Below, piece after piece: positions 1 through 64,000 of a stretch of DNA of 64,000 nucleotides; positions within the stretch are counted from its first letter, which is position 1; each line of letters starts with the position of its first letter. The stretch spans positions 1,952,001-2,016,000 of the forward strand of contig CBDCXV010000010.1 in NCBI GenBank assembly GCA_965223905.1. Direction: 5' to 3'. This DNA is from Candidatus Latescibacterota bacterium (GTDB taxonomy: Bacteria; Latescibacterota; UBA2968; UBA8231). Position numbers and translations under genes: made by a program. The notes beneath the pieces are model-generated. The model made no database searches, was not told the origin of the DNA, and saw only the letters and a program-made list of their open reading frames with translations.

Positions 1-164
1 TGGTGAGCTACGTTGGATCCACCTACGATACGAATCTGGTCTTGAGGCCCCCTGAGGCAGGGCGTGACGGGATGACGCTCAAGGAGCTTTCTCGGGCAGA
101 GAGATCGGTCTCGAAGTGGTGGGACGCAACGGAGCCTGCAGATCCCTATTCATATGACGGGTGA
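1..164 (+). CDS. 3' end of an upstream hypothetical protein (partial)
   Basis: Frame from position 3 is open (VSYVGSTYDTNLVLRPP...DPYSYDG) up to TGA at 162-164. Confidence 0.5.
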   Translation, partial: VSYVGSTYDTNLVLRPPEAGRDGMTLKELSRAERSVSKWWDATEPADPYSYDG

Positions 165-2391
165 AGAGCTGTGGCGCGTCTACACCCTGGAATGGTAGCC
201 GGGAGAGTCCGATGTCCTCGATGACAGAGCTGTTTCTGGATGACGAGATGATCGAGATGGCCGCGGGGGTCGTGCGCAGGATCCATCAACCCGCCAAGCA
301 CCGCATGAATCCCGTGGTGCGGGCCGAGGAGTGGTGGGAGGGTAATCAGCTTGTGCCCTACTGTACGATGTACGACGAGGAGGAGAAGCTTTTCAAGATG
401 TGGTGCCGATGTGGGTCGGACTCCCCCGAGAAGCACGTGGACGGGCACGCCGCCTGTTCCACCTATCTCACATCGAAGGACGGGGTCCACTGGGAGAGGC
501 CCATCCTGGGTGTGATGGATTTCGGGGGCCGGAGGGACCACAACGTGATCTTCACCGGAGATGAGACCACGAAGTTGAGACCCCAGGGGAGGAAGGGGGT
601 CATCATCTCGGTGGTGCGGAATCCGCACGCGAAGGACGAGGATGAGAAGTACGTCGGCATGGCCTTCCGGTTGAGGAAACGGGGTGCTTACCTGGGGTAT
701 TCCGTGGACGGGATCCGCTGGCGGTTCGACGAGGAGCCCTTCTGGCAATCGCGGCTCGACCCGGCTTCGTGGGGCGATGACAATGTCAAGCAGCTTATTT
801 ACGCCCTTGTTATTCATGCAACCCGCGCATAAGGGGCATAGGCGCTTCCGAGACCCCTTCGCCTAGCCTCAGAGGCATGCCTAGCAACTATAGTTGCCTT
901 TTTGGGTAGAGGCGTCCCCTTATCTCTACCGACCTTGGTGAAATGGTACGCGCCTTCTCCACGACGCTTGCCTTCCGAGCCGATCCCCCGACCGACCCGG
1001 CCTGCGCCTACGCCATCGCCCCGTCCGCCGGTTTGAGCGTGGCCAGAAATCTCCACAGACGATACCAGGCAGCGGCCATCCCTTGGGTCAGGATGACGCC
1101 CACCCTGCGCCCGTGCAAGGTAACGCGGCAGGGCCGGCGCAGGTAGCGCCGGCGAAAGCTGTCCAGGCTCAGGGCCGTCGTCGTGCGTCCGTACTTGCGG
1201 GGCCGCCCGCGCCGGGCCTCGGCGCGCTCGGCGGCCTGGCGGCCGAGGTGAAGCAGGTTGCAGGCCAGCAGGTTCAAGGTCAGGATCGCCTGGTTGGCGG
1301 CGAAGGCGTCCCGGGACGGGGTGCGCTGACGCGGCTCTCGACCCCGGTAGTGTCGCTTGCGGCGGGTGGTCGAGGAGAGCTGCGGCTGGAGGGTGGAGCT
1401 CAACTCGCCGAGCATGCGCTCGAAGAGGCCGCGTTGACGATAAAAAGCGACCAGCTCCCGGCCGCTCATCCTCTTCGTGCTCAGGTCGGTGATCAGGAAG
1501 AAGTGGCGGGCGATGGGCAGCTCCTCCGTCTGGGAGGGGACCAGGACCAACACCACCCGCCGGGGCTGCGGCCAGGAGCGGGCCTGATAGACCAGCTCGC
1601 GACAGCCAAAGCCCTCTTCCCGCAGCCGCTCCGGGTGCCGGGCCAGTTCCTGCTGATAGCCTTCCACCCAGGAACGAGCCAGCTCCTCCAGGCGCGTATT
1701 CTTCTTGATGCGCGCCACGTACGAGGTGTCGGCCCGGTCTTCCAGCTCCCTCAGGAAAGACCCGCTCACCGAGGCCGCGTCGAAACGCAGGATGAGGCGC
1801 CGGGCCAGGTGCGACTGAATCCAGTCCAGGCGCTTGCCGAGAGCCTCTGAGGCGCCCTCGTGGGCGTGCACGTTGCCCGGCCGCAGCACGGCACCGAAGA
1901 AATCGCCCGTCTGCGCCGAGCCCAGCATCAGGGGATGGTACCCCGAGGCGTGGAAGTAGCCGTTGTATTCGACCCCCGCCTGGTGCCCGTGCACCGGCAT
2001 CGGCAGGGCATCCAGGTCGACGGCCAACTCCTCGTATTTCATCCGTCGTTCGAGCAGCTGGCACCGGGACCGGGCGCTGCGCAGCACCGCTTCCTCCAAC
2101 ACCTCGCGGTTATCAGGCCGTTGAAAAACCGGGATGTTCCGGAAATCGGAAGGATTCAGAATGTAGGGTTATGTTTCCCGGTTAATTGGACAATTGGAGC
2201 ATCATTCTCATATAGAGAAGACGAGCTCGAAAAGGTAACGAAAGAAGCTTCAAACAGCGGCGTATTCGGCTGAAGAACTCAAAAACGCTTTTAAAACGAT
2301 CAGAACCGGCCCTGAAAACCGATGCCAGCCCATGAAACCCCCTCGGGGTTCCCCTTCCGATGAGCTTGCGCAGCACCAGCCCGAGATTAAA

Positions 2392-3777
2392 CTGGACTTT
2401 TGCAAACTCCACTTTTACTAAAGTTTGAGATGTGCGACAATTCTCTGCTCTGTCCACCCTATTGTGGCTTGGTCCACTACCCAGGAGATAGTCATACTGA
2501 GCGTTTCTCGCGACACCGCTCGACAGGCTTCGCCGATGGTCGTCAGCACGCTATGAGCCCAGTCACGCGCACGGCCCTGCCGCATCCGTGCCATGAGCAG
2601 ACTGTGCGTCAGCATCACGAGGTACATATGCCGGGTTTGGCCCTCGCCGCTGCGTAACTGACAGTCTCCCATGCCCAGATGGTGCTTGCCGTCCCGATGA
2701 AAGGTCTCGGTGCCCGTCCAGCGTTTGCGATACACGTTCAGTATACGACTGACCTCCCAATGCACGCGGTTGGTGAGCAGAAACTTGACCGCTCCCCTGC
2801 CGTTCTTGCGATCCCACAGGATCACCAGACGAACGCGGTGACCGAGCTTGGGCAGGCGCACGGTCCGGGTGAAATACCATTGCTTGCGGTCGCCGATGCC
2901 GACGCGTTTGCGGTCTTCGGATGGAATGGTCGCGGCCACTTCGGCGGCCTTCATCTGACGGCCCTGAAACTCGACCTTGCGGTTGCTCTTCAGGGCGCTT
3001 ACGTAGCCAAAGCTCATGAGTATGGATGTGATCGAGACTCTCGACACTGCTGAAGTAGCAGTCAAAGGCGAAATCGCCCGGGATCTGTCGGAAAACAACC
3101 CAGTCCACCAGCTCTTTGAACAGCTCGGTATGGCTCTTGAAGGACGTGTCCGTGTCGTCCTCCTGGCGCTTGCGAAAGCGCCGGAATTCCAACGGATAGT
3201 ATTTCCCCGACGGTGCACACGTAGTTGGCGATGACGTAGTCGTGCGCAATCATATGGCGCTTGTCGGAGTGATCCCAGAACCACCCCACGTCCTCGATCT
3301 TGTCTCCGCTGTGGCCGACCAGGGTGTTGTCGATGGCGATCACCCCGCGCGCCGAATAGCGCGTCGAGGGGGAGTCCTGCAACCAGTCCAAGCGATGTTC
3401 GTTGAGCAGCTTTTCATCCCAGGACACCTGCGTAATCCAGCGATTCAGGCAGGATTGATCCGTGGTGTCGGCAAACTCGGCGTTGATCGCCGATACGTTT
3501 TTGCGCTCCGTCACCACAAGCCCGGTCAGGTATTCGCCGAAATGCCGGCGCTCCGGGGCATTGGCAAACAGCCCGCCAAACTCCTCCAGCGCCTCCTCGA
3601 CCACGGTGGGAAAAGCAATAATGCCTGGCATCGACGACCTCTCTCATCGCATCGCCAGGGGAGACCAAGGCGGGGGATGCCTTCGTTCTACCAAAAATAC
3701 CAAAAAAACCGGCCAGCTTGGGGATGCCTGAATTCTTGACCGGTCATCCTGGAATTGGGCTTTTTGCAAAAGTCCAG
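2392..3777 (-). mobile_element. IS701-family insertion sequence (innermost element)
   Basis: 15-bp TIRs CTGGACTTTTGCAAA (2392-2406) and TTTGCAAAAGTCCAG (3763-3777); 6-bp TSD ATTAAA (2386-2391, 3778-3783). Confidence 0.85.
2418..3631 (-). CDS. IS701-family DDE transposase, spread over three frames in this sequence
   Basis: YLTGL..ERKN, QSCLNRWIT..SWD, IAIDNT, FDCYF, Y.KRW..ETFHRDGKHHLG.GDCQLR across ORFs 3062-3631, 2563-3249 and 2418-3284. Confidence 0.75.
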
Positions 3778-6772
3778 ATTAAAGGCGCCGCCATGAATAC
3801 ACAGGCGCTTGTAGATGTTGCTGTGGCCGCGCAAGTGAGTACGTCGCATACCCCCGGTTTCATAGGTATGAGCAAAACTGCGTTCCGCATACTCGGCGCG
3901 CCGCCGCTGCAGCCTCTTGCCTCGCTCTCCTCGTATGCGCCGGCGATTGGCATACACCGCCACTTTGGCCGCCGCATCCTTTTTCCAGTTTCGACGGCCG
4001 CGATCCGGTTCCGAAACGTAGCTGCGGATCTGGGCATCCTTCAACGTCTTCATCGTCTGATTGCTGTGATATCCCTTATCCGCCACCACTTCGCCGAGCG
4101 CCGTCTTCTCATCGACCTGGCCGACCTCTTGCAGAGTGCGATCGGCCTGGGCCAGACTCCCGGTCAGCGACTCGGGGTCCCCTGCATCGGCGCCCCCCAC
4201 CTGGATGGCCACCAGCGCCTGGGTGTCCACATCGACCGTATGTTCGGCCTTGTGAGCCAAGTGGGTGCGTCCGTCTTTCATCTTGGTAATGCGGGCATCC
4301 GCATCATGGGGATGCTCCCAGTCCTTGTTGGACGCCTTGTTCGCCCGCTTCTTGTCGAGCCGGGCCAGGTCCTGCTTCGTCGGGGTTTGGATCCCTTCGG
4401 CCTGGGCCAGCCCTTGCAGGTATTCGGAGTAGGTTTTGCCCGTGTCCCGGCGCACGATGCTGCGCATGGCGGCGTTGGCTTCCAGCGTGGTGGCGTCCAC
4501 CGCCACCGTCTTGCCCTTGAGCAGGTCGTGGTCGGCCAACACCTTCAACACCCAGTCGAAGACCGCTTGGTGCACCTCCACCGGCAGGCGCCCGCGAATG
4601 CGCGACAGACTCGAGTGCTCCGGGGGGGGATTCGCTCAAGCGGTAGCCCAGAAAGCGGCGCAGGGCCAGCGAATCGGCGACGCGCCAGGCGATGCCCCGC
4701 TCCGAACCCAAACCCTCGAAATAGCCGATCATGAGCATGCGAAAATAGACTCCGGGGGGGATACTGGGACGCCCCAGCGTCTCGGCGTAATACGGGGCGC
4801 AGAGCGCTTCTACGAAGGAATCGAATTCATGCTCGGCCAGCAGCTGGTTGAGTCGAGTGTAAAACGGATGACCCGGCACCTCGGACAGGGTGCTGCTCGG
4901 CACCCACATTTCTTGCTGCTGACTTTCTTGACGCTTGCTCATCGACATCACCGACCTCCTCCGGACAGCGGCCTTTTTCTTTGGTGTTTTCTAAATCTAG
5001 AAATGGCTGGTTCGACAAGCAATCCCGGTGTGTGTTTTTTAGAAAATCAGACTTTTTCAACGGCCTGTTATAGGCAGTAGAGGCTTGCTCGAGCAGGCGC
5101 GACAGTGTCGGCTGACTGGCCAGTCCCTGCGGCCGGTTTCCGTCCGGGGTGCGCAACGGCGCCTGCCCTTTGCGATCGCTGACCGCCAGGCGCAGGACCG
5201 GATCTTCGCGCAGCGCGTCGGCGTCGTCGGCGTGGGTCCAGCCCTGCGCCAGCAGCACGATCTGCGTGCGCAGCAGCTCCGGCAGCGGATGCGTGATCTG
5301 GTCTTGGGTACGGAGGTCCTCGAAGTGGGCGTCCACCCAATTCAGGACCTGGCTGTGATCGAGCAGTTGCCGCAGCACCAGCGCACCGGGGTCGCTGCTG
5401 AGGTGAGTGGGACGGGCTTCGATGTGGATGGAGCGGTTGAAAGACGGCTGGATCGGCCCGCCTTGCTCGGACTGGGAGTGTGACGGTAATTCACCCATCG
5501 GGTGTCCTCCTGTGTGCTTGGGTCAAAGGGCGATGCTGACGTGTGTTTCCCTCTGAAACCTAGGCATGGGAGGCACCCCAGTACAGCCCTCTCCACTAAA
5601 ATTCCATGAATAACAAGGGTTACGACAAGCTGAAGAAGAAATGGGTGATGTATCGCCGGGTGATTCCCCAGGAGAGCGAACGGATGGTGGCTCAGCCCGG
5701 GGACGAGGACTGGCCGCCCGTGGACCGATACTTCCGCGTCTGGGGCTACGCGGACAGCGAGGATCTTCAGGAGTGGGGCAACTACCAGATCGTCTTGAGC
5801 ATGGACGGGGACGATCCGGCGGACACGGAGGCCTACAACCTGACCTGCTACAACTACGAACAGGTCTACGTGGGATACCTGAACGTATTCCACATGGCGC
5901 CTGGCACCGGCAATATCGATGTTCAGCTCGTGACTAGTCGCGACGGAACCAACTTCACGCGGGTGTGTCGGCGGGAGGTGTTCATTCCGTCCGGTTCGGA
6001 TGGCTACTTCGACTACATGGTATCCACGGGCTTCCAACCGGAGCCCCTGATTGTGGACGATACGGTTTACCTCTATTACGAGGCGGTGAACTTCCCGCAC
6101 GACGTACGTCAACGGCCCCCTCACTCAGGGACTTCTGTTGGACTGGTGACTTTCAAACGAGACCGGTTCGTGAGCATGCAGACCGGGCCTCCGGGTCCCC
6201 ATCGGCTGGTGACCAAGCCCTTCGTGCTGCCGTATCCGAAGCTGTCCCTAAATGCCGCGACCTGGGGCACCGGGTCGATTCGCGTGGAGGCGCTCACGCG
6301 GGACTGGGAGCCTATCGACGGCTTCACAGAGGGAGACTGTGATCCTGTCCAGGGGGACGCACTCGCCCATCCGGTCCGCTGGAAAGACAACTCCGATCTT
6401 CAGAAACTCGTGGGCAGGGAGATCCGCCTGAAGTTCTACATGGCTGACGCGCGGATCCACGCGATGGCCCTGGACGAAGACGAGCGTGAGCCTAAACCCG
6501 TGTCCGACCCATGCGGGTTCGAGGTATCCGAGGACTACGCCCCGAAGGGAATCTGACGGGGGATTTGGCAATCACCGTGGATATCGTGACGGCCTCGTGG
6601 AGAGCATAACGGCCGTTTTGATTCCTATCCGTTCATAGAGCTGCCGGCAGTGATCCCCGTTACTGGTCACCACTTTCTGCCGACCGTCAACATTTGACAA
6701 TATCTCCTACTCTCGTCACGATGATTTTAATGAAATATCCGGGTAAGATGTTGAACACAGAGGATACCGACG

Positions 6773-7816
6773 ATGCGAACAGATGATCTTACAGTAGTCG
6801 AGACCCGCGGCAACCTTGTCGAACGCGCCCGGCAACTCGGCGAAGCGGTGCGCGAGAACCATCGGACGACCGCGGGACTGTTCGAACCGCACCGGCCATT
6901 GCTGACGACCAACCAGGGCCGGACAGTGCTCGAGAACGTCACGCGACGATACCTGTCCGACTGCGCCGACATGCTGCCCTATCTCGACGCCTTCGCCGAC
7001 GGCCTCGGCACCACGCGGGAAGAACTGCTGGAGCTGAACGTGCTGGTCAGCCTGGCCAAATCGAAGCGTGATGAGTGCTCCGGCGTGATCCTCGCCCGCG
7101 AGGGCCGGATCGTCGTCGGGCAGAACTGGGATACCGGCGAGTCGGCGGTCCCGATGGCGCTGCTCGAGATCGGTCGCGACCCCGACGGCGTCGATACCGC
7201 GAGGTTCGCGTCCTGCCTGACCCTGGACTTCTGGTCGGGCGTTAATCCCTTTGGCCTGGCCATGGGAGGCTGTTCCGGGGGCGGCGACCCGATCGGCAGC
7301 GGCCAGGGAATCCCCGTCACCCTCTGGCGGGGGCCGTTGTTCTATCGCAGCCGGTCCGTCGCTGAAGTCAAAGACAGGGTCGAATCGGTCCCCATGCCCG
7401 GCAAGGGCGCCAATTGCGTCTTCGTCGACCGCGAGGAGCACATGCTCTGGGTTCAGCAGGGCGGCAGCCGGTACGGCACGGTCGCCCCGGAAAGGCCCTT
7501 CTGCGCCGCGACGGGCTATCGACCCGCCATCAATGAACCCTCCACGCCTCAGGAACAGGCCGAATTCCATCGCTGGCAACGATTCATGACCCTCTGCGAC
7601 AAAGCGACAACCGCTATGGGCGACTTGGTCGAAGATATGAAAACCATCCTCGCCGATCATCACACCGTCGATGATCGTCCCAACAGCGCCCCCTGCCGGC
7701 ACGACGGACCTCGTAATTCCACGCAGTTCTCGATCATCACCGACCTGACGAGCCGCGAGATCCATTACTGCGGACGGCCATGTGAAAACCCTTGGCGGCG
7801 GATCGACCTGGCCTGA
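6773..7816 (+). CDS. Peptidase C45 / acyl-CoA:6-APA acyltransferase-like Ntn hydrolase
   Basis: Autoprocessing-site pattern DE-CSG followed by GQNWD and GVNPFGL; RBS-like AGAGGA upstream. Confidence 0.75.
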   Translation: MRTDDLTVVETRGNLVERARQLGEAVRENHRTTAGLFEPHRPLLTTNQGRTVLENVTRRYLSDCADMLPYLDAFADGLGTTREELLELNVLVSLAKSKRDECSGVILAREGRIVVGQNWDTGESAVPMALLEIGRDPDGVDTARFASCLTLDFWSGVNPFGLAMGGCSGGGDPIGSGQGIPVTLWRGPLFYRSRSVAEVKDRVESVPMPGKGANCVFVDREEHMLWVQQGGSRYGTVAPERPFCAATGYRPAINEPSTPQEQAEFHRWQRFMTLCDKATTAMGDLVEDMKTILADHHTVDDRPNSAPCRHDGPRNSTQFSIITDLTSREIHYCGRPCENPWRRIDLA

Positions 7817-7819
7817 CCG

Positions 7820-8003
7820 TCAGTCGACCACCGAGGCGATCATCGTCACGATCAGACCGATCAGTGCGACCAGCAGAATGATCCGCGCGATCCGACGCAC
7901 CAGTTCCGAACCGGCTGCGGGACGGTACACCGCATTGTCCGCCCCTTCGATGGGCTCCCCGCACGACGGACACGTCTCAGACGGAAATGGGTGGACTTGG
8001 CGA
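7820..8003 (-). pseudogene. 5'-truncated small zinc-ribbon + transmembrane protein remnant
   Basis: Frame reads ...SETCPSCGEPIEG...RRIARIILLVALIGLIVTMIASVVD*; an in-frame stop lies upstream before any ATG. Confidence 0.4.
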
Positions 8004-8130
8004 TCGAGTTGTGTAAGCTTAAGCAGAACGCTGGCTCAGACACGTAAGAACTCGGTACTCTCAAGAAACGAAGCGGCACCTGAGATTCCGTAACGTTCCA
8101 CAATTCATGCGAGTGAGGGGAGGCCCTAAC

Positions 8131-9948
8131 ATGTACATCTCAAGGCGATACGTGAATCCGACGTGGGTCGCGATCTTGGCTGTTTTGTCGCTGCCGCTGT
8201 GCGCAGCGGGAGCGGAAGCGGGCAAGCCCAGTTCCGTTGGACCAGCCATGAAGGGCCGATCCTACTTGCTCTGGCAAAAGGACATCTGGGGCCCAGTTTC
8301 CCCTGACGAACGAATTGCCTTGGATGTGCATGAATTGACCGACGTCAACGTGTTCTCTGCGCAGAACACCCGTGCTGCCACGGGATTTCTGGTGAGTAAC
8401 CTCAGCGCCAAACCACTGATGGGGCGCCTCAAGCTGTTGAAGGCGAGCGAGGATGATCCACTTGCGGAAGGGGTCACGCTTCTTGAAGCTGACCGTATTC
8501 AGTTCCGGCGAGGGATGTACATTGAGTTGCCCAGCGGCGTGATGACCCCTGATGCGTTACCGGCGTTGCTGCCCTACCATCTCGTGGAGGTGCCTGCGAG
8601 GACGACGGTTCTGCTCTGGACCGAGATCGACACGCGTGACTTGTCCGCAGGCAGATACACTCGGAAGGTCGAGTTCTTCCCCTCCTATTCGGACTTTCCA
8701 AAGACGTCCTTCGATCTGAACCTCGAGGTCGCGCCCGTTGACCTGTCTGCCCCGAGGGTCAAGCAGTTCACCTATTCCACCCCGAACGCGCAGGTCCGTC
8801 GGCCCGTGTCGGAAGATCTGGTTCGGCATGGCATAACGATGGTTCACGCAATGCCGAGTCTACGCCTCCCGGGCCGCGGCATCCATGGTTGGCCCAAACT
8901 GGACGCGGATGGAAACATCGTGTCTGTGGACCAGTCGCACTCGCTCCTCGATTCGCAGATTGCCAACATGGGAGCCGCAGGGCTTCCGAAGGAACGAATG
9001 GACATCATTATTGCTCTTGACTTCAACCACGGATACAAGCGTGATCTTCCCTTATCTAATTTGTACGGTGACAAGGAGGGCCACCTTGTCTACGGGACTG
9101 AGGCATGGAAGAGAGGATTCGCCAATTCTCTCAAGTCCTTCCGCGACCACCTCTTTAAAAAGGGGTTCACCTACGATCAAATCGTCTTCTATATATCTGA
9201 CGAACCGCATGGAGACCCCGCCGATCCCGAAAGCACGACCGCCTGGGCGATCAAGGGATCCCGCTATGTCAAGGAAGTGGATCCCAGGTTTCGCACCATG
9301 GCGAACCCGGGGCTTTCCGACGGGAAGGAGAAATACCTCGATGCGTACTTGAAGGAATTTGACGTCCTCGAACCCTACCGGCCCGACTTGCAAAAAGATC
9401 CCGCACTCATTGAGCGACTGCAGGAGAGCGGCCTCGAAATCTGGACCTACATTATCTTGGTCAAGCAGAATGGCCCAAGTGCCTATCGGAACCAGTCATG
9501 GCTGTCGGCACGCGACGGGTTCACGGGTGTTTGTGCATTTTGGGCCTATGACAGAAGCGCTGGGGACCCCTTCTACTCGTACGATCACCATCCGGGCAGT
9601 CCACGTATGATCGCAGACTACGCCGTCGTCTATGCGAACTTTGTGTGGGAAGGACATGCAGCCACCCCGACCACGATCATCCCGAGCCGTCGCTGGGAGG
9701 CCTCGTATCAAGGCAACCAGGACTATCGCGCGGTCGTCATTTGCCGCGAACTCATCGGGAAGTTGAAGGCTGCGGGCCGGGACGCATCTATGTTTCAGGC
9801 GGTTGTGGAAGAGGCGATTGCAGCCGCCGTGAACCAGTCGGGTGCCGCCATGGACGCTTCTCGGGAGAGACTGATTCGCGCCGCCGTAGAGATGCAGAAA
9901 TCTCTTGACGGGCGCCCAACCAACTCGGCAACCGAGGATCGCCAATGA
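8131..9948 (+). CDS. Secreted glycoside-hydrolase-like protein (DUF4091/GH123-like architecture)
   Basis: Signal peptide; EVPARTTVLLWTEIDT beta domain; ISDEP motif; C-terminal PSRRWEA..QG.QDY similar to the 44775 and 60563 proteins. Confidence 0.6.
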   Translation: MYISRRYVNPTWVAILAVLSLPLCAAGAEAGKPSSVGPAMKGRSYLLWQKDIWGPVSPDERIALDVHELTDVNVFSAQNTRAATGFLVSNLSAKPLMGRLKLLKASEDDPLAEGVTLLEADRIQFRRGMYIELPSGVMTPDALPALLPYHLVEVPARTTVLLWTEIDTRDLSAGRYTRKVEFFPSYSDFPKTSFDLNLEVAPVDLSAPRVKQFTYSTPNAQVRRPVSEDLVRHGITMVHAMPSLRLPGRGIHGWPKLDADGNIVSVDQSHSLLDSQIANMGAAGLPKERMDIIIALDFNHGYKRDLPLSNLYGDKEGHLVYGTEAWKRGFANSLKSFRDHLFKKGFTYDQIVFYISDEPHGDPADPESTTAWAIKGSRYVKEVDPRFRTMANPGLSDGKEKYLDAYLKEFDVLEPYRPDLQKDPALIERLQESGLEIWTYIILVKQNGPSAYRNQSWLSARDGFTGVCAFWAYDRSAGDPFYSYDHHPGSPRMIADYAVVYANFVWEGHAATPTTIIPSRRWEASYQGNQDYRAVVICRELIGKLKAAGRDASMFQAVVEEAIAAAVNQSGAAMDASRERLIRAAVEMQKSLDGRPTNSATEDRQ

Positions 9949-9995
9949 GGGGAAACGCCGAAATTCCGCATCTTGACCGGCTGAAAGACCTGTCC

Positions 9996-12187
9996 ATGAA
10001 CGCAGATAACCTCTACGGATTCGATACGTTTGACTTTCCAACTTCTTCAGCGTACGGGCGAAACTGACGTGGCCCAGCATTGTGGAGGAGACCAGAGATG
10101 ATTGGTCCTGGCGTACGCCGAGTCGCCTTCCTGGAGGATTACCGAAATCGGGACGCGGAACTCAAGAATTTCCTTCCGGAGATTATTGGCGAAGGGGTAT
10201 CATGCTGTGGTTCTCAGGGTCGAGGTGGGCAACGAACACACGTTCACCGAACTGGCGCAAGAAGCTGCGCGGTTGGGCCTCGAGGTCATCGGTTTCACGC
10301 AATATATGAAGGCTCAGACCAGACATCTGATTGACCACCCCGACCAGCGCATGATCATGAACACGGATGCGGTCGCTAATATGGGCTGTCCGTTCAACCC
10401 GGACTTTCTGAAACGCTATCTTGATTTCCTGGAGCGAATTGCAGGCGTCCCGAACCTTACCGAAGTGCTGCTCAACGATGAATCCTCCCTCGGTAAGATG
10501 GCTGACCGCCTGGGCTGTTACTGTCATGTTTGCCAGGAGGCGTGGAGAGAAGAATTCGGCGGAGAGTTGCCGCGACCTCCCTTCACGGCTCGCGAAGAGA
10601 AGCGGCGATTTGTTCGGTGGCGATTCCGGCGGTGGAATCACGTTCACGGGCTCATGAAGGATGCGCTCAACAAAGACCATCCCGTCCGGGCGGTGTTTCA
10701 AGCTTCGCCGAACGAATGTCTGCTTGGCAAGAATCCATGGGTGACGGCGGTTGACCTCTCCAGCATGGTTGAGGCCATTGACGGGATCACGACCGACCCG
10801 TCACTACACCTTCCATATTGCGGGCGCCGCCGGCCCCTTTGTCCCGAGAGAGGTCTATCTGAGCGAGCACTGTCGGTTTCTGAGCGGCCTGGTGTCAGGC
10901 GACAAGACAGCGGAACTCTGCCCGCAGGCCTTTTCCCATCCGACCTTCACTCGGCCGCTGGATGAACGCGACGGGTGGTGGGCCGGTGTCATTCCGGCAG
11001 CCTTGGGGATCGATGCCGTAGCGCCATACACGTACCTGCTCCAGAAGATCTCTCCCATGCAGAAGACGTACGAAGCGTCCTTCGCCCTCGACAAGTACTT
11101 CGCAGAGGTACGCCCGGTGGACTTCGTTGCCGTTGTCAACAGTCTTGAGACTCAGTGCTTTCACATGGATGCAGACACGGCAGCCAATGGGGACGCATTC
11201 TGGCTCCACTCGCGGATGATGCCGGTCGGTGCCGTCATGCGGCATCAATGCCTGCCGTACGTCTACTTCCCCTCCCGACGGATTCATGTCGAGACGTTAC
11301 AGCAATGGCCTGTGGTCGTTCTGCCAAACGTCACCTGCCTGAGCTTGGCGGCGCGGAACCATCTTCGTGAATACGTGCGTTCAGGTGGGGTCTTGTGGGG
11401 TCTTGTGGGCTTTCGGCGAGAACGCGACACGCGACGAGGTTGGTGAGCCGTTTGACGACGGTTTTATGCAAGAGGTGTTCGGAATCCGGGAAGTGTCTAT
11501 CGGCAACGTTGCGCTGCGCTTTGAAGCCATTGGCGAGCAGCGGCCCTTTGCCGATCTGCCGTGGCCGGACGAGATCACGTCCGGGTTTCATGATGGGACC
11601 TGTTGCCCCATGCTCTCCTTGAACCATGCCGCACGGGTGGAAACGGAAGCCGACGCGCAGACTATTGCCGCCTTCGTCGAGGGTCCGACTCCCGCACCGA
11701 CAGTCGGGCATTCCGCCATGACGATCAAGTCGTTTGGCAAGGGACATGCCGTTTACGTCGCCGGCATTCCATCCCACGAAGGGATACGAGAAGAATTCGG
11801 CGGCATGAAGGTCCTGAATTTTGCGGGGCGTGTCATTAGTGAGATCATCATGCAGCTCGCAGGCGACAAGGCTCCCCTGCGCGTTTTGCCGCGGCCGCCG
11901 GAGACGGCCATGCAGAAGATCAGGCCGCTCGACGTCTGGTGCCGGCGTCGGAGTTCCTGCCGTGCGCAGGGCCGAAGCTATACCTTGCGACTATCGCGTC
12001 GTACTTCAAGGAGCCGTTGCGATTCCAGATCGAGGCCGACCTTCACGGAAAGAAATGTCGGGAAACCCGGGAGTTGGTCTCGAACCAGCGGATGCCGAAG
12101 CCTGAGCAAGAGAACGATACTGTCCGAATAGACGTTCAGTTCTCGTTCGACGATGCTCTCAAGGTATTCGCCTTCTTTCTGGAATGA
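9996..12187 (+). pseudogene. GH42-like protein with beta-galactosidase trimerisation domain, broken into at least 4 frames
   Basis: CPFNP, LLNDE, CYCHVC, VVVLPNV.CLS...YVRSGG and FGKGHAVY motifs across ORFs 10102, 10751, 11367, 11939; a 10-bp tandem duplication (TGGGGTCTTG x2, 11386-11405) marks one break. Start uncertain. Confidence 0.65.
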
Positions 12188-12280
12188 AAGGCAAGTAAAG
12201 CATGCGAGCCGAACAGAGACCGGCCCTCCAAGAAGACTGGGGTCTGAAAAGACGTGGGGTCTGAAGAGATGCCATCGGCG

Positions 12281-13816
12281 TCATCTGAACGCCACACTGT
12301 AAAGCTCGGCGCAGCGCATCTTGAAGCACAAAGTGATGGGACCGTCGCCGTTGTGGCTTAGATTGGCCTCGCCCTTCCAGGTGATCGCCCGCTCCAAGTG
12401 ATCACCGACGATCCAGTCACAGTCCGCAAAAGCGCGCCCCGGCAGCACCGTGCCGGCCGGACCGAGCACTTCCACCTGCACCGAGCCGGCCGGCGCGGTC
12501 CGACAGTTGAGGATCGCGTGGCGCTGTGCGATCTTGAGCGGCTGGAGCGCGAACGATGCCTCGACGTCCGCCTTCAGCGCCACGAGCCGACCCTTCGGCC
12601 ACCACGCCCAGCCGATGGCACCTAAGGGGGCCTTGCGCGGGTATTTGTGCGGCACCTTCGATCCGACCAAGGGCACGCCCATACGCCCTCCGGGCAGCTC
12701 CACCAGCCCGATCCCCGGGGCGACCACGCCGCCGTCCCAGTCACCCGGATCGCCCACCTCGCAGACAGGTCCCCCGGGCACGCGGTGCCAGCTCAGGTTG
12801 TCCGGGCTGGTGAACAGGTGGAAGTCGAATTTGTCGTGGCGGATGCTCCAGCGCTTGGGGAACATGACGTGATAGTCGGTCGTGCCAGGCATCTTTGTCT
12901 TGCCGTTGGCGTACCACAGCTCATCCGGGTCCATGGTGGGATCGGGCCAGAGTACCTCCTCGGAGAGCGGGAAGCGGCGGAAGTTGTGCGAGACAATGCG
13001 GCCGATGCTCCGGCGGGAGAAGAACCAGTTGCGGCAGTAGGCCACGTACCGCTCCAGCACAGGATCGTACTCGCACATGTTGTGGGTGTCGCTGTACTGG
13101 GCGACCAGCGGCTCCTCCAGCGGAGTCCAGCGCAACCCGTCGGGTGAAACCGCGCCGAAGAAGCCGGACCAATCCGGTCGTCCCCGGTTGATACCGTCCA
13201 CGTCGTCGGGTCGCTCGCGTAGGTAGCGTTCCTTCGTCGCCTCGGAGGGATGGCCCTGGTAGATCATCTTGTAGCGCTCCCCAGGAGGCGCGGACGGATC
13301 CTTGAACACGGAGCCGTAGAAGTAGCCCGTCTCCGGGGTGAGCGACGGGCCGTACACCACGTTGTTGTCCGCGCTGCCGTGGCGTTCGATCAAGTTGAGC
13401 TTCGGGAAGGTCCAGTTCTCCCCATCGTCCGACTCGCCATAGCGTACATGGTTGAACATGCCCGTCTTGTAACGCTCGTGGTGGGTGTGGTCTGTGGGCC
13501 AGCAGTCGAACCAGAAGCGATAGCGACCCTCGTCGCGTATGACTGTGCCGGCGAAGAGGATCATCTCGTCATCCATTTGGGGTTCGAGGAAAGGCGCGGT
13601 CTTCTGTGCCGGCTGCGCGCACAGGCGAATGCCGACGGGCAGAAGGCGCGGCTCGTACCGCATAGGCGGCACCGGGTCAGTGGTCGACATGGGGGTCCTG
13701 CCGCCGTCCTCGGACCAACCCACGCTGCCGTGGTGCACGTAGCGCCAGTCATGAAAGTACACGATGTCGGAGGGGAGTGTATAGGGATATCCCAGGTTTC
13801 TGTAAGGTGAGATCAT
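12281..13816 (-). CDS. GH32/GH-J-like beta-propeller glycosidase-like protein
   Basis: ESDDGENW..P, SVFKDP, SPDGLRW, SDTHN...YDP..RYVAYCR, C-terminal LNCRT..G.VQVE..DC; RBS GGAGGA. Confidence 0.7.
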   Translation of the reverse strand: MISPYRNLGYPYTLPSDIVYFHDWRYVHHGSVGWSEDGGRTPMSTTDPVPPMRYEPRLLPVGIRLCAQPAQKTAPFLEPQMDDEMILFAGTVIRDEGRYRFWFDCWPTDHTHHERYKTGMFNHVRYGESDDGENWTFPKLNLIERHGSADNNVVYGPSLTPETGYFYGSVFKDPSAPPGERYKMIYQGHPSEATKERYLRERPDDVDGINRGRPDWSGFFGAVSPDGLRWTPLEEPLVAQYSDTHNMCEYDPVLERYVAYCRNWFFSRRSIGRIVSHNFRRFPLSEEVLWPDPTMDPDELWYANGKTKMPGTTDYHVMFPKRWSIRHDKFDFHLFTSPDNLSWHRVPGGPVCEVGDPGDWDGGVVAPGIGLVELPGGRMGVPLVGSKVPHKYPRKAPLGAIGWAWWPKGRLVALKADVEASFALQPLKIAQRHAILNCRTAPAGSVQVEVLGPAGTVLPGRAFADCDWIVGDHLERAITWKGEANLSHNGDGPITLCFKMRCAELYSVAFR

Positions 13817-14014
13817 GATGTGTGTCCTCCTCTGGATGTGTGCATGGACGGATCTCATCCAGGCACCAATCAGCACATTTTCACGAGCCAGGCATAGAAG
13901 CCCTCGAGTGCCCTGGTACCAGCTCTTCCAGCGGCGGCCTGGAATGATTATGATCTCCTTCGCCTTCTCCTGGCAGTCAATCCGTAACCCGGAAACTGGA
14001 GCTGGATCGACGCG

Positions 14015-14094
14015 TCGGCGACGCGCCAGTGACGCCGCGCTCCGAGCCCAAGCCCTCGAAGTAGCCCACCATCAGCATGCGAAAGTAGACCCCG
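14015..14094 (-). mobile_element. Remnant of an IS1182-family transposase gene
   Basis: Encodes GVYFRMLMVGYFEGLGSERG..., closely matching the IS1182 at ~4675-4755. Confidence 0.7.
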
Positions 14095-14101
14095 AGGCAA
14101 C

Positions 14102-15262
14102 GTGCACAACCCATACGCGCGGGTAGACTGGAAGAAAGTGAGCCGGGTCCCTTCGGCCTCCCACATGCATCTGGTCAATCAGAGGCAGCTCGACAACGCC
14201 TATCGGTATGGCATCCGGCACTTCCCCATATCGAACTACTACCCATCGGCACCGTACAGGGCCGACACGAGGCTGAGCGACTTCAAGCTCCGGCAGTGGT
14301 GGCCGGCCATACGCGACGGCAAGCGGATCGATCCACCGATCGACTGGAATGGGATCATCGACTGGCAGGATGAACTGGCGGACGAATACAGGTCCCAGCT
14401 TCCATTCCAGGAGACAGATCCCACCTATTCGGCGATCCCCAGTGATGCGATACTGAGCAGCAACGCCGAACACCACGGATTCTGCAACTCACAGGCACAC
14501 ACCTGCAGCCCCGGATCGTCCTTCGCGTCCGGGACCTTCGATGTACACAACAAATTCAATCTGAACCGCCACGGTTTTCCGGTGGGTTTCGGCGGCACCT
14601 GGCAAGAGGCCTTCGAGGGGATGATCGACGGTCTTGATTACCCCGACGGCGGCGGCATCACGGTCAACCACCCGACGTGGTTCTCGAGGTTCACGGACGA
14701 GCAGGTACTGGAGATGCTCGACTTCGACGACCGCGTTCTGGGAATCGAGATCTACAACGATTACAGCTGGAAGCGAGACTGGTACCAGAAACCCAACTAC
14801 GAAGCCCCGGACGAGCCAGAGCAAGGCTTCTCCACGAACATGTGGGATCGCATTCTGCTGACGGGTCGCCGGAGCTGGGGATTCTGCGTGCCCGACCACA
14901 GCGCTGGCGACGGCAACTGGCGAGGCCGATGCGTGCTGCTCGTTCAGGAATACAGCGAACACGCGTGCCTCAAGGCATACCGGGACGGCAGCTTCTACGG
15001 TTGCCTCACCGGCGAGGGCGTGTCACTGACGGGGTTCGAGGCATCGGAGACAAGCGTCTCTGTGAGTCTGAGCGGGCTTGCAGAGATCCGGTTTGTGGCT
15101 GACGCCGCCGTCGTCAAGACAGTTACCGGAGACCGTGCGGCATTCGAAGTGCCGCAGAGGAACGGTTCGCCGGGAGTGGTCTACGTGCGCGTAGAAGCCC
15201 GGGACAAAACTGGCGAGCGGCTGTTCCTTCAGCCCGTGCGTTTCGGCGCCGGGAGGAGGTGA
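14102..15262 (+). CDS. PHP-like metal-dependent hydrolase, possibly 5'-truncated
   Basis: SHMH, NAEHH, VNHP, GIEIYN, PDH metal-ligand pattern; begins right after the IS remnant. Confidence 0.55.
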   Translation: MHNPYARVDWKKVSRVPSASHMHLVNQRQLDNAYRYGIRHFPISNYYPSAPYRADTRLSDFKLRQWWPAIRDGKRIDPPIDWNGIIDWQDELADEYRSQLPFQETDPTYSAIPSDAILSSNAEHHGFCNSQAHTCSPGSSFASGTFDVHNKFNLNRHGFPVGFGGTWQEAFEGMIDGLDYPDGGGITVNHPTWFSRFTDEQVLEMLDFDDRVLGIEIYNDYSWKRDWYQKPNYEAPDEPEQGFSTNMWDRILLTGRRSWGFCVPDHSAGDGNWRGRCVLLVQEYSEHACLKAYRDGSFYGCLTGEGVSLTGFEASETSVSVSLSGLAEIRFVADAAVVKTVTGDRAAFEVPQRNGSPGVVYVRVEARDKTGERLFLQPVRFGAGRR

Positions 15263-15342
15263 GATCGCCCGCCCCGGTATCGTACCGGTGAAAGGCGTAG
15301 AGGCCCGTGAACCCGTCTCGCGCGAGCTCAACATCGCGCCGC

Positions 15343-17328
15343 TCAAACTTGTGTGAGAAAGCTGCCGGTGTGGCCGGCGAAGTAGTCGGCCACCAGGAAG
15401 ATGCCGGCGGCGATGATTTCGCCCAGGATCAAGCCCAGAAAGAACGGCCGCAGACTGCGGAACAGTTGGGGACCGCCGTAACGCAGGATCACCAGTTTGA
15501 GGAACCAGGCCAACAGGGCGGAGCAGAAGATGTGCCCGGTTTTCCAGTTGGCGCTGATCACGTAGCCCAGCGGGTTCAGCGGCCACCACAGGAAATTGTG
15601 CCGCGCCCACATCAGGAACCCCATCACGCTTCCACCGATGCTCATGAACAGCCATGCATCCCAGCGTGGCCCGGTCAACTCCGCGGCGATACGAGGCGCC
15701 ATGTCGCGGGGGGCGTACTGGGACGCCTGATTGAAGAAGAACAGTGGGTTGAGGTTGATGCCGCCGTATTCGTAGGCCATCACGATCGTTACATACGACG
15801 AGCCCGCCAGGCTGACCAGCACCGCGATGACCACGGCCCAGAACAGGCGGCGCTTCGACCCGGCCATGATCTCGCTCATCTTCAGGCCATTGGCGACGGA
15901 CGACATCACGAACGAGCGGATCTCGGCGTGCCAGCCGTACGAGAACCCTAGGGCCACCAGACCGTTGGCACCCAGGGACGAGGTGCCGAGCGCCGAGATC
16001 ACGAAACTCGAGGTCATGATAGGCGGCCGCATCGCCGGGATGCCCCCCTGGGCGACCACCCGCGTCAGCCCCATGAACAGCACCATCGCCCCGAACACCA
16101 TCAGCAGGGCCGCCGGAAACGGGAGCCCGATCGCCGACAGCCAGAACGCGACCAGCAGCAGCCCGGCAATCAGGCCAAACACCGCCAGCCGGTAGGAGAT
16201 CATCTCGCCGCTGTCGTCGACTGCGGGATCGCCGCGGAACGCCTTTCGCCAGACGTCCTTGAGGTGCCCGCGGGCCATCCACAACCCGACGAGGACAAAG
16301 ACGATCATCGCTCCCATGCCCTGGTGGGCGAGGTAGGGGTCGATCGTGTAGTTGTCGATGCGCTGCGTGCTCTGCACTCCGACGATGTTGAAAATGCCGC
16401 GCTGCAACTGGGTGATGGTGTAGAAGATCCAGATCGAGGCCGAGATATCGAGGTTGACGAAGTAGAAGAATCCGGTCCACGGCGGGCTGAACCAGAAGCT
16501 CAGACCCTGATTCCCCGGCAGGGGCAGTGCGAAGGACCGGTTGAGATAGGGGAAGCTCGGGTAGTATGAATGTATCCCGTTGACAGCCAGCAGGATGAAT
16601 GAGATGGCGAATCCCAGCCACATCGCCTTGTTGGTGAAAAACGACCTGCCGATGATCCCGCCCTCTTCCTTCTGGATCATCTCCATCGGTACTTGGACGA
16701 GGGGGTAAACGAGTTTTTCGCGATCGACCCACTGCTTGCGCAGGATGACCATGCTGCAGATCATAGCGGAGGCCAGCGCCAGGAAGAAGCCGTACCACAG
16801 ACTCAGGGGACCCACCCACGCTTCCCACGGAATCGTGGCACCCTTAGGCAGCCCTTCGAAGAAATAGCGCGCTACGTTCTCGCCCCGCGGGATCATCCAC
16901 TGCGGGATGTACTGGTTGTAGAGGAAGTCCCAGTTGTTCTCGGGCGTGGCGTAGTACGTCGATCCGAGCAGGCTGGGGATCATGAACTGGGTGAAGCCCA
17001 TGCCGGGGATGCAGCAGGCCACGACCAGCATGATGTAGATGGTGATCAGCTCCGACCGCGTGAGCGCCAGGGTGCGGTGGATGAGTCCGACCATGCCGGC
17101 TGCGATCACTACGAAGAAGAAGAAGAAGAGGGCTGCCGGGGTGCTGAAGTTGAGGGTCAGATAGGAGCCGCGGATGATGTTCGTCGCGTACGCGTCTAAC
17201 ACATTGAGCAGGCAGGAGAGCACCGCGCCGATCAGGATGCCCCGCACCGGAATACCCTCGAGGTCGCTCGGGGACGGCTGACCCTGCGACATCGAGGTTG
17301 TATGGGTGGGGGGGATCTGTTTCGTCAC
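15343..17328 (-). CDS. DUF6785/DUF6784 polytopic membrane protein (OPT-like putative transporter)
   Basis: Many TM helices; YYATPEN, FFEGLP, QWVDREKLVYPL, WWPLNPLGY, RYGG..LRPFFLGLILGE motifs. Confidence 0.8.
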   Translation of the reverse strand: MTKQIPPTHTTSMSQGQPSPSDLEGIPVRGILIGAVLSCLLNVLDAYATNIIRGSYLTLNFSTPAALFFFFFVVIAAGMVGLIHRTLALTRSELITIYIMLVVACCIPGMGFTQFMIPSLLGSTYYATPENNWDFLYNQYIPQWMIPRGENVARYFFEGLPKGATIPWEAWVGPLSLWYGFFLALASAMICSMVILRKQWVDREKLVYPLVQVPMEMIQKEEGGIIGRSFFTNKAMWLGFAISFILLAVNGIHSYYPSFPYLNRSFALPLPGNQGLSFWFSPPWTGFFYFVNLDISASIWIFYTITQLQRGIFNIVGVQSTQRIDNYTIDPYLAHQGMGAMIVFVLVGLWMARGHLKDVWRKAFRGDPAVDDSGEMISYRLAVFGLIAGLLLVAFWLSAIGLPFPAALLMVFGAMVLFMGLTRVVAQGGIPAMRPPIMTSSFVISALGTSSLGANGLVALGFSYGWHAEIRSFVMSSVANGLKMSEIMAGSKRRLFWAVVIAVLVSLAGSSYVTIVMAYEYGGINLNPLFFFNQASQYAPRDMAPRIAAELTGPRWDAWLFMSIGGSVMGFLMWARHNFLWWPLNPLGYVISANWKTGHIFCSALLAWFLKLVILRYGGPQLFRSLRPFFLGLILGEIIAAGIFLVADYFAGHTGSFLTQV

Positions 17329-17334
17329 CGACGG

Positions 17335-17751
17335 CTACTTTCGCATCCGGACCAGTCGCGCCCCGAGGTCGCTGAAGCGCAGAGACGGGTCGTAGCTGTA
17401 GCGCTTGGCAGAGCGCACGTTGCGCGCGTGGTTGACGAACCCGCCGCCGCGCATGACCCGGGCGGTGCCGGCTGCCGGGCCGGTGGGGTCGACCTGCCGC
17501 CCAGCCGCGTAGTACGGAGAGTACCAATCCTGCACCCACTCCCACACATTCCCGTAGATGTCGTAGAGCCCCCACGGATTGGGCAGCTTCGGGGACCCCA
17601 TCGAAAGCAACCCGGGTTGTATCCACACGAACTCCATCATCGTCCCGTCGTGAAGGTCTACTGAGATGGTTCCGACTGTCTCGTCCGCACCGGCGGCGCT
17701 GATGAGGACGATGAGTCCGACCCCAATTACGGTCCCAACATCCTCTACCAC
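17335..17751 (-). pseudogene. Formylglycine-generating-enzyme (SUMF1) domain protein with an internal in-frame deletion
   Basis: MEFVWIQPG..SMGSP is fused directly to KLPNPWGLYDIYGNVWEWVQDWY...RVMRGG...LGARL; the usual middle of the domain is missing. Confidence 0.7.
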
Positions 17752-17843
17752 AACCGGGGCAACGGGTCATTCCGAGACATTACCGCAGCCGCGGGCGTGG
17801 CGGGTGACGACTACAGCGCCAGTGCCGCCGTTTTCGACTGCGA

Positions 17844-17993
17844 CATCGGGTCTTGTCCGTAAAACGGCCAGAAACCGATACATCGACCCTCCGCGCACGG
17901 GTAATACACGCCCGATCGTGCCGCTGCACCCATCGGCCCCTCAGTCCAGCCTCAAATTTCTGACTCGACAGCATCTCCCAGCCGACATACACT
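17844..17993. repeat. 150-bp element, copy A (inverted relative to 24893-25042)
   Basis: CATCGGGTCTTGTCCGTAAAAC...GCCGACATACACT is the reverse complement of 24893-25042 and looks identical by eye. Confidence 0.9.
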
Positions 17994-18021
17994 ACTCATA
18001 ACGGCCGCTTATAATTCCTCG

Positions 18022-18138
18022 TTGATGCCGTTTTTCATGGGGCTGGCACTGGGACAGATTTGCAACGCCGGCTTCTGGGTCGTAATCGACGCATGCACGG
18101 GCACAACCGGCAACCACATAGGAGCGCTCTTCTGGTGA
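18022..18138 (+). pseudogene. C-terminal remnant of a third DUF6785/DUF6784 gene
   Basis: LMPFFMGLALGQICNAGFWVVIDACTGTTGNHIGALFW* aligns with LRPFFLGLILGEIIAAGIFLVADYFAGHTG of the 15343-17328 protein. Confidence 0.65.
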
Positions 18139-18297
18139 GCCAGTCTGAGGGCCCGCGGCAAAAAAGTCCATTTGGGGCTGCGGCCGGCCTGCTCGCTGCG
18201 CCCCCGCCCCAAACGGCCGCCTGGGGCGACTTTGACAACGACGGTTGGGTGGATCTGTTCGTGGGCAACGAATCCGTCGGCGAGGATACACTCGCAT

Positions 18298-19151
18298 GAA
18301 CCTATCTCAAAATAGGCAAACTTAAACTTGTTTTCGAAATGACAGTGATGTACCATTGGTGTATGGTCAATCTGACCGACATGCAATGGCAACGAATCCG
18401 CCATCACTTTCCTGAAGAACTTCGTCCCAAGAGCCATCCGGGTCGCAAACCGGTTTGCACCCGTGATGTTTTTGAAGCCGTCCTTTGGATTCTAAACACC
18501 GGGGCTCAATGGCATATGTTGCCGCAGTGCTATCCGAACTACAAAACCGTGCATCGCCGTTTTCAAAACTGGTGTCGTCAAGGGGTGTTACGCGAAGTTC
18601 TCATGGACCTGGCCCAGACCCTTCACGAGCAAGGGGGCCTGGACGAATCGGAGGCTTTCATCGATGGCATGTTCTCGGCGGCCAAGGGTGGAGGTGCCGA
18701 TATCGGCCACACCAAGCGAGGTAAGGGGGTGCGGGTCATGGGGATCGTGGACGGCAATGGGCTTCCCTTGTCGGTGAGCACGCATGCAGCGAACCATCAT
18801 GAAGTGACGCTGGTTCAGTTGACCTTTGACTTTTACCTGATCGAAGACAAACCTGACAACTTGATCGGTGACAAAGCGTACGACAGCGATTCGTTGGATG
18901 AAGAACTTAAGAAAGACGGGATCGAGATGATCGCCCCGCATCGCCAGAATCGGACCAAGAAAAAGACTCAGGATGGACGGCGATTGCGGCGTTATGTGCG
19001 GCGTTGGATGGTTGAGAGATTCTTTGCTTGGCTTCAATGGCAGCGTCGAGTGATCACGCGCTGGGAATTGTATCCGGAGAATTTCCTTGGCTTCGTCCAA
19101 CTTGCATCCATTTTGATTTTACTTAAACAATTTCAATTTTGAGATAGGTTC
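18298..19151 (+). mobile_element. IS5-family (IS427-like, DUF4096) insertion sequence
   Basis: 16-bp TIRs GAACCTATCTCAAAAT / ATTTTGAGATAGGTTC, inserted in the palindrome CGCATGCG (TSD AT, or CATG if the ends are shifted by 1); lower GC than the flanks. Confidence 0.9.
18363..19142 (+). CDS. IS5-family transposase (single ORF)
   Basis: LTDMQW..I, LWIL.TG.QW..LP, IDG, GDKAYDS, RW.VERFFAWL motifs. Confidence 0.9.
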   Translation: MVNLTDMQWQRIRHHFPEELRPKSHPGRKPVCTRDVFEAVLWILNTGAQWHMLPQCYPNYKTVHRRFQNWCRQGVLREVLMDLAQTLHEQGGLDESEAFIDGMFSAAKGGGADIGHTKRGKGVRVMGIVDGNGLPLSVSTHAANHHEVTLVQLTFDFYLIEDKPDNLIGDKAYDSDSLDEELKKDGIEMIAPHRQNRTKKKTQDGRRLRRYVRRWMVERFFAWLQWQRRVITRWELYPENFLGFVQLASILILLKQFQF

Positions 19152-20120
19152 ATGCGAACTGTTCCGCAACGGGGGCGACGCCGATCGAGACCCGGTTCGC
19201 TTCAGCGATGTGGCCGAGGAAGCGGGAGTCGCGGTCGTCGGTTATGTAAAGGGGGTCGTTTGGGGCGACTACGACAACGACGGACTCGTGGACTTGTACG
19301 TGTCGCGTCTATTCGCCGATCCCAACCTCCTCTTGCGCAACGAAGGGGAGGATGCCCATGGCCGGTGGCGTTTCACCGATGTGACGGCGACGGCAGGAGT
19401 TCCCGGACCGACCTACAGTTTTCCGACCTGGTTCTGGGACTACGACAACGATGGCTGGCAGGACATCTTCGTCGCCGGGTTCAAAGGCGATGTGGCTGAC
19501 GTCGCCGCCGACTATCTCGGTCTGCCGCACAACGCCGAAGAACCGCGTCTCTACCGCAACAACGGAGACGGCACATTTGCCGACGTGACACGCGAGGCCG
19601 GACTCGACGAGCCGCTGATAGCCATGGGCAGCAACTTCGGCGACCTCGATAACGACGGATTCCCCGACTGCTACATCGGCACGGGCGACCCGTACATGGT
19701 GACCATCGTTCCCAACCGCATGTTTCGCAACGCTGCCGGCCGGTTCTTTCAGGACGTCACCACGTCAGGTGGGTTCGGGCATCTGCAGAAGGGTCACGGC
19801 GTCGCCTTCGGCGACATCGATCACGACGGCGATCAGGACGTCTTTGCCGTTATGGGTGGCGCGTACACGGGCGATGTCTATCAGAACGTCCTCTTCAGAA
19901 ACCCCGGACACGGCAACCGCTGGATCAAGCTCAGACTCGAAGGCCGTCGCTCAAACCGCGCCGCGATCGGGGCGCGCGTCGTCGTGCGCGTGAATACGGC
20001 GGACGGAGTTCGCGAGATTCACTCGACGGTGAGCAGCGGGGGCAGTTTCGGCGCCTCGACCCTGCAGCGGGAAATCGGCCTGGGGCAGGCTACCTCCATT
20101 CGCGCAATCGAAGTTTTCTG

Positions 20121-21744
20121 GTAACCGTTCAGTTCCCCTGGCAGGTTGGGGCGGGGGCGGAATGGTAGCAGGTTGACTATTAACGAATGGGGGAGTGGGT
20201 TGAAGGCAGCAGCGAGGGCGCCGGCTGCTTAGACACGGCCGCGTCACAGGCCATCCTGAGATAGTCGAGGACGTTGCGCTGCTGCTGGCGCAGGGTATCG
20301 CGCACCGTGAGCAGGCGCTCTACGAAACGGCTGCCTTCGGCACTGTGGGTGCCGAAGCTGGTGTGACGCCACAACACGCCATGGCGAAGGGCTCGTTCGG
20401 CGTCGTTGTTGGTCGGCTCGACGCCGGGCCGGCGTGCGAAGGTCCACAGGGCCGGCCCGAGGTCGAGGAGATTGGCGCAGGTGGCCGCCGTCTTGGCGTC
20501 GGCGAACTGCTGCCCATAGCACAAATGAAACCGAAAGCGCAGACACAAATCGTCGATATAGTCCTGGAAGCGGGCGCGGGACAGGGTACCGTCGCGGACT
20601 TGATGCCACCAGGTAAACAGCTGCTCGCTGCGGTCCAACAGGTGTTGACCGACGCGCTCGGCCTCTCCGCCCCGGGCCACGAACTCCTCGAAGGCGCGCC
20701 GCAGGTGAGCCCAGCAGACTTGCCGGCGTCGCAGCGGCAGATGCGCGTAGGCCGAATAGCGATCGCAGCCGACCACCGCCCGGTTGTCCGCACCCAGCAT
20801 CTCATCGACCCCGTCGCGGTTACGTCTTTTGCGGATGGAGAACACGGTGACGCCGTCCGTCACCGCGGTCCACAACCAGGCCTTGGCGCGGCGCTGGCGC
20901 CAGCCGGTCTCGTCGACGTTGACGATGCCCTGTCGGCGAACGAAGGCGCGCGCCTCCTCGACCGCACCCGCCAGGGCCGTGGCCACTTCCTGTTCCAGCC
21001 GGCTGACGGTACCCAGCGACACCTCCAGGCCGAAGGCGTCGGACAACAGCGCCCGGATGTTGCGCTTGCTCAGCCGGTAGGCCCCGGCCAACAGGCCGAC
21101 CCAGGCTTGCACGCTGGGACCGAAGGTGTGCCGCGATACGCCCTCGGGCCAACCGGCTTCGGTCAGGCGGTCGCAGTGACCGCAGCGCAGGGTGTGCAAC
21201 TGATACTCGATGACCTCGGCCCGCACCGGCGGGATGACGACTGCCTGGTGACGCTGCGGATGGGGATCGTCTCCCGTCAACAGGTGCCCGCATCCGTGGC
21301 ACGTACTCGGCTTGACCGGGATCAGTTCGTCCACCTGCTCCACCGATACCCACGAGCGGCCGTGTCCTTCGTGCCCGGGCTGTCCGCCCGGCGAGCGCCC
21401 CGAGGATCGGCGTCGGGAGGCGTCGGTGCGAGGCGAGGAGGAAGCGCCCGATTCCGACGAGGCGGCCCGGGCACCGCGGCGGGACCGCCCCTTGCGGCGG
21501 GCCAATTCCCGCTCCAGCTCGGCGATCCGCGCCGTCTGTTGTTCCACGATTTGCTCGAGCTGGACAATGCGCTGACGCAAGTCGCCTTCGGAAATCGCAC
21601 TCTCAGGGGGTCTCTTCATGGGGTCGCCGTATCCAGGAAAATCTGCAACACACAACCGATTCCCGAAGATACCGACGAACCCCAAAACCCGCGTAGGTAT
21701 TTCTTTATATGCTCAAACTACTGCAGGGGGGACTGAACGGTTAC
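20121..21744 (-). mobile_element. IS66-family insertion sequence, tnpC-only (ISBst12-like)
   Basis: TIRs GTAACCGTTCAGT.CCCC / GGGG.ACTGAACGGTTAC; 8-bp TSD GTTTTCTG (20113-20120, 21745-21752). Confidence 0.92.
20180..21619 (-). CDS. tnpC: IS66-family transposase TnpC
   Basis: Leucine zipper, GGQPGHEG, CHGC..CGHC zinc finger, VDETGW, DRYSAY, QVCWAHL, PTNNDAERALR. Confidence 0.9.
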   Translation of the reverse strand: MKRPPESAISEGDLRQRIVQLEQIVEQQTARIAELERELARRKGRSRRGARAASSESGASSSPRTDASRRRSSGRSPGGQPGHEGHGRSWVSVEQVDELIPVKPSTCHGCGHLLTGDDPHPQRHQAVVIPPVRAEVIEYQLHTLRCGHCDRLTEAGWPEGVSRHTFGPSVQAWVGLLAGAYRLSKRNIRALLSDAFGLEVSLGTVSRLEQEVATALAGAVEEARAFVRRQGIVNVDETGWRQRRAKAWLWTAVTDGVTVFSIRKRRNRDGVDEMLGADNRAVVGCDRYSAYAHLPLRRRQVCWAHLRRAFEEFVARGGEAERVGQHLLDRSEQLFTWWHQVRDGTLSRARFQDYIDDLCLRFRFHLCYGQQFADAKTAATCANLLDLGPALWTFARRPGVEPTNNDAERALRHGVLWRHTSFGTHSAEGSRFVERLLTVRDTLRQQQRNVLDYLRMACDAAVSKQPAPSLLPSTHSPIR

Positions 21745-22030
21745 GTTTTCTGGCCCGCCAGCGGTGACGTGCAGGTCTTTGAGAATGTCGAAATGGGCCA
21801 GACCCTCGTCATTCGCGAGGGGGACCCCCTTCCGACCGCGCTCAGGTTCGAGCCCTTCGAGATTCCTGGCATGGACGGGTCGGGGCAGCACGAGCACGCC
21901 CGCCATGGGCCTGGCCACCAGGACTAGCCCGTGGCTGGAGCTGAAGTCCATTGCATTGTGAGCGAACCTTCGAGCTGTCCCACGGCCGTATGCACCATGG
22001 GCTCCTGGGGGCGCTGCGGTCGATTTTCCC

Positions 22031-22059
22031 TTGAATCTCCGGGTATATTTTCATATACT
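22031..22059 (+). promoter_or_regulatory. Putative sigma70 promoter
   Basis: TTGAAT-17 bp-TATACT in an AT-rich intergenic segment upstream of RBS AAGGAG and ATG 22124. Confidence 0.55.
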
Positions 22060-22123
22060 GATGCTTACAATTTCCATAACTGTATGATTCAATTCTACAG
22101 ATGAGATGAAAGGAGAACCAACC

Positions 22124-23038
22124 ATGAAGAGGATTATCATCATAGCTGCCGTTCTGGGCCTCGTTCTCGCCACCTTCACGGCGAGTTCGGCCCACCTGCG
22201 GACAGACCGGAACTGGGCGGCGGTGGAGGTGCCCATCGGCGTCGATGGAATCAGGCCTGTCCAGATGGACGGTGATATCAGCGAGTGGGGCAACGTGCCG
22301 TCTGTCTTCTGGGTAACCCAGGATGACCTCATCGAGACCGTCAAGGGCTTAGGAGACCCGGATGCCGCCAATCTCGCCGAGCGCATCATATTCGGCTGGA
22401 GTCCAAAGACCAACCTTGTGTACTTCATGGAGGATAGGTTCGACGACTTCTGGTACGCAACCCAAGATGGCACCCACGAAACTGTCGAAATTGCGTTCGA
22501 TGCCGACCACAGCGGCGAAGTAGCGTACGTGGACGTGGCAAGTGAAGGACTGGATCCGGAACGATGGGAGGGGGCCACCGCGCAGAACATTCGCTACCAG
22601 CTCTTTAAGGGGGAAGGATCAGAAATTTGGTTATGGGGCGGCGGACAATGGGCTGCTGTAGAGCCTTATTCCGGCGTCAGATGGAGCGTCGACGGCGAGG
22701 CCGGTGGCGCCGCTTCCCTCCAAGTGGAGATGTGGTTCACCCCGTTCGACGACCTGCCTGCCAGTTCGACTGGTCCTGACGATCCCGACCTGATAGTGCA
22801 CACCCTGCGGGAAGGCGAGATCGTGGGCATCGGCTTCGCCGTTCAGGACGATGACAATGGCCCAGGCGGAGCGTACAACGGCTACTGGACCAACAGCGGT
22901 GACACCGAGCTCTACTTCAGAGCCACGTCCTTGGTAGACTACGCCCTACTCGGCTTCGACCGGAGCATCTGGGTGTCGGACCCGACCGCCGTCGAGGCAG
23001 ATGCCTGGGGCCGCATCAAAGCGAGCTTCTCCAACTAG
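22124..23038 (+). CDS. Secreted CBM9/DOMON-like sugar-binding protein with a short C-terminal TAVE..WGRIK tag
   Basis: Signal peptide; MDGDISEW, EIAFDADHSG, EMWFTPFD, IGFAVQDDD; similar to the 56238 protein. Confidence 0.6.
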   Translation: MKRIIIIAAVLGLVLATFTASSAHLRTDRNWAAVEVPIGVDGIRPVQMDGDISEWGNVPSVFWVTQDDLIETVKGLGDPDAANLAERIIFGWSPKTNLVYFMEDRFDDFWYATQDGTHETVEIAFDADHSGEVAYVDVASEGLDPERWEGATAQNIRYQLFKGEGSEIWLWGGGQWAAVEPYSGVRWSVDGEAGGAASLQVEMWFTPFDDLPASSTGPDDPDLIVHTLREGEIVGIGFAVQDDDNGPGGAYNGYWTNSGDTELYFRATSLVDYALLGFDRSIWVSDPTAVEADAWGRIKASFSN

Positions 23039-23079
23039 GGAGAAAGATCGGCTGTAAGGAGCCAAAACGGCTGTTGTTG

Positions 23080-23126
23080 AAGGGGGGCGAGATCGTCGTT
23101 GATCCTCCTCGCCCCCCCTTTTCTTT
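23080..23126 (+). terminator. Rho-independent terminator
   Basis: AAGGGGGGCGAG...CTCGCCCCCCC stem followed by TTTTCTTT; a second perfect 10-bp hairpin lies at 23181-23204 between the convergent genes. Confidence 0.65.
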
Positions 23127-23271
23127 GCCGGCGCCTAACGGCGCTTCCGACAATGAGCAGGGCGCAAGCGCCTCGAGATACAGATTCGCCTGGCGGCGAA
23201 TCTGCCAGAGTCCAGACAGATGGGTAAACGGACTGTAAGCTGACGAAGACGGACGAGGCGAGAGGCCCGGC

Positions 23272-24807
23272 TCACGCATTGGATGATGAGTTCGGCTTGG
23301 GCAACTCGATCCCGCTGATGTCTGGCGCCGCGGGATCGGGCTCGTACGGCACGAACTGGAACGCGTACAGGTCTGCGTCTCGCATCACAAACCGCAGTCG
23401 CACCGGCCTGGCCGACAGCGGTCGGACATCGCCGCCCACTTCCCTCCACCGCACGATGCAACGCAACGAATCGCAGAAGATGGACGGGCAATCGGCCAAA
23501 GCGTACCCCTTGATGGGTGTCCCTGCCGCGTCCTGAACCTCAACCTGGACTCCACCGGCGCCCGACGTCTCCACATTCAGCGCCAGATTGCCGCCTTGGA
23601 AGGTGATGGGCTTGGTCACGATCTCCCCGCCCGACAGAGGCGCGGTTGCCGACACAAAGCCATCCTGACGGAAGGTGTATCGCCGGACGCTGTTGGAGAT
23701 GCCCTCCCAGTAGCCCTCGCACGCGTACATCGAGATCTCCCTGGGTGCGTCCTCGGTGGCTGACGGCGTCTCGACCATTCCCCAGAACACGTAGTTGTCC
23801 CCGTAGACCCAGCTTTCCCGCAGCCGCGGCCCCGGGCGGATGAGCGCTTCGGGCCAGCGCTTGAAGCTGAGTCCGTCGCGACTGGTCATAAACAGAGCGT
23901 CAGTGATGGCCGCGCCGCGCCGCTCATGGGCTTTGGCCCGCGCCAGTCGCTCGTCCAGACCGGGCACCTCGTAGAGCGGATCGGACCACTCGCGCTTTGT
24001 GTAGCGCGCCGGGAAGCCCATGAAGATGTGCGGCGCGCGGTAATACGGGACGATCTGGTTGTTGTACAGTTGCTCTATGGGAGCGTCAGGATACGAGAGC
24101 CATCTCGGCTCTGGGAAGTGCAGAGGGTCGGGTGACGTGGCCGTCATGATGTCGCGAACGCCCTCTCTGACGCCACGGTGATACTCCCGATACTCTCGTC
24201 GCACGGGATCCCAGAACATCAGGTTCTGGGAATCGAACGTTCCCTGTGTGATCGCAGGCTGTTCGCCCATCAGTGAGAAGTGGAAGCCGTCACTGGACTT
24301 CAGCAGGTACAACCCCTTGGACTCGTTGCCGGCCATCACGATCTTAAATCTCGCGTCCGGAGGACAGTCGGGATTATCATCCCTAAAGACGGCTGTGTGC
24401 GCAGGATCGCCGCCAACTTTGGCGACGGCATCCGGCGTTAGGACGATGTTGTTGGCCTTGGACCCCGCGAACTCGAACAGGCCCAGTTCGGGCCGACGCC
24501 AGTGGATGCCGTCCTCGCTCTCGATGACGCATAGCCACGCGGGATGATCGTCCAAGGCTTGGGCCGGCTCCCCGCCGTTCCGGTAGTGAAGGCCATGGTA
24601 ATAGATGCGATGGCGTCCGCCGTCGCTGACGATGGATGGGTAGCCACAGGCATTCCCTTCCCAACGCGCATTGGTCTCGAACACGATCTCCCGGCGTACC
24701 GGATGGTGAAGGTTCAGCCGCGCTCCGCCGGCCAGGGACTGGATGAGATGCTCGTCCACCATGAGTTCCAGTCTCGAGCCGATGTTCACTGTCTCCTGTG
24801 CTGACAT
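23272..24807 (-). CDS. GH32/GH-J-like beta-propeller glycosidase-like protein
   Basis: IGSRLELMVD, ESEDGIHW.RP.LG, FDSQN..FWD, SRDG, RQDGFVS...LNVETSGAG motifs. Confidence 0.75.
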   Translation of the reverse strand: MSAQETVNIGSRLELMVDEHLIQSLAGGARLNLHHPVRREIVFETNARWEGNACGYPSIVSDGGRHRIYYHGLHYRNGGEPAQALDDHPAWLCVIESEDGIHWRRPELGLFEFAGSKANNIVLTPDAVAKVGGDPAHTAVFRDDNPDCPPDARFKIVMAGNESKGLYLLKSSDGFHFSLMGEQPAITQGTFDSQNLMFWDPVRREYREYHRGVREGVRDIMTATSPDPLHFPEPRWLSYPDAPIEQLYNNQIVPYYRAPHIFMGFPARYTKREWSDPLYEVPGLDERLARAKAHERRGAAITDALFMTSRDGLSFKRWPEALIRPGPRLRESWVYGDNYVFWGMVETPSATEDAPREISMYACEGYWEGISNSVRRYTFRQDGFVSATAPLSGGEIVTKPITFQGGNLALNVETSGAGGVQVEVQDAAGTPIKGYALADCPSIFCDSLRCIVRWREVGGDVRPLSARPVRLRFVMRDADLYAFQFVPYEPDPAAPDISGIELPKPNSSSNA

Positions 24808-24892
24808 GAGCAAGATCTCCGACTGGTGAGGGATGGCTTCCCTGTGTTCCTTCTGTCGCGCGCAGGCGCTGTGAACGTACGAGGAATCATGA

Positions 24893-25042
24893 AGTGTATG
24901 TCGGCTGGGAGATGCTGTCGAGTCAGAAATTTGAGGCTGGACTGAGGGGCCGATGGGTGCAGCGGCACGATCGGGCGTGTATTACCCGTGCGCGGAGGGT
25001 CGATGTATCGGTTTCTGGCCGTTTTACGGACAAGACCCGATG
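24893..25042. repeat. 150-bp element, copy B (inverted relative to 17844-17993)
   Basis: Reverse complement of 17844-17993. Confidence 0.9.
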
Positions 25043-25074
25043 ATCCAGGCGCACCGATCCCGCCTCCGCGAGTC

Positions 25075-25247
25075 AACGTCCGACAACTCGCTCCACAGCC
25101 TGCCACGCTAATCGCACCGCATCCCGCCTGTATCTTGTTCCTCCCCCGACAGTTGCATATTTTCATTGATCATAGTGCGTTTGGCAGCATCAATCAACCA
25201 TCCTCGCGCAGCCGGCCTTGCCTGGACATTCACAATCCGACGGGAGC
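25075..25247 (+). repeat. Inverted duplicate of the promoter/leader region 43171-43339
   Basis: 86 bp identical (25075-25160), a diverged middle, then 28 bp identical GCCTGGACATTCACAATCCGACGGGAGC. Confidence 0.9.
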
Positions 25248-25249
25248 CT

Positions 25250-26864
25250 GTTCTCGTGGATTGATACCTCTGACTCGTAGCGGCTGCGCAGTTCTTCCAT
25301 GTACTCGTTGAACGCGTCCCGGTGTCTCCGGCGTCTGGAGCTGAGATCTGACCCTCATCTCAGCTTCGGCGAAGGTCTCGCGCTCCTCAACCGGCCCGGT
25401 GAGCTCGCCGATGTCGGCCTCGACCGCGGCTTCCACGAAACCGCCGAACTGGGGCGATTCGTGATGGTGCACGTGGAACCGACCCTCGTCATCACGCACC
25501 TCGAGCGATCGAATCGAATGTCTCTTCGCCAGGTCGCCAAAGGCGGCGCCGTCTTCGATCATCCCTTTCAAGCGTAGTGCCTCTATTCTGTTCTCACGAG
25601 GATCTCCTGCACCTCGGTCTGTTCGAGATGCAGGAATCTCTCAGCGTTGGCCTCGTAGTACTGGACCAGGTCGTCTTCGGTGATAGACACTCTCTCCATC
25701 AAACACGGAGGCCCTGAGGCCTTTGGCCAACTCCTGCTTCCCTTGCTCTTCGAGCCATTGGACCAGCTTCTCTTCGCGATCGATCCCCAGGCGCACAGCC
25801 GCCTCTTGAATCATCATGTCCGGGACGATGTACTGCTCGGCGAAGGAGACCACCTGCTCAGCGTCGCGGAGTGTCTCCAGAACATTGCCCTTGCGGCTTT
25901 TGGCCGCGGCGATGAGGTCGGCAGCTGTGATCTCTCCGCCGTCGTACTGGTAGAGGACGATCGCAGATGGGTCATGGCCGACGGCCGCCTCACCGGTGCG
26001 CAGTGCCTCGACTGCAGCGGCTATGCCGTCTCGGACCGGCTCGAGGCGGTATTTGTCCCTCAATTCCGCCACCAGCTCGGCCTTCGCGATTCCGCGCTTC
26101 TTTCGTTCGAGTTCTTCAGCGATTCTCATCCGCTGCCGCGGATTGAGCTGAGCGGTCGTCTCATCGAGGATCTTGAAGACGGCGTATCGGTCACCGATTC
26201 GAATCGGATCCGACACCGAGCCTACCGCGAGCCCGAACAGCTTGTCGGCGAGGACGGGAATCATCTCGTCCCTGGTGATGAACCGGCCTATGTCCCCGCC
26301 CCGGGCAGCGGTCTCTTCGTTCATCGACAGCTTCCTCGCGACGTCCGCGAAGCTCGCCCCTCCCTCGATCTCCCTCGCGGCCTTCTCTGCCGTCTCGAGG
26401 TCGGCGACCATGATGTCGCCCAGTCTGACAGCGCGGGCGAGCCCCTCCCGGTCTATGAACTGTTCTACTTCACTGTCTTCTACCGTTGCGTCGATCGTTC
26501 TTCGCTCGTACTCACTGACGAGCTTCGCCTTCCTGATCCGGATCATCCTGGTCAGGTAGGCGGAACTCCTCTCGTGGCCTTGGCTTCGGGCTTCCATCAG
26601 CAGCAGTTCCATGTCGATCATGGTCTGCAGATGGTCTCTCACCTGCTCCTTCCCGGCCTCTTCGCCCTTGGCATGCTCGGGCAATCTGTCGATGAAATCC
26701 CGCACGTCCTGGGCTGTGATCGCCCTGTCCCCGACCTGGGCGACGGTCGGATTCTCCTCGTGCGACGCGCAGCCCGTGTATGACAAAAGGAGGGTCAATG
26801 TCAAGCTGCCCGCTTTCGTCACTGGCCTCCCGTAGGAGAGACAAAAATTCAAGCTCGCGATCAT
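25250..26864 (-). pseudogene. PpiC/SurA-PrsA-type peptidyl-prolyl isomerase lipoprotein (two parvulin domains), C-terminal half frameshifted
   Basis: Lipobox-like YTGC; VAQVGDRAIT; GASFADVARKLS..TAARGGDIG; second domain GAAFGDLAKRHS..GELTGPV in shifted frames (~25700, ~25585, ~25330). Confidence 0.75.
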
Positions 26865-26881
26865 CCCGTATGATGCTCCTG

Positions 26882-29593
26882 CTAATCAAGACCGGCGTAT
26901 ACCGCGGCAAAGGCCACTCTGCCCGTCTCGGTCTCGTCATCTATCGATCTTCTGGTCAATCTCATACCCATTTTGGTCACCAGGCGGTAACCCAGGTAGC
27001 TGGTGTTGTTCGTGAACTGGAGCGCTCCGACGATTTCGGTGAAATCGTCTACCAGTCCCTCCCTGACCGCCGTCTCGGATTTGCGCAGCTGGTTGAAGAT
27101 CGAGTACTCGACACCGGCCTGGACGGAGGAGGAGGCGAACAGCGGCCATCGCGCCAGCAGGGAGAGCCGCACCGTGTCTTCCCTGCGCTTGGCATGGAAT
27201 CTGCCCGGCGGAGACTCGAGCCTGAGCTCGTTCTTTATTCTCGGCATGAGATCGACACGGGCCACCTTGCGTTCGAGGTCCACCTTGTTGATGAGACCGA
27301 AGAAGGTGTAGTTCTCCCGCAGATCGGGCTGTCGTTGGTTTTGGTGCCAGCGATCGTATTTGAGTTTACTCACGAAATTCACATCCTCGATCGCCGTGTA
27401 CTTGAAGCTCATGAACGTGGAGTTTATCCACGTGTCGCGAGCCGCCAGGGGATCGCCGGTTGGAAGGTTCCGCCGCTCGATCTCGCTCCACTGGCGAAGA
27501 CCGTTCGGTATGGTGTCCTTGGCGATTCTGATGTTCTCGAAGACCTTCAGCCTTCCGAGACCCGGGTAGTCCTGTTCCAGGACGAAGAGCATGTAGTGGG
27601 TCTTGTTTTCCCCCTCGCCGGCGATCAACTTCTCATCCGTTCGTCCGACGGTGAGCCTGATGCTGGGAAGCACGTTGACACCGCCGTAGATGTTGTATCC
27701 CTCGTGGTCCCTGGGGTAGGGGAAATCCGGTTCATCGTCGTTTTCGAACCGATCCACCCAGAGGTTGTTGTTCATGTCAATGCCGAACAGGTATTCCGGC
27801 CTGTCGGTTCCGTATCTCAAGAACGGCTCGTCGTAGTCCGGGAGGAGATTGCGAAGGTCCCTGGTGTCGTTCTGGTTGAAATCGGATATGAAGTCGAGGT
27901 TTTCGTCGTACCCGGGAAACACCTCGATGTCTATGTCTTGGAATATCCTCTGCCAGTCGGGGAACCTGTCCTGATCGTCGTTGTCGTCGACGAGCTCGTA
28001 GAAGAATCTGCCCTTGTCCGAGTAGTCTATGTTGGTTTCGCCCCTAGCCATTATGACGGAGGTGTTGTAGTTGTGGGCCATGCTGTAGGCTTCGCCGAAG
28101 AAGAAGAACGGATGGGCGATCTTCGACATATTCAACATCCAGCCATCGCCTTCGTCAGAGGTCCCCAGGTGCTTTGTGTGCGCCCTGTTGGGGTACTTCC
28201 TGTAGCTCACGCTGCGGTCCCATTCTCCGTAGAGGTCGAATCCCCAGAGGCGGGTCGCTTCCAGTGTGACCCCGAATATTTCGGTGGCCGTCGGCAGACC
28301 ATACGGGATCTTGAGGACGGTCAGGTTGGAGCCATCCTTGACGTTTTCATCGGCCCTGGCAGCCAGCAGGTAGACGTTGGCCAAATCCCTGTCGAACTGG
28401 CGGTTCGAGGTCATCTCGATTCTGTAGTCGTTGGCGACTACCAGCTCGACTGTCACCATTCTTATCTCTGACGGATCCGGGCCGGTGTACGTCCCCACCG
28501 AGAAGTCGTAGACCAGCTCGATCTGCTCGGAGCCGCTCGCCTCCCAGAACCCCAGCTGCTGAAAGCCGCCCCGGGGCGCGGGAATCAGCCCGACTTCGCT
28601 GGCCCGGACAACCTCTCTCTCGAAACTCACATCCCCCGCTTCATCGATCGTTTCGACGTCGGCCTCTATGATCATGTCCCACGCGAACAGATAGGTACCG
28701 CCTTCGTTGTCCCCTGGCGAGTCGTCCGAGAGTCGCACGAAGACCCGGGTGACGTTCTCCGCGTTCTGACTGGAGACGATCGAACCGCTTCGCGGGCTGT
28801 CCTCGAAGGCGTCGAGGAGCTGAGAGGAGTTGTGGGCGCTCACGTAGTTGGCGCCGAGTTTGAGATAATCTCCAACCTGGGCCGTCGCGCGCCCGCCGGT
28901 CAGGGTCGTCGAGCTCGTCCTCTGGTTAACAGTGGGGCTTCGCGGGCCGGCGCCTCCGGGCGAACCGACTCGGGAAAGGAGCGCCGTGACCTCGTACTTG
29001 TCGGACTGATAGTCGATCTGGATGCCGTCGAACGCCGGCTTCGAGAAGGACATCGGAGTCAGGGTCGATCGGATCTGATCGCCTATGGAGATGGCCAGAT
29101 TGTGCTGTCCCTTCTGATCGGAGGCTACGACCAGATTGCTGAAGAAACTGTTGAACCGTTTGGTCTTGAACAGGTTGCTTCCCCCCTGCTGGGGCTGGGT
29201 CTGGCTCCAGTCGTAGACCAGCCATCCTCTGGTGATGTACGAACCGTAGATGTCGTAGAAGTAGTCCCCCTCGAGATTGGTCGTTACATAGCGAGTGTAG
29301 TGATCTCTCGCGTAGTTGCTGTACTCCCACTGCTTCCACTGATATTCGCGAAACAGCTCCTGTGGGACGTACCACTTCCTGACCGCGGGGTCTAGAGCGC
29401 CGAACAGGACGCCGGGCCCCGTCGGTTCGAACGTGAGCTCGCCGCCGCGGCGAACCCCCGTTATCCGATCTCGATCGGGACCCTGGGCTTCCGAGCGAGT
29501 ACTGTACAGCAGGATCGCCGAGACGATGGTGCACCATATGGCCAGCGAACCGACCAGGCGCATCGCGGCTCTGATTGTATGACCGGTCACCAT
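26882..29593 (-). CDS. ~900-aa secreted, probable outer-membrane beta-barrel protein with Asp-rich Ca-binding-like loops
   Basis: Signal peptide and RBS AGGAGG; alternating amphipathic beta-strand pattern (FDGIQIDY, LGANYVS, VQAGVEYS) and C-terminal VAFAAVYAGLD; VDDNDDQDRFPD and DMNNNLWVD loops. Confidence 0.55.
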   Translation of the reverse strand: MVTGHTIRAAMRLVGSLAIWCTIVSAILLYSTRSEAQGPDRDRITGVRRGGELTFEPTGPGVLFGALDPAVRKWYVPQELFREYQWKQWEYSNYARDHYTRYVTTNLEGDYFYDIYGSYITRGWLVYDWSQTQPQQGGSNLFKTKRFNSFFSNLVVASDQKGQHNLAISIGDQIRSTLTPMSFSKPAFDGIQIDYQSDKYEVTALLSRVGSPGGAGPRSPTVNQRTSSTTLTGGRATAQVGDYLKLGANYVSAHNSSQLLDAFEDSPRSGSIVSSQNAENVTRVFVRLSDDSPGDNEGGTYLFAWDMIIEADVETIDEAGDVSFEREVVRASEVGLIPAPRGGFQQLGFWEASGSEQIELVYDFSVGTYTGPDPSEIRMVTVELVVANDYRIEMTSNRQFDRDLANVYLLAARADENVKDGSNLTVLKIPYGLPTATEIFGVTLEATRLWGFDLYGEWDRSVSYRKYPNRAHTKHLGTSDEGDGWMLNMSKIAHPFFFFGEAYSMAHNYNTSVIMARGETNIDYSDKGRFFYELVDDNDDQDRFPDWQRIFQDIDIEVFPGYDENLDFISDFNQNDTRDLRNLLPDYDEPFLRYGTDRPEYLFGIDMNNNLWVDRFENDDEPDFPYPRDHEGYNIYGGVNVLPSIRLTVGRTDEKLIAGEGENKTHYMLFVLEQDYPGLGRLKVFENIRIAKDTIPNGLRQWSEIERRNLPTGDPLAARDTWINSTFMSFKYTAIEDVNFVSKLKYDRWHQNQRQPDLRENYTFFGLINKVDLERKVARVDLMPRIKNELRLESPPGRFHAKRREDTVRLSLLARWPLFASSSVQAGVEYSIFNQLRKSETAVREGLVDDFTEIVGALQFTNNTSYLGYRLVTKMGMRLTRRSIDDETETGRVAFAAVYAGLD

Positions 29594-29629
29594 GTGACTC
29601 CCTCCTACCTTTCGAGTAATTGCGAACAA

Positions 29630-31360
29630 TCAATAGACCAAAGGCACGATCGCAGTCTTGCTCTCCTTACCTGTATCTGCAGCGACTTCCACGCGCACGA
29701 GGTAGACTCCCGGCGATAGCATTTGTCCGTTGTCGTCCGCGCCGTCCCAGACTCTCTGATATCTTCCACTGATGTCGAGGTCGGAGTAGATCACCCTTCT
29801 GAGGCTGCCGGCGAGGTCGTAGACTTGTACCGACACCGGAGTACCGCCTGTCAGGTAAGCGATGTCGTAAGTGACAATGGCTTGGTCGTTAACTCCATCG
29901 CCATTGGGCGTAAACGGAGCCGGGGCAACCTCGAGGAGGTGGATAAGATTCTCAGCGATCAGGACCGTGACGGAAAGGTCATCTCCGCTGGCGAGGGGAT
30001 CTGAAGCCGCATCTCCGGCGACGATCAATTGAGGCAGATCCTGCTCCCTCAAACTGTTGAAGACCTTACCGGCGAATACAGTGTTGTACTGCAGCGCTAT
30101 GCTCTCGAATACCACTGTGAGGGTCCTGTCTCCTCTGATCGCGGGAAAACTTACCTGAACACCGCCTTCGATGTCTGTTTTTTCCCACTCGACATCGTCT
30201 CCGTCGATCTGTACCGAGCGGATCACATCCACCGGTGCCTGAGTCTCAATTTCGAGTCGATCGAACCCGCGACTGTTGAAGCTCTTGACGGTGTAGGTCA
30301 ACTCGGTGTTGCGCCCGACCGTGGCTCTCTGCGGCCATATCTCTCCCAGCAGCGAATCGGCCAGCGCTGGCGAGACCTCCACGGCGATCGAATCGACCGT
30401 CGCTGCCGAAAGGATGTCGCTGTTCTGGAACAGAACGCGAAACTGCCAGTACTGGCGGGGTGCAGGTGATACGATCTGTGTACGCACTCCGGCCGGATAG
30501 GGAGGAGACCATCCGCTCCACTCCAGGCTATCGCTCGGGTCCGGCGTGCTGCCACTTCGGGTGGATACGGTAGCAGATACCTTGGTAGGCTCTCCTATCG
30601 TCTCCTTTGCCCACGTTATGCCGCCGAAGACGGCGGGCCGATCCTCATCGAACACATTCGAAGTGTACGCAGCAGCAGATGCGAAACCTTCGCCGAAGAT
30701 CTGAAACTCGTCGATCTCCCATGCCCCCCGTACTTCCTGCTGCACCTGTATGTAACGCACGAACTGCAGCGGCACGTCTATGTCGACGACCGGGTCGCGA
30801 TTGCGTTCGACTGTCCTGAAGAGTCTGAAATCGGGATTTCCGGCCTCGGTCGTCTGCTCCTCGCTGCCGTCGTTCAGCCACACTTTGTAACCCCTCAGGA
30901 AGAACTCCTCGAACCCCTGGCGGGGGAAAAATCTGATCCTGTTGACTCCAAAACTCTCGCCCAGATCAAACCTGAATCGGACCCCTGTGGCCCTCGGGAG
31001 CTTGACTTCGAAGGCCGTGCTCTCGTTGTCCGCCATCTTGTTCAGCAAGGCAGGCAACTCAATCGGCTTGACTCCGAGAACGATGTGCGCATTCTGCGAC
31101 GTTATTTCCCCCTCCTGTTTGATCACCTTCAGGGAAATATTGTCTTCAGGATCGTTCTGTGAAGGTTGAATGGAACCGGGATTGGTTTCGAAATCGATGA
31201 TCGTTGTCTCGTTCTCGGAATACTCCTGATCCCAGGCGCGGGAACCCGGGCCACCTCCGAAGACGATCGTCTCTCCATTGCCTGTCGCCGCAAGTCCGAG
31301 GAGAACGATAGACAGAACGGGCAGGGCCACAGTTCTATGAGGTGATGTCCCGATTGTCAT
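29630..31360 (-). CDS. Secreted discoidin-like + FlgD-Ig C-terminal domain protein (FTPNGDGVND)
   Basis: Signal peptide; FDLG..FGVNRIRFFPR; WSGWSPPY..SPAPRQY; APFTPNGDGVND...VYDLAG..WDG.D..G...PGVYL. Confidence 0.75.
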   Translation of the reverse strand: MTIGTSPHRTVALPVLSIVLLGLAATGNGETIVFGGGPGSRAWDQEYSENETTIIDFETNPGSIQPSQNDPEDNISLKVIKQEGEITSQNAHIVLGVKPIELPALLNKMADNESTAFEVKLPRATGVRFRFDLGESFGVNRIRFFPRQGFEEFFLRGYKVWLNDGSEEQTTEAGNPDFRLFRTVERNRDPVVDIDVPLQFVRYIQVQQEVRGAWEIDEFQIFGEGFASAAAYTSNVFDEDRPAVFGGITWAKETIGEPTKVSATVSTRSGSTPDPSDSLEWSGWSPPYPAGVRTQIVSPAPRQYWQFRVLFQNSDILSAATVDSIAVEVSPALADSLLGEIWPQRATVGRNTELTYTVKSFNSRGFDRLEIETQAPVDVIRSVQIDGDDVEWEKTDIEGGVQVSFPAIRGDRTLTVVFESIALQYNTVFAGKVFNSLREQDLPQLIVAGDAASDPLASGDDLSVTVLIAENLIHLLEVAPAPFTPNGDGVNDQAIVTYDIAYLTGGTPVSVQVYDLAGSLRRVIYSDLDISGRYQRVWDGADDNGQMLSPGVYLVRVEVAADTGKESKTAIVPLVY

Positions 31361-31387
31361 TGCTAAGCACTGGCTCCTGTCAGTAGG

Positions 31388-32365
31388 CGACGTGCACCAA
31401 TCGATGGACCGAGGTGTTCTTCTTGGATGTCGAATGCACATCCAGGTCGATGCGCATCAGATAGATCCCCGGTGGCACGATCGCTCCCGACTGATCAACT
31501 CCCGTCCACGCCACCGTATGACGACCCGCCGTTATGGTCTCCTCAGTTATCCGCGCCACCAGCCGGCCGCTCAGATCGTACACTTCCACCTGAACCGGCG
31601 TCGAAGCAAGCACCCGCATCAGCGAAAAACTGACCTCCAGCTCGTCGTTGATGCCGTCGCCATTGGGCGTGAACCCGCTATCGACCTGCAGATCCCCCAG
31701 CAGCTCGCCGCGCTCCAGCGCCAACACCACCGTCGTCTCGCTGTCCACAACCCCGTTGGCATCGCCGTCATCCGCCCGCTGCCACGAGTTCTCGAACTCC
31801 GAGTGCCCCAGGGAGCCGATGAAAAACGTGTTGTACACGAATATGGTCGCCTCGAACTGAAGCTCCACCAGCGCTGATCCACTCGTCGTCTTGATCGCAG
31901 CCGGCAGACGCACCCACAGCGAATCCGTCTCCATCACCACCTCGAACCCCTCGCTCTCCGCCGTATACGTACGGCTTCCTGCCCCGTCACGTCTACACTC
32001 ACCTGTTGCAGCGTCATGTCGACGCCGTCGGGCGCCTCGATGAGGATCTCGTCGAACCCCCTGCTGCCCGACTCGAAGGTCGAGCGGATGAAATACGACA
32101 ACCCCCCCGAAGAACGTACTGTCCGATTTCCAGGCCGCGCGCGCCTCCTCTTCGGTGCCCGGGTATTCATCCCCGTTCTTCTTGTAGTAGCGGGTTGTGC
32201 GCTCGACCGTATCGCCGGTTCGGGTTTGTAAGATGAGATTCGTACCCGGCGGCACGTCGGCCTCCCACTCGATGGAAGCCAGGTTCTGAGGGGTCTCCGC
32301 CAGCTCTATGAACGGGGACTCCCCTCCGAACTCAGACGAGATCTGCGACTCCGCCAGGAACCCTT
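31388..32365. repeat. Near-identical direct repeat of 38424-39667 (3' part of the paralog pair, apart from the deletion)
   Basis: Only a few SNPs/indels by eye; ~37960-38305 is likewise near-identical to ~40665-41020. Confidence 0.9.
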
Positions 32366-32991
32366 CCCCGAAAAACTGGAGCTCCGACAGCCCGTGGCTC
32401 CCTTGCCCTGGCTCGAACTCGGAGTAGTGGGTGAGCCTGTAGGTGAAGGCAAAATGCTTGACCTTCGTGAGCGGGAATTTGAAGTCGTGGTAATTTTGCC
32501 CCCACACGATGTCGCTGAGCGACCCTACCGTCTTCCAGGCCAGTTCGCCGCCGGCATTGGTGGAGCCGTCCGAGAGCTGAATTCGGTAGGCTCTGAACGG
32601 GCCTGGGGGCTGGAGGGCCGTGAGTACCCTGATATTGTCCAAAAAGTAGGAGCCTCCAAGATCTATGAACAACGAGCGCTCTGCATCCGGCGGAGCCGAA
32701 ATCGGCAACCTGTCGGGATCGTACGATCCCTGGGCAGACCAGAACAACACCTCGCCGAAGAGGTCCCCATCTACCACGGCCCCTGCCTGGTCGTTATTCT
32801 CCCAGCCGGTCACGCTGCCGCCCCGCTCCAGTACTTCCGTGCCGATATTGTCGCCGATGGCCCAGACCTCGATCTCGGCCAGCCTGGGCTGATCAGCGAC
32901 AATTATTTCTCCCGCCTGACGACAAGTAGAATTCCCGGATTTCCGCGTCGGCAGTATCCTATTCTAACCCCCTGTAAACACTGGAGGTTAA

Positions 32992-34493
32992 ATGGTTACC
33001 GACGCCCAAGTGAGGAGACTGATGAAGCTGATTCGAACCGAGAAGACGTTGGCCGTGGCCGCCGCCAAGGCCGGCATGGACGAGAAGACCGCGCGTAAGT
33101 ACCGCGATGCGGGGCAGCTGCCGAGCCAGTTGGCCGCCGAGCCTACGTGGCGCACCCGGGTCGATCCCTTCGAGCAGGTATGGCCGGAGTTGAAGGACCT
33201 GCTCGACCACAACCCGGGCCTGGAGGCCAAGCAGTTGTTCGAGTACCTGCAGCGCCAGCACCCCGGCGCGTTTGCCGACGGGCAGTTGCGCACCCTTCAG
33301 CGCCGGGTGAAGGTCTGGCGCGCCCTGGAGGGTCCGGCCAAAGAGGCGTATTTCCCCCAGCTTCACAAGCCCGGGCAACTGGGGCAGTCGGATTTCACGG
33401 ACCTGAGCTCCCTGGGCGTCACCCTCCAGGGCCGTCCCTTCAACCATCTGCTCTACCACTTCGTGCTCACCTACTCCAACTGGGAGACGGTCAGGATCTG
33501 TTTCTCCGAGAGCTTCGAGGCGCTCAGCGCCGGTCTGCAAGACGCCTTGTGGGAGTTGGGGGGCGTGCCCCGGGCTCACCAGACCGACTGCCTGAGTGCG
33601 GCCGTGCATAAGCTCGGCCACCCCAACCCCTTTCACGCGTCGATTCGACGCCCTGCTGTCTCACTACGGCCTGGAAGGGCGCAAGACCCACCCGGGCAGC
33701 CCGCACGAAAACGGGGACGTGGAGCAGGGACATTATCGCTTCGTCCGGGCCGTCGAGCAGGGTCTGATGCTGCGGGGCAGCCGCGACTTCGTCTCCAGGG
33801 ACGAGTATGCCGGCTTCCTGCGCACGATACTGACTCAGCGCAACGCCGGACGCCAGGAGAAGCTGGCCGAGGAGCTGGAGGTGGTGCGCCGTCTGCCGGC
33901 TCGACGGCTCGACGACTTCAAGCGGCTGGAGGTGCGGGTGAGCCCGTTCAGTACGATCCGGGTGCAGGACAACACCTACTCGGTCCACAGCCGCCTGATC
34001 GGCGAACGCGTGCAGGTGCGTCTGTACGCGGACCATGTCGACGTCTACTACGCCCAGCGCCATCTCGAACGGATTCCGCGGCTGCGCGGCAAGGGCGGGC
34101 ACTGCATCCAGTATCGCCACGTCATCGACTCGCTGGTGCGCAAACCCGGTGCCTTCGCCCACTACCGGTACCGCGACGACCTGTTTCCGACCACGCGTTT
34201 CCGGCTCGCCTACGATAGCCTGCGCGCAACGCACAGCGATACCGCGGCCAGCCGCCAATATCTGCTGATTCTTCAACTGGCGGCCCGGGAGAGCCAGGAG
34301 CGCGTCGAGGCGCTGCTGCAGCGGTTGCTGGACGCCCGGCAGCCGCTGAGCGCGGAGCGGGTCAGGCAGTTGCTGCAAGCCGGCGCCCGGAGCGACGCTC
34401 CGGCCGCCTCGGTCCAGGTGCGACCGGGTCGACCTGCGCCTCTACGACCGCCTGCTGTCGTCGCCCCCGTTGGCACAGGCGGTGGCGCCATGA
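32992..34493 (+). CDS. istA: IS21 transposase IstA (frameshifts at ~33630 and ~34425)
   Basis: AGMDEKTARKY, WRTRVDPF, GQSDFT, HENGDVE, NTYSVHSRLIG, LVRKPGAF; ATGA overlap with istB. Confidence 0.85.
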
Positions 34494-35251
34494 CCCGACG
34501 AAACACGCGCAAGCTCCTGCAGGACGGGCTCAAGGAGCTGCGCTTGCCGGCCATGCGCAGCGGCTTTCCGCAGGTCGCCGAGCATGCCCGCGCCGATTCG
34601 GCCAGCTACGAGCAGTTCCTGCTGGCGCTGGTCGACCAGGAACGCGACGTGCGCCGCCAGCGCCGCATCGAGCGCGCCCTGCGGGCCTCCCACCTGCCCC
34701 TGGACAAGACCCTGGAGACCTTCGAGCGCACGCGACTGCCCCGCAAGATCGACCCCCTCGTCAACGCCCTCATCGAGGGCTCCTTTCTCGACCGCTGCGA
34801 AAACGTGCTGGCCTTCGGCCCACCCGGCAGCGGCAAGACCCACCTGCTGTGTGCCATCGGTCTGGAGTTGATCTACGCCGGGCGCCGCGTGCTGTTCCGG
34901 CGCTGCGACGTGCTCGTGCAGGAGCTGCTGGCCGCCAAGCGCGATCTCGTCCTGCCGCGGGTGCTCAAGCAGTGGGGCCGCTTCGACGCCCTCCTGATCG
35001 ACGACCTCGGCTACGTCCAGCACAGCCGTCAGGAGATGGAGGTGCTGTTCAACCTGCTGGCGCACCGCTACGAGCGCGGCAGTGTCCTGATCACCAGCAA
35101 CCTGCCGTTTTCCCGATGGGAGGAGATCTTCAAAGACCCCATGACCACCGCGGCGGCCATCGACCGCCTGGTCCACCACAGCGTTATCCTCGAACTCAAC
35201 ATCTCCAGCTACCGGCTGGAGGCGTCGAAAAAGAAGCGTCGTGCCGCCTGA
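34490..35251 (+). CDS. istB: IS21 helper ATPase IstB
   Basis: GPPGSGKTHL Walker A, LLIDDLGY Walker B, RYERGS.LITSN, AAAIDRLVHH. Confidence 0.95.
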   Translation: MTRRNTRKLLQDGLKELRLPAMRSGFPQVAEHARADSASYEQFLLALVDQERDVRRQRRIERALRASHLPLDKTLETFERTRLPRKIDPLVNALIEGSFLDRCENVLAFGPPGSGKTHLLCAIGLELIYAGRRVLFRRCDVLVQELLAAKRDLVLPRVLKQWGRFDALLIDDLGYVQHSRQEMEVLFNLLAHRYERGSVLITSNLPFSRWEEIFKDPMTTAAAIDRLVHHSVILELNISSYRLEASKKKRRAA

Positions 35252-35639
35252 CGGGGCGAAGAGTTCGTGGCTAGCCCGGCCCCAGGCCAACGGTCGGGAC
35301 GACGCCGTCCCGGAGCGCAACACGGATGTGGATAATTTGCCAGTGCGGGAGGTGTCCTGCAGCCCATGTGCTTACCCGCTCAGACCGTGCCCTCTACAGG
35401 CTACGAAAGAGGTACAACCCCAACCCAGAACGGGAATTCTAATTGTCGTCAGAGGGAATTTCTAGTTGACGCCGATCACTTTAGTAGACTACCGGCCCCT
35501 GCCTCTCCGTGCCCGCCAGAGCGTCCCAATCCTCTTTCCCATCCAGCAACCTCACCTTCCCCGACACCTCTCGCCGGAAGTACTCTATCTCTCCCTGCCG
35601 GTCGGCTGACAGACTATCGTATTCGGACTGGGAAACCTG

Positions 35640-37679
35640 GAAGCGACCAGTCAATGCTGGTCGATAGGGAAGGAAAGGAGGTGAGACCTTTCCGGAAATA
35701 TCGTTTGTCATCCAGCGGGTGCAAAACCCGCCCGGCCAAAGCTGAGCCCGGCAGGCCGGAAGCGAGCCTTTGCGCCGGTCCCGGTAACGGGGCGGGTGAT
35801 GCGTAAGGCAGCGAGCGAGTGGGCCGTGGGGTTGCAGCTCCGAAAGAAAGTATCGTCCCGGCAGAGCCCAAGGGGTTCGGTTTCTGGAAGGCAGCAGTGT
35901 CGTCACCGGGTAGAAGTGGGCGAGGCGACGGCGCACCGGCGGAGTGGATGACCATGGCACGTTCGAAGAGGATGATCCAAGTAAACTGGGAGGCCCTTGT
36001 TTTCCACGGTGTGATCCGGTCCGGGGAGCCGTATGAAAGTCTCCAGCGTGTCCCACGTCGGAGGACGCACGCGGGACGCGGCGACGAACACCCGTCCCTA
36101 CCGTGGTAGGTCGTTGGCGAGGGGAACCGGAGCCGCGACCGATGAAGCAAGGGAGTCGGAGGGCTGCAAAGTAGCAAAGACCTCGGGGAACGGTCGGCAC
36201 CGGACCCGGGCAAGCGAAGGTAACCCGCGTTGGTATGAACTTCAGGAGGGTATCATGACCGATGCATCGACATCGGGGGACATGTCCCTGGGACTCTTGA
36301 AGGTAGCGGAACGAGCGAGGCGCGAGCCGCGCGGCCAGTTTCACTCGCTCGCCCACCTGATCGATGTGGATGCTCTGCGCAGGGCGTATGAACGCCAGCG
36401 GCCCAACGTGGCCCCTGGCACCGACGGCGTGACCAAGGCGCAGTACGGGCAGGAACTGGAGAGCAATCTTCGGGACCTGCACCAGCGACTGCGCAGCATG
36501 CGGTGGCGTCATCAGCCCCTGCGGAGGGTCCACATCCCCAAGGAAGGACAGCGTGGTGAGACGCGACCGATCGGCATCGCGTGTTTCGAGGACAAGTTGG
36601 TCCAAGGGGCACTGAGCGAGGTGCTGTCGGCCGTCTACGAGCAGGACTTTCGGGACTGCTCTCACGGCTACCGGCCGGGGCGCAGTGCCCATGATGCACT
36701 GCGGGCACTGGATCGGGCGGGTATGAGAGGCGAGGCGAACTGGGTGCTGGAGGCGGATATTGAGTCGTTCTTCGATAGTGTGAGTTGGACTCAACTTCGC
36801 GAGATCCTCCAGCAGCGGATTCCCGATGGGTCGATCACCCGGCTCGTCGGGAAGTGCATGCACGCGGGGGTGCTCGACGGCGAGGAGTTTTTGACGCCGG
36901 ATAGTGGCACGCCCCAGGGGTCGGCTCTGTCTCCGCTGCTCGGGAACCTCTTTCTGCACTATGTGCTGGATCAGTGGTTTGAGGACGAGATCAAGCCGCG
37001 CTTACGCGGAAAGGCGCACCTGATCAGGTACGCCGACGATTTTGTGATCGGCTTCGAACGACAGGACGACGCGCAACGTGTGCAGGAGGTGTTGCCCAAG
37101 CGGATGGGGAAGTATGGGCTGCGCCTGCGGCCGGACAAAACACGGCTCATTCCTTTCGCACGCCCCTCACAGGGCCAGACGAAAGGGAAGGGGCCGGGCT
37201 CCTTCGACCTGTTGGGGGTTTACGTGCTACTGGTATCGAGCCCGTACAGGTCGATGGGTGCTGGCGTACAAGACCAAGCGTGCACGACGGAAGCGGGCCA
37301 TCCGGGCCGTGTATACATGGTGTCGGCAACATCGACACCTGTCGATTCCTGAACAGCACGCCGCCCTCACCAAGCGACTGGAAGGCCACTACAACTATTT
37401 CGGGGTGAACGGCAATGTCGGCAGCCTTGTCCGGCTCGTCGAGCACACGAAGCGCGCATGGTTTAAGTGGCTGAATCGCCGTAGCCAGCGAAGTCGCCTG
37501 AACTGGGAGCGATTCGAGGACCTGCTTCGGGATTACCCGCTCCCGCCACCCCGCCGCGTCGTCCAGCTGTCGAGTGGTTAGAACCGCGAGCCATATCAGC
37601 AGAGGAGCCGGATGGTGGAAATCTCCAAGTCCGGATCTGGGGAGGGCCGGAGCTGGGCAACTGGCTCCGGCTACTCAAC
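35640..37679 (+). mobile_element. Group II intron (endonuclease-minus), inserted antisense into the host gene
   Basis: Domain V GAGCCGGATGGTGGAAATCTCCAAGTCCGGATC, domain VI hairpin ending CTACTCAAC; excision restores GGAAACCTG-CCTCGCC as in the paralog; no TSD. Confidence 0.92.
36255..37581 (+). CDS. ltrA: Group II intron reverse transcriptase/maturase (frameshift in the G5 run at ~37215)
   Basis: RBS AGGAGG; APGTDG, RRVHIPK, RPIGI, GYRPGRSAHDAL, DIESFFD, GTPQGSALSPLL, RYADDF, FDLLGF, GHYNYFG; no HNH domain. Confidence 0.92.
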
Positions 37680-38415
37680 CCTCGCCCTGCCGAAGTCGCT
37701 GTCCGTGATCCCCACCCCGACGTATCGGATAATGTCGCCGGTAAAATCGCCCAGTGCGTTGGGCCACTTCGTCGGTAGCTGTTTGGTCAGATCGATCTCG
37801 AAAACCCGCTCGTTCTTGATCGGTTTGTCCGTGGTGAAGCGTGTCCGGAAAACAAGCTGATCGAGGGTTCTCTGTCCCTGTGAAGTGGTCACCTTGAACT
37901 GCAGAAAAGGGTCTCCCAGATCTTCACCGACAAACTTGAGGACGATCCTGGGGGCAGATACCGTCCGCCCCAGATCGATCTGCACCCACCAGTCTTCCAA
38001 CAGATCGGACGTGTCCGGTCCCCAGTAGGTGTCCATCCTGCCATCCATGAGGTCATGTCGCTCGGGCGATTGGATCCGGCAGCTAATATTCCGCCGCCGA
38101 ATTCGGCGGCATTGGCATTGAGGGCGGCGTTGATGCCGGGAACGACGACTTCCTCGCCATCTATCTCCAGGCTCGTGTGCTTACGGATCAAGGCGGGCTT
38201 CACGCCCTCATCGCTGATCTGGACCGTGTTGGCAGCGGAGTGCCAGCGTTCCCAATGCTCCCTGGAATCGACGACCACCTTGCCTGACTCCAGCGAATAC
38301 CCCTCCTTCCCCGGCACACGCCCGCCGCAAACAATGTCAACACGGAACAGACCAGGGCAGTTCTGATTGAGTTGAGAGAAAATGCCGCCGATCTCATGGC
38401 TTCTCCTGACTAGCC

Positions 38416-41205
38416 TCAATAAGCGACGTGCACCAATCGATGGACCGAGGTGTTCTTCTTGGATGTCGAATGCACATCCAGGTCGATGCGCATCAGATAG
38501 ATCCCCGGTGGCACGATCGCTCCCGACTGATCAACTCCCGTCCACGCCACCGTATGACGACCCGCCGTTATGGTCTCCTCAGTTATCCGCGCCACCAGCC
38601 GGCCGCTCAGATCGTACACTTCCACCTGAACCGGCGTCGAAGCAAGCACCCGCATCAGCGAAAAACTGACCTCCAGCTCGTCGTTGATGCCGTCGCCATT
38701 GGGCGTGAACCCGCTATCGACCTGCAGATCCCCCAGCAGCTCGCCGCGCTCCAGCGCCAACACCACCGTCGTCTCGCTGTCCACAACCCCGTTGGCATCG
38801 CCGTCATCCGCCCGCTGCCACGAGTTCTCGAACTCCGAGTGCCCCAGGGAGCCGATGAAAAACGTGTTGTACACGAATATGGTCGCCTCGAACTGAAGCT
38901 CCACCAGCGCTGATCCACTCGTCGTCTTGATCGCAGCCGGCAGACGCACCCACAGCGAATCCGTCTCCATCACCACCTCGAACCCCTCGCTCTCCGCCGT
39001 ATACGTTACGGCTTCCTGCCCCGTCACGTCTACACTCACCTGTTGCAGCGTCATGTCGACGCCGTCGGGCGCCTTGATGAGGATCTCGTCGAACCCCCTG
39101 CTGCCCGACTCGAAGGTCGAGCGGATGAAATACGACAGCTGCTGCTTCGTGCCGATCTCCTCCAGACGCGAGGGCAGCACCTCGCCCACGATCGTGCCGG
39201 CCACCGGCCTCACGAAGTTCAGCGCCACAGAACGCAGCGTGGCCGCTGCCATGGGATCTTCCGTCAGCAAGGTCGTCCTGATGGCGACGAACTTCCTGGG
39301 ACTGGGCGAGGTGATCTTTTCGCCTGAATCGAAGTAGGGCTGACTCCAGCCACTCCAGTCACTGCCCGGGATCGTCTCGGGTATGGCCGGGCCCACCGCA
39401 GCTTCCCCCCCGAACCACGTACTGTCCGATTTCCAGGCCGCGCGCGCCTCCTCTTCGGTGCCCGGGTATTCATCCCCGTTCTTCTTGTAGTAGCGGGTTA
39501 TGCGCTCGACCGTATCGCCGGTTCGGGTTTGTAAGATGAGATTCGTACCCGGCGGCACGTCGGCCTCCCACTCGATGGAAGCCAGGTTCTGAGGGGTCTC
39601 CGCCAGCTCTATGAACGGGGACTCCCCTCCGAACTCAGACGAGATCTGCGACTCCGCCAGGAACCCCTCGCCAAAAAACTGGACCTCCGACAGCCCGAAT
39701 GAGTCGGCGACAAACTCGGCCGACCCATCATTGGGCCACAATCGGTAGGTGAACGCGAAAAACTTTGCCTTGGTGAGCGGAAACTTGAAGTCGTTGTACC
39801 TCTCGCTGGTCGGACCCGAGGAAATGTTGAGACTTTTGACCGACCCCACAGTCTTCCAGGCCAGGCTGCCGCCGGCATTGGTGGAGCCGTCGGAGAGCTG
39901 GATTCTGTATTCGGGAAATGGACTGGTCCACGTCGACTTGCCGAATATCTGCAGCACCCTGATATTGTCCAGAAAGAAAGCGCCGCCAAAATCTATGATC
40001 AGCTGGCGCTCGATATCCACCGGCTCTGACGGCGGAAGAAAACTGGGGTTGAAGCCCCCTACGGCGGGCCAGTACGGCACGTCACCGAAGTAGTCTCCGT
40101 CGACCACCGCGCCTTCAGCGCCGTTGTTGTCGACGCTCGTCACCCTGCCTCCCCGCGCAATTACTCCCGTGCCGATGTTGTCGCCAATAGCCCAGACCTC
40201 GATCTCGGCCAGTCTGGGAACCTCGCGGCGGTAGTAGACCACCGGCCCCTGCCTCGCCGTGCCCGCCAGAGCGTCCCAATCCTCCTTCCCCCCTCGCAGT
40301 AGCCTTTCCCTCCCGGAAGCGTCACGCCGGAAGTACTCTATGTCTCCCTGCCGGTCGGACGGCAGGCTCTCGTATTCGGACTGGGAAACCTGCCTCGCCT
40401 TGCCGTAATCGCTGTCCGTGATCCCGACTCCGACGTACCGGATGATGTCGCCGGTGAAGTCGCCGGTTGTATTGGGCCACTTCGTCGCCGGCTGTTTGGT
40501 CAGATCGATCTCGATTACCCGCTCGTTCTTGATCGGTTTGTCCGTGGTGAAGCGGGTACGGAACAGACGCGGACCGATGGTTTTTTCTCCCTGAGAGGTC
40601 GTCACCTTGAACTGCAGAAAAGGGTCTCCCAGCTCCTCCCCGACAAACTTGAGGATGATCTTGGTGGCAGATACCGTCCGCCCCAGATCGATCTGCACCC
40701 ACCAGTCTTCCAACAGATCGGACGTGTCCGGTCCCCAGTAGGTGTCCATCCTGCCATCCATGAGGTCGATGTCGCTCGGGCGATTGGATCCGGCAGCTAA
40801 TATCCCGCCGCCGAATTCGGCGGCATTGGCATTGAGGGCGGCGTTGATGCCGGGAACGACGACTTCCTCGCCATCTATCTCCAGGCTCGTGTGCTTACGG
40901 ATGAAGGAGGGCTTCACGCCCTCATCGCTGATCTGGACCGTGTTGGCAGCGGAGTGCCAGCGTTCCCAATGCTCCCTGGAATCGACGACCACCTTGCCTG
41001 ACTCCAGCGAATACCCCTCCTGTCCCCAGCACTGACCTACCGCCGACAACGTCAACGCGGAACAGATTAGTGCCGCGCGGCACAAGTCCGTTATCAGTTG
41101 AGCGTCGACCCATCCCGGCTCGCGGCGCTCACCTTGTGGCAACGTACTTACGCCGCGAGGCACTCGGATTCTTATCGAGTGGAGCAAAAATGCCGATGAG
41201 CGCAC
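38416..41205 (-). CDS. Large secreted tandem discoidin-like + FlgD-Ig C-terminal domain protein (FTPNGDGIND)
   Basis: GTG start after AAGGAG; WWVQIDLGRTV, IIDFGGAFFLDNIR, WSGWSQPY..SPSPRKF, FTPNGDGIND...VYDLSGRLV...PPGIYL. Confidence 0.8.
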   Translation of the reverse strand: MRSSAFLLHSIRIRVPRGVSTLPQGERREPGWVDAQLITDLCRAALICSALTLSAVGQCWGQEGYSLESGKVVVDSREHWERWHSAANTVQISDEGVKPSFIRKHTSLEIDGEEVVVPGINAALNANAAEFGGGILAAGSNRPSDIDLMDGRMDTYWGPDTSDLLEDWWVQIDLGRTVSATKIILKFVGEELGDPFLQFKVTTSQGEKTIGPRLFRTRFTTDKPIKNERVIEIDLTKQPATKWPNTTGDFTGDIIRYVGVGITDSDYGKARQVSQSEYESLPSDRQGDIEYFRRDASGRERLLRGGKEDWDALAGTARQGPVVYYRREVPRLAEIEVWAIGDNIGTGVIARGGRVTSVDNNGAEGAVVDGDYFGDVPYWPAVGGFNPSFLPPSEPVDIERQLIIDFGGAFFLDNIRVLQIFGKSTWTSPFPEYRIQLSDGSTNAGGSLAWKTVGSVKSLNISSGPTSERYNDFKFPLTKAKFFAFTYRLWPNDGSAEFVADSFGLSEVQFFGEGFLAESQISSEFGGESPFIELAETPQNLASIEWEADVPPGTNLILQTRTGDTVERITRYYKKNGDEYPGTEEEARAAWKSDSTWFGGEAAVGPAIPETIPGSDWSGWSQPYFDSGEKITSPSPRKFVAIRTTLLTEDPMAAATLRSVALNFVRPVAGTIVGEVLPSRLEEIGTKQQLSYFIRSTFESGSRGFDEILIKAPDGVDMTLQQVSVDVTGQEAVTYTAESEGFEVVMETDSLWVRLPAAIKTTSGSALVELQFEATIFVYNTFFIGSLGHSEFENSWQRADDGDANGVVDSETTVVLALERGELLGDLQVDSGFTPNGDGINDELEVSFSLMRVLASTPVQVEVYDLSGRLVARITEETITAGRHTVAWTGVDQSGAIVPPGIYLMRIDLDVHSTSKKNTSVHRLVHVAY

Positions 41206-41238
41206 TTCTTTCTCCTTGCTTCGTGACAGCACCGCTAA

Positions 41239-43164
41239 TCAGTAGGCTACTGAAACGACGCCGCTGCTGATCTCCCTCCCTGACTGCACGTCCACCACCA
41301 GCCGGTACAGATACAGCCCCGGCGGCACCAGCCCGTTCGAGTCGTCCCGGCCATCCCACACGTGGCTGTACTCACCCACCGGATTCTCCCCCTCATACAC
41401 CCGCCTCACCAGCCGGCCCGACAGATCGTAGATCTCGAGCGACACCGGCACCGCTGACGTCACCCGCAGGAGCTTGTACGAGATGTCAACCACATCATTC
41501 ACCCCATCGCCGTTCGGCGTGAACGGATTCGGCGAGATCCGAGGCGAAAACACCAGCGATTCGCTCAGAGCCGTTCTCACCGACAAACGATCGCCTTCGA
41601 TCTCATCGGCAGCATTGCCCGGCACGACCCGCTGCCGCACCTCGTGCGGCCTTTCCGTGTCGAACACTCTGCCTGCAAACTGGTTGCCCACTTCTCTCAG
41701 TACCGGAGCGGTGAACACCACCTCCACCAGCGCACCGCTGTCAGTCGGCTTCAGCCGGCGCGGGAGCAGAACCTCAAACCCAAGACCGTCTTCGTGGATA
41801 GTCCACGAGAAATCGTCGTGATCGACCGCGTCTATGCGCAGCGAATCGACCGACACCACCCCTGACGGCGTCGAGATCTCCACCCCGTCAAAGCTGATGT
41901 CGGTGGAGTGGATCGTCGGACTGATGTAATAGGTGAAATGCGTCGGCTCGCCCACCGCAGTCTCTATCGGGTAAATCTCCCCTACCAGTTCGCGAACCAG
42001 CGGCGGTACAGACGCTTTGACTTCTATGAAGTCGATCTTGCCCCCGTCTTCGATAGTCGATGAAAAATCCGTTCTGATCTGGAAGTATTTCCGCGGCCCT
42101 GGGGATACGAAGGCAACCCCGGGATGCTCGAACGCATACGGGGACGACCAGAAACTCCAGTTCTCCGTATCCGAACTGACCCAGTCCGCCTCGTCTCGCG
42201 GCTTGAAAAGCTTAGTGAGTTTTTCGTACTGGCGCTTGTACTCCGTCAGGCTCAGGTCGCCGCCGCCCTGCAGAAACTTGATGCTGTCCTGCTGCTCGGG
42301 GCGGGCTTCCCAGAAAATGACCGGCTGCGGGTCATTGCCCGCCCGGGTGCGGATAGCGACCCGGGCATGGGGATCCTGCCGCCCCGACCAGCGAATCTCG
42401 CCCAGACTGGCGGTGTCGTCTAGCGCGATCACATCCGATTCGTACGACGCCGGGCTCACAAATCCTCCGCCGAAAATCTCGATATCGGCGATCCCAATCT
42501 CCTTTTGCGTAGTGCGAAAAATCCCCAAGCGCATAGACCTGACTGTTGCCGGGTGTAGCAGAGTGACGTTGACGTCGGGATCCGTGTTTTCCCTTACCTC
42601 GACTAGTCGCGTGAAATTCGGGATCCGGTCCGGAACTCTCGTCCGTTCTCCGCTGACTTCAATCTTGAAATGGGTCACGAAATGCTCTGGTCTGTCTGCC
42701 AGAGGTCGGAACGCCACTTCCCTGATCGAGAAGCGCCCACCCAGATCGAGGTAAACCCAGTTGAGCCTAGTGAACTTGTTGAAGACCTCTGGTGCGATGG
42801 CTGGCCAAGTGTAAGCCGTTCGCGGATCCTGATCGATCAGCGAGTGCACCCGGTCATCCGAGACAATAGCTGTTCCGGTTGCTGCCAGGAAGCCATCTCT
42901 GGAAAAGAGCGTCGCAGCGATGTTTTCGTCCTCGTCGAAGAAGTTGGGCTGCAGAGAACCCGCCTGTAACGAGTCTGGCTCGAGGGCCTCCTCGAACTGC
43001 GAGGCCGACCACGCGATGTCCCGGAAGTCGATACTGAGCCCCTCCAGACTGTCCTTCTCCGCTGCGGTAAAAGGCGCGCCGATGCGGTAGACGATCACGC
43101 CCGAAGCGTCGCGCGCATTGAGAGCGAGGGCAATTAAGATGAGCAGGAACATTCCTGTCGTCAT
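41239..43164 (-). CDS. Secreted discoidin-like + FlgD-Ig C-terminal domain protein (PNPFTPNGDGVND); first gene of the operon
   Basis: Signal peptide; YLDLGGRF.IREV.FRP; WSFWSSPY..SPGPRKYFQ; C-terminal WDGRD..G..VPPGLYLY...VSVAY. Confidence 0.8.
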   Translation of the reverse strand: MTTGMFLLILIALALNARDASGVIVYRIGAPFTAAEKDSLEGLSIDFRDIAWSASQFEEALEPDSLQAGSLQPNFFDEDENIAATLFSRDGFLAATGTAIVSDDRVHSLIDQDPRTAYTWPAIAPEVFNKFTRLNWVYLDLGGRFSIREVAFRPLADRPEHFVTHFKIEVSGERTRVPDRIPNFTRLVEVRENTDPDVNVTLLHPATVRSMRLGIFRTTQKEIGIADIEIFGGGFVSPASYESDVIALDDTASLGEIRWSGRQDPHARVAIRTRAGNDPQPVIFWEARPEQQDSIKFLQGGGDLSLTEYKRQYEKLTKLFKPRDEADWVSSDTENWSFWSSPYAFEHPGVAFVSPGPRKYFQIRTDFSSTIEDGGKIDFIEVKASVPPLVRELVGEIYPIETAVGEPTHFTYYISPTIHSTDISFDGVEISTPSGVVSVDSLRIDAVDHDDFSWTIHEDGLGFEVLLPRRLKPTDSGALVEVVFTAPVLREVGNQFAGRVFDTERPHEVRQRVVPGNAADEIEGDRLSVRTALSESLVFSPRISPNPFTPNGDGVNDVVDISYKLLRVTSAVPVSLEIYDLSGRLVRRVYEGENPVGEYSHVWDGRDDSNGLVPPGLYLYRLVVDVQSGREISSGVVSVAY

Positions 43165-43239
43165 CTGGCAGCTCCCGTCGGATTGTGAATGTCCAGGCTC
43201 GGCTGGCTGCGCGAGAATAGTCGATGTTGCCAAACGCAC

Positions 43240-43279
43240 TATGATCAATGATCATATGCAACTGTCGGGGGAGGAACAA
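43240..43279 (-). promoter_or_regulatory. Putative sigma70 promoter with a palindromic operator over the -10 box
   Basis: Minus strand TTGTTC-17 bp-TATGAT; perfect 8-1-8 palindrome TATGATCA-N-TGATCATA at 43240-43256. Confidence 0.6.
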
Positions 43280-43343
43280 GATACAGGCGGGATGCGGTGC
43301 GATTAGCGTGGCAGGCTGTGGAGCGAGTTGTCGGACGTTCGCC

Positions 43344-44543
43344 TCATCCCGTTGGCGGCCACGGCTCAAGACATGCACCGGACGGTCGCGAACCTGTCGG
43401 CCTCCAGCGCAGCTCGTCGTACGACTCGTACGCCACGTCGAGCCAATCGGTCTCGAGCCGACGGTGATTCTCGTAGCGCGACGTCAACGCCGCTTCCAGC
43501 ATTCCGCTCGTCAGCAGCGTCCGTTCCACCGGGTAGGTCGGCTGACCGGTGACGAACATCTCTTCGATGTTCAGGCTGAGATAGCTGAAGTGGGCGTGCG
43601 GCGAGCCGCCGCCGCCGTGACTCTGACAATGAAACTCCGCCGCTTCGAGGATGCCGTCCTTGTGTCGCGCAGCGTACGCGAGAGAGGTGACGTATCCGTT
43701 CAACATGAGTACAGAGCCTTTGAGTCCGTTGCGATACTCGACCGAGAACAGTGCCGGCATCTCACAATGATCCTCCATTCTGCCGTCCGGCTTCTCGTCG
43801 ATGGTATCGCAGGCCGCCTCGGCGAGTTCGCGCGACCACACTCCCGCCGCCGCCGCCTTCCACACCGCGTCGCCCTCGAGAAAGGTCACCGCGGCCACGC
43901 CGGTCTCGCCACCGCGCCGGCGCTCGACCATGCACTGCAACACCTCGAGGGTGTGAAACCCGTAGATGTCGAGCCCGGAAAAACCGACCGCCAGTGCCTC
44001 CTGCAGCTCCACGCCCTTTTCGTGCTCCAGCCACGGACTGCGCCACGCCACCGGCAGCGACGAGCCGGCCATGAACGGCGCTCCGAGCGCCCTGGCGCGA
44101 TCGCACATCCACTGGCAGTCGTGCCAGTTGTAGGAGAGGTGTTTGTCGTTGAAGACGGGAACGGCGCGACCGCTCGTCGCCATGACCCCGCAGATCTGCT
44201 CCATGAAGTACTTGCGCGGAAACAGATGCTGCTCTTTCTCGTTCCAGGCGTAGTCACCGTGCTCGCCGATCAGCAACACCCCATCGACAGCCAGGGAATC
44301 GCCACCCAGCGTCAAAGCGGCGCGAATGCTTGGGAAGATCGGCACGCCGTGCTCGGCGGAGATCTGGCTGCCGATGTCGCGGTCTGAAAGCTGGTCGATA
44401 TACATCGAGGCCACGTCCACCCTCGGCGCGAGCAGCCCCTCGTCGGTCGGAAAGCCCTTGAGGAACTTGGTGACGATGACATCGGCGTGCGAGTTGGGGA
44501 AGTATTCCGTTATGATTGCCGTGATTTTCTTCCTGTCGTTCAT
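43344..44543 (-). CDS. Conserved hypothetical protein, Gfo/Idh/MocA-like oxidoreductase fold
   Basis: TEYFPNSHADVI, VDGVLLIGEHG, VFNDKHLS, MAGSS, YGFHTLE motifs. Confidence 0.6.
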   Translation of the reverse strand: MNDRKKITAIITEYFPNSHADVIVTKFLKGFPTDEGLLAPRVDVASMYIDQLSDRDIGSQISAEHGVPIFPSIRAALTLGGDSLAVDGVLLIGEHGDYAWNEKEQHLFPRKYFMEQICGVMATSGRAVPVFNDKHLSYNWHDCQWMCDRARALGAPFMAGSSLPVAWRSPWLEHEKGVELQEALAVGFSGLDIYGFHTLEVLQCMVERRRGGETGVAAVTFLEGDAVWKAAAAGVWSRELAEAACDTIDEKPDGRMEDHCEMPALFSVEYRNGLKGSVLMLNGYVTSLAYAARHKDGILEAAEFHCQSHGGGGSPHAHFSYLSLNIEEMFVTGQPTYPVERTLLTSGMLEAALTSRYENHRRLETDWLDVAYESYDELRWRPTGSRPSGACLEPWPPTG

Positions 44544-44774
44544 AGACACTGGTAGTAGTCACGATACTCCTGGGCTGCGGCAATGGGAAGGTACGCCATA
44601 TCCGCGCTGTAGTCTCTGGCCGCCCACAAACGATGGATATCATCAACCTCTCCGACCTTGTCTATACGCAAGAGTCTTCTTATAAGGTCCCATTGTTTGT
44701 TTTGCTCGAATCAAAATACTGTAGCCTGGAGAGTGTTGAGGAAGAAGCATTCATCTGGTAGCGAGGGACAAGGG

Positions 44775-47504
44775 ATGAAAAGGACATTGGCAGCAGTAGC
44801 GTTGTTGATGGCCGGACTGGCATGCGCACAGGACACCGCGGACCCTCCTGGCGCAAACATCGCCTTCGGGGCGAGCTACACGCTGGAGCCGGGGCCGAAT
44901 TACGGGCTGAGCACGGACGCCGCTGATTACGAGCAACTGACGGATGGGGTACAACTCGAAACGCAGGAGAGTCTCTGGGGACAGCTGTCGACTGTGGGCT
45001 GGCAGGATAAGAGTCCCGTGATCGTGACGTTGGACCTGGGTACGGTGATGCCCATACGGGGTGTTTCGTTCCATACGGCGGGAGGGAGGGCGGGCGTGAG
45101 GTGGCCGCAGGCGATCCGCATCCTCACGGCGGATGAAGACGGGCAGTTCCATGAGATCGGGGATTTGGTGGAATTGAGCGCGGAACACGGCTCGCCCGTA
45201 ACGACGGGGTATGTGACGCATCGGTACTGGACGGGCCAGTTGCGGACGCACGGCCGCTTTGTCGGTCTGGTGGTGTGGAACGAGCCGTTCACGTTCGTGG
45301 ACGAGATCGAGGTCTACCTGGGAGAGCCGGAGTGGATGGATGAGCCGCTACCGGGGCCGGCCATCGGGGACTTGAAGGCGTATGCGGGCGGGATCGCCAT
45401 CCAGGACGGGATTCAGATGCGCCTCATGCGAGACATCGAGGCCCTGAGAGTAACGGCGGAAGAAGAGGGTGTCCCGGTGCAGACGCGGGGCGATGTGCTG
45501 GCCGAATTGTCGGCCGTCGAAGCGGATCTGGGGCTGGCCACGGCGTTCGAGGACGGCTTTCGGGCGGTTCTGCCGCTGAATGCGTGGCACGAACGGGTGT
45601 TGCGCACGCAGGCGTGGCTCTGGCGCGCCAAGGGTCTGGAGCCGCTCACGTTCTGGCGCTCGAATCTGTGGGATCCGCTTCCCCTCATCAGCACGCCGGA
45701 TACGGCGGGAGAACTGGCCGTCGAGGTGCACCTGATGCGGAAGGAACACCGGGCGGCGGCGTTCAACGTGAGCAACAGCAGTGACGAGCCGATGCAGGTG
45801 ACGCTCCGTTTGAGCGGCCTGCCTGGGGGCGACAATCCACAGTATGTGACCGTCCACGAGGTGGCCTGGACGGACACGCGGCGCGGGGTACCGGTGGCGG
45901 CGGCCCTGCCAGAGGTAGTTGCTGAGAACGATCTGTATACGGTGAGCGTGCCCTCGGGCATGACGCGGCAGGTGTGGCTGACGTTCCATCCGGTGGACGT
46001 CGAACCGGGTACGCATGAGGGCGAGGTCATCGTGGAGAGTGTCCCCGGGGGCAAGCGGTTTCCGCTGGTCATGCACCTGTATCCCCTGGATTTCCCGGAG
46101 AAGCAGTCGCTACACCTGGGCGGGTGGGACTATACGGACCGGATCGGTCATTTCCCCTTCATAACAGAGCAGAACCGCTTGGCGCTCATCGAGCACCTGC
46201 GCGAACATCGCGTCGACTCCCCATGGGGCCTCAAGCTGGCGCTACCGAGGGGCACGCACGATGCGACGGGGGCGATGACGGCGCCACCCGACACCGACTA
46301 CTTCGATGCGTGGATCGAGTTGTGGCCGGATGCCGCCCAGTACCTCGTGTTCGCGAAAGTGGGCGATCAGTTCGAGTCGTGGCCCATGGGCACGCCGGAA
46401 TTCACGACGGCGGTGAAGGACTGGGTCCAGTTCTGGGCGGAGCATGCGGTGACCAGGGGCGTGCGGCCGGAGCAGCTGGCGCTGCTGCTGGTGGATGAGC
46501 CTGACGAGCCCTGGATGGATGAGCGCATTCTGGCGTGGGCGAAGGCCATCCGGGAAGCGAATACTGGGGTCCGCATCTGGGAGGATGTGAACCACGAGGA
46601 CATGAACGAGGCGAATCAGGAGATGATTGACGCGTGCCACGTGTTGTGCCCGAACTATCAGGCCTTCGTGAGCAAGGGCGAGGACTATCGCGACTACTTC
46701 GTCAACAAACGTGATCAGGGAATCGGCTTGGAGTTCTACACGGCGTGGACGGGTCGAGTTTATGATCCGTATGCGGGCAGGCTCATGGCGTGGACGAGCT
46801 GGCGCTACGGAGCGACAGCCTTCTACATGTGGTCGCTGACGGACACGGGCGGCGCCTCATCGTGGAACGAGTATCTCACCATCAATGATCCGTACGCGCC
46901 GTTGTTCATCGACGAGGTCTCGGTGACGGCCGGGAAACACCTCGCGGCGGCTCGGGAAGGGGTGCAGGATTACGAGTATTTCGTGATGTTGGATCGGGCG
47001 ATCCGGGAGGCGTCTGCGCAGGGGATGACGGGTCCGGAGGTGGAGGAGGCGCGTCGGTTGCTGGAGAGCCTGCCGGCGAGTGTCTTGGAGTCGGCGGGCC
47101 AGGGGACCAACTGGCTGAGTGAGCGCGACCGCACGCTGGCGGACGAGGCCCGGATTAGAGTGCTGTCGGAGTTGATGGCGTTGGCGGCGATGACCGCTGT
47201 GATGGAGGAGCCGGTCACGGTACCCCACGAGTTCAGGCTGGAGCAGAGCTATCCCAATCCTTTCAACCCCAACACCACGATTGAGTTTTCAGTTCCCACG
47301 CGGGGTGATGTTGAGCTCGCGATCTACAATCTCGCTGGTCAGAAAACCCGGAGATTGCTGAGCACGGTACTGGATGCAGGGGATCACTCGGTCACGTGGG
47401 ACGGTCGGGACAAGCACGGACGTGAACTCGCCAGTGGCGTGTACATGTATAGGCTGCAGGCGGGGGAACTGGTGGACTCGCGCAGACTTCTGTTGCTGAA
47501 ATAG
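44775..47504 (+). CDS. Secreted discoidin + DUF4091-like glycoside hydrolase with a type-A-like (PNPFNP) FlgD C-terminal domain
   Basis: Signal peptide; LTDG..VTLDLG..FVDEIEV; LLVDEP; REGVQDYEY; TAVMEE..LEQSYPNPFNP...ASGVY.YRL...RRLLLLK. Confidence 0.75.
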   Translation: MKRTLAAVALLMAGLACAQDTADPPGANIAFGASYTLEPGPNYGLSTDAADYEQLTDGVQLETQESLWGQLSTVGWQDKSPVIVTLDLGTVMPIRGVSFHTAGGRAGVRWPQAIRILTADEDGQFHEIGDLVELSAEHGSPVTTGYVTHRYWTGQLRTHGRFVGLVVWNEPFTFVDEIEVYLGEPEWMDEPLPGPAIGDLKAYAGGIAIQDGIQMRLMRDIEALRVTAEEEGVPVQTRGDVLAELSAVEADLGLATAFEDGFRAVLPLNAWHERVLRTQAWLWRAKGLEPLTFWRSNLWDPLPLISTPDTAGELAVEVHLMRKEHRAAAFNVSNSSDEPMQVTLRLSGLPGGDNPQYVTVHEVAWTDTRRGVPVAAALPEVVAENDLYTVSVPSGMTRQVWLTFHPVDVEPGTHEGEVIVESVPGGKRFPLVMHLYPLDFPEKQSLHLGGWDYTDRIGHFPFITEQNRLALIEHLREHRVDSPWGLKLALPRGTHDATGAMTAPPDTDYFDAWIELWPDAAQYLVFAKVGDQFESWPMGTPEFTTAVKDWVQFWAEHAVTRGVRPEQLALLLVDEPDEPWMDERILAWAKAIREANTGVRIWEDVNHEDMNEANQEMIDACHVLCPNYQAFVSKGEDYRDYFVNKRDQGIGLEFYTAWTGRVYDPYAGRLMAWTSWRYGATAFYMWSLTDTGGASSWNEYLTINDPYAPLFIDEVSVTAGKHLAAAREGVQDYEYFVMLDRAIREASAQGMTGPEVEEARRLLESLPASVLESAGQGTNWLSERDRTLADEARIRVLSELMALAAMTAVMEEPVTVPHEFRLEQSYPNPFNPNTTIEFSVPTRGDVELAIYNLAGQKTRRLLSTVLDAGDHSVTWDGRDKHGRELASGVYMYRLQAGELVDSRRLLLLK

Positions 47505-47581
47505 TACTGCGGCCGCGAAGCCAAGCAGTCTGTTGCGACGAAGGTCGTCTGTCGTGGAATCGCCGCCGTCGCGCCCATTCA

Positions 47582-49117
47582 TCAGCTGGCCTCCACAAAC
47601 TGGAACGCGTAGAGCTTCGCCGAACGCATCTTGATCTTCAACCTGACAGGCCGGCCACTCATCGAGCCGACGTCGGGGCCTCCCCGCCACCAGACCTCCT
47701 GCGCGACACCGTTCCGGTCGACCGACACGGCGTCCTCGAACGTGTAGCCGGGCAACGGTTTGCCGCTTTCGTCCTGGAGCTCGACCCACGCTTCGCCCAT
47801 GGCGCTGCAGTCGATGTTCAGCAGCAGACCGTTCCCCGCGAACTCGATCGGTGGCGTCGCGAACCACCCACCATTCGGCCCTGCATCGACCGAGACGAAA
47901 CCGTCCAAACGCTGTTTGGCCTGCCAGATGTACACGTCGCGGTCGTAGTAACCGTGGGTGCACGCTCCCTCGGCGTAGTATTGGTAGATGTAGTTCCCCC
48001 GCCGGACCAGCCCTACACCCATATAGACTGATCCCCCGAGCTGGGGCTCGTCCATCAGGCCAAGGCCAGCGTATGGCGTACGGAACCGCTCGAACGTGAC
48101 GCCGTCGCGGCTCACGGCGAGCTGCACCTCCAGCGGGCCGGCATTCTGTTTCTGACCGCGGTCGTCTCGCCCGTGGCTGTCTTGCCCCTCGTAATGCCGG
48201 TACAGTGTTGGAAAGGCAAAGGTGGCGTCATCGGCCCATTCATAGGAGTTGACACAGGGCGTGTAGACGTCCGTGGCCGGCGGGTCGCGCTCGTCACACT
48301 CCATGACGAAAGGGGCGCATTGCGGCGGCAACCGGTCGTAAAGCCCCACCGGGCTCCTGGGCAGCGTCGTGTCCTCATGAAAATTGAACGGCAACTGCGT
48401 GAGCGCGGGCGAGGTCAAACGAGCGACCGTGCGCCTTCTTCCCGGGACCGGCGACGCACCGCGCAGATAGGCGACGTAGGAGCCGGCGCCGGCATCGTAG
48501 AAGACCTGGTTCTGCGAGTCACAGCGAAAGGGAACGACGACTCCGTTGTGCCGGCGCCACGATAGGCCATCCTCGGAGTGGAGGAGGTACAGCCCGGCGT
48601 GAACTGGCCGGCTGCCGTCGGGGGCGTCGTAGCCGCCGAAGTACGTGTCCTCGGCCTCCTCCCAGACTGGCTGCTCGGTGCGCTCGCCCAGCGTGCCAAC
48701 GAACCAAAACCTAGAACCGCATGTCTCATTAGAATCGAGGAACGGCGTGCCGACCGCACCGGGCATGACCACGTTGTTGTGAGCCAGCCCCGCCACCTCG
48801 AACTGGTCCACAGGCGCCAGCTCCCAGTTGATGCCGTCGTCCGACCAGGCTAGGGAGCACATGCTATTCCGATGATCAGGCTCACTCGTCTCCCTCGGCC
48901 TCATGTGGTAATACATCCAGAGACGACCATCGACATCGAGTACTGTCAGGTAGTGGTTGCTTGGTTGCAAACCGGAGAGGGACGTCAGATTGACAGGTGT
49001 GCGCTGCAAGGGGGGATTGACCGTGAACTGCAGGCCTGTGGACGATTCGACGAAGCGACGGTCAAACAGGAGCTGCTTGCGTGTCCCGATATCCCATACC
49101 TGAGTGGTGTCTGTCAT
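47582..49117 (-). CDS. GH32/GH-J-like beta-propeller glycosidase-like protein
   Basis: IGTRKQLLFD, SDDGINW, CDSQN.VFYD..YVAYLR, QLAVSRDG, RLDGFVS..LNIDCS motifs. Confidence 0.75.
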   Translation of the reverse strand: MTDTTQVWDIGTRKQLLFDRRFVESSTGLQFTVNPPLQRTPVNLTSLSGLQPSNHYLTVLDVDGRLWMYYHMRPRETSEPDHRNSMCSLAWSDDGINWELAPVDQFEVAGLAHNNVVMPGAVGTPFLDSNETCGSRFWFVGTLGERTEQPVWEEAEDTYFGGYDAPDGSRPVHAGLYLLHSEDGLSWRRHNGVVVPFRCDSQNQVFYDAGAGSYVAYLRGASPVPGRRRTVARLTSPALTQLPFNFHEDTTLPRSPVGLYDRLPPQCAPFVMECDERDPPATDVYTPCVNSYEWADDATFAFPTLYRHYEGQDSHGRDDRGQKQNAGPLEVQLAVSRDGVTFERFRTPYAGLGLMDEPQLGGSVYMGVGLVRRGNYIYQYYAEGACTHGYYDRDVYIWQAKQRLDGFVSVDAGPNGGWFATPPIEFAGNGLLLNIDCSAMGEAWVELQDESGKPLPGYTFEDAVSVDRNGVAQEVWWRGGPDVGSMSGRPVRLKIKMRSAKLYAFQFVEAS

Positions 49118-49143
49118 CGTCTCTTCTTTTCTCCCCGGAGATC

Positions 49144-51597
49144 CTACTCGAACCACATCGTGCCGAATCGCTCGACGTTGTGGAACGAACCGAACGTCGG
49201 GCGCCAGGTCGAGAGCTCACGCTGCCAGCCATCCTTGCCGGCAGCCTTGTAGAAATGGTTCCTGCAGAAATTGGCGCGCCACGGGTTGTCCTTCGTGGGG
49301 TGGGCCAAATCAAGCGATGCCAGCGGAATCACCAGTTCCGCCGTCCACTCGTTCTCACCCATTGACGCCTCGTACACCACCCCACGGCAATCCCATTTCA
49401 TCATGTCCTTCGTGAACGGCGTAGTCCTGTCCGGGTGAAAGTTATCCGTGTAGATATTGTCCGGCCCGACCACGAACTGGTACTTCTTGACGCCTTCGAC
49501 AAAGAATATTTCGGCGCTATCGTCGGCCATCCAGATCGAGTCGTCCTCGCTCCCGGGCGGGAGCGTGCGCCGGGGCGGGAGCCCGCTCAGCGATGCGCGA
49601 ATCCCCACGTAGAGGTTCTCATCGTCCCGCCCGAAGCGCATCTCCGTCTGACCATGCACATCCACCCGGTTGAAGCTGTCGCAGAAGTTCCCGGCCACGG
49701 CTGCGGTGTGCCAGAACGTATCGGTGAGCTTGCCGTCGACGATCGGCTTACCGACGGTTGCCCTGACACTGATTGCGTCGTTCTCGACCTCCCTCTGCAG
49801 TGCGGCACTCAACCGCTTGCTCGCGGCTTCAAAGGGCAGGAAGCCTTCTAATGTTCGAGCGGCGCGTGCATGGTAGGGCTGTTGCCCCCGCGAAACCCGT
49901 TCTGCCTCTCTGAGATGCTCTATGGTCTTCTGCACGAATGCCTGGGGATAGACCTGACCCCAGACACTTCTGTAGTCCCAGAGTTCGGACTTGTTGTTGG
50001 GGTCCATGTACGCCGCTTCCATCGCCGAATAGAACTGCTGGACCGAAGGACCGGCCGGCCCGTAGAACTCTTCATAGAACTCGGCCAGCATAGCATCGAC
50101 GTCCTGATCCAGATTCCACATCAGCTTCATGGCGATGTAAACGTTGAGCGAGTCGAAGATCCAGTCCGCCCAGCTCCCGTGGCCTGTGATGTCGATGCCC
50201 TCGCTGTCGTACTTCGTGAACGCGAGCACGCGCCCTTTCACGCGGCCGCGCTCCAGCGCGAACCAATCCTGAATCATGTGCGGGAAGATGGTCGGCGCGC
50301 CGTACGTGCCCTTGTCGTAGCGCGGATTGTTCCAGTAATCCCAGACATAGATGTTCTCTGTCTTCTCGGACCAGTCCGTCATGCGCTCCAGATGGGACGC
50401 TCTCGCGTTCGCATCGGTCGCGAGATTCTGTGAACTGGAGCCGATGCACAGCGTTACCCCTATGTTCGACTCCAGATCGATGTTCTCTGGTATTGCCGAG
50501 TAGTCGGAGTACGAAGCGCAGGTAATGATGCGCCCCGGGTGACTCTTTCGAATCTCGCGGGCCACCTTGTTGACGAAGCTCCAGACGTAGTCGCTGTGTC
50601 GCGCGCCGCTGGGTTTGTCCGGGTCGACGGCGGCCTGGCAGTCCTCGCACCGGCACATGTACGCTCCCATGCTGTCACCGGGCATGACGGACGCGTAGAG
50701 CCGCCAGGGCTTTTCGTCGAATTCCTTCCGCTTGTCGGCGATCGTCTGCTGCAGCACGAGCGCGTCACTGAAGCAGACGTGGCCGCCCATACTGCCCTCC
50801 TGAATCAGCGTGTGTCCGGCGTCTTGCAGCGCGAACCACTCCGGATGCTGCTTGCCGAAGCGACTCGGCCAGTCGTTGAACGAGTGCATGCCGATCGGGC
50901 TGCCACCCGGCGCGCCCCAGCGCATGCGGCGCCACCAGGTCCAGATGTCGAGGTGGGTGAAATCCGCCTCGTCGTGATACGAGTTGAAGGCGAACCGCGT
51001 GTCGAAGGTCGGTGCGCCGCCCCAGCGTACTCCATCGACAGCCAGCGTCGCGTGTTCGGGCACAACCCTGCCCAGCTCGCCAGGCCAGTACCAACGCACA
51101 CCGACGACGCGTTCGAGAAACTCATAGACCGCGTACAGTGTGCCGAAGGGGAGCAGAATGTTGGACGCTGGATCCGGGTCGAATTCCGAGTCGCCGCCGC
51201 TCACCACCAGGGCCTGACCGGCGCGCGACACGACCCAGTTGTCAGGCGCCAGATAGCGAGGTGCCAGCCCCAAGCGCTCCGTCAGCTCTGTCGTACCCAC
51301 CTGGATCGTCGGTCCCGTGATCGGCTGGCCGTCCTCGGCCACGGGAAGCTCAGTGCCGGTACTGAGCTCGAGATGCTCGTTCAGCTCCTTCACTGCGTAG
51401 CGGACGGTGTGAGTGGCGTTCCTGCCGATCACGATGGTCGCGGCAGGCTCGCCGTCCCGGACCAGGACGAGGGTGCCGTTTGCCGGTTCCAGGCCGGCGA
51501 CCCGGTTGGGCTGCTGTGGGGCCTCCTTCGAGAGCAAGGCGCCCGGACGGACGGCCAGGCAGCAGACGGCGAGTGCGATAAGGCGGAAGAATCGCAT
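49144..51597 (-). CDS. Secreted DUF4838 protein with a C-terminal CBM9-like sugar-binding domain
   Basis: GTLYAVYEFLE..GVRWYWPGELG, HSF...HPEWFA, CRCEDC, PIVDGKL.D..W, WTAELVIP, WRANFCRN. Confidence 0.8.
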   Translation of the reverse strand: MRFFRLIALAVCCLAVRPGALLSKEAPQQPNRVAGLEPANGTLVLVRDGEPAATIVIGRNATHTVRYAVKELNEHLELSTGTELPVAEDGQPITGPTIQVGTTELTERLGLAPRYLAPDNWVVSRAGQALVVSGGDSEFDPDPASNILLPFGTLYAVYEFLERVVGVRWYWPGELGRVVPEHATLAVDGVRWGGAPTFDTRFAFNSYHDEADFTHLDIWTWWRRMRWGAPGGSPIGMHSFNDWPSRFGKQHPEWFALQDAGHTLIQEGSMGGHVCFSDALVLQQTIADKRKEFDEKPWRLYASVMPGDSMGAYMCRCEDCQAAVDPDKPSGARHSDYVWSFVNKVAREIRKSHPGRIITCASYSDYSAIPENIDLESNIGVTLCIGSSSQNLATDANARASHLERMTDWSEKTENIYVWDYWNNPRYDKGTYGAPTIFPHMIQDWFALERGRVKGRVLAFTKYDSEGIDITGHGSWADWIFDSLNVYIAMKLMWNLDQDVDAMLAEFYEEFYGPAGPSVQQFYSAMEAAYMDPNNKSELWDYRSVWGQVYPQAFVQKTIEHLREAERVSRGQQPYHARAARTLEGFLPFEAASKRLSAALQREVENDAISVRATVGKPIVDGKLTDTFWHTAAVAGNFCDSFNRVDVHGQTEMRFGRDDENLYVGIRASLSGLPPRRTLPPGSEDDSIWMADDSAEIFFVEGVKKYQFVVGPDNIYTDNFHPDRTTPFTKDMMKWDCRGVVYEASMGENEWTAELVIPLASLDLAHPTKDNPWRANFCRNHFYKAAGKDGWQRELSTWRPTFGSFHNVERFGTMWFE

Positions 51598-51609
51598 GTG
51601 TTGGCCTCC

Positions 51610-52683
51610 TTACTCTCTCAAGCTCAGCTCTGCCATGTAGATCGAACAGGGCGCGGCACCCGAGCGGCTGCCCTCGTGGCTGGAATAGTACGAAAGCAGC
51701 CCTCTCGTGGGGCTGAGCTCGATGAACCCGGGATAGGAGTTGTCCCCGCCGCTGGGCAGTTCCGCGGCATCGACCAGACGCTCGCCATCCAACCAGTACA
51801 GGACCGTCCGGGGATCGTCCGGTGGGACGGCATCGGGCTCGGTGAAGAAGTTCAACGGATACCGGCCAGATACCGGCTCGAAGGGTTTGCGCCCCCCGAC
51901 CAGGTACCGGGCACCCCATTTGACCAACAGCGGGCCGCCGATAAAGCAATCCAGGTCGGTTCGGACCCACTCGGAATACGGCGGTTTGGAGCGGCAGAGT
52001 TGTGAGCTATCCATAGTGCACCGGGCAACCGCCAACACGCTACCGTCCGGCTCGAACAGAAAAGCTGTCTCGTTTCCGTGCGTCGTTTGAAACAGGGCGT
52101 GCGTCCGCCAAATGAGCCCGTCGTCGCTTGCCAGCATAGCGGATTCGTGGAAGGATCGATCGTCGGCCTGCAGCTCGACGAACCCGCGCTTTCGCCGGCC
52201 ACACAGGTACGCGGTCCCGCCGTGCGCCGCTGCTCGCCAGATGAAATGCCCGTAGGTTCCCTCCAGCGCGATCGGTTCGCTCCACGAGCGGCCGTCGGCG
52301 CTCACAGCCGCATACCCAAGCTGCTGGTTCATCTCGGGGTGCCTCCAATTACCCTCTGGCGCCAAATCTCCGCAGTACGCCAAATCTCCGCAGTACCAGG
52401 TGCCGGTGTAGACGAACAATTGGTCTTTGAAACTCAGGAAATGCGCATCGCGTACATCCCGATCAGGCACGCTGAACGCATGCACCTGCTCCCACTCCAC
52501 TCCATCGCCGCTGCAGAGGACGACGACGCGGGAGGTGGGGAACACCATGTGTCCGTCCGGACACGAGCGGAAGCACAGATACATCTTGCCGCCGAAACGG
52601 CACATGTCGGTAAATGCGTTGTGATTCCCGTCGTCGAAAATTTTGCGCACCGAATCGACGTGTATTTCTGGTAATTTGGTCAT
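51610..52683 (-). CDS. BNR/Asp-box sialidase-like beta-propeller protein
   Basis: HNAFTD, SGDG..W, DVRDAH, SADGRSW, SDDG..W, NETA, LPSGGDNSYPG, SYYSSHE. Confidence 0.65.
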   Translation of the reverse strand: MTKLPEIHVDSVRKIFDDGNHNAFTDMCRFGGKMYLCFRSCPDGHMVFPTSRVVVLCSGDGVEWEQVHAFSVPDRDVRDAHFLSFKDQLFVYTGTWYCGDLAYCGDLAPEGNWRHPEMNQQLGYAAVSADGRSWSEPIALEGTYGHFIWRAAAHGGTAYLCGRRKRGFVELQADDRSFHESAMLASDDGLIWRTHALFQTTHGNETAFLFEPDGSVLAVARCTMDSSQLCRSKPPYSEWVRTDLDCFIGGPLLVKWGARYLVGGRKPFEPVSGRYPLNFFTEPDAVPPDDPRTVLYWLDGERLVDAAELPSGGDNSYPGFIELSPTRGLLSYYSSHEGSRSGAAPCSIYMAELSLRE

Positions 52684-52979
52684 GCTCTGCCTTTCCGGTT
52701 GACCGGGATCTCCCATAGTGCCGCCGTCACCGCACGGCGTGCCGTTTCGCAGGCAGCGCCCGGGAATCGCAGTATGGATCTGACGGGCATTGAGAAAGAA
52801 AAGGAAGGTTCGATTGGTCTGGGCCGCAATTACCTGACTCGATCCCAACGCCAGATGTTGACGTAATCCTGTTCCGACGGACGATCCTCCGGCGGCACCA
52901 TAGTCAGCTGGTAGAGGTCTCCGGTTGAATCAGCGATGTAGAAATCGCCGGTTTCTGACCGGAGTCTCGCAGGCTCCGC

Positions 52980-54911
52980 CTACATGTTACTGAGAATCCG
53001 CCCCCGCTCGCCAATCAGCGAGAAGATAACCCCCCATACCCCGTTCACGGTGACCTCCCCGAGGATGAGGCCGAGAAAAAAGGGCTTGAGGTTCTGATAG
53101 AGTCGGGCGCCGCCGTAGTGCATGATGGTAAGCTTGATGCCCCAGGCCACGAGGGAGGTGAACCAGATGTAGCCGGTGAGCCAGCCGACGCTGAGGGCGA
53201 ATCCGAGGGGGTGGAAGGGCCACCAGGACCAGCGATACTGGGCCCACGAGAGAAATCCCGACCCGAGGCCGCCGATCGTCTTGAAGAGCCAGCCGCGCAT
53301 GTTCGCCTCAGGCGTCCCGACGATCTCTCTGGCGATGCGCGGCCATCCGTGAGCGCCGGTCCAGCTGATGCCTTCTAGATTGATGGCGCCATAGGCGTAG
53401 CATAAGTAGATGGTCATGAACGCGGCGCCGATGAAGCTGAGGGAAAGGGCGATCATCATGCCCCAGAAGAGACGCGTCTTCGAGCCCCTTATGGACTCGG
53501 CGAGCTTGATCCCATGAGCGCAGGCGACCATGGGTGAGGTCCGCGACTCTCCCTGCCACACGAAGGTGAAGTCGAGGGCCACCAGGCCTTTCGCGCCCAG
53601 TGCCGAGGTGCCGAACCCGGAAATGACGAAGTAAGCGGGCACGTGCGGGCTTCTCGCCGTAGCGACCCCCGCCGTGGTCACCGCGCGCGCCACCCAGATG
53701 AAGAAGATGAGGCTGACGATGACGAGAATCGGCACGAAAACGGCAGGCACCCCCGAGCGCCACAACCAGAAGGAGATGAACAGGAGGCTGGCGATGAAAC
53801 CGATGACGGCTGTGCGGTAGCGCAGTAGCTCCTCGCTGTCGTCGACGCCGGAGTCGGGATTCCAGACCTTGTGCAGCACATCCACCAAGTGTTGGCGGGC
53901 GCTCCAGAGGCCGAAGAGGATGAAAACGATGACGGCGCCGGTGGCCTGGTGGGTCAAGTCCGCAGACTGGTGGTCATCGTAGCCGCTCTGTAACTCCGTG
54001 CTCCTGATGCCGAAGAAAGTGAACAGACCGTCTTCGAACTTGCAGAACAGGTAGAAGAACCAGATGCTGAAACTGATCTCCAGATTGACGAGGTAGAAGA
54101 AACCGATCCAGGCGAAACTGAAGGCCATGGGCAGGTGGACCATGTTGCCCCACAACCTGATCGGCTGCAGCCAGAATGGGAACTCGGGCACGGAGGGATA
54201 GAACTCGTGCAGTCCCGTACTGCTGAAGTAAATGAAGGGGATCGCGAAGCCGATCCACATGATTTTGCTGCGGAAAAGGGGCGCGACAGCGCTCAGGACA
54301 CCCTCGCCCTTCTCGATCATGCTGTTCGGCAGCTGCATCATGGGATAGGTGAGGCGTTCGTGCACCGACCACTGGCGGTGCAGGATGGAACTGACGCAGC
54401 AGAGCATGAAGCCCATGGCAATGATGAGGGAGAACCAGTAGGCCAGTGGTTCGATCCACGCTGACCAGGCGATGGAGGCACCTCTTGGGAGGCCCTCGTA
54501 GAAGTGCATGATCGACTGCATGTCCTGCGGCACCATCCACGTGGGAATGTGATCGTGGAGGAGCTCGGCGTAGCGGTTCTCGGGGGTGGCGTAGTAGTAG
54601 GGATACACCATGGTGCCGAGGAGGAAGAACATGAGCCCCCAGGTCGGCGTGGTGACCGCCATCAGGAGCATGCAATAGACGAGGACGAGATCAGCCCGCG
54701 AGAGCGTGAAGTGACCCCGCACGAGGCTGCAGAGAACGTTGACGACGAGGAGAAGGACGAGGAAAAGGAAGATGGCGCCCGGCGACGAGGGGTTGAACCC
54801 GATGTGGAAATACGTGAAGGCGAGCCCATATGGAGCCACCAGCCCGACGGCGAGGCTCATGGCCGCTCCGATGAGGAGTCCCTTCAAGGAAAAAGGTGAA
54901 GGGGGGTTCAT
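52980..54911 (-). CDS. DUF6785/DUF6784 polytopic membrane protein (OPT-like putative transporter)
   Basis: Paralog of 15343-17328: YYATPEN, FYEGLP, QWSVHERLTYP, WWPFHPLGF, YGG..LKPFFLGLILGE. Confidence 0.8.
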   Translation of the reverse strand: MNPPSPFSLKGLLIGAAMSLAVGLVAPYGLAFTYFHIGFNPSSPGAIFLFLVLLLVVNVLCSLVRGHFTLSRADLVLVYCMLLMAVTTPTWGLMFFLLGTMVYPYYYATPENRYAELLHDHIPTWMVPQDMQSIMHFYEGLPRGASIAWSAWIEPLAYWFSLIIAMGFMLCCVSSILHRQWSVHERLTYPMMQLPNSMIEKGEGVLSAVAPLFRSKIMWIGFAIPFIYFSSTGLHEFYPSVPEFPFWLQPIRLWGNMVHLPMAFSFAWIGFFYLVNLEISFSIWFFYLFCKFEDGLFTFFGIRSTELQSGYDDHQSADLTHQATGAVIVFILFGLWSARQHLVDVLHKVWNPDSGVDDSEELLRYRTAVIGFIASLLFISFWLWRSGVPAVFVPILVIVSLIFFIWVARAVTTAGVATARSPHVPAYFVISGFGTSALGAKGLVALDFTFVWQGESRTSPMVACAHGIKLAESIRGSKTRLFWGMMIALSLSFIGAAFMTIYLCYAYGAINLEGISWTGAHGWPRIAREIVGTPEANMRGWLFKTIGGLGSGFLSWAQYRWSWWPFHPLGFALSVGWLTGYIWFTSLVAWGIKLTIMHYGGARLYQNLKPFFLGLILGEVTVNGVWGVIFSLIGERGRILSNM

Positions 54912-54932
54912 GAAACGCTCATGGGATTACCT

Positions 54933-55770
54933 TCACGCGGCGGCCTCTTGCAGCAGCGCCATCAAGTTGCCTCCCGCGATGCGGTCGCGGTCGTCGTCGC
55001 GCAGGAAGGGCATCTTCCACAACAGCTCCAGGGTCTGCGGGTAGGTTTGAAAGTTGAGGCAGGGGGCGTAGTCCGACGCGAACAGCAGGCGCTCGACGCC
55101 AAGCGCCTCGATCAGCGCTTCGACGTATGGCCATGCCAGCTCGTGAGGGTAGTCGTGACCGGGTTCGGTCAAGGCGTAGAAGCCGCTCAGCTTCACGCGT
55201 GCCTGAGGATAACGGGCGAGCGCGAGCACGTGGCTCAGCCTGTTGCGAGCCTCGGCCCCGTCGAATCGGCTCGGTGACGCGATCGGGCAGCCCAAGATGG
55301 GACATGATCAGCCGCAGCTGCTCGTGGCGCTCGAGGACCTCCTGCCACACCGGCCAGGCCTCTATTTTCGCGTTGACACTGAGCACCCAGCGGTTGTCGG
55401 TCAGCCATTCCTAGATGGAGTCCGGGCAGGCGCGCACCGCGTCATCACTCCTCGGGTACATCACCAGACCCACTACTCCCTGGTCGCGCCACGTTTCCAG
55501 CGTATCGGGGTTTGGAGGATTGTCGGGCTTTATGTAGATGGCGGGACGGACCCAGTCGTACTTCGATTGCAGACCAATGACGTATTCGTTGTTGCCGTCG
55601 TTGCCCTCGCAGTCTGTGTAGCAGACGATGAGGGCTGCGGCCACGTCGTTATCCCTGGCCAGAGAGTCGAAGCAGGCAGCTTCGTCTATGTGCACACCCG
55701 GCCGGGCGCTGAACGTCCCTCCCAGGGGGTGCTCGAAAAGGTGGATGTGAGCATCGGCTCGTTGCGCCAT
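54933..55770 (-). pseudogene. Amidohydrolase_2 family protein with an in-frame TAG (55411-55413) and a frameshift (~55260)
   Basis: DAHIHLF, SHLGLP, VKLSGFY, RLLFASDY, IAGGN motifs. Confidence 0.75.
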
Positions 55771-55905
55771 GAGTGGTCTCCGTCTGGCGAATTGATCGTT
55801 GGAGGCGGCTCGGTACTAAGCGGCGGTGGAAACGCCCGTTGAAGCACGGTAATATAGAACGCAGCCGAGGCGGCCACATCCCGCAACACCCTCAAGGAGC
55901 GGAGC

Positions 55906-56241
55906 ATGTACTCGACCGGACAGACGTACCAGCTCAAGCCGGGGTTCTACGATCAGTACAAGAAAGCCCACGACGAGCTGTGGCCTGAGCTGGCGCAGGC
56001 GATGACGGCCGAGGAGGTGAACATGGTGATCTTCCGCTACGGCGATCGCCTGTTCCTCTACGCCACGGCTCCTTGCAAGGAGCATCTCGAGCGCAGTCAC
56101 GCCGGTCAGAGAGCGCAGGAGTGGCTGGAGTACATGACGACGATGATGATCACCGGTGACGATGGCAAGACGATCGTCGAAGAGATGGACATGGCATTCT
56201 CGTTCGGCGCTTTCAAGGCAGACGATTGGAGGGACACGTGA
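55906..56241 (+). CDS. rhaM: L-rhamnose mutarotase family protein
   Basis: LKPG..DQYKKAHDELWPEL...IF...LF.Y motif; RBS AAGGAG. Confidence 0.7.
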   Translation: MYSTGQTYQLKPGFYDQYKKAHDELWPELAQAMTAEEVNMVIFRYGDRLFLYATAPCKEHLERSHAGQRAQEWLEYMTTMMITGDDGKTIVEEMDMAFSFGAFKADDWRDT

Positions 56242-57305
56242 TCAGATTTTGCATCGCTCTGACGGTCGCGCTGCTCAGCCTGGCACCTTGCCGGGCCCTG
56301 CAGCGCACTGACACGGAATTCAAGATCTTCCAGTTTCCCGCCAACATGATTCCACGCATCGACGGTCAGACCGGGGACTGGGCGATGGTACCCGAAAGCT
56401 ACGCCTACGGCACCGAGCAGCTTTCCGACACGGTGATGGGCAATCTCACTAACTACGACCGCGACGACCTGGACGTGAACGTGCGCGTCGGGTGGGTAAA
56501 GGGTCTGAACCGGCTCTACTTCCTCTACGAGGCGTACGACGACTACTGGAATATGTACTACAAACGCGGGGATCTCTTCGAAGTCGGGATCGACGGCGAT
56601 CTCTCGGGGGGTCCCTACATATACAACCCCCAGCTCGAAGGTGAGTGGGAAAGCCACTTTGCCTTCAAGGGCGTGCACGCGCAGAACTACCACATCTTCA
56701 CTCCGCCTGGAGAGGGCCGAGACTGGGTCTTCGTCTGGGGCTGCCAACCGTGGATCGGCAACCTGCCGTACGCCAACCACGCCTACTCCTACGATTTCAA
56801 AGAAGGCGAGAGCGGCCGGCTGGTGCTCGAGTTCTGGATCACGCCTTTTGACTACGCCCCCTACGACGGACCCGAGCGCGCGGTGGTGTCGCGGCTCGTG
56901 GAGAACGCCCGCATCGGCCTGTCGTGGTCCGTGCTCGACTACGACGAGGATCACAAGACGTACGAGGGATTCTGGAACTTGTCACACGAGACGCGTATGG
57001 ATTCAAACGCGTCGAATTTTTGCGCCTTCCGACTGATGCCGTTGGAGAGCCGCTTTCGCAAGGCGCTCGAAGCGCAGTGGGAATTCCAGGTCGTGGACAT
57101 GGAGCGCAGATTGGTGGCCTTCAAAGACCGCTCCCACGGCGACATCACCTCCTGGTCGTGGGATTTCGACGACGGCACGACTTCGAGTGAACAACATCCT
57201 GTCCACCAGTACGAAGAAGCCGGGGAATACGACGTCGTACTCACCGTCCAGGGTCCGCAGGGCAGCGCGCGGCGCGTCAAAGTGAACCAGGTGGTCGTTC
57301 GATGA
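56238..57305 (+). CDS. Secreted CBM9-like + PKD domain protein
   Basis: Signal peptide; PRIDG..DW, EVGIDGDLSGG, EFWITPFD; PKD motif SWSWDFDDG..S.EQHPVH.Y...G.Y.V.LTV. Confidence 0.75.
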   Translation: MIRFCIALTVALLSLAPCRALQRTDTEFKIFQFPANMIPRIDGQTGDWAMVPESYAYGTEQLSDTVMGNLTNYDRDDLDVNVRVGWVKGLNRLYFLYEAYDDYWNMYYKRGDLFEVGIDGDLSGGPYIYNPQLEGEWESHFAFKGVHAQNYHIFTPPGEGRDWVFVWGCQPWIGNLPYANHAYSYDFKEGESGRLVLEFWITPFDYAPYDGPERAVVSRLVENARIGLSWSVLDYDEDHKTYEGFWNLSHETRMDSNASNFCAFRLMPLESRFRKALEAQWEFQVVDMERRLVAFKDRSHGDITSWSWDFDDGTTSSEQHPVHQYEEAGEYDVVLTVQGPQGSARRVKVNQVVVR

Positions 57306-58705
57306 GAGACTGTGTCCCGTGCGTGGAGGAACCCGTTTTGCAGGAAGGCGAGACCCGACTCTTCGTCGACGACCGCAACATCGCCCGCAGGAAGGGCGTC
57401 GTCCGCAGGACCCACCCCTGCCGCAAACTGCCCGAACCGGTGCTGACCGCCGAGGAGCCCTGGGAAGTCTTCGGGGACGACCGCCGGGTCTACGTCTACG
57501 GCACCGTCCTCCGGGAACCGGCGGACGGCACGCTCCGCATGTGGTACATGCGCTACCCCGACCGCATCCTTCACGCCATCTCCGACGACGGCATCCGCTG
57601 GAGCCGCCCCGACCTGGGCCTCGTCCCGCTCCCCGATTCGCCGGCCACCAACATCCTCCCCATCTCCCTCCACAGTCCGAGCCTCGTCCACGACAGCTCC
57701 GGGAGCTACCAGATGCTCGGTAGCGGCACCGTCGACGGACAGGGTGGCTACTATGCCGCCCGATCTCCCGACGGCCTGACATGGCAGCTCTACGACCGCA
57801 ACCCCGTCCTGACCGGCGGCGACACCTGCACCCTCGCCCACGACCCGCACTCGGGGGAGTACCTCGCCTTCCACAAGCGGAAACAGGAGCATCGGGGACA
57901 CCGGCGCCGCGTCGTCTACCTGTCCGTGAGCCGCGACATGCAGCGCTGGAGCGACCCCGAGCTCATCATGGCTCCCGATGAAACCGACGACCGCCTGACC
58001 CGCTCCGAGGGTGGCATCTGCTCGGAGTTCTACAACATGTCCGCCTTTCTCCGCGGCGACCAATGGCTGGGTCTGGTGACCCATTTCCGCTACGCCGGCC
58101 CCCCGGCGAAAAAAGGACCGGAACAGAGTAGCTACGACGGTCATATCGACGTTCAGCTCGTCCATAGCCCCGGCGGCCGCACCTGGCATCGCTGCGACGA
58201 CCGCTCACCGGTGATCCCCAACGGCCCGTACCCCTACGACGCCGGCTGCGTCCTGGGTGTCGCCAATGGCCCGGTCTTCGCCGGCGACGAGATGTGGCTC
58301 TACTACACCGGCATCACCACCACGCACGGCGGCCCACTGCCCGATAAACAGATCTCCATCGCCCGCGCCGCCTGGCGCCTGGACGGCCTCGTCTCTCTGA
58401 GGGCCGGCTCCGGTGGAGCAACTGTGGAGACCATCCCCTTTCACCCTTCGGGCGACGGGCTCTTCGTCAACGTCGACGCCGGCCAGGGGGAGCTGAGAGT
58501 CGAAGTGCTCGACGCCACCGGCGCCGCCGTCCCCGGCTGCACCGCCGACGAGTGCGAGCCAATTTGCGAAGACGCCGTTCGCCTACAACCGAGGTGGAGA
58601 GATCGCGCCAACCTACCCGCCGACCGGCCGCTGCGGCTCCGCTTCCACCTGCAAAACGCCCATCTCTTCAGCTACGCCACCGCTCCTAGTCCCAAGGAAA
58701 GTTGA
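57302..58705 (+). CDS. GH32/GH-J-like beta-propeller glycosidase-like protein
   Basis: LFVDD, SDDGIRW.RP.LG, SPDGLTW, FYNMS, RLDGLVSL..VNVDA..LRVE motifs; strongly C-ending codons. Confidence 0.75.
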   Translation: MRDCVPCVEEPVLQEGETRLFVDDRNIARRKGVVRRTHPCRKLPEPVLTAEEPWEVFGDDRRVYVYGTVLREPADGTLRMWYMRYPDRILHAISDDGIRWSRPDLGLVPLPDSPATNILPISLHSPSLVHDSSGSYQMLGSGTVDGQGGYYAARSPDGLTWQLYDRNPVLTGGDTCTLAHDPHSGEYLAFHKRKQEHRGHRRRVVYLSVSRDMQRWSDPELIMAPDETDDRLTRSEGGICSEFYNMSAFLRGDQWLGLVTHFRYAGPPAKKGPEQSSYDGHIDVQLVHSPGGRTWHRCDDRSPVIPNGPYPYDAGCVLGVANGPVFAGDEMWLYYTGITTTHGGPLPDKQISIARAAWRLDGLVSLRAGSGGATVETIPFHPSGDGLFVNVDAGQGELRVEVLDATGAAVPGCTADECEPICEDAVRLQPRWRDRANLPADRPLRLRFHLQNAHLFSYATAPSPKES

Positions 58706-60431
58706 ATGCCGGTTCGTTCGCGTACCGCTTCATGTCGATCCTGACCTCCTGGCCGGATCCCGGCGCCAGACGAACCGCGAAGTGAGGTCCGTCGATTTGG
58801 AGCGTTGTGCCGCCGACGTCAGCCGAGGAGAGTTGGTGTTCGCCGTATGCCCCGCCCTGTACGACGACGTCGCGTTCGAAGACCGGGCTGAGGTTGACGA
58901 GCGTCACTGCGACCGAGTCCGCCGTCATTTCGGTAACCAGCGCAGCCACGTCTTGCGGCACGCCCGCTCTGCGCTTTTCCGGGTCGAAGTAGCGCAATCG
59001 GCAGTGCAGGGGATACCCGACGCGTCCCGTGGGAATTCCCCCGAGCATCAGCTGGATCAGGGCATCCGTCGTAGCGGGGTTTATCTCGTTCATGTCGTCT
59101 GACATGCGCGTGTCCGGCGTGGACATGTCCTCACTCATTCGCCTCACTTTGTCCCCAAGCCTCGCGACGTCTCGTTCGAGGGCCGACACGGGGTAGCCGG
59201 GATTGTCGCCCCCCAGATACGCGAGCCAGGGGCTGTCCGGGACCCTCTCGCGGTCCTCAGGATCCATCGTCCAGCAGTAGATTTCCAGTGCACCGGGGAG
59301 GAATCTGTCGGGCTGGTAGTTGTACCAACCGTCGTTGCCATACGAGTGCGGGTACATCGTGCGACCGTCGATCTTTTTGTTGTTTTCGTTGACCAGGTCG
59401 ATCATCCTGCGCCAGAGATCGATGTAGCGCCGGTCCCCGGTCATGAGCAGGGCGTTCGCGAAGGCGTAGCAGCACCTGTTCACAAAGGCTGAGCGATGGG
59501 CGATCTCTCCGGTGACCGGATTCGTGACTGAGAACCCCCATCCGTAGACGCCGCCGTACCACTTGCCGTCGCACTCTCCGCCGATCGTGCCGTCCAGCCC
59601 GACATTGCTCGGGATGATTCCTCCGTTGGCCTCCGTGCGTTCGACCCACGCATCGATATACTCGAGCATCCACTCTTTGTACTTCGGCTCCCGCGTCAGC
59701 ATGTACGCATTGAGCGCCAGGGTCGTCGATGCCAGATTCAAGGGGTGGTCGCCGACGATGTCGTTGTATTCCTCGAAGTGCTGGAGCATCTGCTCGAAGG
59801 TATTCTCGCCGTGGCCCGGTTTGAAACGGCCTTCGATCTCGATCGGGTCGCCCGCCCAGTCCAGCGCCGTCGCCTTTCGGAGCAGCGGGCCCCGGCTACC
59901 GTTGAACATGCTGCGGATGATTCTGTTCTCGGGGTCATAATTCTGCGCGTGGGGGTCTTCATCCATGTAGAAGGCTGCATAGCGTCGCGTCCTCTGCTCG
60001 TAGGTCCGGTCGTGGGGATCGGAGAGGCCCTGAAGAAAGAAGGCGGACAACCATTCCCCGTGGTGGAACCAGTCGAACATCACGGGGAATTCCTTGTAGT
60101 ACATGCCGTCCCTCCCCATTGGCACTTCTACCGTCTTCGCCTCGGTGTATTGAACGAGGTGTCCTTCCCAGCCTTTCTTGTAGAGGTCCAGAACGATGTC
60201 TGGCGCACCGAGCGCATGAAGGACAGTCCAGTTCAGGAGGTTCTCGGCCGCGTCGTCCGGACCGTCGTTGCCTCCCCACCGAGGGACGCACAAGAGGTAT
60301 CCACGGTCATCGAAGTACTTGTCGTAAAAAGCCTCGATGGCGACGGACTGAGAGCGAATGAGCTCCCGCTGAAGGAGAGCCCAGTGAGGCGGGGACATGA
60401 GGGATGTTACGGTGAGGGTCTCATTTTTCAC
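58686..60431 (-). CDS. Conserved hypothetical protein, possibly an alpha/alpha-barrel carbohydrate-active enzyme
   Basis: 581-aa ORF with RBS GGGAGA; RWGG.DGPDDA.EN, DWFHHGE, RLRYFDP...G.P.DVAALV; function not recognised. Confidence 0.6.
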   Translation of the reverse strand: MKNETLTVTSLMSPPHWALLQRELIRSQSVAIEAFYDKYFDDRGYLLCVPRWGGNDGPDDAAENLLNWTVLHALGAPDIVLDLYKKGWEGHLVQYTEAKTVEVPMGRDGMYYKEFPVMFDWFHHGEWLSAFFLQGLSDPHDRTYEQRTRRYAAFYMDEDPHAQNYDPENRIIRSMFNGSRGPLLRKATALDWAGDPIEIEGRFKPGHGENTFEQMLQHFEEYNDIVGDHPLNLASTTLALNAYMLTREPKYKEWMLEYIDAWVERTEANGGIIPSNVGLDGTIGGECDGKWYGGVYGWGFSVTNPVTGEIAHRSAFVNRCCYAFANALLMTGDRRYIDLWRRMIDLVNENNKKIDGRTMYPHSYGNDGWYNYQPDRFLPGALEIYCWTMDPEDRERVPDSPWLAYLGGDNPGYPVSALERDVARLGDKVRRMSEDMSTPDTRMSDDMNEINPATTDALIQLMLGGIPTGRVGYPLHCRLRYFDPEKRRAGVPQDVAALVTEMTADSVAVTLVNLSPVFERDVVVQGGAYGEHQLSSADVGGTTLQIDGPHFAVRLAPGSGQEVRIDMKRYANEPAFNFPWD

Positions 60432-60562
60432 GGCTGCTCTTCTCCCTTGTTGCGCTGGTTTGATCTGCGAGGCATCCAGTCGAAATTCGCCTCCTGGTCG
60501 AGCTACCCGGCAGAGTTTAGATTGGGAAACTAAGAAATATCATCAAATAGCGAGGACAAGCG

Positions 60563-63199
60563 ATGAAATGGATGTGGGCGGCAGCGTTGTTGTCGGCAGG
60601 ACTTGCATGGGCGCAGGGCACGGCGCTTTCACCAACTGCACACCGGACAGTTCCGACGGAGCGTCCGAGCGAAAACATCGCCCTCGGGGCGAGCTACACG
60701 ATGGAGCCCAGGCCGAATTACGGGCATTGCTCGGACCCCGGTGATTCCGAGCAACTGACAGATGGCGTCTACACGGAGGGCTATTTCTGGGTGCAGAAGT
60801 CGACGGTGGGCTACGCGGAAAAGACGCCGTCGATGGTGACGATTGACTTGGGCGAGGTGAAGCCGATACGGGGGGTGTCCTACCACACCGCTGGGGGGTT
60901 TGCCAGCGTGCACTGGCCGCTGACGATCCGCATCCTCGTCGCGGGCGAAGATAAAGAGTTCCACGAGATCGGCGACCTCGTCCAGTTGAGTGAGGCACAA
61001 CACGGGCCGCTCGCGCCGATGAGGGCGACCGATGCCATGTGGGCCCTCGACGGGATGGGTTTCAGCCAGGCCGAAATACACCATCACTACCACCACGAGC
61101 GGGATCGCTATCCAGAGAAGATGACCCCCGAACTGCGTGAGCAGATCCGCCTTGATCTCCACGAATACCGTGCCGAGCACTATGGGACGTATCGCTACTG
61201 GACCGACCGCCTGCGGACGCACGGGCGCTATGTCAGCCTGGTCGTGTGGAACGAGCCGTACACCTTCGTGGACGAGATCGAGGTCTACGCTGGAGAGCCG
61301 GAGTGGGTGAATGAGCCGTTGCCAGGACCGTCCGTCGGAGACGTGGCCACCTTTGCGCGCGGGCTTGCCAACCAGAAAGGGATTCGGACGCGCCTGACGG
61401 GGGACATCGAGGCCTTGAGAGCGGCGGCGGACGACGGCGTGCCGGCACAGACACGAACTGACGTACTGGACGAGCTGGCGGCCGTCGAAGCGAACTTGGG
61501 ACAGGCCAGCATGGCGTTCGGGGATGACTTCGAGGCCGTGCTGCCGCTGAATTCGTGGCACGAACGGGTGCTGCGAACGCAGGCGTGGCTGTGGCGCGGC
61601 AGGGGTCTGGAGCCACTCACGTTCTGGCACTCGGATCTGTGGGACCCGGTTCCCCTCATCGGCACACCGGACACGGAGGCGGAGCTGGCCGTCGACGTGC
61701 ATCTGATGCGTGGGGAACACCGCGCGGGGGCGTTCAATGTGAGCAACAGCAGCGACGAGGCGATGCAGGTCGCGTTTCGGTTGAGCGGTCTGCCTGGGGG
61801 CGATAATCCGGAGTACGTGACCGTTCACGAGGTGATCTGGACAGACACGCGCAAAGGCGTACCGGTCGCGGCCGCGCTGCCCGAAGTCGCTGCCGAAAGT
61901 GACATGTTTACGGTGACCGTGCCCGCCGGCATGACGCGGCAAGTGTGGTTGACCTTCCATCCGGTCGACGTGGAGCCAGGCACCTATGAAGGAGAAGTCG
62001 TCGTGGAGTCCGTGCCCGGGGGCAAGCGGTTTCCGTTGCGCATGCACCTGTATCCCCTGGATTTTCCGGAGAAGCAGACGTTGCACTTCGGTGGATGGGA
62101 CTACACGGACCGGATCAGTCCTTCCCGTCTCATAACAGAGCAGAACCGGTTGGAGTTCATCGAGCACCTGCGCGAACACCGCGTCGACTCACCGTGGGCC
62201 GTCAAGCTGGCGCTGCCGCGCGGCACGCACGATGCGAACGGGGCGATGACGGCGCCACCATCCACCGGCTACTTCGATGCCTGGATCGAATTGTGGCCGG
62301 ACGCCGCCCAGTACATGGTGTTCGCGAAGGTGGGCGTCAATTTCGAGTCGTTGCCCATGGGCACGCCGGAGTTCAATACCGCGGTGAAAGCGTGGGTGAC
62401 CTTCTGGGCCGATTACATCAGATCAAAAGGGATATCACCGGAACAGTTCGCGCTGCTGCTGGTGGATGAGCCTGACGAGCCGCATCTGGACGAGCGCATC
62501 CTGATGTGGGCGAGGCCGATCCACGAAGCCGACACAGGAATGCGCATCTGGGAGGATGTAACCCACATGGACATGCTCGAAGCGAATCAGGAGATGATCG
62601 ACGCCTGCCATGTGTTGAGCCCGAACTACGTATCCTTCCTGAGACAGGGCGAGAAGTATCGCAACTACTTCCTGAACAAGCGCGATCAGGGGATCGCCCT
62701 CGAGTTCTACGCAGCGTGGACGGATCGGGTCTTCGATCCGTACTCTGGTCGCCTCATGGCGTGGACGAGTTGGCGCTACGGTGCTGAGGGCATCTACATG
62801 TGGTCGTTCAGTGACACGGGTGGCGCCTCATCGTGGAAAGAGTACCTGGCACTCAAGAGCACCTACGCGCCCCTGTTCATCGACGAGGAATCGATAACGG
62901 CGGGAAAACACCTTGAGGCGGCCCGGGAAGGGATCCAGGATTACGAGTACTTCGTGATGTTGGACCGGGCGATCCAGGAAGCCTCTGCACAGGGGATGAC
63001 AGGTCCGGAATTGGAGCAAGCTCGGCAATTGCTGGAGAGCCTGCCGGCCAGCGTCTGCGAAGCGGCCGGCCACCGGGATGGGCTCGACGACGACAAACCG
63101 TTGGGTGGTATGCACTGGCTGAACGACGTGGACCGGACGCTGGCGGACGAGGCGCGGATTCAGATGCTGGCGGCGTTGACTAAGCTGGCTGAGCGCTGA
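60563..63199 (+). CDS. Paralog of 44775-47504 without the FlgD C-terminal domain and with a His-rich insertion
   Basis: Colinear, highly similar protein sequence; ends at LAALTKLAER* where the paralog continues into TAVMEE...PNPFNP. Confidence 0.8.
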   Translation: MKWMWAAALLSAGLAWAQGTALSPTAHRTVPTERPSENIALGASYTMEPRPNYGHCSDPGDSEQLTDGVYTEGYFWVQKSTVGYAEKTPSMVTIDLGEVKPIRGVSYHTAGGFASVHWPLTIRILVAGEDKEFHEIGDLVQLSEAQHGPLAPMRATDAMWALDGMGFSQAEIHHHYHHERDRYPEKMTPELREQIRLDLHEYRAEHYGTYRYWTDRLRTHGRYVSLVVWNEPYTFVDEIEVYAGEPEWVNEPLPGPSVGDVATFARGLANQKGIRTRLTGDIEALRAAADDGVPAQTRTDVLDELAAVEANLGQASMAFGDDFEAVLPLNSWHERVLRTQAWLWRGRGLEPLTFWHSDLWDPVPLIGTPDTEAELAVDVHLMRGEHRAGAFNVSNSSDEAMQVAFRLSGLPGGDNPEYVTVHEVIWTDTRKGVPVAAALPEVAAESDMFTVTVPAGMTRQVWLTFHPVDVEPGTYEGEVVVESVPGGKRFPLRMHLYPLDFPEKQTLHFGGWDYTDRISPSRLITEQNRLEFIEHLREHRVDSPWAVKLALPRGTHDANGAMTAPPSTGYFDAWIELWPDAAQYMVFAKVGVNFESLPMGTPEFNTAVKAWVTFWADYIRSKGISPEQFALLLVDEPDEPHLDERILMWARPIHEADTGMRIWEDVTHMDMLEANQEMIDACHVLSPNYVSFLRQGEKYRNYFLNKRDQGIALEFYAAWTDRVFDPYSGRLMAWTSWRYGAEGIYMWSFSDTGGASSWKEYLALKSTYAPLFIDEESITAGKHLEAAREGIQDYEYFVMLDRAIQEASAQGMTGPELEQARQLLESLPASVCEAAGHRDGLDDDKPLGGMHWLNDVDRTLADEARIQMLAALTKLAER

Positions 63200-63261
63200 G
63201 ATCAAAACGTACCTCCCGCCGAAGACATGTGGGAGGACTGGTCGGATGAGGTGAGACAAGC

Positions 63262-64000
63262 ATGAACGGTCCGCTTTCTGCAACGCAGGTGGCATCTTTC
63301 CAACGAGACGGTTTTCTCGTCGTCGAGGACGTGTTGAGCGCGGACGAGGTCGCGACCCTCGCCGAGCGAGCGGATCTGATCGCGGCGGGAGAAACCGACC
63401 ACATACCCGACGCGAGCGTTCAGCTGGAGCCCGTCTTCCTCTCGGGAGAGAGGGCGGTCGAGGACCAGGTGCTCTCGGTGCGCAAGCTCTCCAACATCGC
63501 CGTCTACGACCCGGTGATGTGGGAGCACGCGACCCATCCCAAGATCGTCGACATCATCGCCGCGCTGCTGGGTACCGACGACCTGAAGATGTACGGCGAC
63601 CAGCTCTTCATGAAGGCGCCGGAGATCGGCCGTGCCAAGGCCTGGCATCAGGATTCGGCCTCGTGGCGCGACATCCTGCCCATGGATCTGGTGTCGGCGT
63701 GGACGGCCATCGACACAGCCACCCTCGACAACGGCTGCCTGCACTTCGCCCCCGGGACCCATCGCTGGGGCATGCTGAACGGGCGCCAGCTCGAGCCTTT
63801 CCTACCAGACCTCGACGGCGGCCGCTGGCCCAGCGTGCCGGTGCCGCTGCGTGCGGGCAGCGTCAGCTTTCACCACAGCCTCACCCTTCACAGCAGCGGC
63901 CCCAATCAAACCGCCACGCGCCGTCGCGGGTACGCCGTCCACTACATGCGGGCGACGTCGATCAAGGACGAGGCGGTGACGGACGCCCCGAAGATGCCAC
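63262..64000 (+). CDS. Phytanoyl-CoA dioxygenase (PhyH) family Fe(II)/2-oxoglutarate dioxygenase, runs off the window
   Basis: MNGPLSATQVASFQRDGFLVV..., DQLFMKAP...WHQD, W.AID.AT.DNGCL.F.PG.H, FHH.LTLH.S..N...RR. Confidence 0.9.
   Translation, partial: MNGPLSATQVASFQRDGFLVVEDVLSADEVATLAERADLIAAGETDHIPDASVQLEPVFLSGERAVEDQVLSVRKLSNIAVYDPVMWEHATHPKIVDIIAALLGTDDLKMYGDQLFMKAPEIGRAKAWHQDSASWRDILPMDLVSAWTAIDTATLDNGCLHFAPGTHRWGMLNGRQLEPFLPDLDGGRWPSVPVPLRAGSVSFHHSLTLHSSGPNQTATRRRGYAVHYMRATSIKDEAVTDAPKMP

Follow-up and report, generated by a model that had tools for sequence, protein, structure and literature searches.

A giant predicted outer-membrane barrel as a candidate partner of type-B-like T9SS cargo in a Latescibacterota bacterium

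To our knowledge, how the T9SS handles type B cargo has been established in Bacteroidota alone, with small PorP/SprF barrels serving there as the cognate shuttles or anchors. The pairs that we take to represent this arrangement are SprB–SprF and Fjoh_3952–Fjoh_3951 in F. johnsoniae and PG1035–PorP–PorE in P. gingivalis. In F. johnsoniae, type B substrate genes are immediately followed by a porP/sprF-like gene, which is needed for their secretion, and Fjoh_3951 by a PorE-like gene (PMC12618676). Type B proteins bind PorP-like barrels (PMC9143113), and C-terminal cysteines are given as a PorP/SprF feature (PMC12635249).

The locus described here resembles these systems in several ways. The C-terminal domain (CTD) of its cargo is matched by Pfam CHU_C, a cargo gene is directly followed by the gene for an outer-membrane barrel (gene E), many paralogous pairs occur in the genome, and the cargo is non-enzymatic and adhesin-like. 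More loosely, a TPR protein, confirmed by Pfam in one example from the same genome, often follows E, comparable to the PorE-like gene. In contrast to the small PorP/SprF barrel of about 300–400 residues, E has 903 aa and about 28–30 predicted strands.

The cargo genes and their neighbors

The window, a stretch of 64,000 nucleotides, comes from a lineage outside Bacteroidota, as first proposed, with Latescibacterota as nearest relatives. The ORFs and coordinates of the locus genes (Table 1) agreed with the original prediction. Intergenic gaps are small, about 36 nt between D and E (counted from the MVTGH start) and 17 nt between E and F, and, with regard to the single promoter first proposed, a sigma-70 scan returned 6 sites versus 4.4 ± 2.1 in shuffled sequence.

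Table 1. Features of the locus, with positions in the window.
Feature	Position	Strand	Description
~306-aa secreted Asp-rich family member	22106..23038	+	tblastn, 67% identity to the L030 ORF
F 3' remnants	25230..25640	−	out of frame (tblastn with 657-aa paralog ORF; three-frame reading)
Gene F	25641..26864	−	SurA/PrsA-like parvulin PPIase; cut at 407 aa in this copy
Gene E	26882..29593	−	903 aa from MVTGH; ORF extends up to 29629
Gene D	29630..31441	−	ORF 603 aa; likely start MTIGTS at 31360; cargo gene directly upstream of E
Gene C	31380..38419	−	disrupted duplicate of B (blastn, B vs. C)
IS21-like element	32889..35481	+	within gene C; istA-like frame split, then istB gene
Group II intron	35640..37679	+	antisense within gene C
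Gene B	38416..41232	−	ORF 938 aa; discoidin-like domain, WSGWS module and type-B-like CTD
Gene A	41239..43248	−	ORF 669 aa; likely start MTTGMF at about 43164

Translations of the locus CTD proteins show a WSxWSxPY...SPxPR motif, an FTPNGDG[VI]ND motif and V[AV]Y ends; signal peptides were called by eye. With a Pfam gathering cut-off of 27 bits for both models, CHU_C and FlgD_ig scored 40.8 and 36.3 bits in A, 33.3 and 37.8 bits in B, 29.8 and 28.4 bits in D, and 34.8 and 38.5 bits in the C-terminal fragment of C (31380–32813). The claim of four proteins with a common architecture and a type-B-like CTD is supported. The product of gene A is a secreted all-beta protein whose CTD ends in VSVAY, and the structure model of D (pLDDT 85.1) contains beta-sandwich modules only. 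The discoidin (F5/8C) domains originally read in these proteins held for B, the only locus protein above the Pfam cut-off (F5_F8_type_C 32.6 bits vs. 28.2; F5_F8_type_C_2 29.0 bits), but not for A, which stayed below it at 20.0 bits, or for D, in which the Pfam search gave no F5_F8_type_C match. Unlike the tails of described type B systems, those of A, B and D scored 22.3, 18.9 and 16.6 bits with TIGR04131, the NCBIfam type B model, under its cut-off of 35 bits.

Gene C is, as had been suggested, a pseudogene; it duplicates B and is interrupted by two insertions, an IS21-like element and a group II intron. Comparison of B with C by blastn gave matches of 92% (37680–38351), 86% (35482–35639), 79% (32102–32888) and 99.4% (31380–32100), and a 267-nt segment of B (39138–39404) is absent from C. 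The intron was recognized by Rfam models RF02005 (35722–35954, 94.9 bits) and RF00029 (37603–37679, 40.2 bits) and carries an RVT_1 ORF at 36033–37352; in contigs of close relatives, position 35639 is joined directly to 37680. The IS21-like element matches IstB_IS21 (214 bits) and Mu-transpos_C_2, and its borders were taken from the blastn comparison and from joints of 32888 to 35482/35491 in runs X16 and X3.

The parvulin lipoprotein claimed to follow E was recovered in part. The Rotamase domain of F scored 45 bits (cut-off 21.7), and a YTGC motif after a hydrophobic stretch, read by eye, suggests that its product is probably a lipoprotein. The 3' part is out of frame, with the final ~190 codons of F lying in other frames in this copy. 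The region 25433–25847 is identical in an X1 contig, and X3 contigs show 1-nt indels at 25337, 25585 and 25701. SurA_N_3 reached 22.7 bits (cut-off 27.2), and all matches to the NCBIfam PrsA/SurA equivalogs fell far below their cut-offs.

The expected synteny with a PPIase gene is looser than that with CTD genes: such a gene occurs in the cassette at 60 of 80 loci from related MAGs and within 10 kb in 13/26 runs of the present genome. The ~306-aa Asp-rich family, for which no Pfam family was found, heads the cassette in relatives and at 52 of the 80 loci belongs to the run of same-strand genes that surrounds E; here its member is displaced onto the opposite strand. Besides this secreted protein of 306 aa, the cassettes have a 257-aa lipoprotein and a TPR protein as conserved partners, and among the representatives of the ten most common groups of accessory genes are TPR/TMTC-like, DUF6785, FG-GAP, LRR, GDSL and isochorismatase proteins.

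The barrel protein E and its pairing with one cargo class

The ~900-aa protein had been proposed as a probable beta-barrel, and the AlphaFold2 model of E (pLDDT 77.6, pTM 0.73) is indeed a large, long-stranded beta-barrel, with strands counted at about 29 on the DSSP string. E has a signal peptide and a low-confidence N-terminal part of ~70 residues. Conservation within the family is highest in an Asp/Asn-rich segment of 124 residues (about 505–630). Every match in fold searches with the E model was an outer-membrane barrel. The best Foldseek matches, Deinococcus SlpA, MtrB and LptD, resemble E in predicted fold class and approximate size, but their TM-scores are at most 0.33 and their sequence identity to E is 5–8%, and E lacks SLH, LptD N-terminal and MtrB-like context. 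Moreover, VIA-align comparison of E with barrels gave Z-scores of at most 13.6, and none stands out.

The view that E is neither a PorP/SprF protein nor a TonB receptor was upheld by HMM searches: E matched neither PF11751 nor TIGR03519 and showed no Pfam match to a Plug domain or TonB-dependent receptor signature. Pfam returned no family for it even at E ≤ 10, nor did NCBIfam at E ≤ 0.01. Its C-terminus (...AFAAVYAGLD) contains no cysteine, unlike PorP/SprF. A search of 5.8 billion proteins yielded 863 relatives of E, and every source name given among the 120 listed is "hypothetical protein". By prediction, E is an outer-membrane barrel that falls in no known family.

The genome encodes 35 E paralogs in 26 runs, and a first-look screen gave up to 86 E-like candidates in one related genome. 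A cargo gene with a CTD lies directly upstream of E at 71 of the 80 related-MAG loci, and the D–E pair itself is kept in relatives, with D orthologs (40–78% identity) directly upstream of E orthologs. In the present genome, FTPNGDG-type synteny was found in 25 of the 26 runs; in 19 of the 26, the gene immediately preceding E is of the Y class. The neighborhood survey proposed for the E family therefore returned strong synteny with FTPNGDG-type genes. Absence of a barrel fold, membership of a known family and lack of such synteny, which the original prediction had named as contrary outcomes, were all looked for, and none was found.

The pairing is specific to one of two CTD classes in the genome. 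The 157 C-terminal CTD ORFs comprise 56 with a Y/F/W end ("TPNGDGxND...V[AV]Y"), 90 with a K/R end ("YPNPFN...LLK", type-A-like) and 11 with other ends; the zone that extends 10 kb from E genes, only 6.6% of the genome, contains 48/56, 3/90 and 0/11 of them, respectively. The Fisher p is 2e-26, although this value and the counts overstate the support, given the non-independence of paralogs and of related genomes. The division is also seen with Pfam: among Y-class proteins of this genome, CHU_C was matched in 42/50 and Por_Secre_tail in 0/50, and among 20 random K/R-class tails Por_Secre_tail was matched in 8 and CHU_C in 4, so that the A/B division is not clean by HMM. The E cassette is present in multiple copies and is probably specific to Latescibacterota-like bacteria.

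T9SS components and distribution in the phylum

A genome search for T9SS genes, as originally suggested, was positive for SprA (SprA_N, 98 bits; the frame spans 2069 aa), for PorU (617 bits, above cut-off) and for a PorV-like ORF that adjoins PorU (91 bits, below the cut-off of 250). In contrast to Bacteroidota, PorK/L/M/N were not detected in the genome by searches that passed cut-off in no control genome either; a working T9SS is therefore not certain. Given the presence of SprA, PorU and PorV, the module is most simply regarded as an add-on to the T9SS and not as a separate secretion system.

Across the phylum, a survey of 121 genomes detected E in 72, D in 59 and SprA in 113; all 59 D holders have E, and genomes with E and D form a subset of the SprA holders. 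Families f2 to f4 possess SprA and neither E nor D, and in family f10 all 13 genomes carry E and only one carries D (E ≤ 1e-25). PorP/SprF was not found in the present genome with PF11751 or TIGR03519. Matches to PF11751 occurred in 29 of the 121 genomes, so the search is able to detect PorP/SprF in this phylum; the frames found measure 265–485 aa and were present in 25 of 29 f2 genomes versus 0 of 40 genomes of the organism's own family. Since four genomes contain both a PorP_SprF-like ORF and E, E need not replace PorP. In one genome, G035, an E gene is followed at a distance of about 1.5 kb by the PorP-like ORF.

Possible roles of E

From gene content, the predicted fold, the specific co-location and the co-distribution, we infer the following route. 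A, B and D would be non-catalytic, lectin-like surface proteins built from discoidin-like, WSxWS beta-sandwich and Ig-like modules and a type-B-like CTD, which would cross the inner membrane via Sec and the outer membrane via the SprA translocon. Barrel E would then collect the cargo and keep it at the surface, instead of PorV/PorU, and so would do for type B cargo the job of PorP/SprF as an unrelated barrel of about 28–30 strands. More speculatively, the cargo may dock on E at its conserved acidic segment, predicted from strand alternation to face outward. F, the SurA-like lipoprotein, would act in the periplasm as a chaperone for either the barrel or the cargo. We give an even chance to E being a lineage-specific partner (shuttle or anchor) for type-B-like T9SS cargo, similar to PorP/SprF in role and not in family membership, and E probably holds lectin-like cargo on the cell surface. 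Against an anchor role, the size of the modeled barrel far exceeds an anchor's needs.

That same size would suit surface capture and import, in which E would form a wide diffusion or gated channel for ligands caught by the CTD lectins, a TonB-independent counterpart of SusC/SusD. As in SusC/SusD loci, an outer-membrane barrel is encoded beside surface glycan-binding-like proteins (here discoidin/CBM32-like modules without enzymes), and the pair exists in dozens of copies per genome: the 35 E genes compare with 27 Plug-domain matches, and the related genome with up to 86 candidates extends this expansion. However, none of the 27 Plug matches is at an E gene, in keeping with the lack of Plug and TonB-receptor signatures in E, and the partners of E are T9SS-tailed proteins and not SusD lipoproteins. 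Moreover, no recognized glycoside-hydrolase family was found among the representatives of the ten commonest accessory groups, which makes a SusCD-like locus a poor fit. We consider import unlikely as the explanation, although it may hold alongside anchoring. A combination of the two, in which a stripped-down T9SS (SprA, PorU and PorV, with no recognizable PorKLMN or PorP) serves E barrels that hold type-B-tailed lectin-like subunits via a calcium-loaded acidic segment and import their catch through the wide lumen, seems very unlikely; if true, it would amount to a TonB-independent, T9SS-assembled SusCD equivalent with tens of specificities per genome.

It is highly improbable that E is a dedicated exporter, that is, a usher-like or two-partner-like pore for the neighboring CTD proteins with F as chaperone and SprA uninvolved. 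The failure to detect PorK/L/M/N, the joint travel of E with Y-class cargo and the frequent chaperone-like PPIase in the cassette would be expected of such a system, and usher barrels are among the many barrels in the Foldseek list for E. Their TM-scores are at most 0.35, no better than those of other barrels, and HMM searches of E gave neither POTRA nor usher domains. Furthermore, the Y-class tails share their fold family with the ~90 type-A-like tails and even with that of PorU, which argues for a shared SprA route, and SprA, PorU and PorV are at hand in the genome. Finally, E and the cargo might be neighbors and not partners, E being a structural or porin-like co-regulated outer-membrane protein, or both contributing to an S-layer-like coat without contact between CTD and barrel. 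The top Foldseek matches of E are the Deinococcus S-layer barrel SlpA (7zgx, 8ae1), and the cassettes hold the other conserved partners named above; yet the TM-scores with SlpA are at most 0.24, and co-regulation alone does not account for the specificity of the link for a single CTD class and for the site just upstream of E. We regard this explanation, too, as improbable.

The genetic logic of cargo gene followed by barrel gene recurs here outside Bacteroidota, with an unrelated giant barrel. A full-text literature search returned no paper that connects type IX secretion or T9SS with Latescibacteria or Latescibacterota, and E provides a concrete candidate for T9SS cargo sorting outside Bacteroidota. 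Few outer-membrane families in these genomes are as expanded as E, which bears no family name; it would define a large new family of outer-membrane proteins, and its cassettes could explain much of the cell-surface make-up in an uncultured, widespread group.

Gene order and state of the cassette

ORF reading of the window revealed six closely packed minus-strand genes from 25.2 to 43.3 kb: four cargo genes with a CHU_C/FlgD_ig C-terminal domain (CTD; A, B, C, and D), a gene for a predicted outer-membrane beta-barrel (E), and a parvulin PPIase gene (F). A scan of the locus for promoters and terminators gave counts no higher than chance. The motifs that the original prediction had assigned to the cargo proteins (WSxWSxPY..SPxPR, FTPNGDG[VI]ND, and V[AV]Y ends) were all legible in the translations. 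In addition, the C-termini of A, B, D, and the C-terminal piece of C each passed the Pfam gathering score for both CHU_C and FlgD_ig, and F5/8 type C was also matched in B. The AlphaFold2 model of D, built with 29 orthologs (pLDDT 85.1), is a chain of beta-sandwich modules that in Foldseek resembled Ig/FN3 chains, CBM32, galactose-oxidase N-terminal domains, and PorU, and no enzyme fold was recognised in it. Full-length D orthologs (40-78% identity) occupy the same position upstream of E in the loci of other genomes. A divergently oriented 948-aa protein gene adjoining the operon has FlgD_ig and a weak Por_Secre_tail match, hence a type-A-like tail.

Features of the cassette and its surroundings in the window
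Feature	Positions	Strand	Remarks
DUF6785+DUF6784 protein	15343-17328	-	423 bits
IS66-family transposase	20180-21685	-	
~306-aa family member	22106-23038	+	displaced to the strand opposite the cassette; no Pfam match
Gene F	25641-26864	-	ORF
Gene E	26882-29629	-	903 aa from MVTGH, the start used by database relatives
Gene D	29630-31441	-	ORF
Gene C	31380-38419	-	broken
IS21-like element	32889-35481	+	splits the B-like segments of C
Group II intron	35640-37679	+	antisense to C; RT ORF at 36033-37352
Gene B	38416-41232	-	ORF
Gene A	41239-43248	-	ORF
948-aa FlgD_ig protein	44658-47504	+	
DUF4838 protein	49144-51597	-	152.8 bits
BNR-repeat-like protein	51610-52848	-	weak
DUF6785+DUF6784 protein	52980-54911	-	406 bits

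Judged by sequence, gene C is a duplicate of B, with four segments alike at 79-99.4% identity and 267 nt of B without counterpart. Both insertions in C are spanned by joined contigs from public sequencing runs, 92-94% like the window; therefore, an uninterrupted form of C occurs in close relatives or paralogs. The rotamase domain of F is of the parvulin type, with weak SurA-like N-terminal matches (Pfam, NCBIfam). Compared with a 657-aa paralog, F ends at 407 aa and its remaining ~190 codons lie in other frames. A contig of run X1 equals the window exactly over 25433-25847, and contigs of run X3 show one-base insertions or deletions relative to it at positions 25337, 25585, and 25701. On this basis the frameshifts seem genuine in the strain, although X1 may be the source sample.

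An intact sister cassette lies ~50 kb off, outside the window (G000:C10:1920303-1930185), in the canonical order of a 306-aa protein, 883-aa and 603-aa CTD proteins, E (87% identical), and a PPIase ORF of 657 aa without frameshift. Of the two, the window's cassette looks like the decaying duplicate. The IS66-family transposase, the IS21-like element, and the intron suggest a region rich in mobile elements. Contigs of RNA libraries (X15, X16), some of them from relatives, match portions of E, D, F, and the C/B tail with 92-100% likeness; since carried-over DNA may account for them, they give at most a weak hint of cassette expression, and gaps in their coverage carry no information.

The barrel protein E

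For E, Pfam gave no match at a threshold as loose as E<=10, and NCBIfam gave none at E<=0.01. A set of 5.8 billion proteins contains 863 relatives at E<=0.001, and among the 120 listed, nearly all are ~850-920 aa long and all source names shown read "hypothetical protein". An exhaustive search against cluster representatives gave 690 matches at E<=0.001, of which 180 were at E<=1e-30. A profile search of PDB sequences returned one match at chance level (E 0.071), which was discarded. All ESM Atlas clusters that matched E were unnamed; DUF6029, the nearest one with a name (0.88), was rejected, since its HMM matches a different, 524-aa frame of the genome and leaves E unmatched. No fused long form of E was found among proteins of 1582-4515 aa, which is weak evidence.

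The AlphaFold2 model of E (51 aligned relatives; pLDDT 77.6, pTM 0.73) has long antiparallel strands at residues 110-505 and 630-901, low confidence at residues 30-100, and no secondary structure at 505-630. Counting on the DSSP string gave ~29 strands, hence 28 or 30, and counting back from the C-terminus on the same string, segment 505-630 is predicted to fall on the outer side. Most of the nearly invariant residues of the family alignment, mainly Asp, Asn, and Pro, are located in this segment. Foldseek and VIA-align matched the model to outer-membrane barrels only (SlpA, MtrB, LptD, ushers, porins, and FhaC), with TM-scores <=0.37 and Z-scores <=13.6, and no barrel stood out. Therefore, the model supports an outer-membrane barrel as the fold class of E, and its family is not assignable. 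The prediction of a barrel of no known family thus held against the structural searches, Pfam, and NCBIfam. By these profile comparisons, E is outside every curated family tested and, as had been proposed, outside PorP/SprF and the TonB-dependent receptors.

Tail classes and synteny

An HMM trained on the cargo tails (A, B, and D) found 157 ORFs with a C-terminal CTD in the window's own genome (7.9 Mb, 93.6% complete, 5.1% contaminated). By sequence these tails split into 56 that start TPNGDGxND and end Y/F/W (Y-class, type-B-like), 90 that start YPNPFN and end K/R (K/R-class, type-A-like), and 11 that end otherwise. The same genome holds 35 E paralogous ORFs in 26 runs (phmmer; 21 above 480 bits and 14 at 115-203 bits). 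At most 10 kb from an E gene, a distance that takes in only 6.6% of the genome, lay 48/56 Y-class tails versus 3/90 K/R-class and 0/11 other tails. The 8 remaining Y-class cases include gene A, which the C insertions have shifted to a distance of 11.6 kb. Within 10 kb of the E runs, a Y-class gene was found for 25/26 (directly upstream in 19/26) and a PPIase-like ORF for 13/26.

Pfam supports the division into two tail classes. Of 53 Y-class ORFs with a length of 400 aa or more, the scan covered 50, leaving aside the fragment of the pseudogene as well as two ORFs from contigs C2 and C3. It gave CHU_C in 42, FlgD_ig in 42, F5_F8_type_C in 18, F5_F8_type_C_2 in 16, and Por_Secre_tail in 0/50. 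The only other matches were one to DUF2271 and one to Bac_rhamnosid_N, an N-terminal rhamnosidase domain that is non-catalytic; therefore, no catalytic family was matched among the 50, all of which could be aligned as a single family with common architecture. For the K/R-class, the last 130 residues of 20 ORFs, drawn at random from 81 of at least 300 aa, gave FlgD_ig in 18, Por_Secre_tail in 8, and CHU_C in 4.

The nearest public loci belong to MAGs labelled mostly Candidatus Latescibacterota, with some Gemmatimonadota, Gemmatimonadetes, and Gemmatimonadaceae and one Handelsmanbacteria. Among 80 related loci from a species-representative genome collection, 72 of which have at least 1.5 kb of upstream sequence, 71 have a CTD ORF as the immediate upstream neighbour of the first E gene and 79 have one anywhere in the locus; 30 have tandem E genes. 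A PPIase-like ORF was present in 60, on the same strand in 38. Synteny of the barrel family with FTPNGDG-type proteins was thus borne out in both sets, and the claimed synteny with PPIases was looser, at 60/80 related loci and half of the E runs in the own genome.

Same-strand runs of these loci also contain, in 52 of the 80, a secreted, Asp-rich protein of ~306 aa. TPR/TMTC-like proteins account for 25 ORFs across 23 loci and LRR proteins for 10 ORFs across 8; DUF6785/DUF6784 occurs in 14 loci, a lipoprotein of ~257 aa in 12, and FG-GAP/ASPIC and GDSL+TPR in 10 each. No glycoside-hydrolase family was recognised among the ten neighbour-group representatives scanned. In relatives, the ~306-aa family, with ~40 tblastn matches across the own genome, comes first in the cassette and shares its strand; the member in the window is displaced to the opposite one. 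Two DUF6785+DUF6784 proteins also occur in the window, and its DUF4838 and BNR-repeat-like proteins may be a glycan-related pair.

Type IX secretion and a proposed route for the cargo

The original prediction had called for a search of the genome for porK/L/M/N, sprA, and porV. SprA was found (SprA_N 98 bits, in a frame of 2069 aa), as was PorU (617 bits, above cut-off), adjoined by a PorV-like ORF below cut-off (91 bits); PorK/L/M/N were not detected. A second, longer PorU-like frame (G000:C1:111635-116458; 1842 aa, 259 bits, below cut-off) has its own CTD-like tail. GldK gave partial matches to a sulfatase-modifying-like domain only. GldL, GldM, and GldN had no match. In the control genomes no PorP/SprF or Gld family exceeded its cut-off and all but GldK lacked any match; therefore, the absence of PorK/L/M/N is not established. 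Either motor and ring have diverged beyond the reach of the models, or this type IX secretion system (T9SS) is organised differently. PorP/SprF (PF11751, TIGR03519) had no match in the own genome, though PF11751 finds matches elsewhere in the phylum.

Three papers (PMC9143113, PMC12618676, PMC11205867) describe how type B CTD proteins of Bacteroidota need a cognate PorP/SprF-like barrel, encoded directly downstream, to which the cargo stays bound. The cassette shares this gene grammar of cargo then barrel, but the barrel differs. Our favoured reading, given about even chances as a whole, is a stepwise one, in which the cargo would be exported by Sec and pass SprA, its type-B-like tail would be handed over to E, two to four lectin-like subunits would be displayed non-covalently on E, and F, plus a TPR protein in other cassettes, would act in the periplasm. 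As a conjecture, docking may take place at E's conserved acidic segment, on the predicted outer side. Complex prediction for E residues 37-903 and the D CTD (470-576), with custom alignments and without controls, scored 0.00 in both runs and speaks neither for nor against a contact. Three rival readings are judged unlikely: import through E, which may hold in addition to stepwise display, and mere co-location or a surface-coat role, about equally so, and E as the exporter itself, the least probable.

A phylum sample of 121 genomes, the window's included, was also searched; as the genomes are related, the results are patterns and not statistics. E was present in 72/121 genomes and D-like proteins (E<=1e-25) in 59/121, all 59 of which also hold E; in family f10, E occurs in 13/13 and D in 1/13 at this strict threshold. 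SprA was present in 113/121 genomes; in families f2, f3, and f4 it was found in 43/44 genomes, and E and D in none.

Marginal PorP_SprF-like ORFs (20-28 bits) occur in 25/29 f2 genomes and 0/40 own-family genomes, and four further genomes with such an ORF also hold E. In genome G035, an E gene is followed by a protein from the 257-aa lipoprotein family and, ~1.5 kb downstream, by a 300-aa PorP_SprF-like ORF (26 bits; G035:C180, locus L164:1165-2067); therefore, one cassette can contain both E and a PorP-like small barrel. The ~306-aa protein was rejected as a diverged PorP/SprF, being secreted and Asp-rich and without BLAST similarity to the G035 ORF. No paper linking Latescibacteria or Latescibacterota to type IX secretion or T9SS was found, with subscription journals and supplements outside the coverage of the search. 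By profile search, E falls outside the PorP/SprF family, but the two may share a job.
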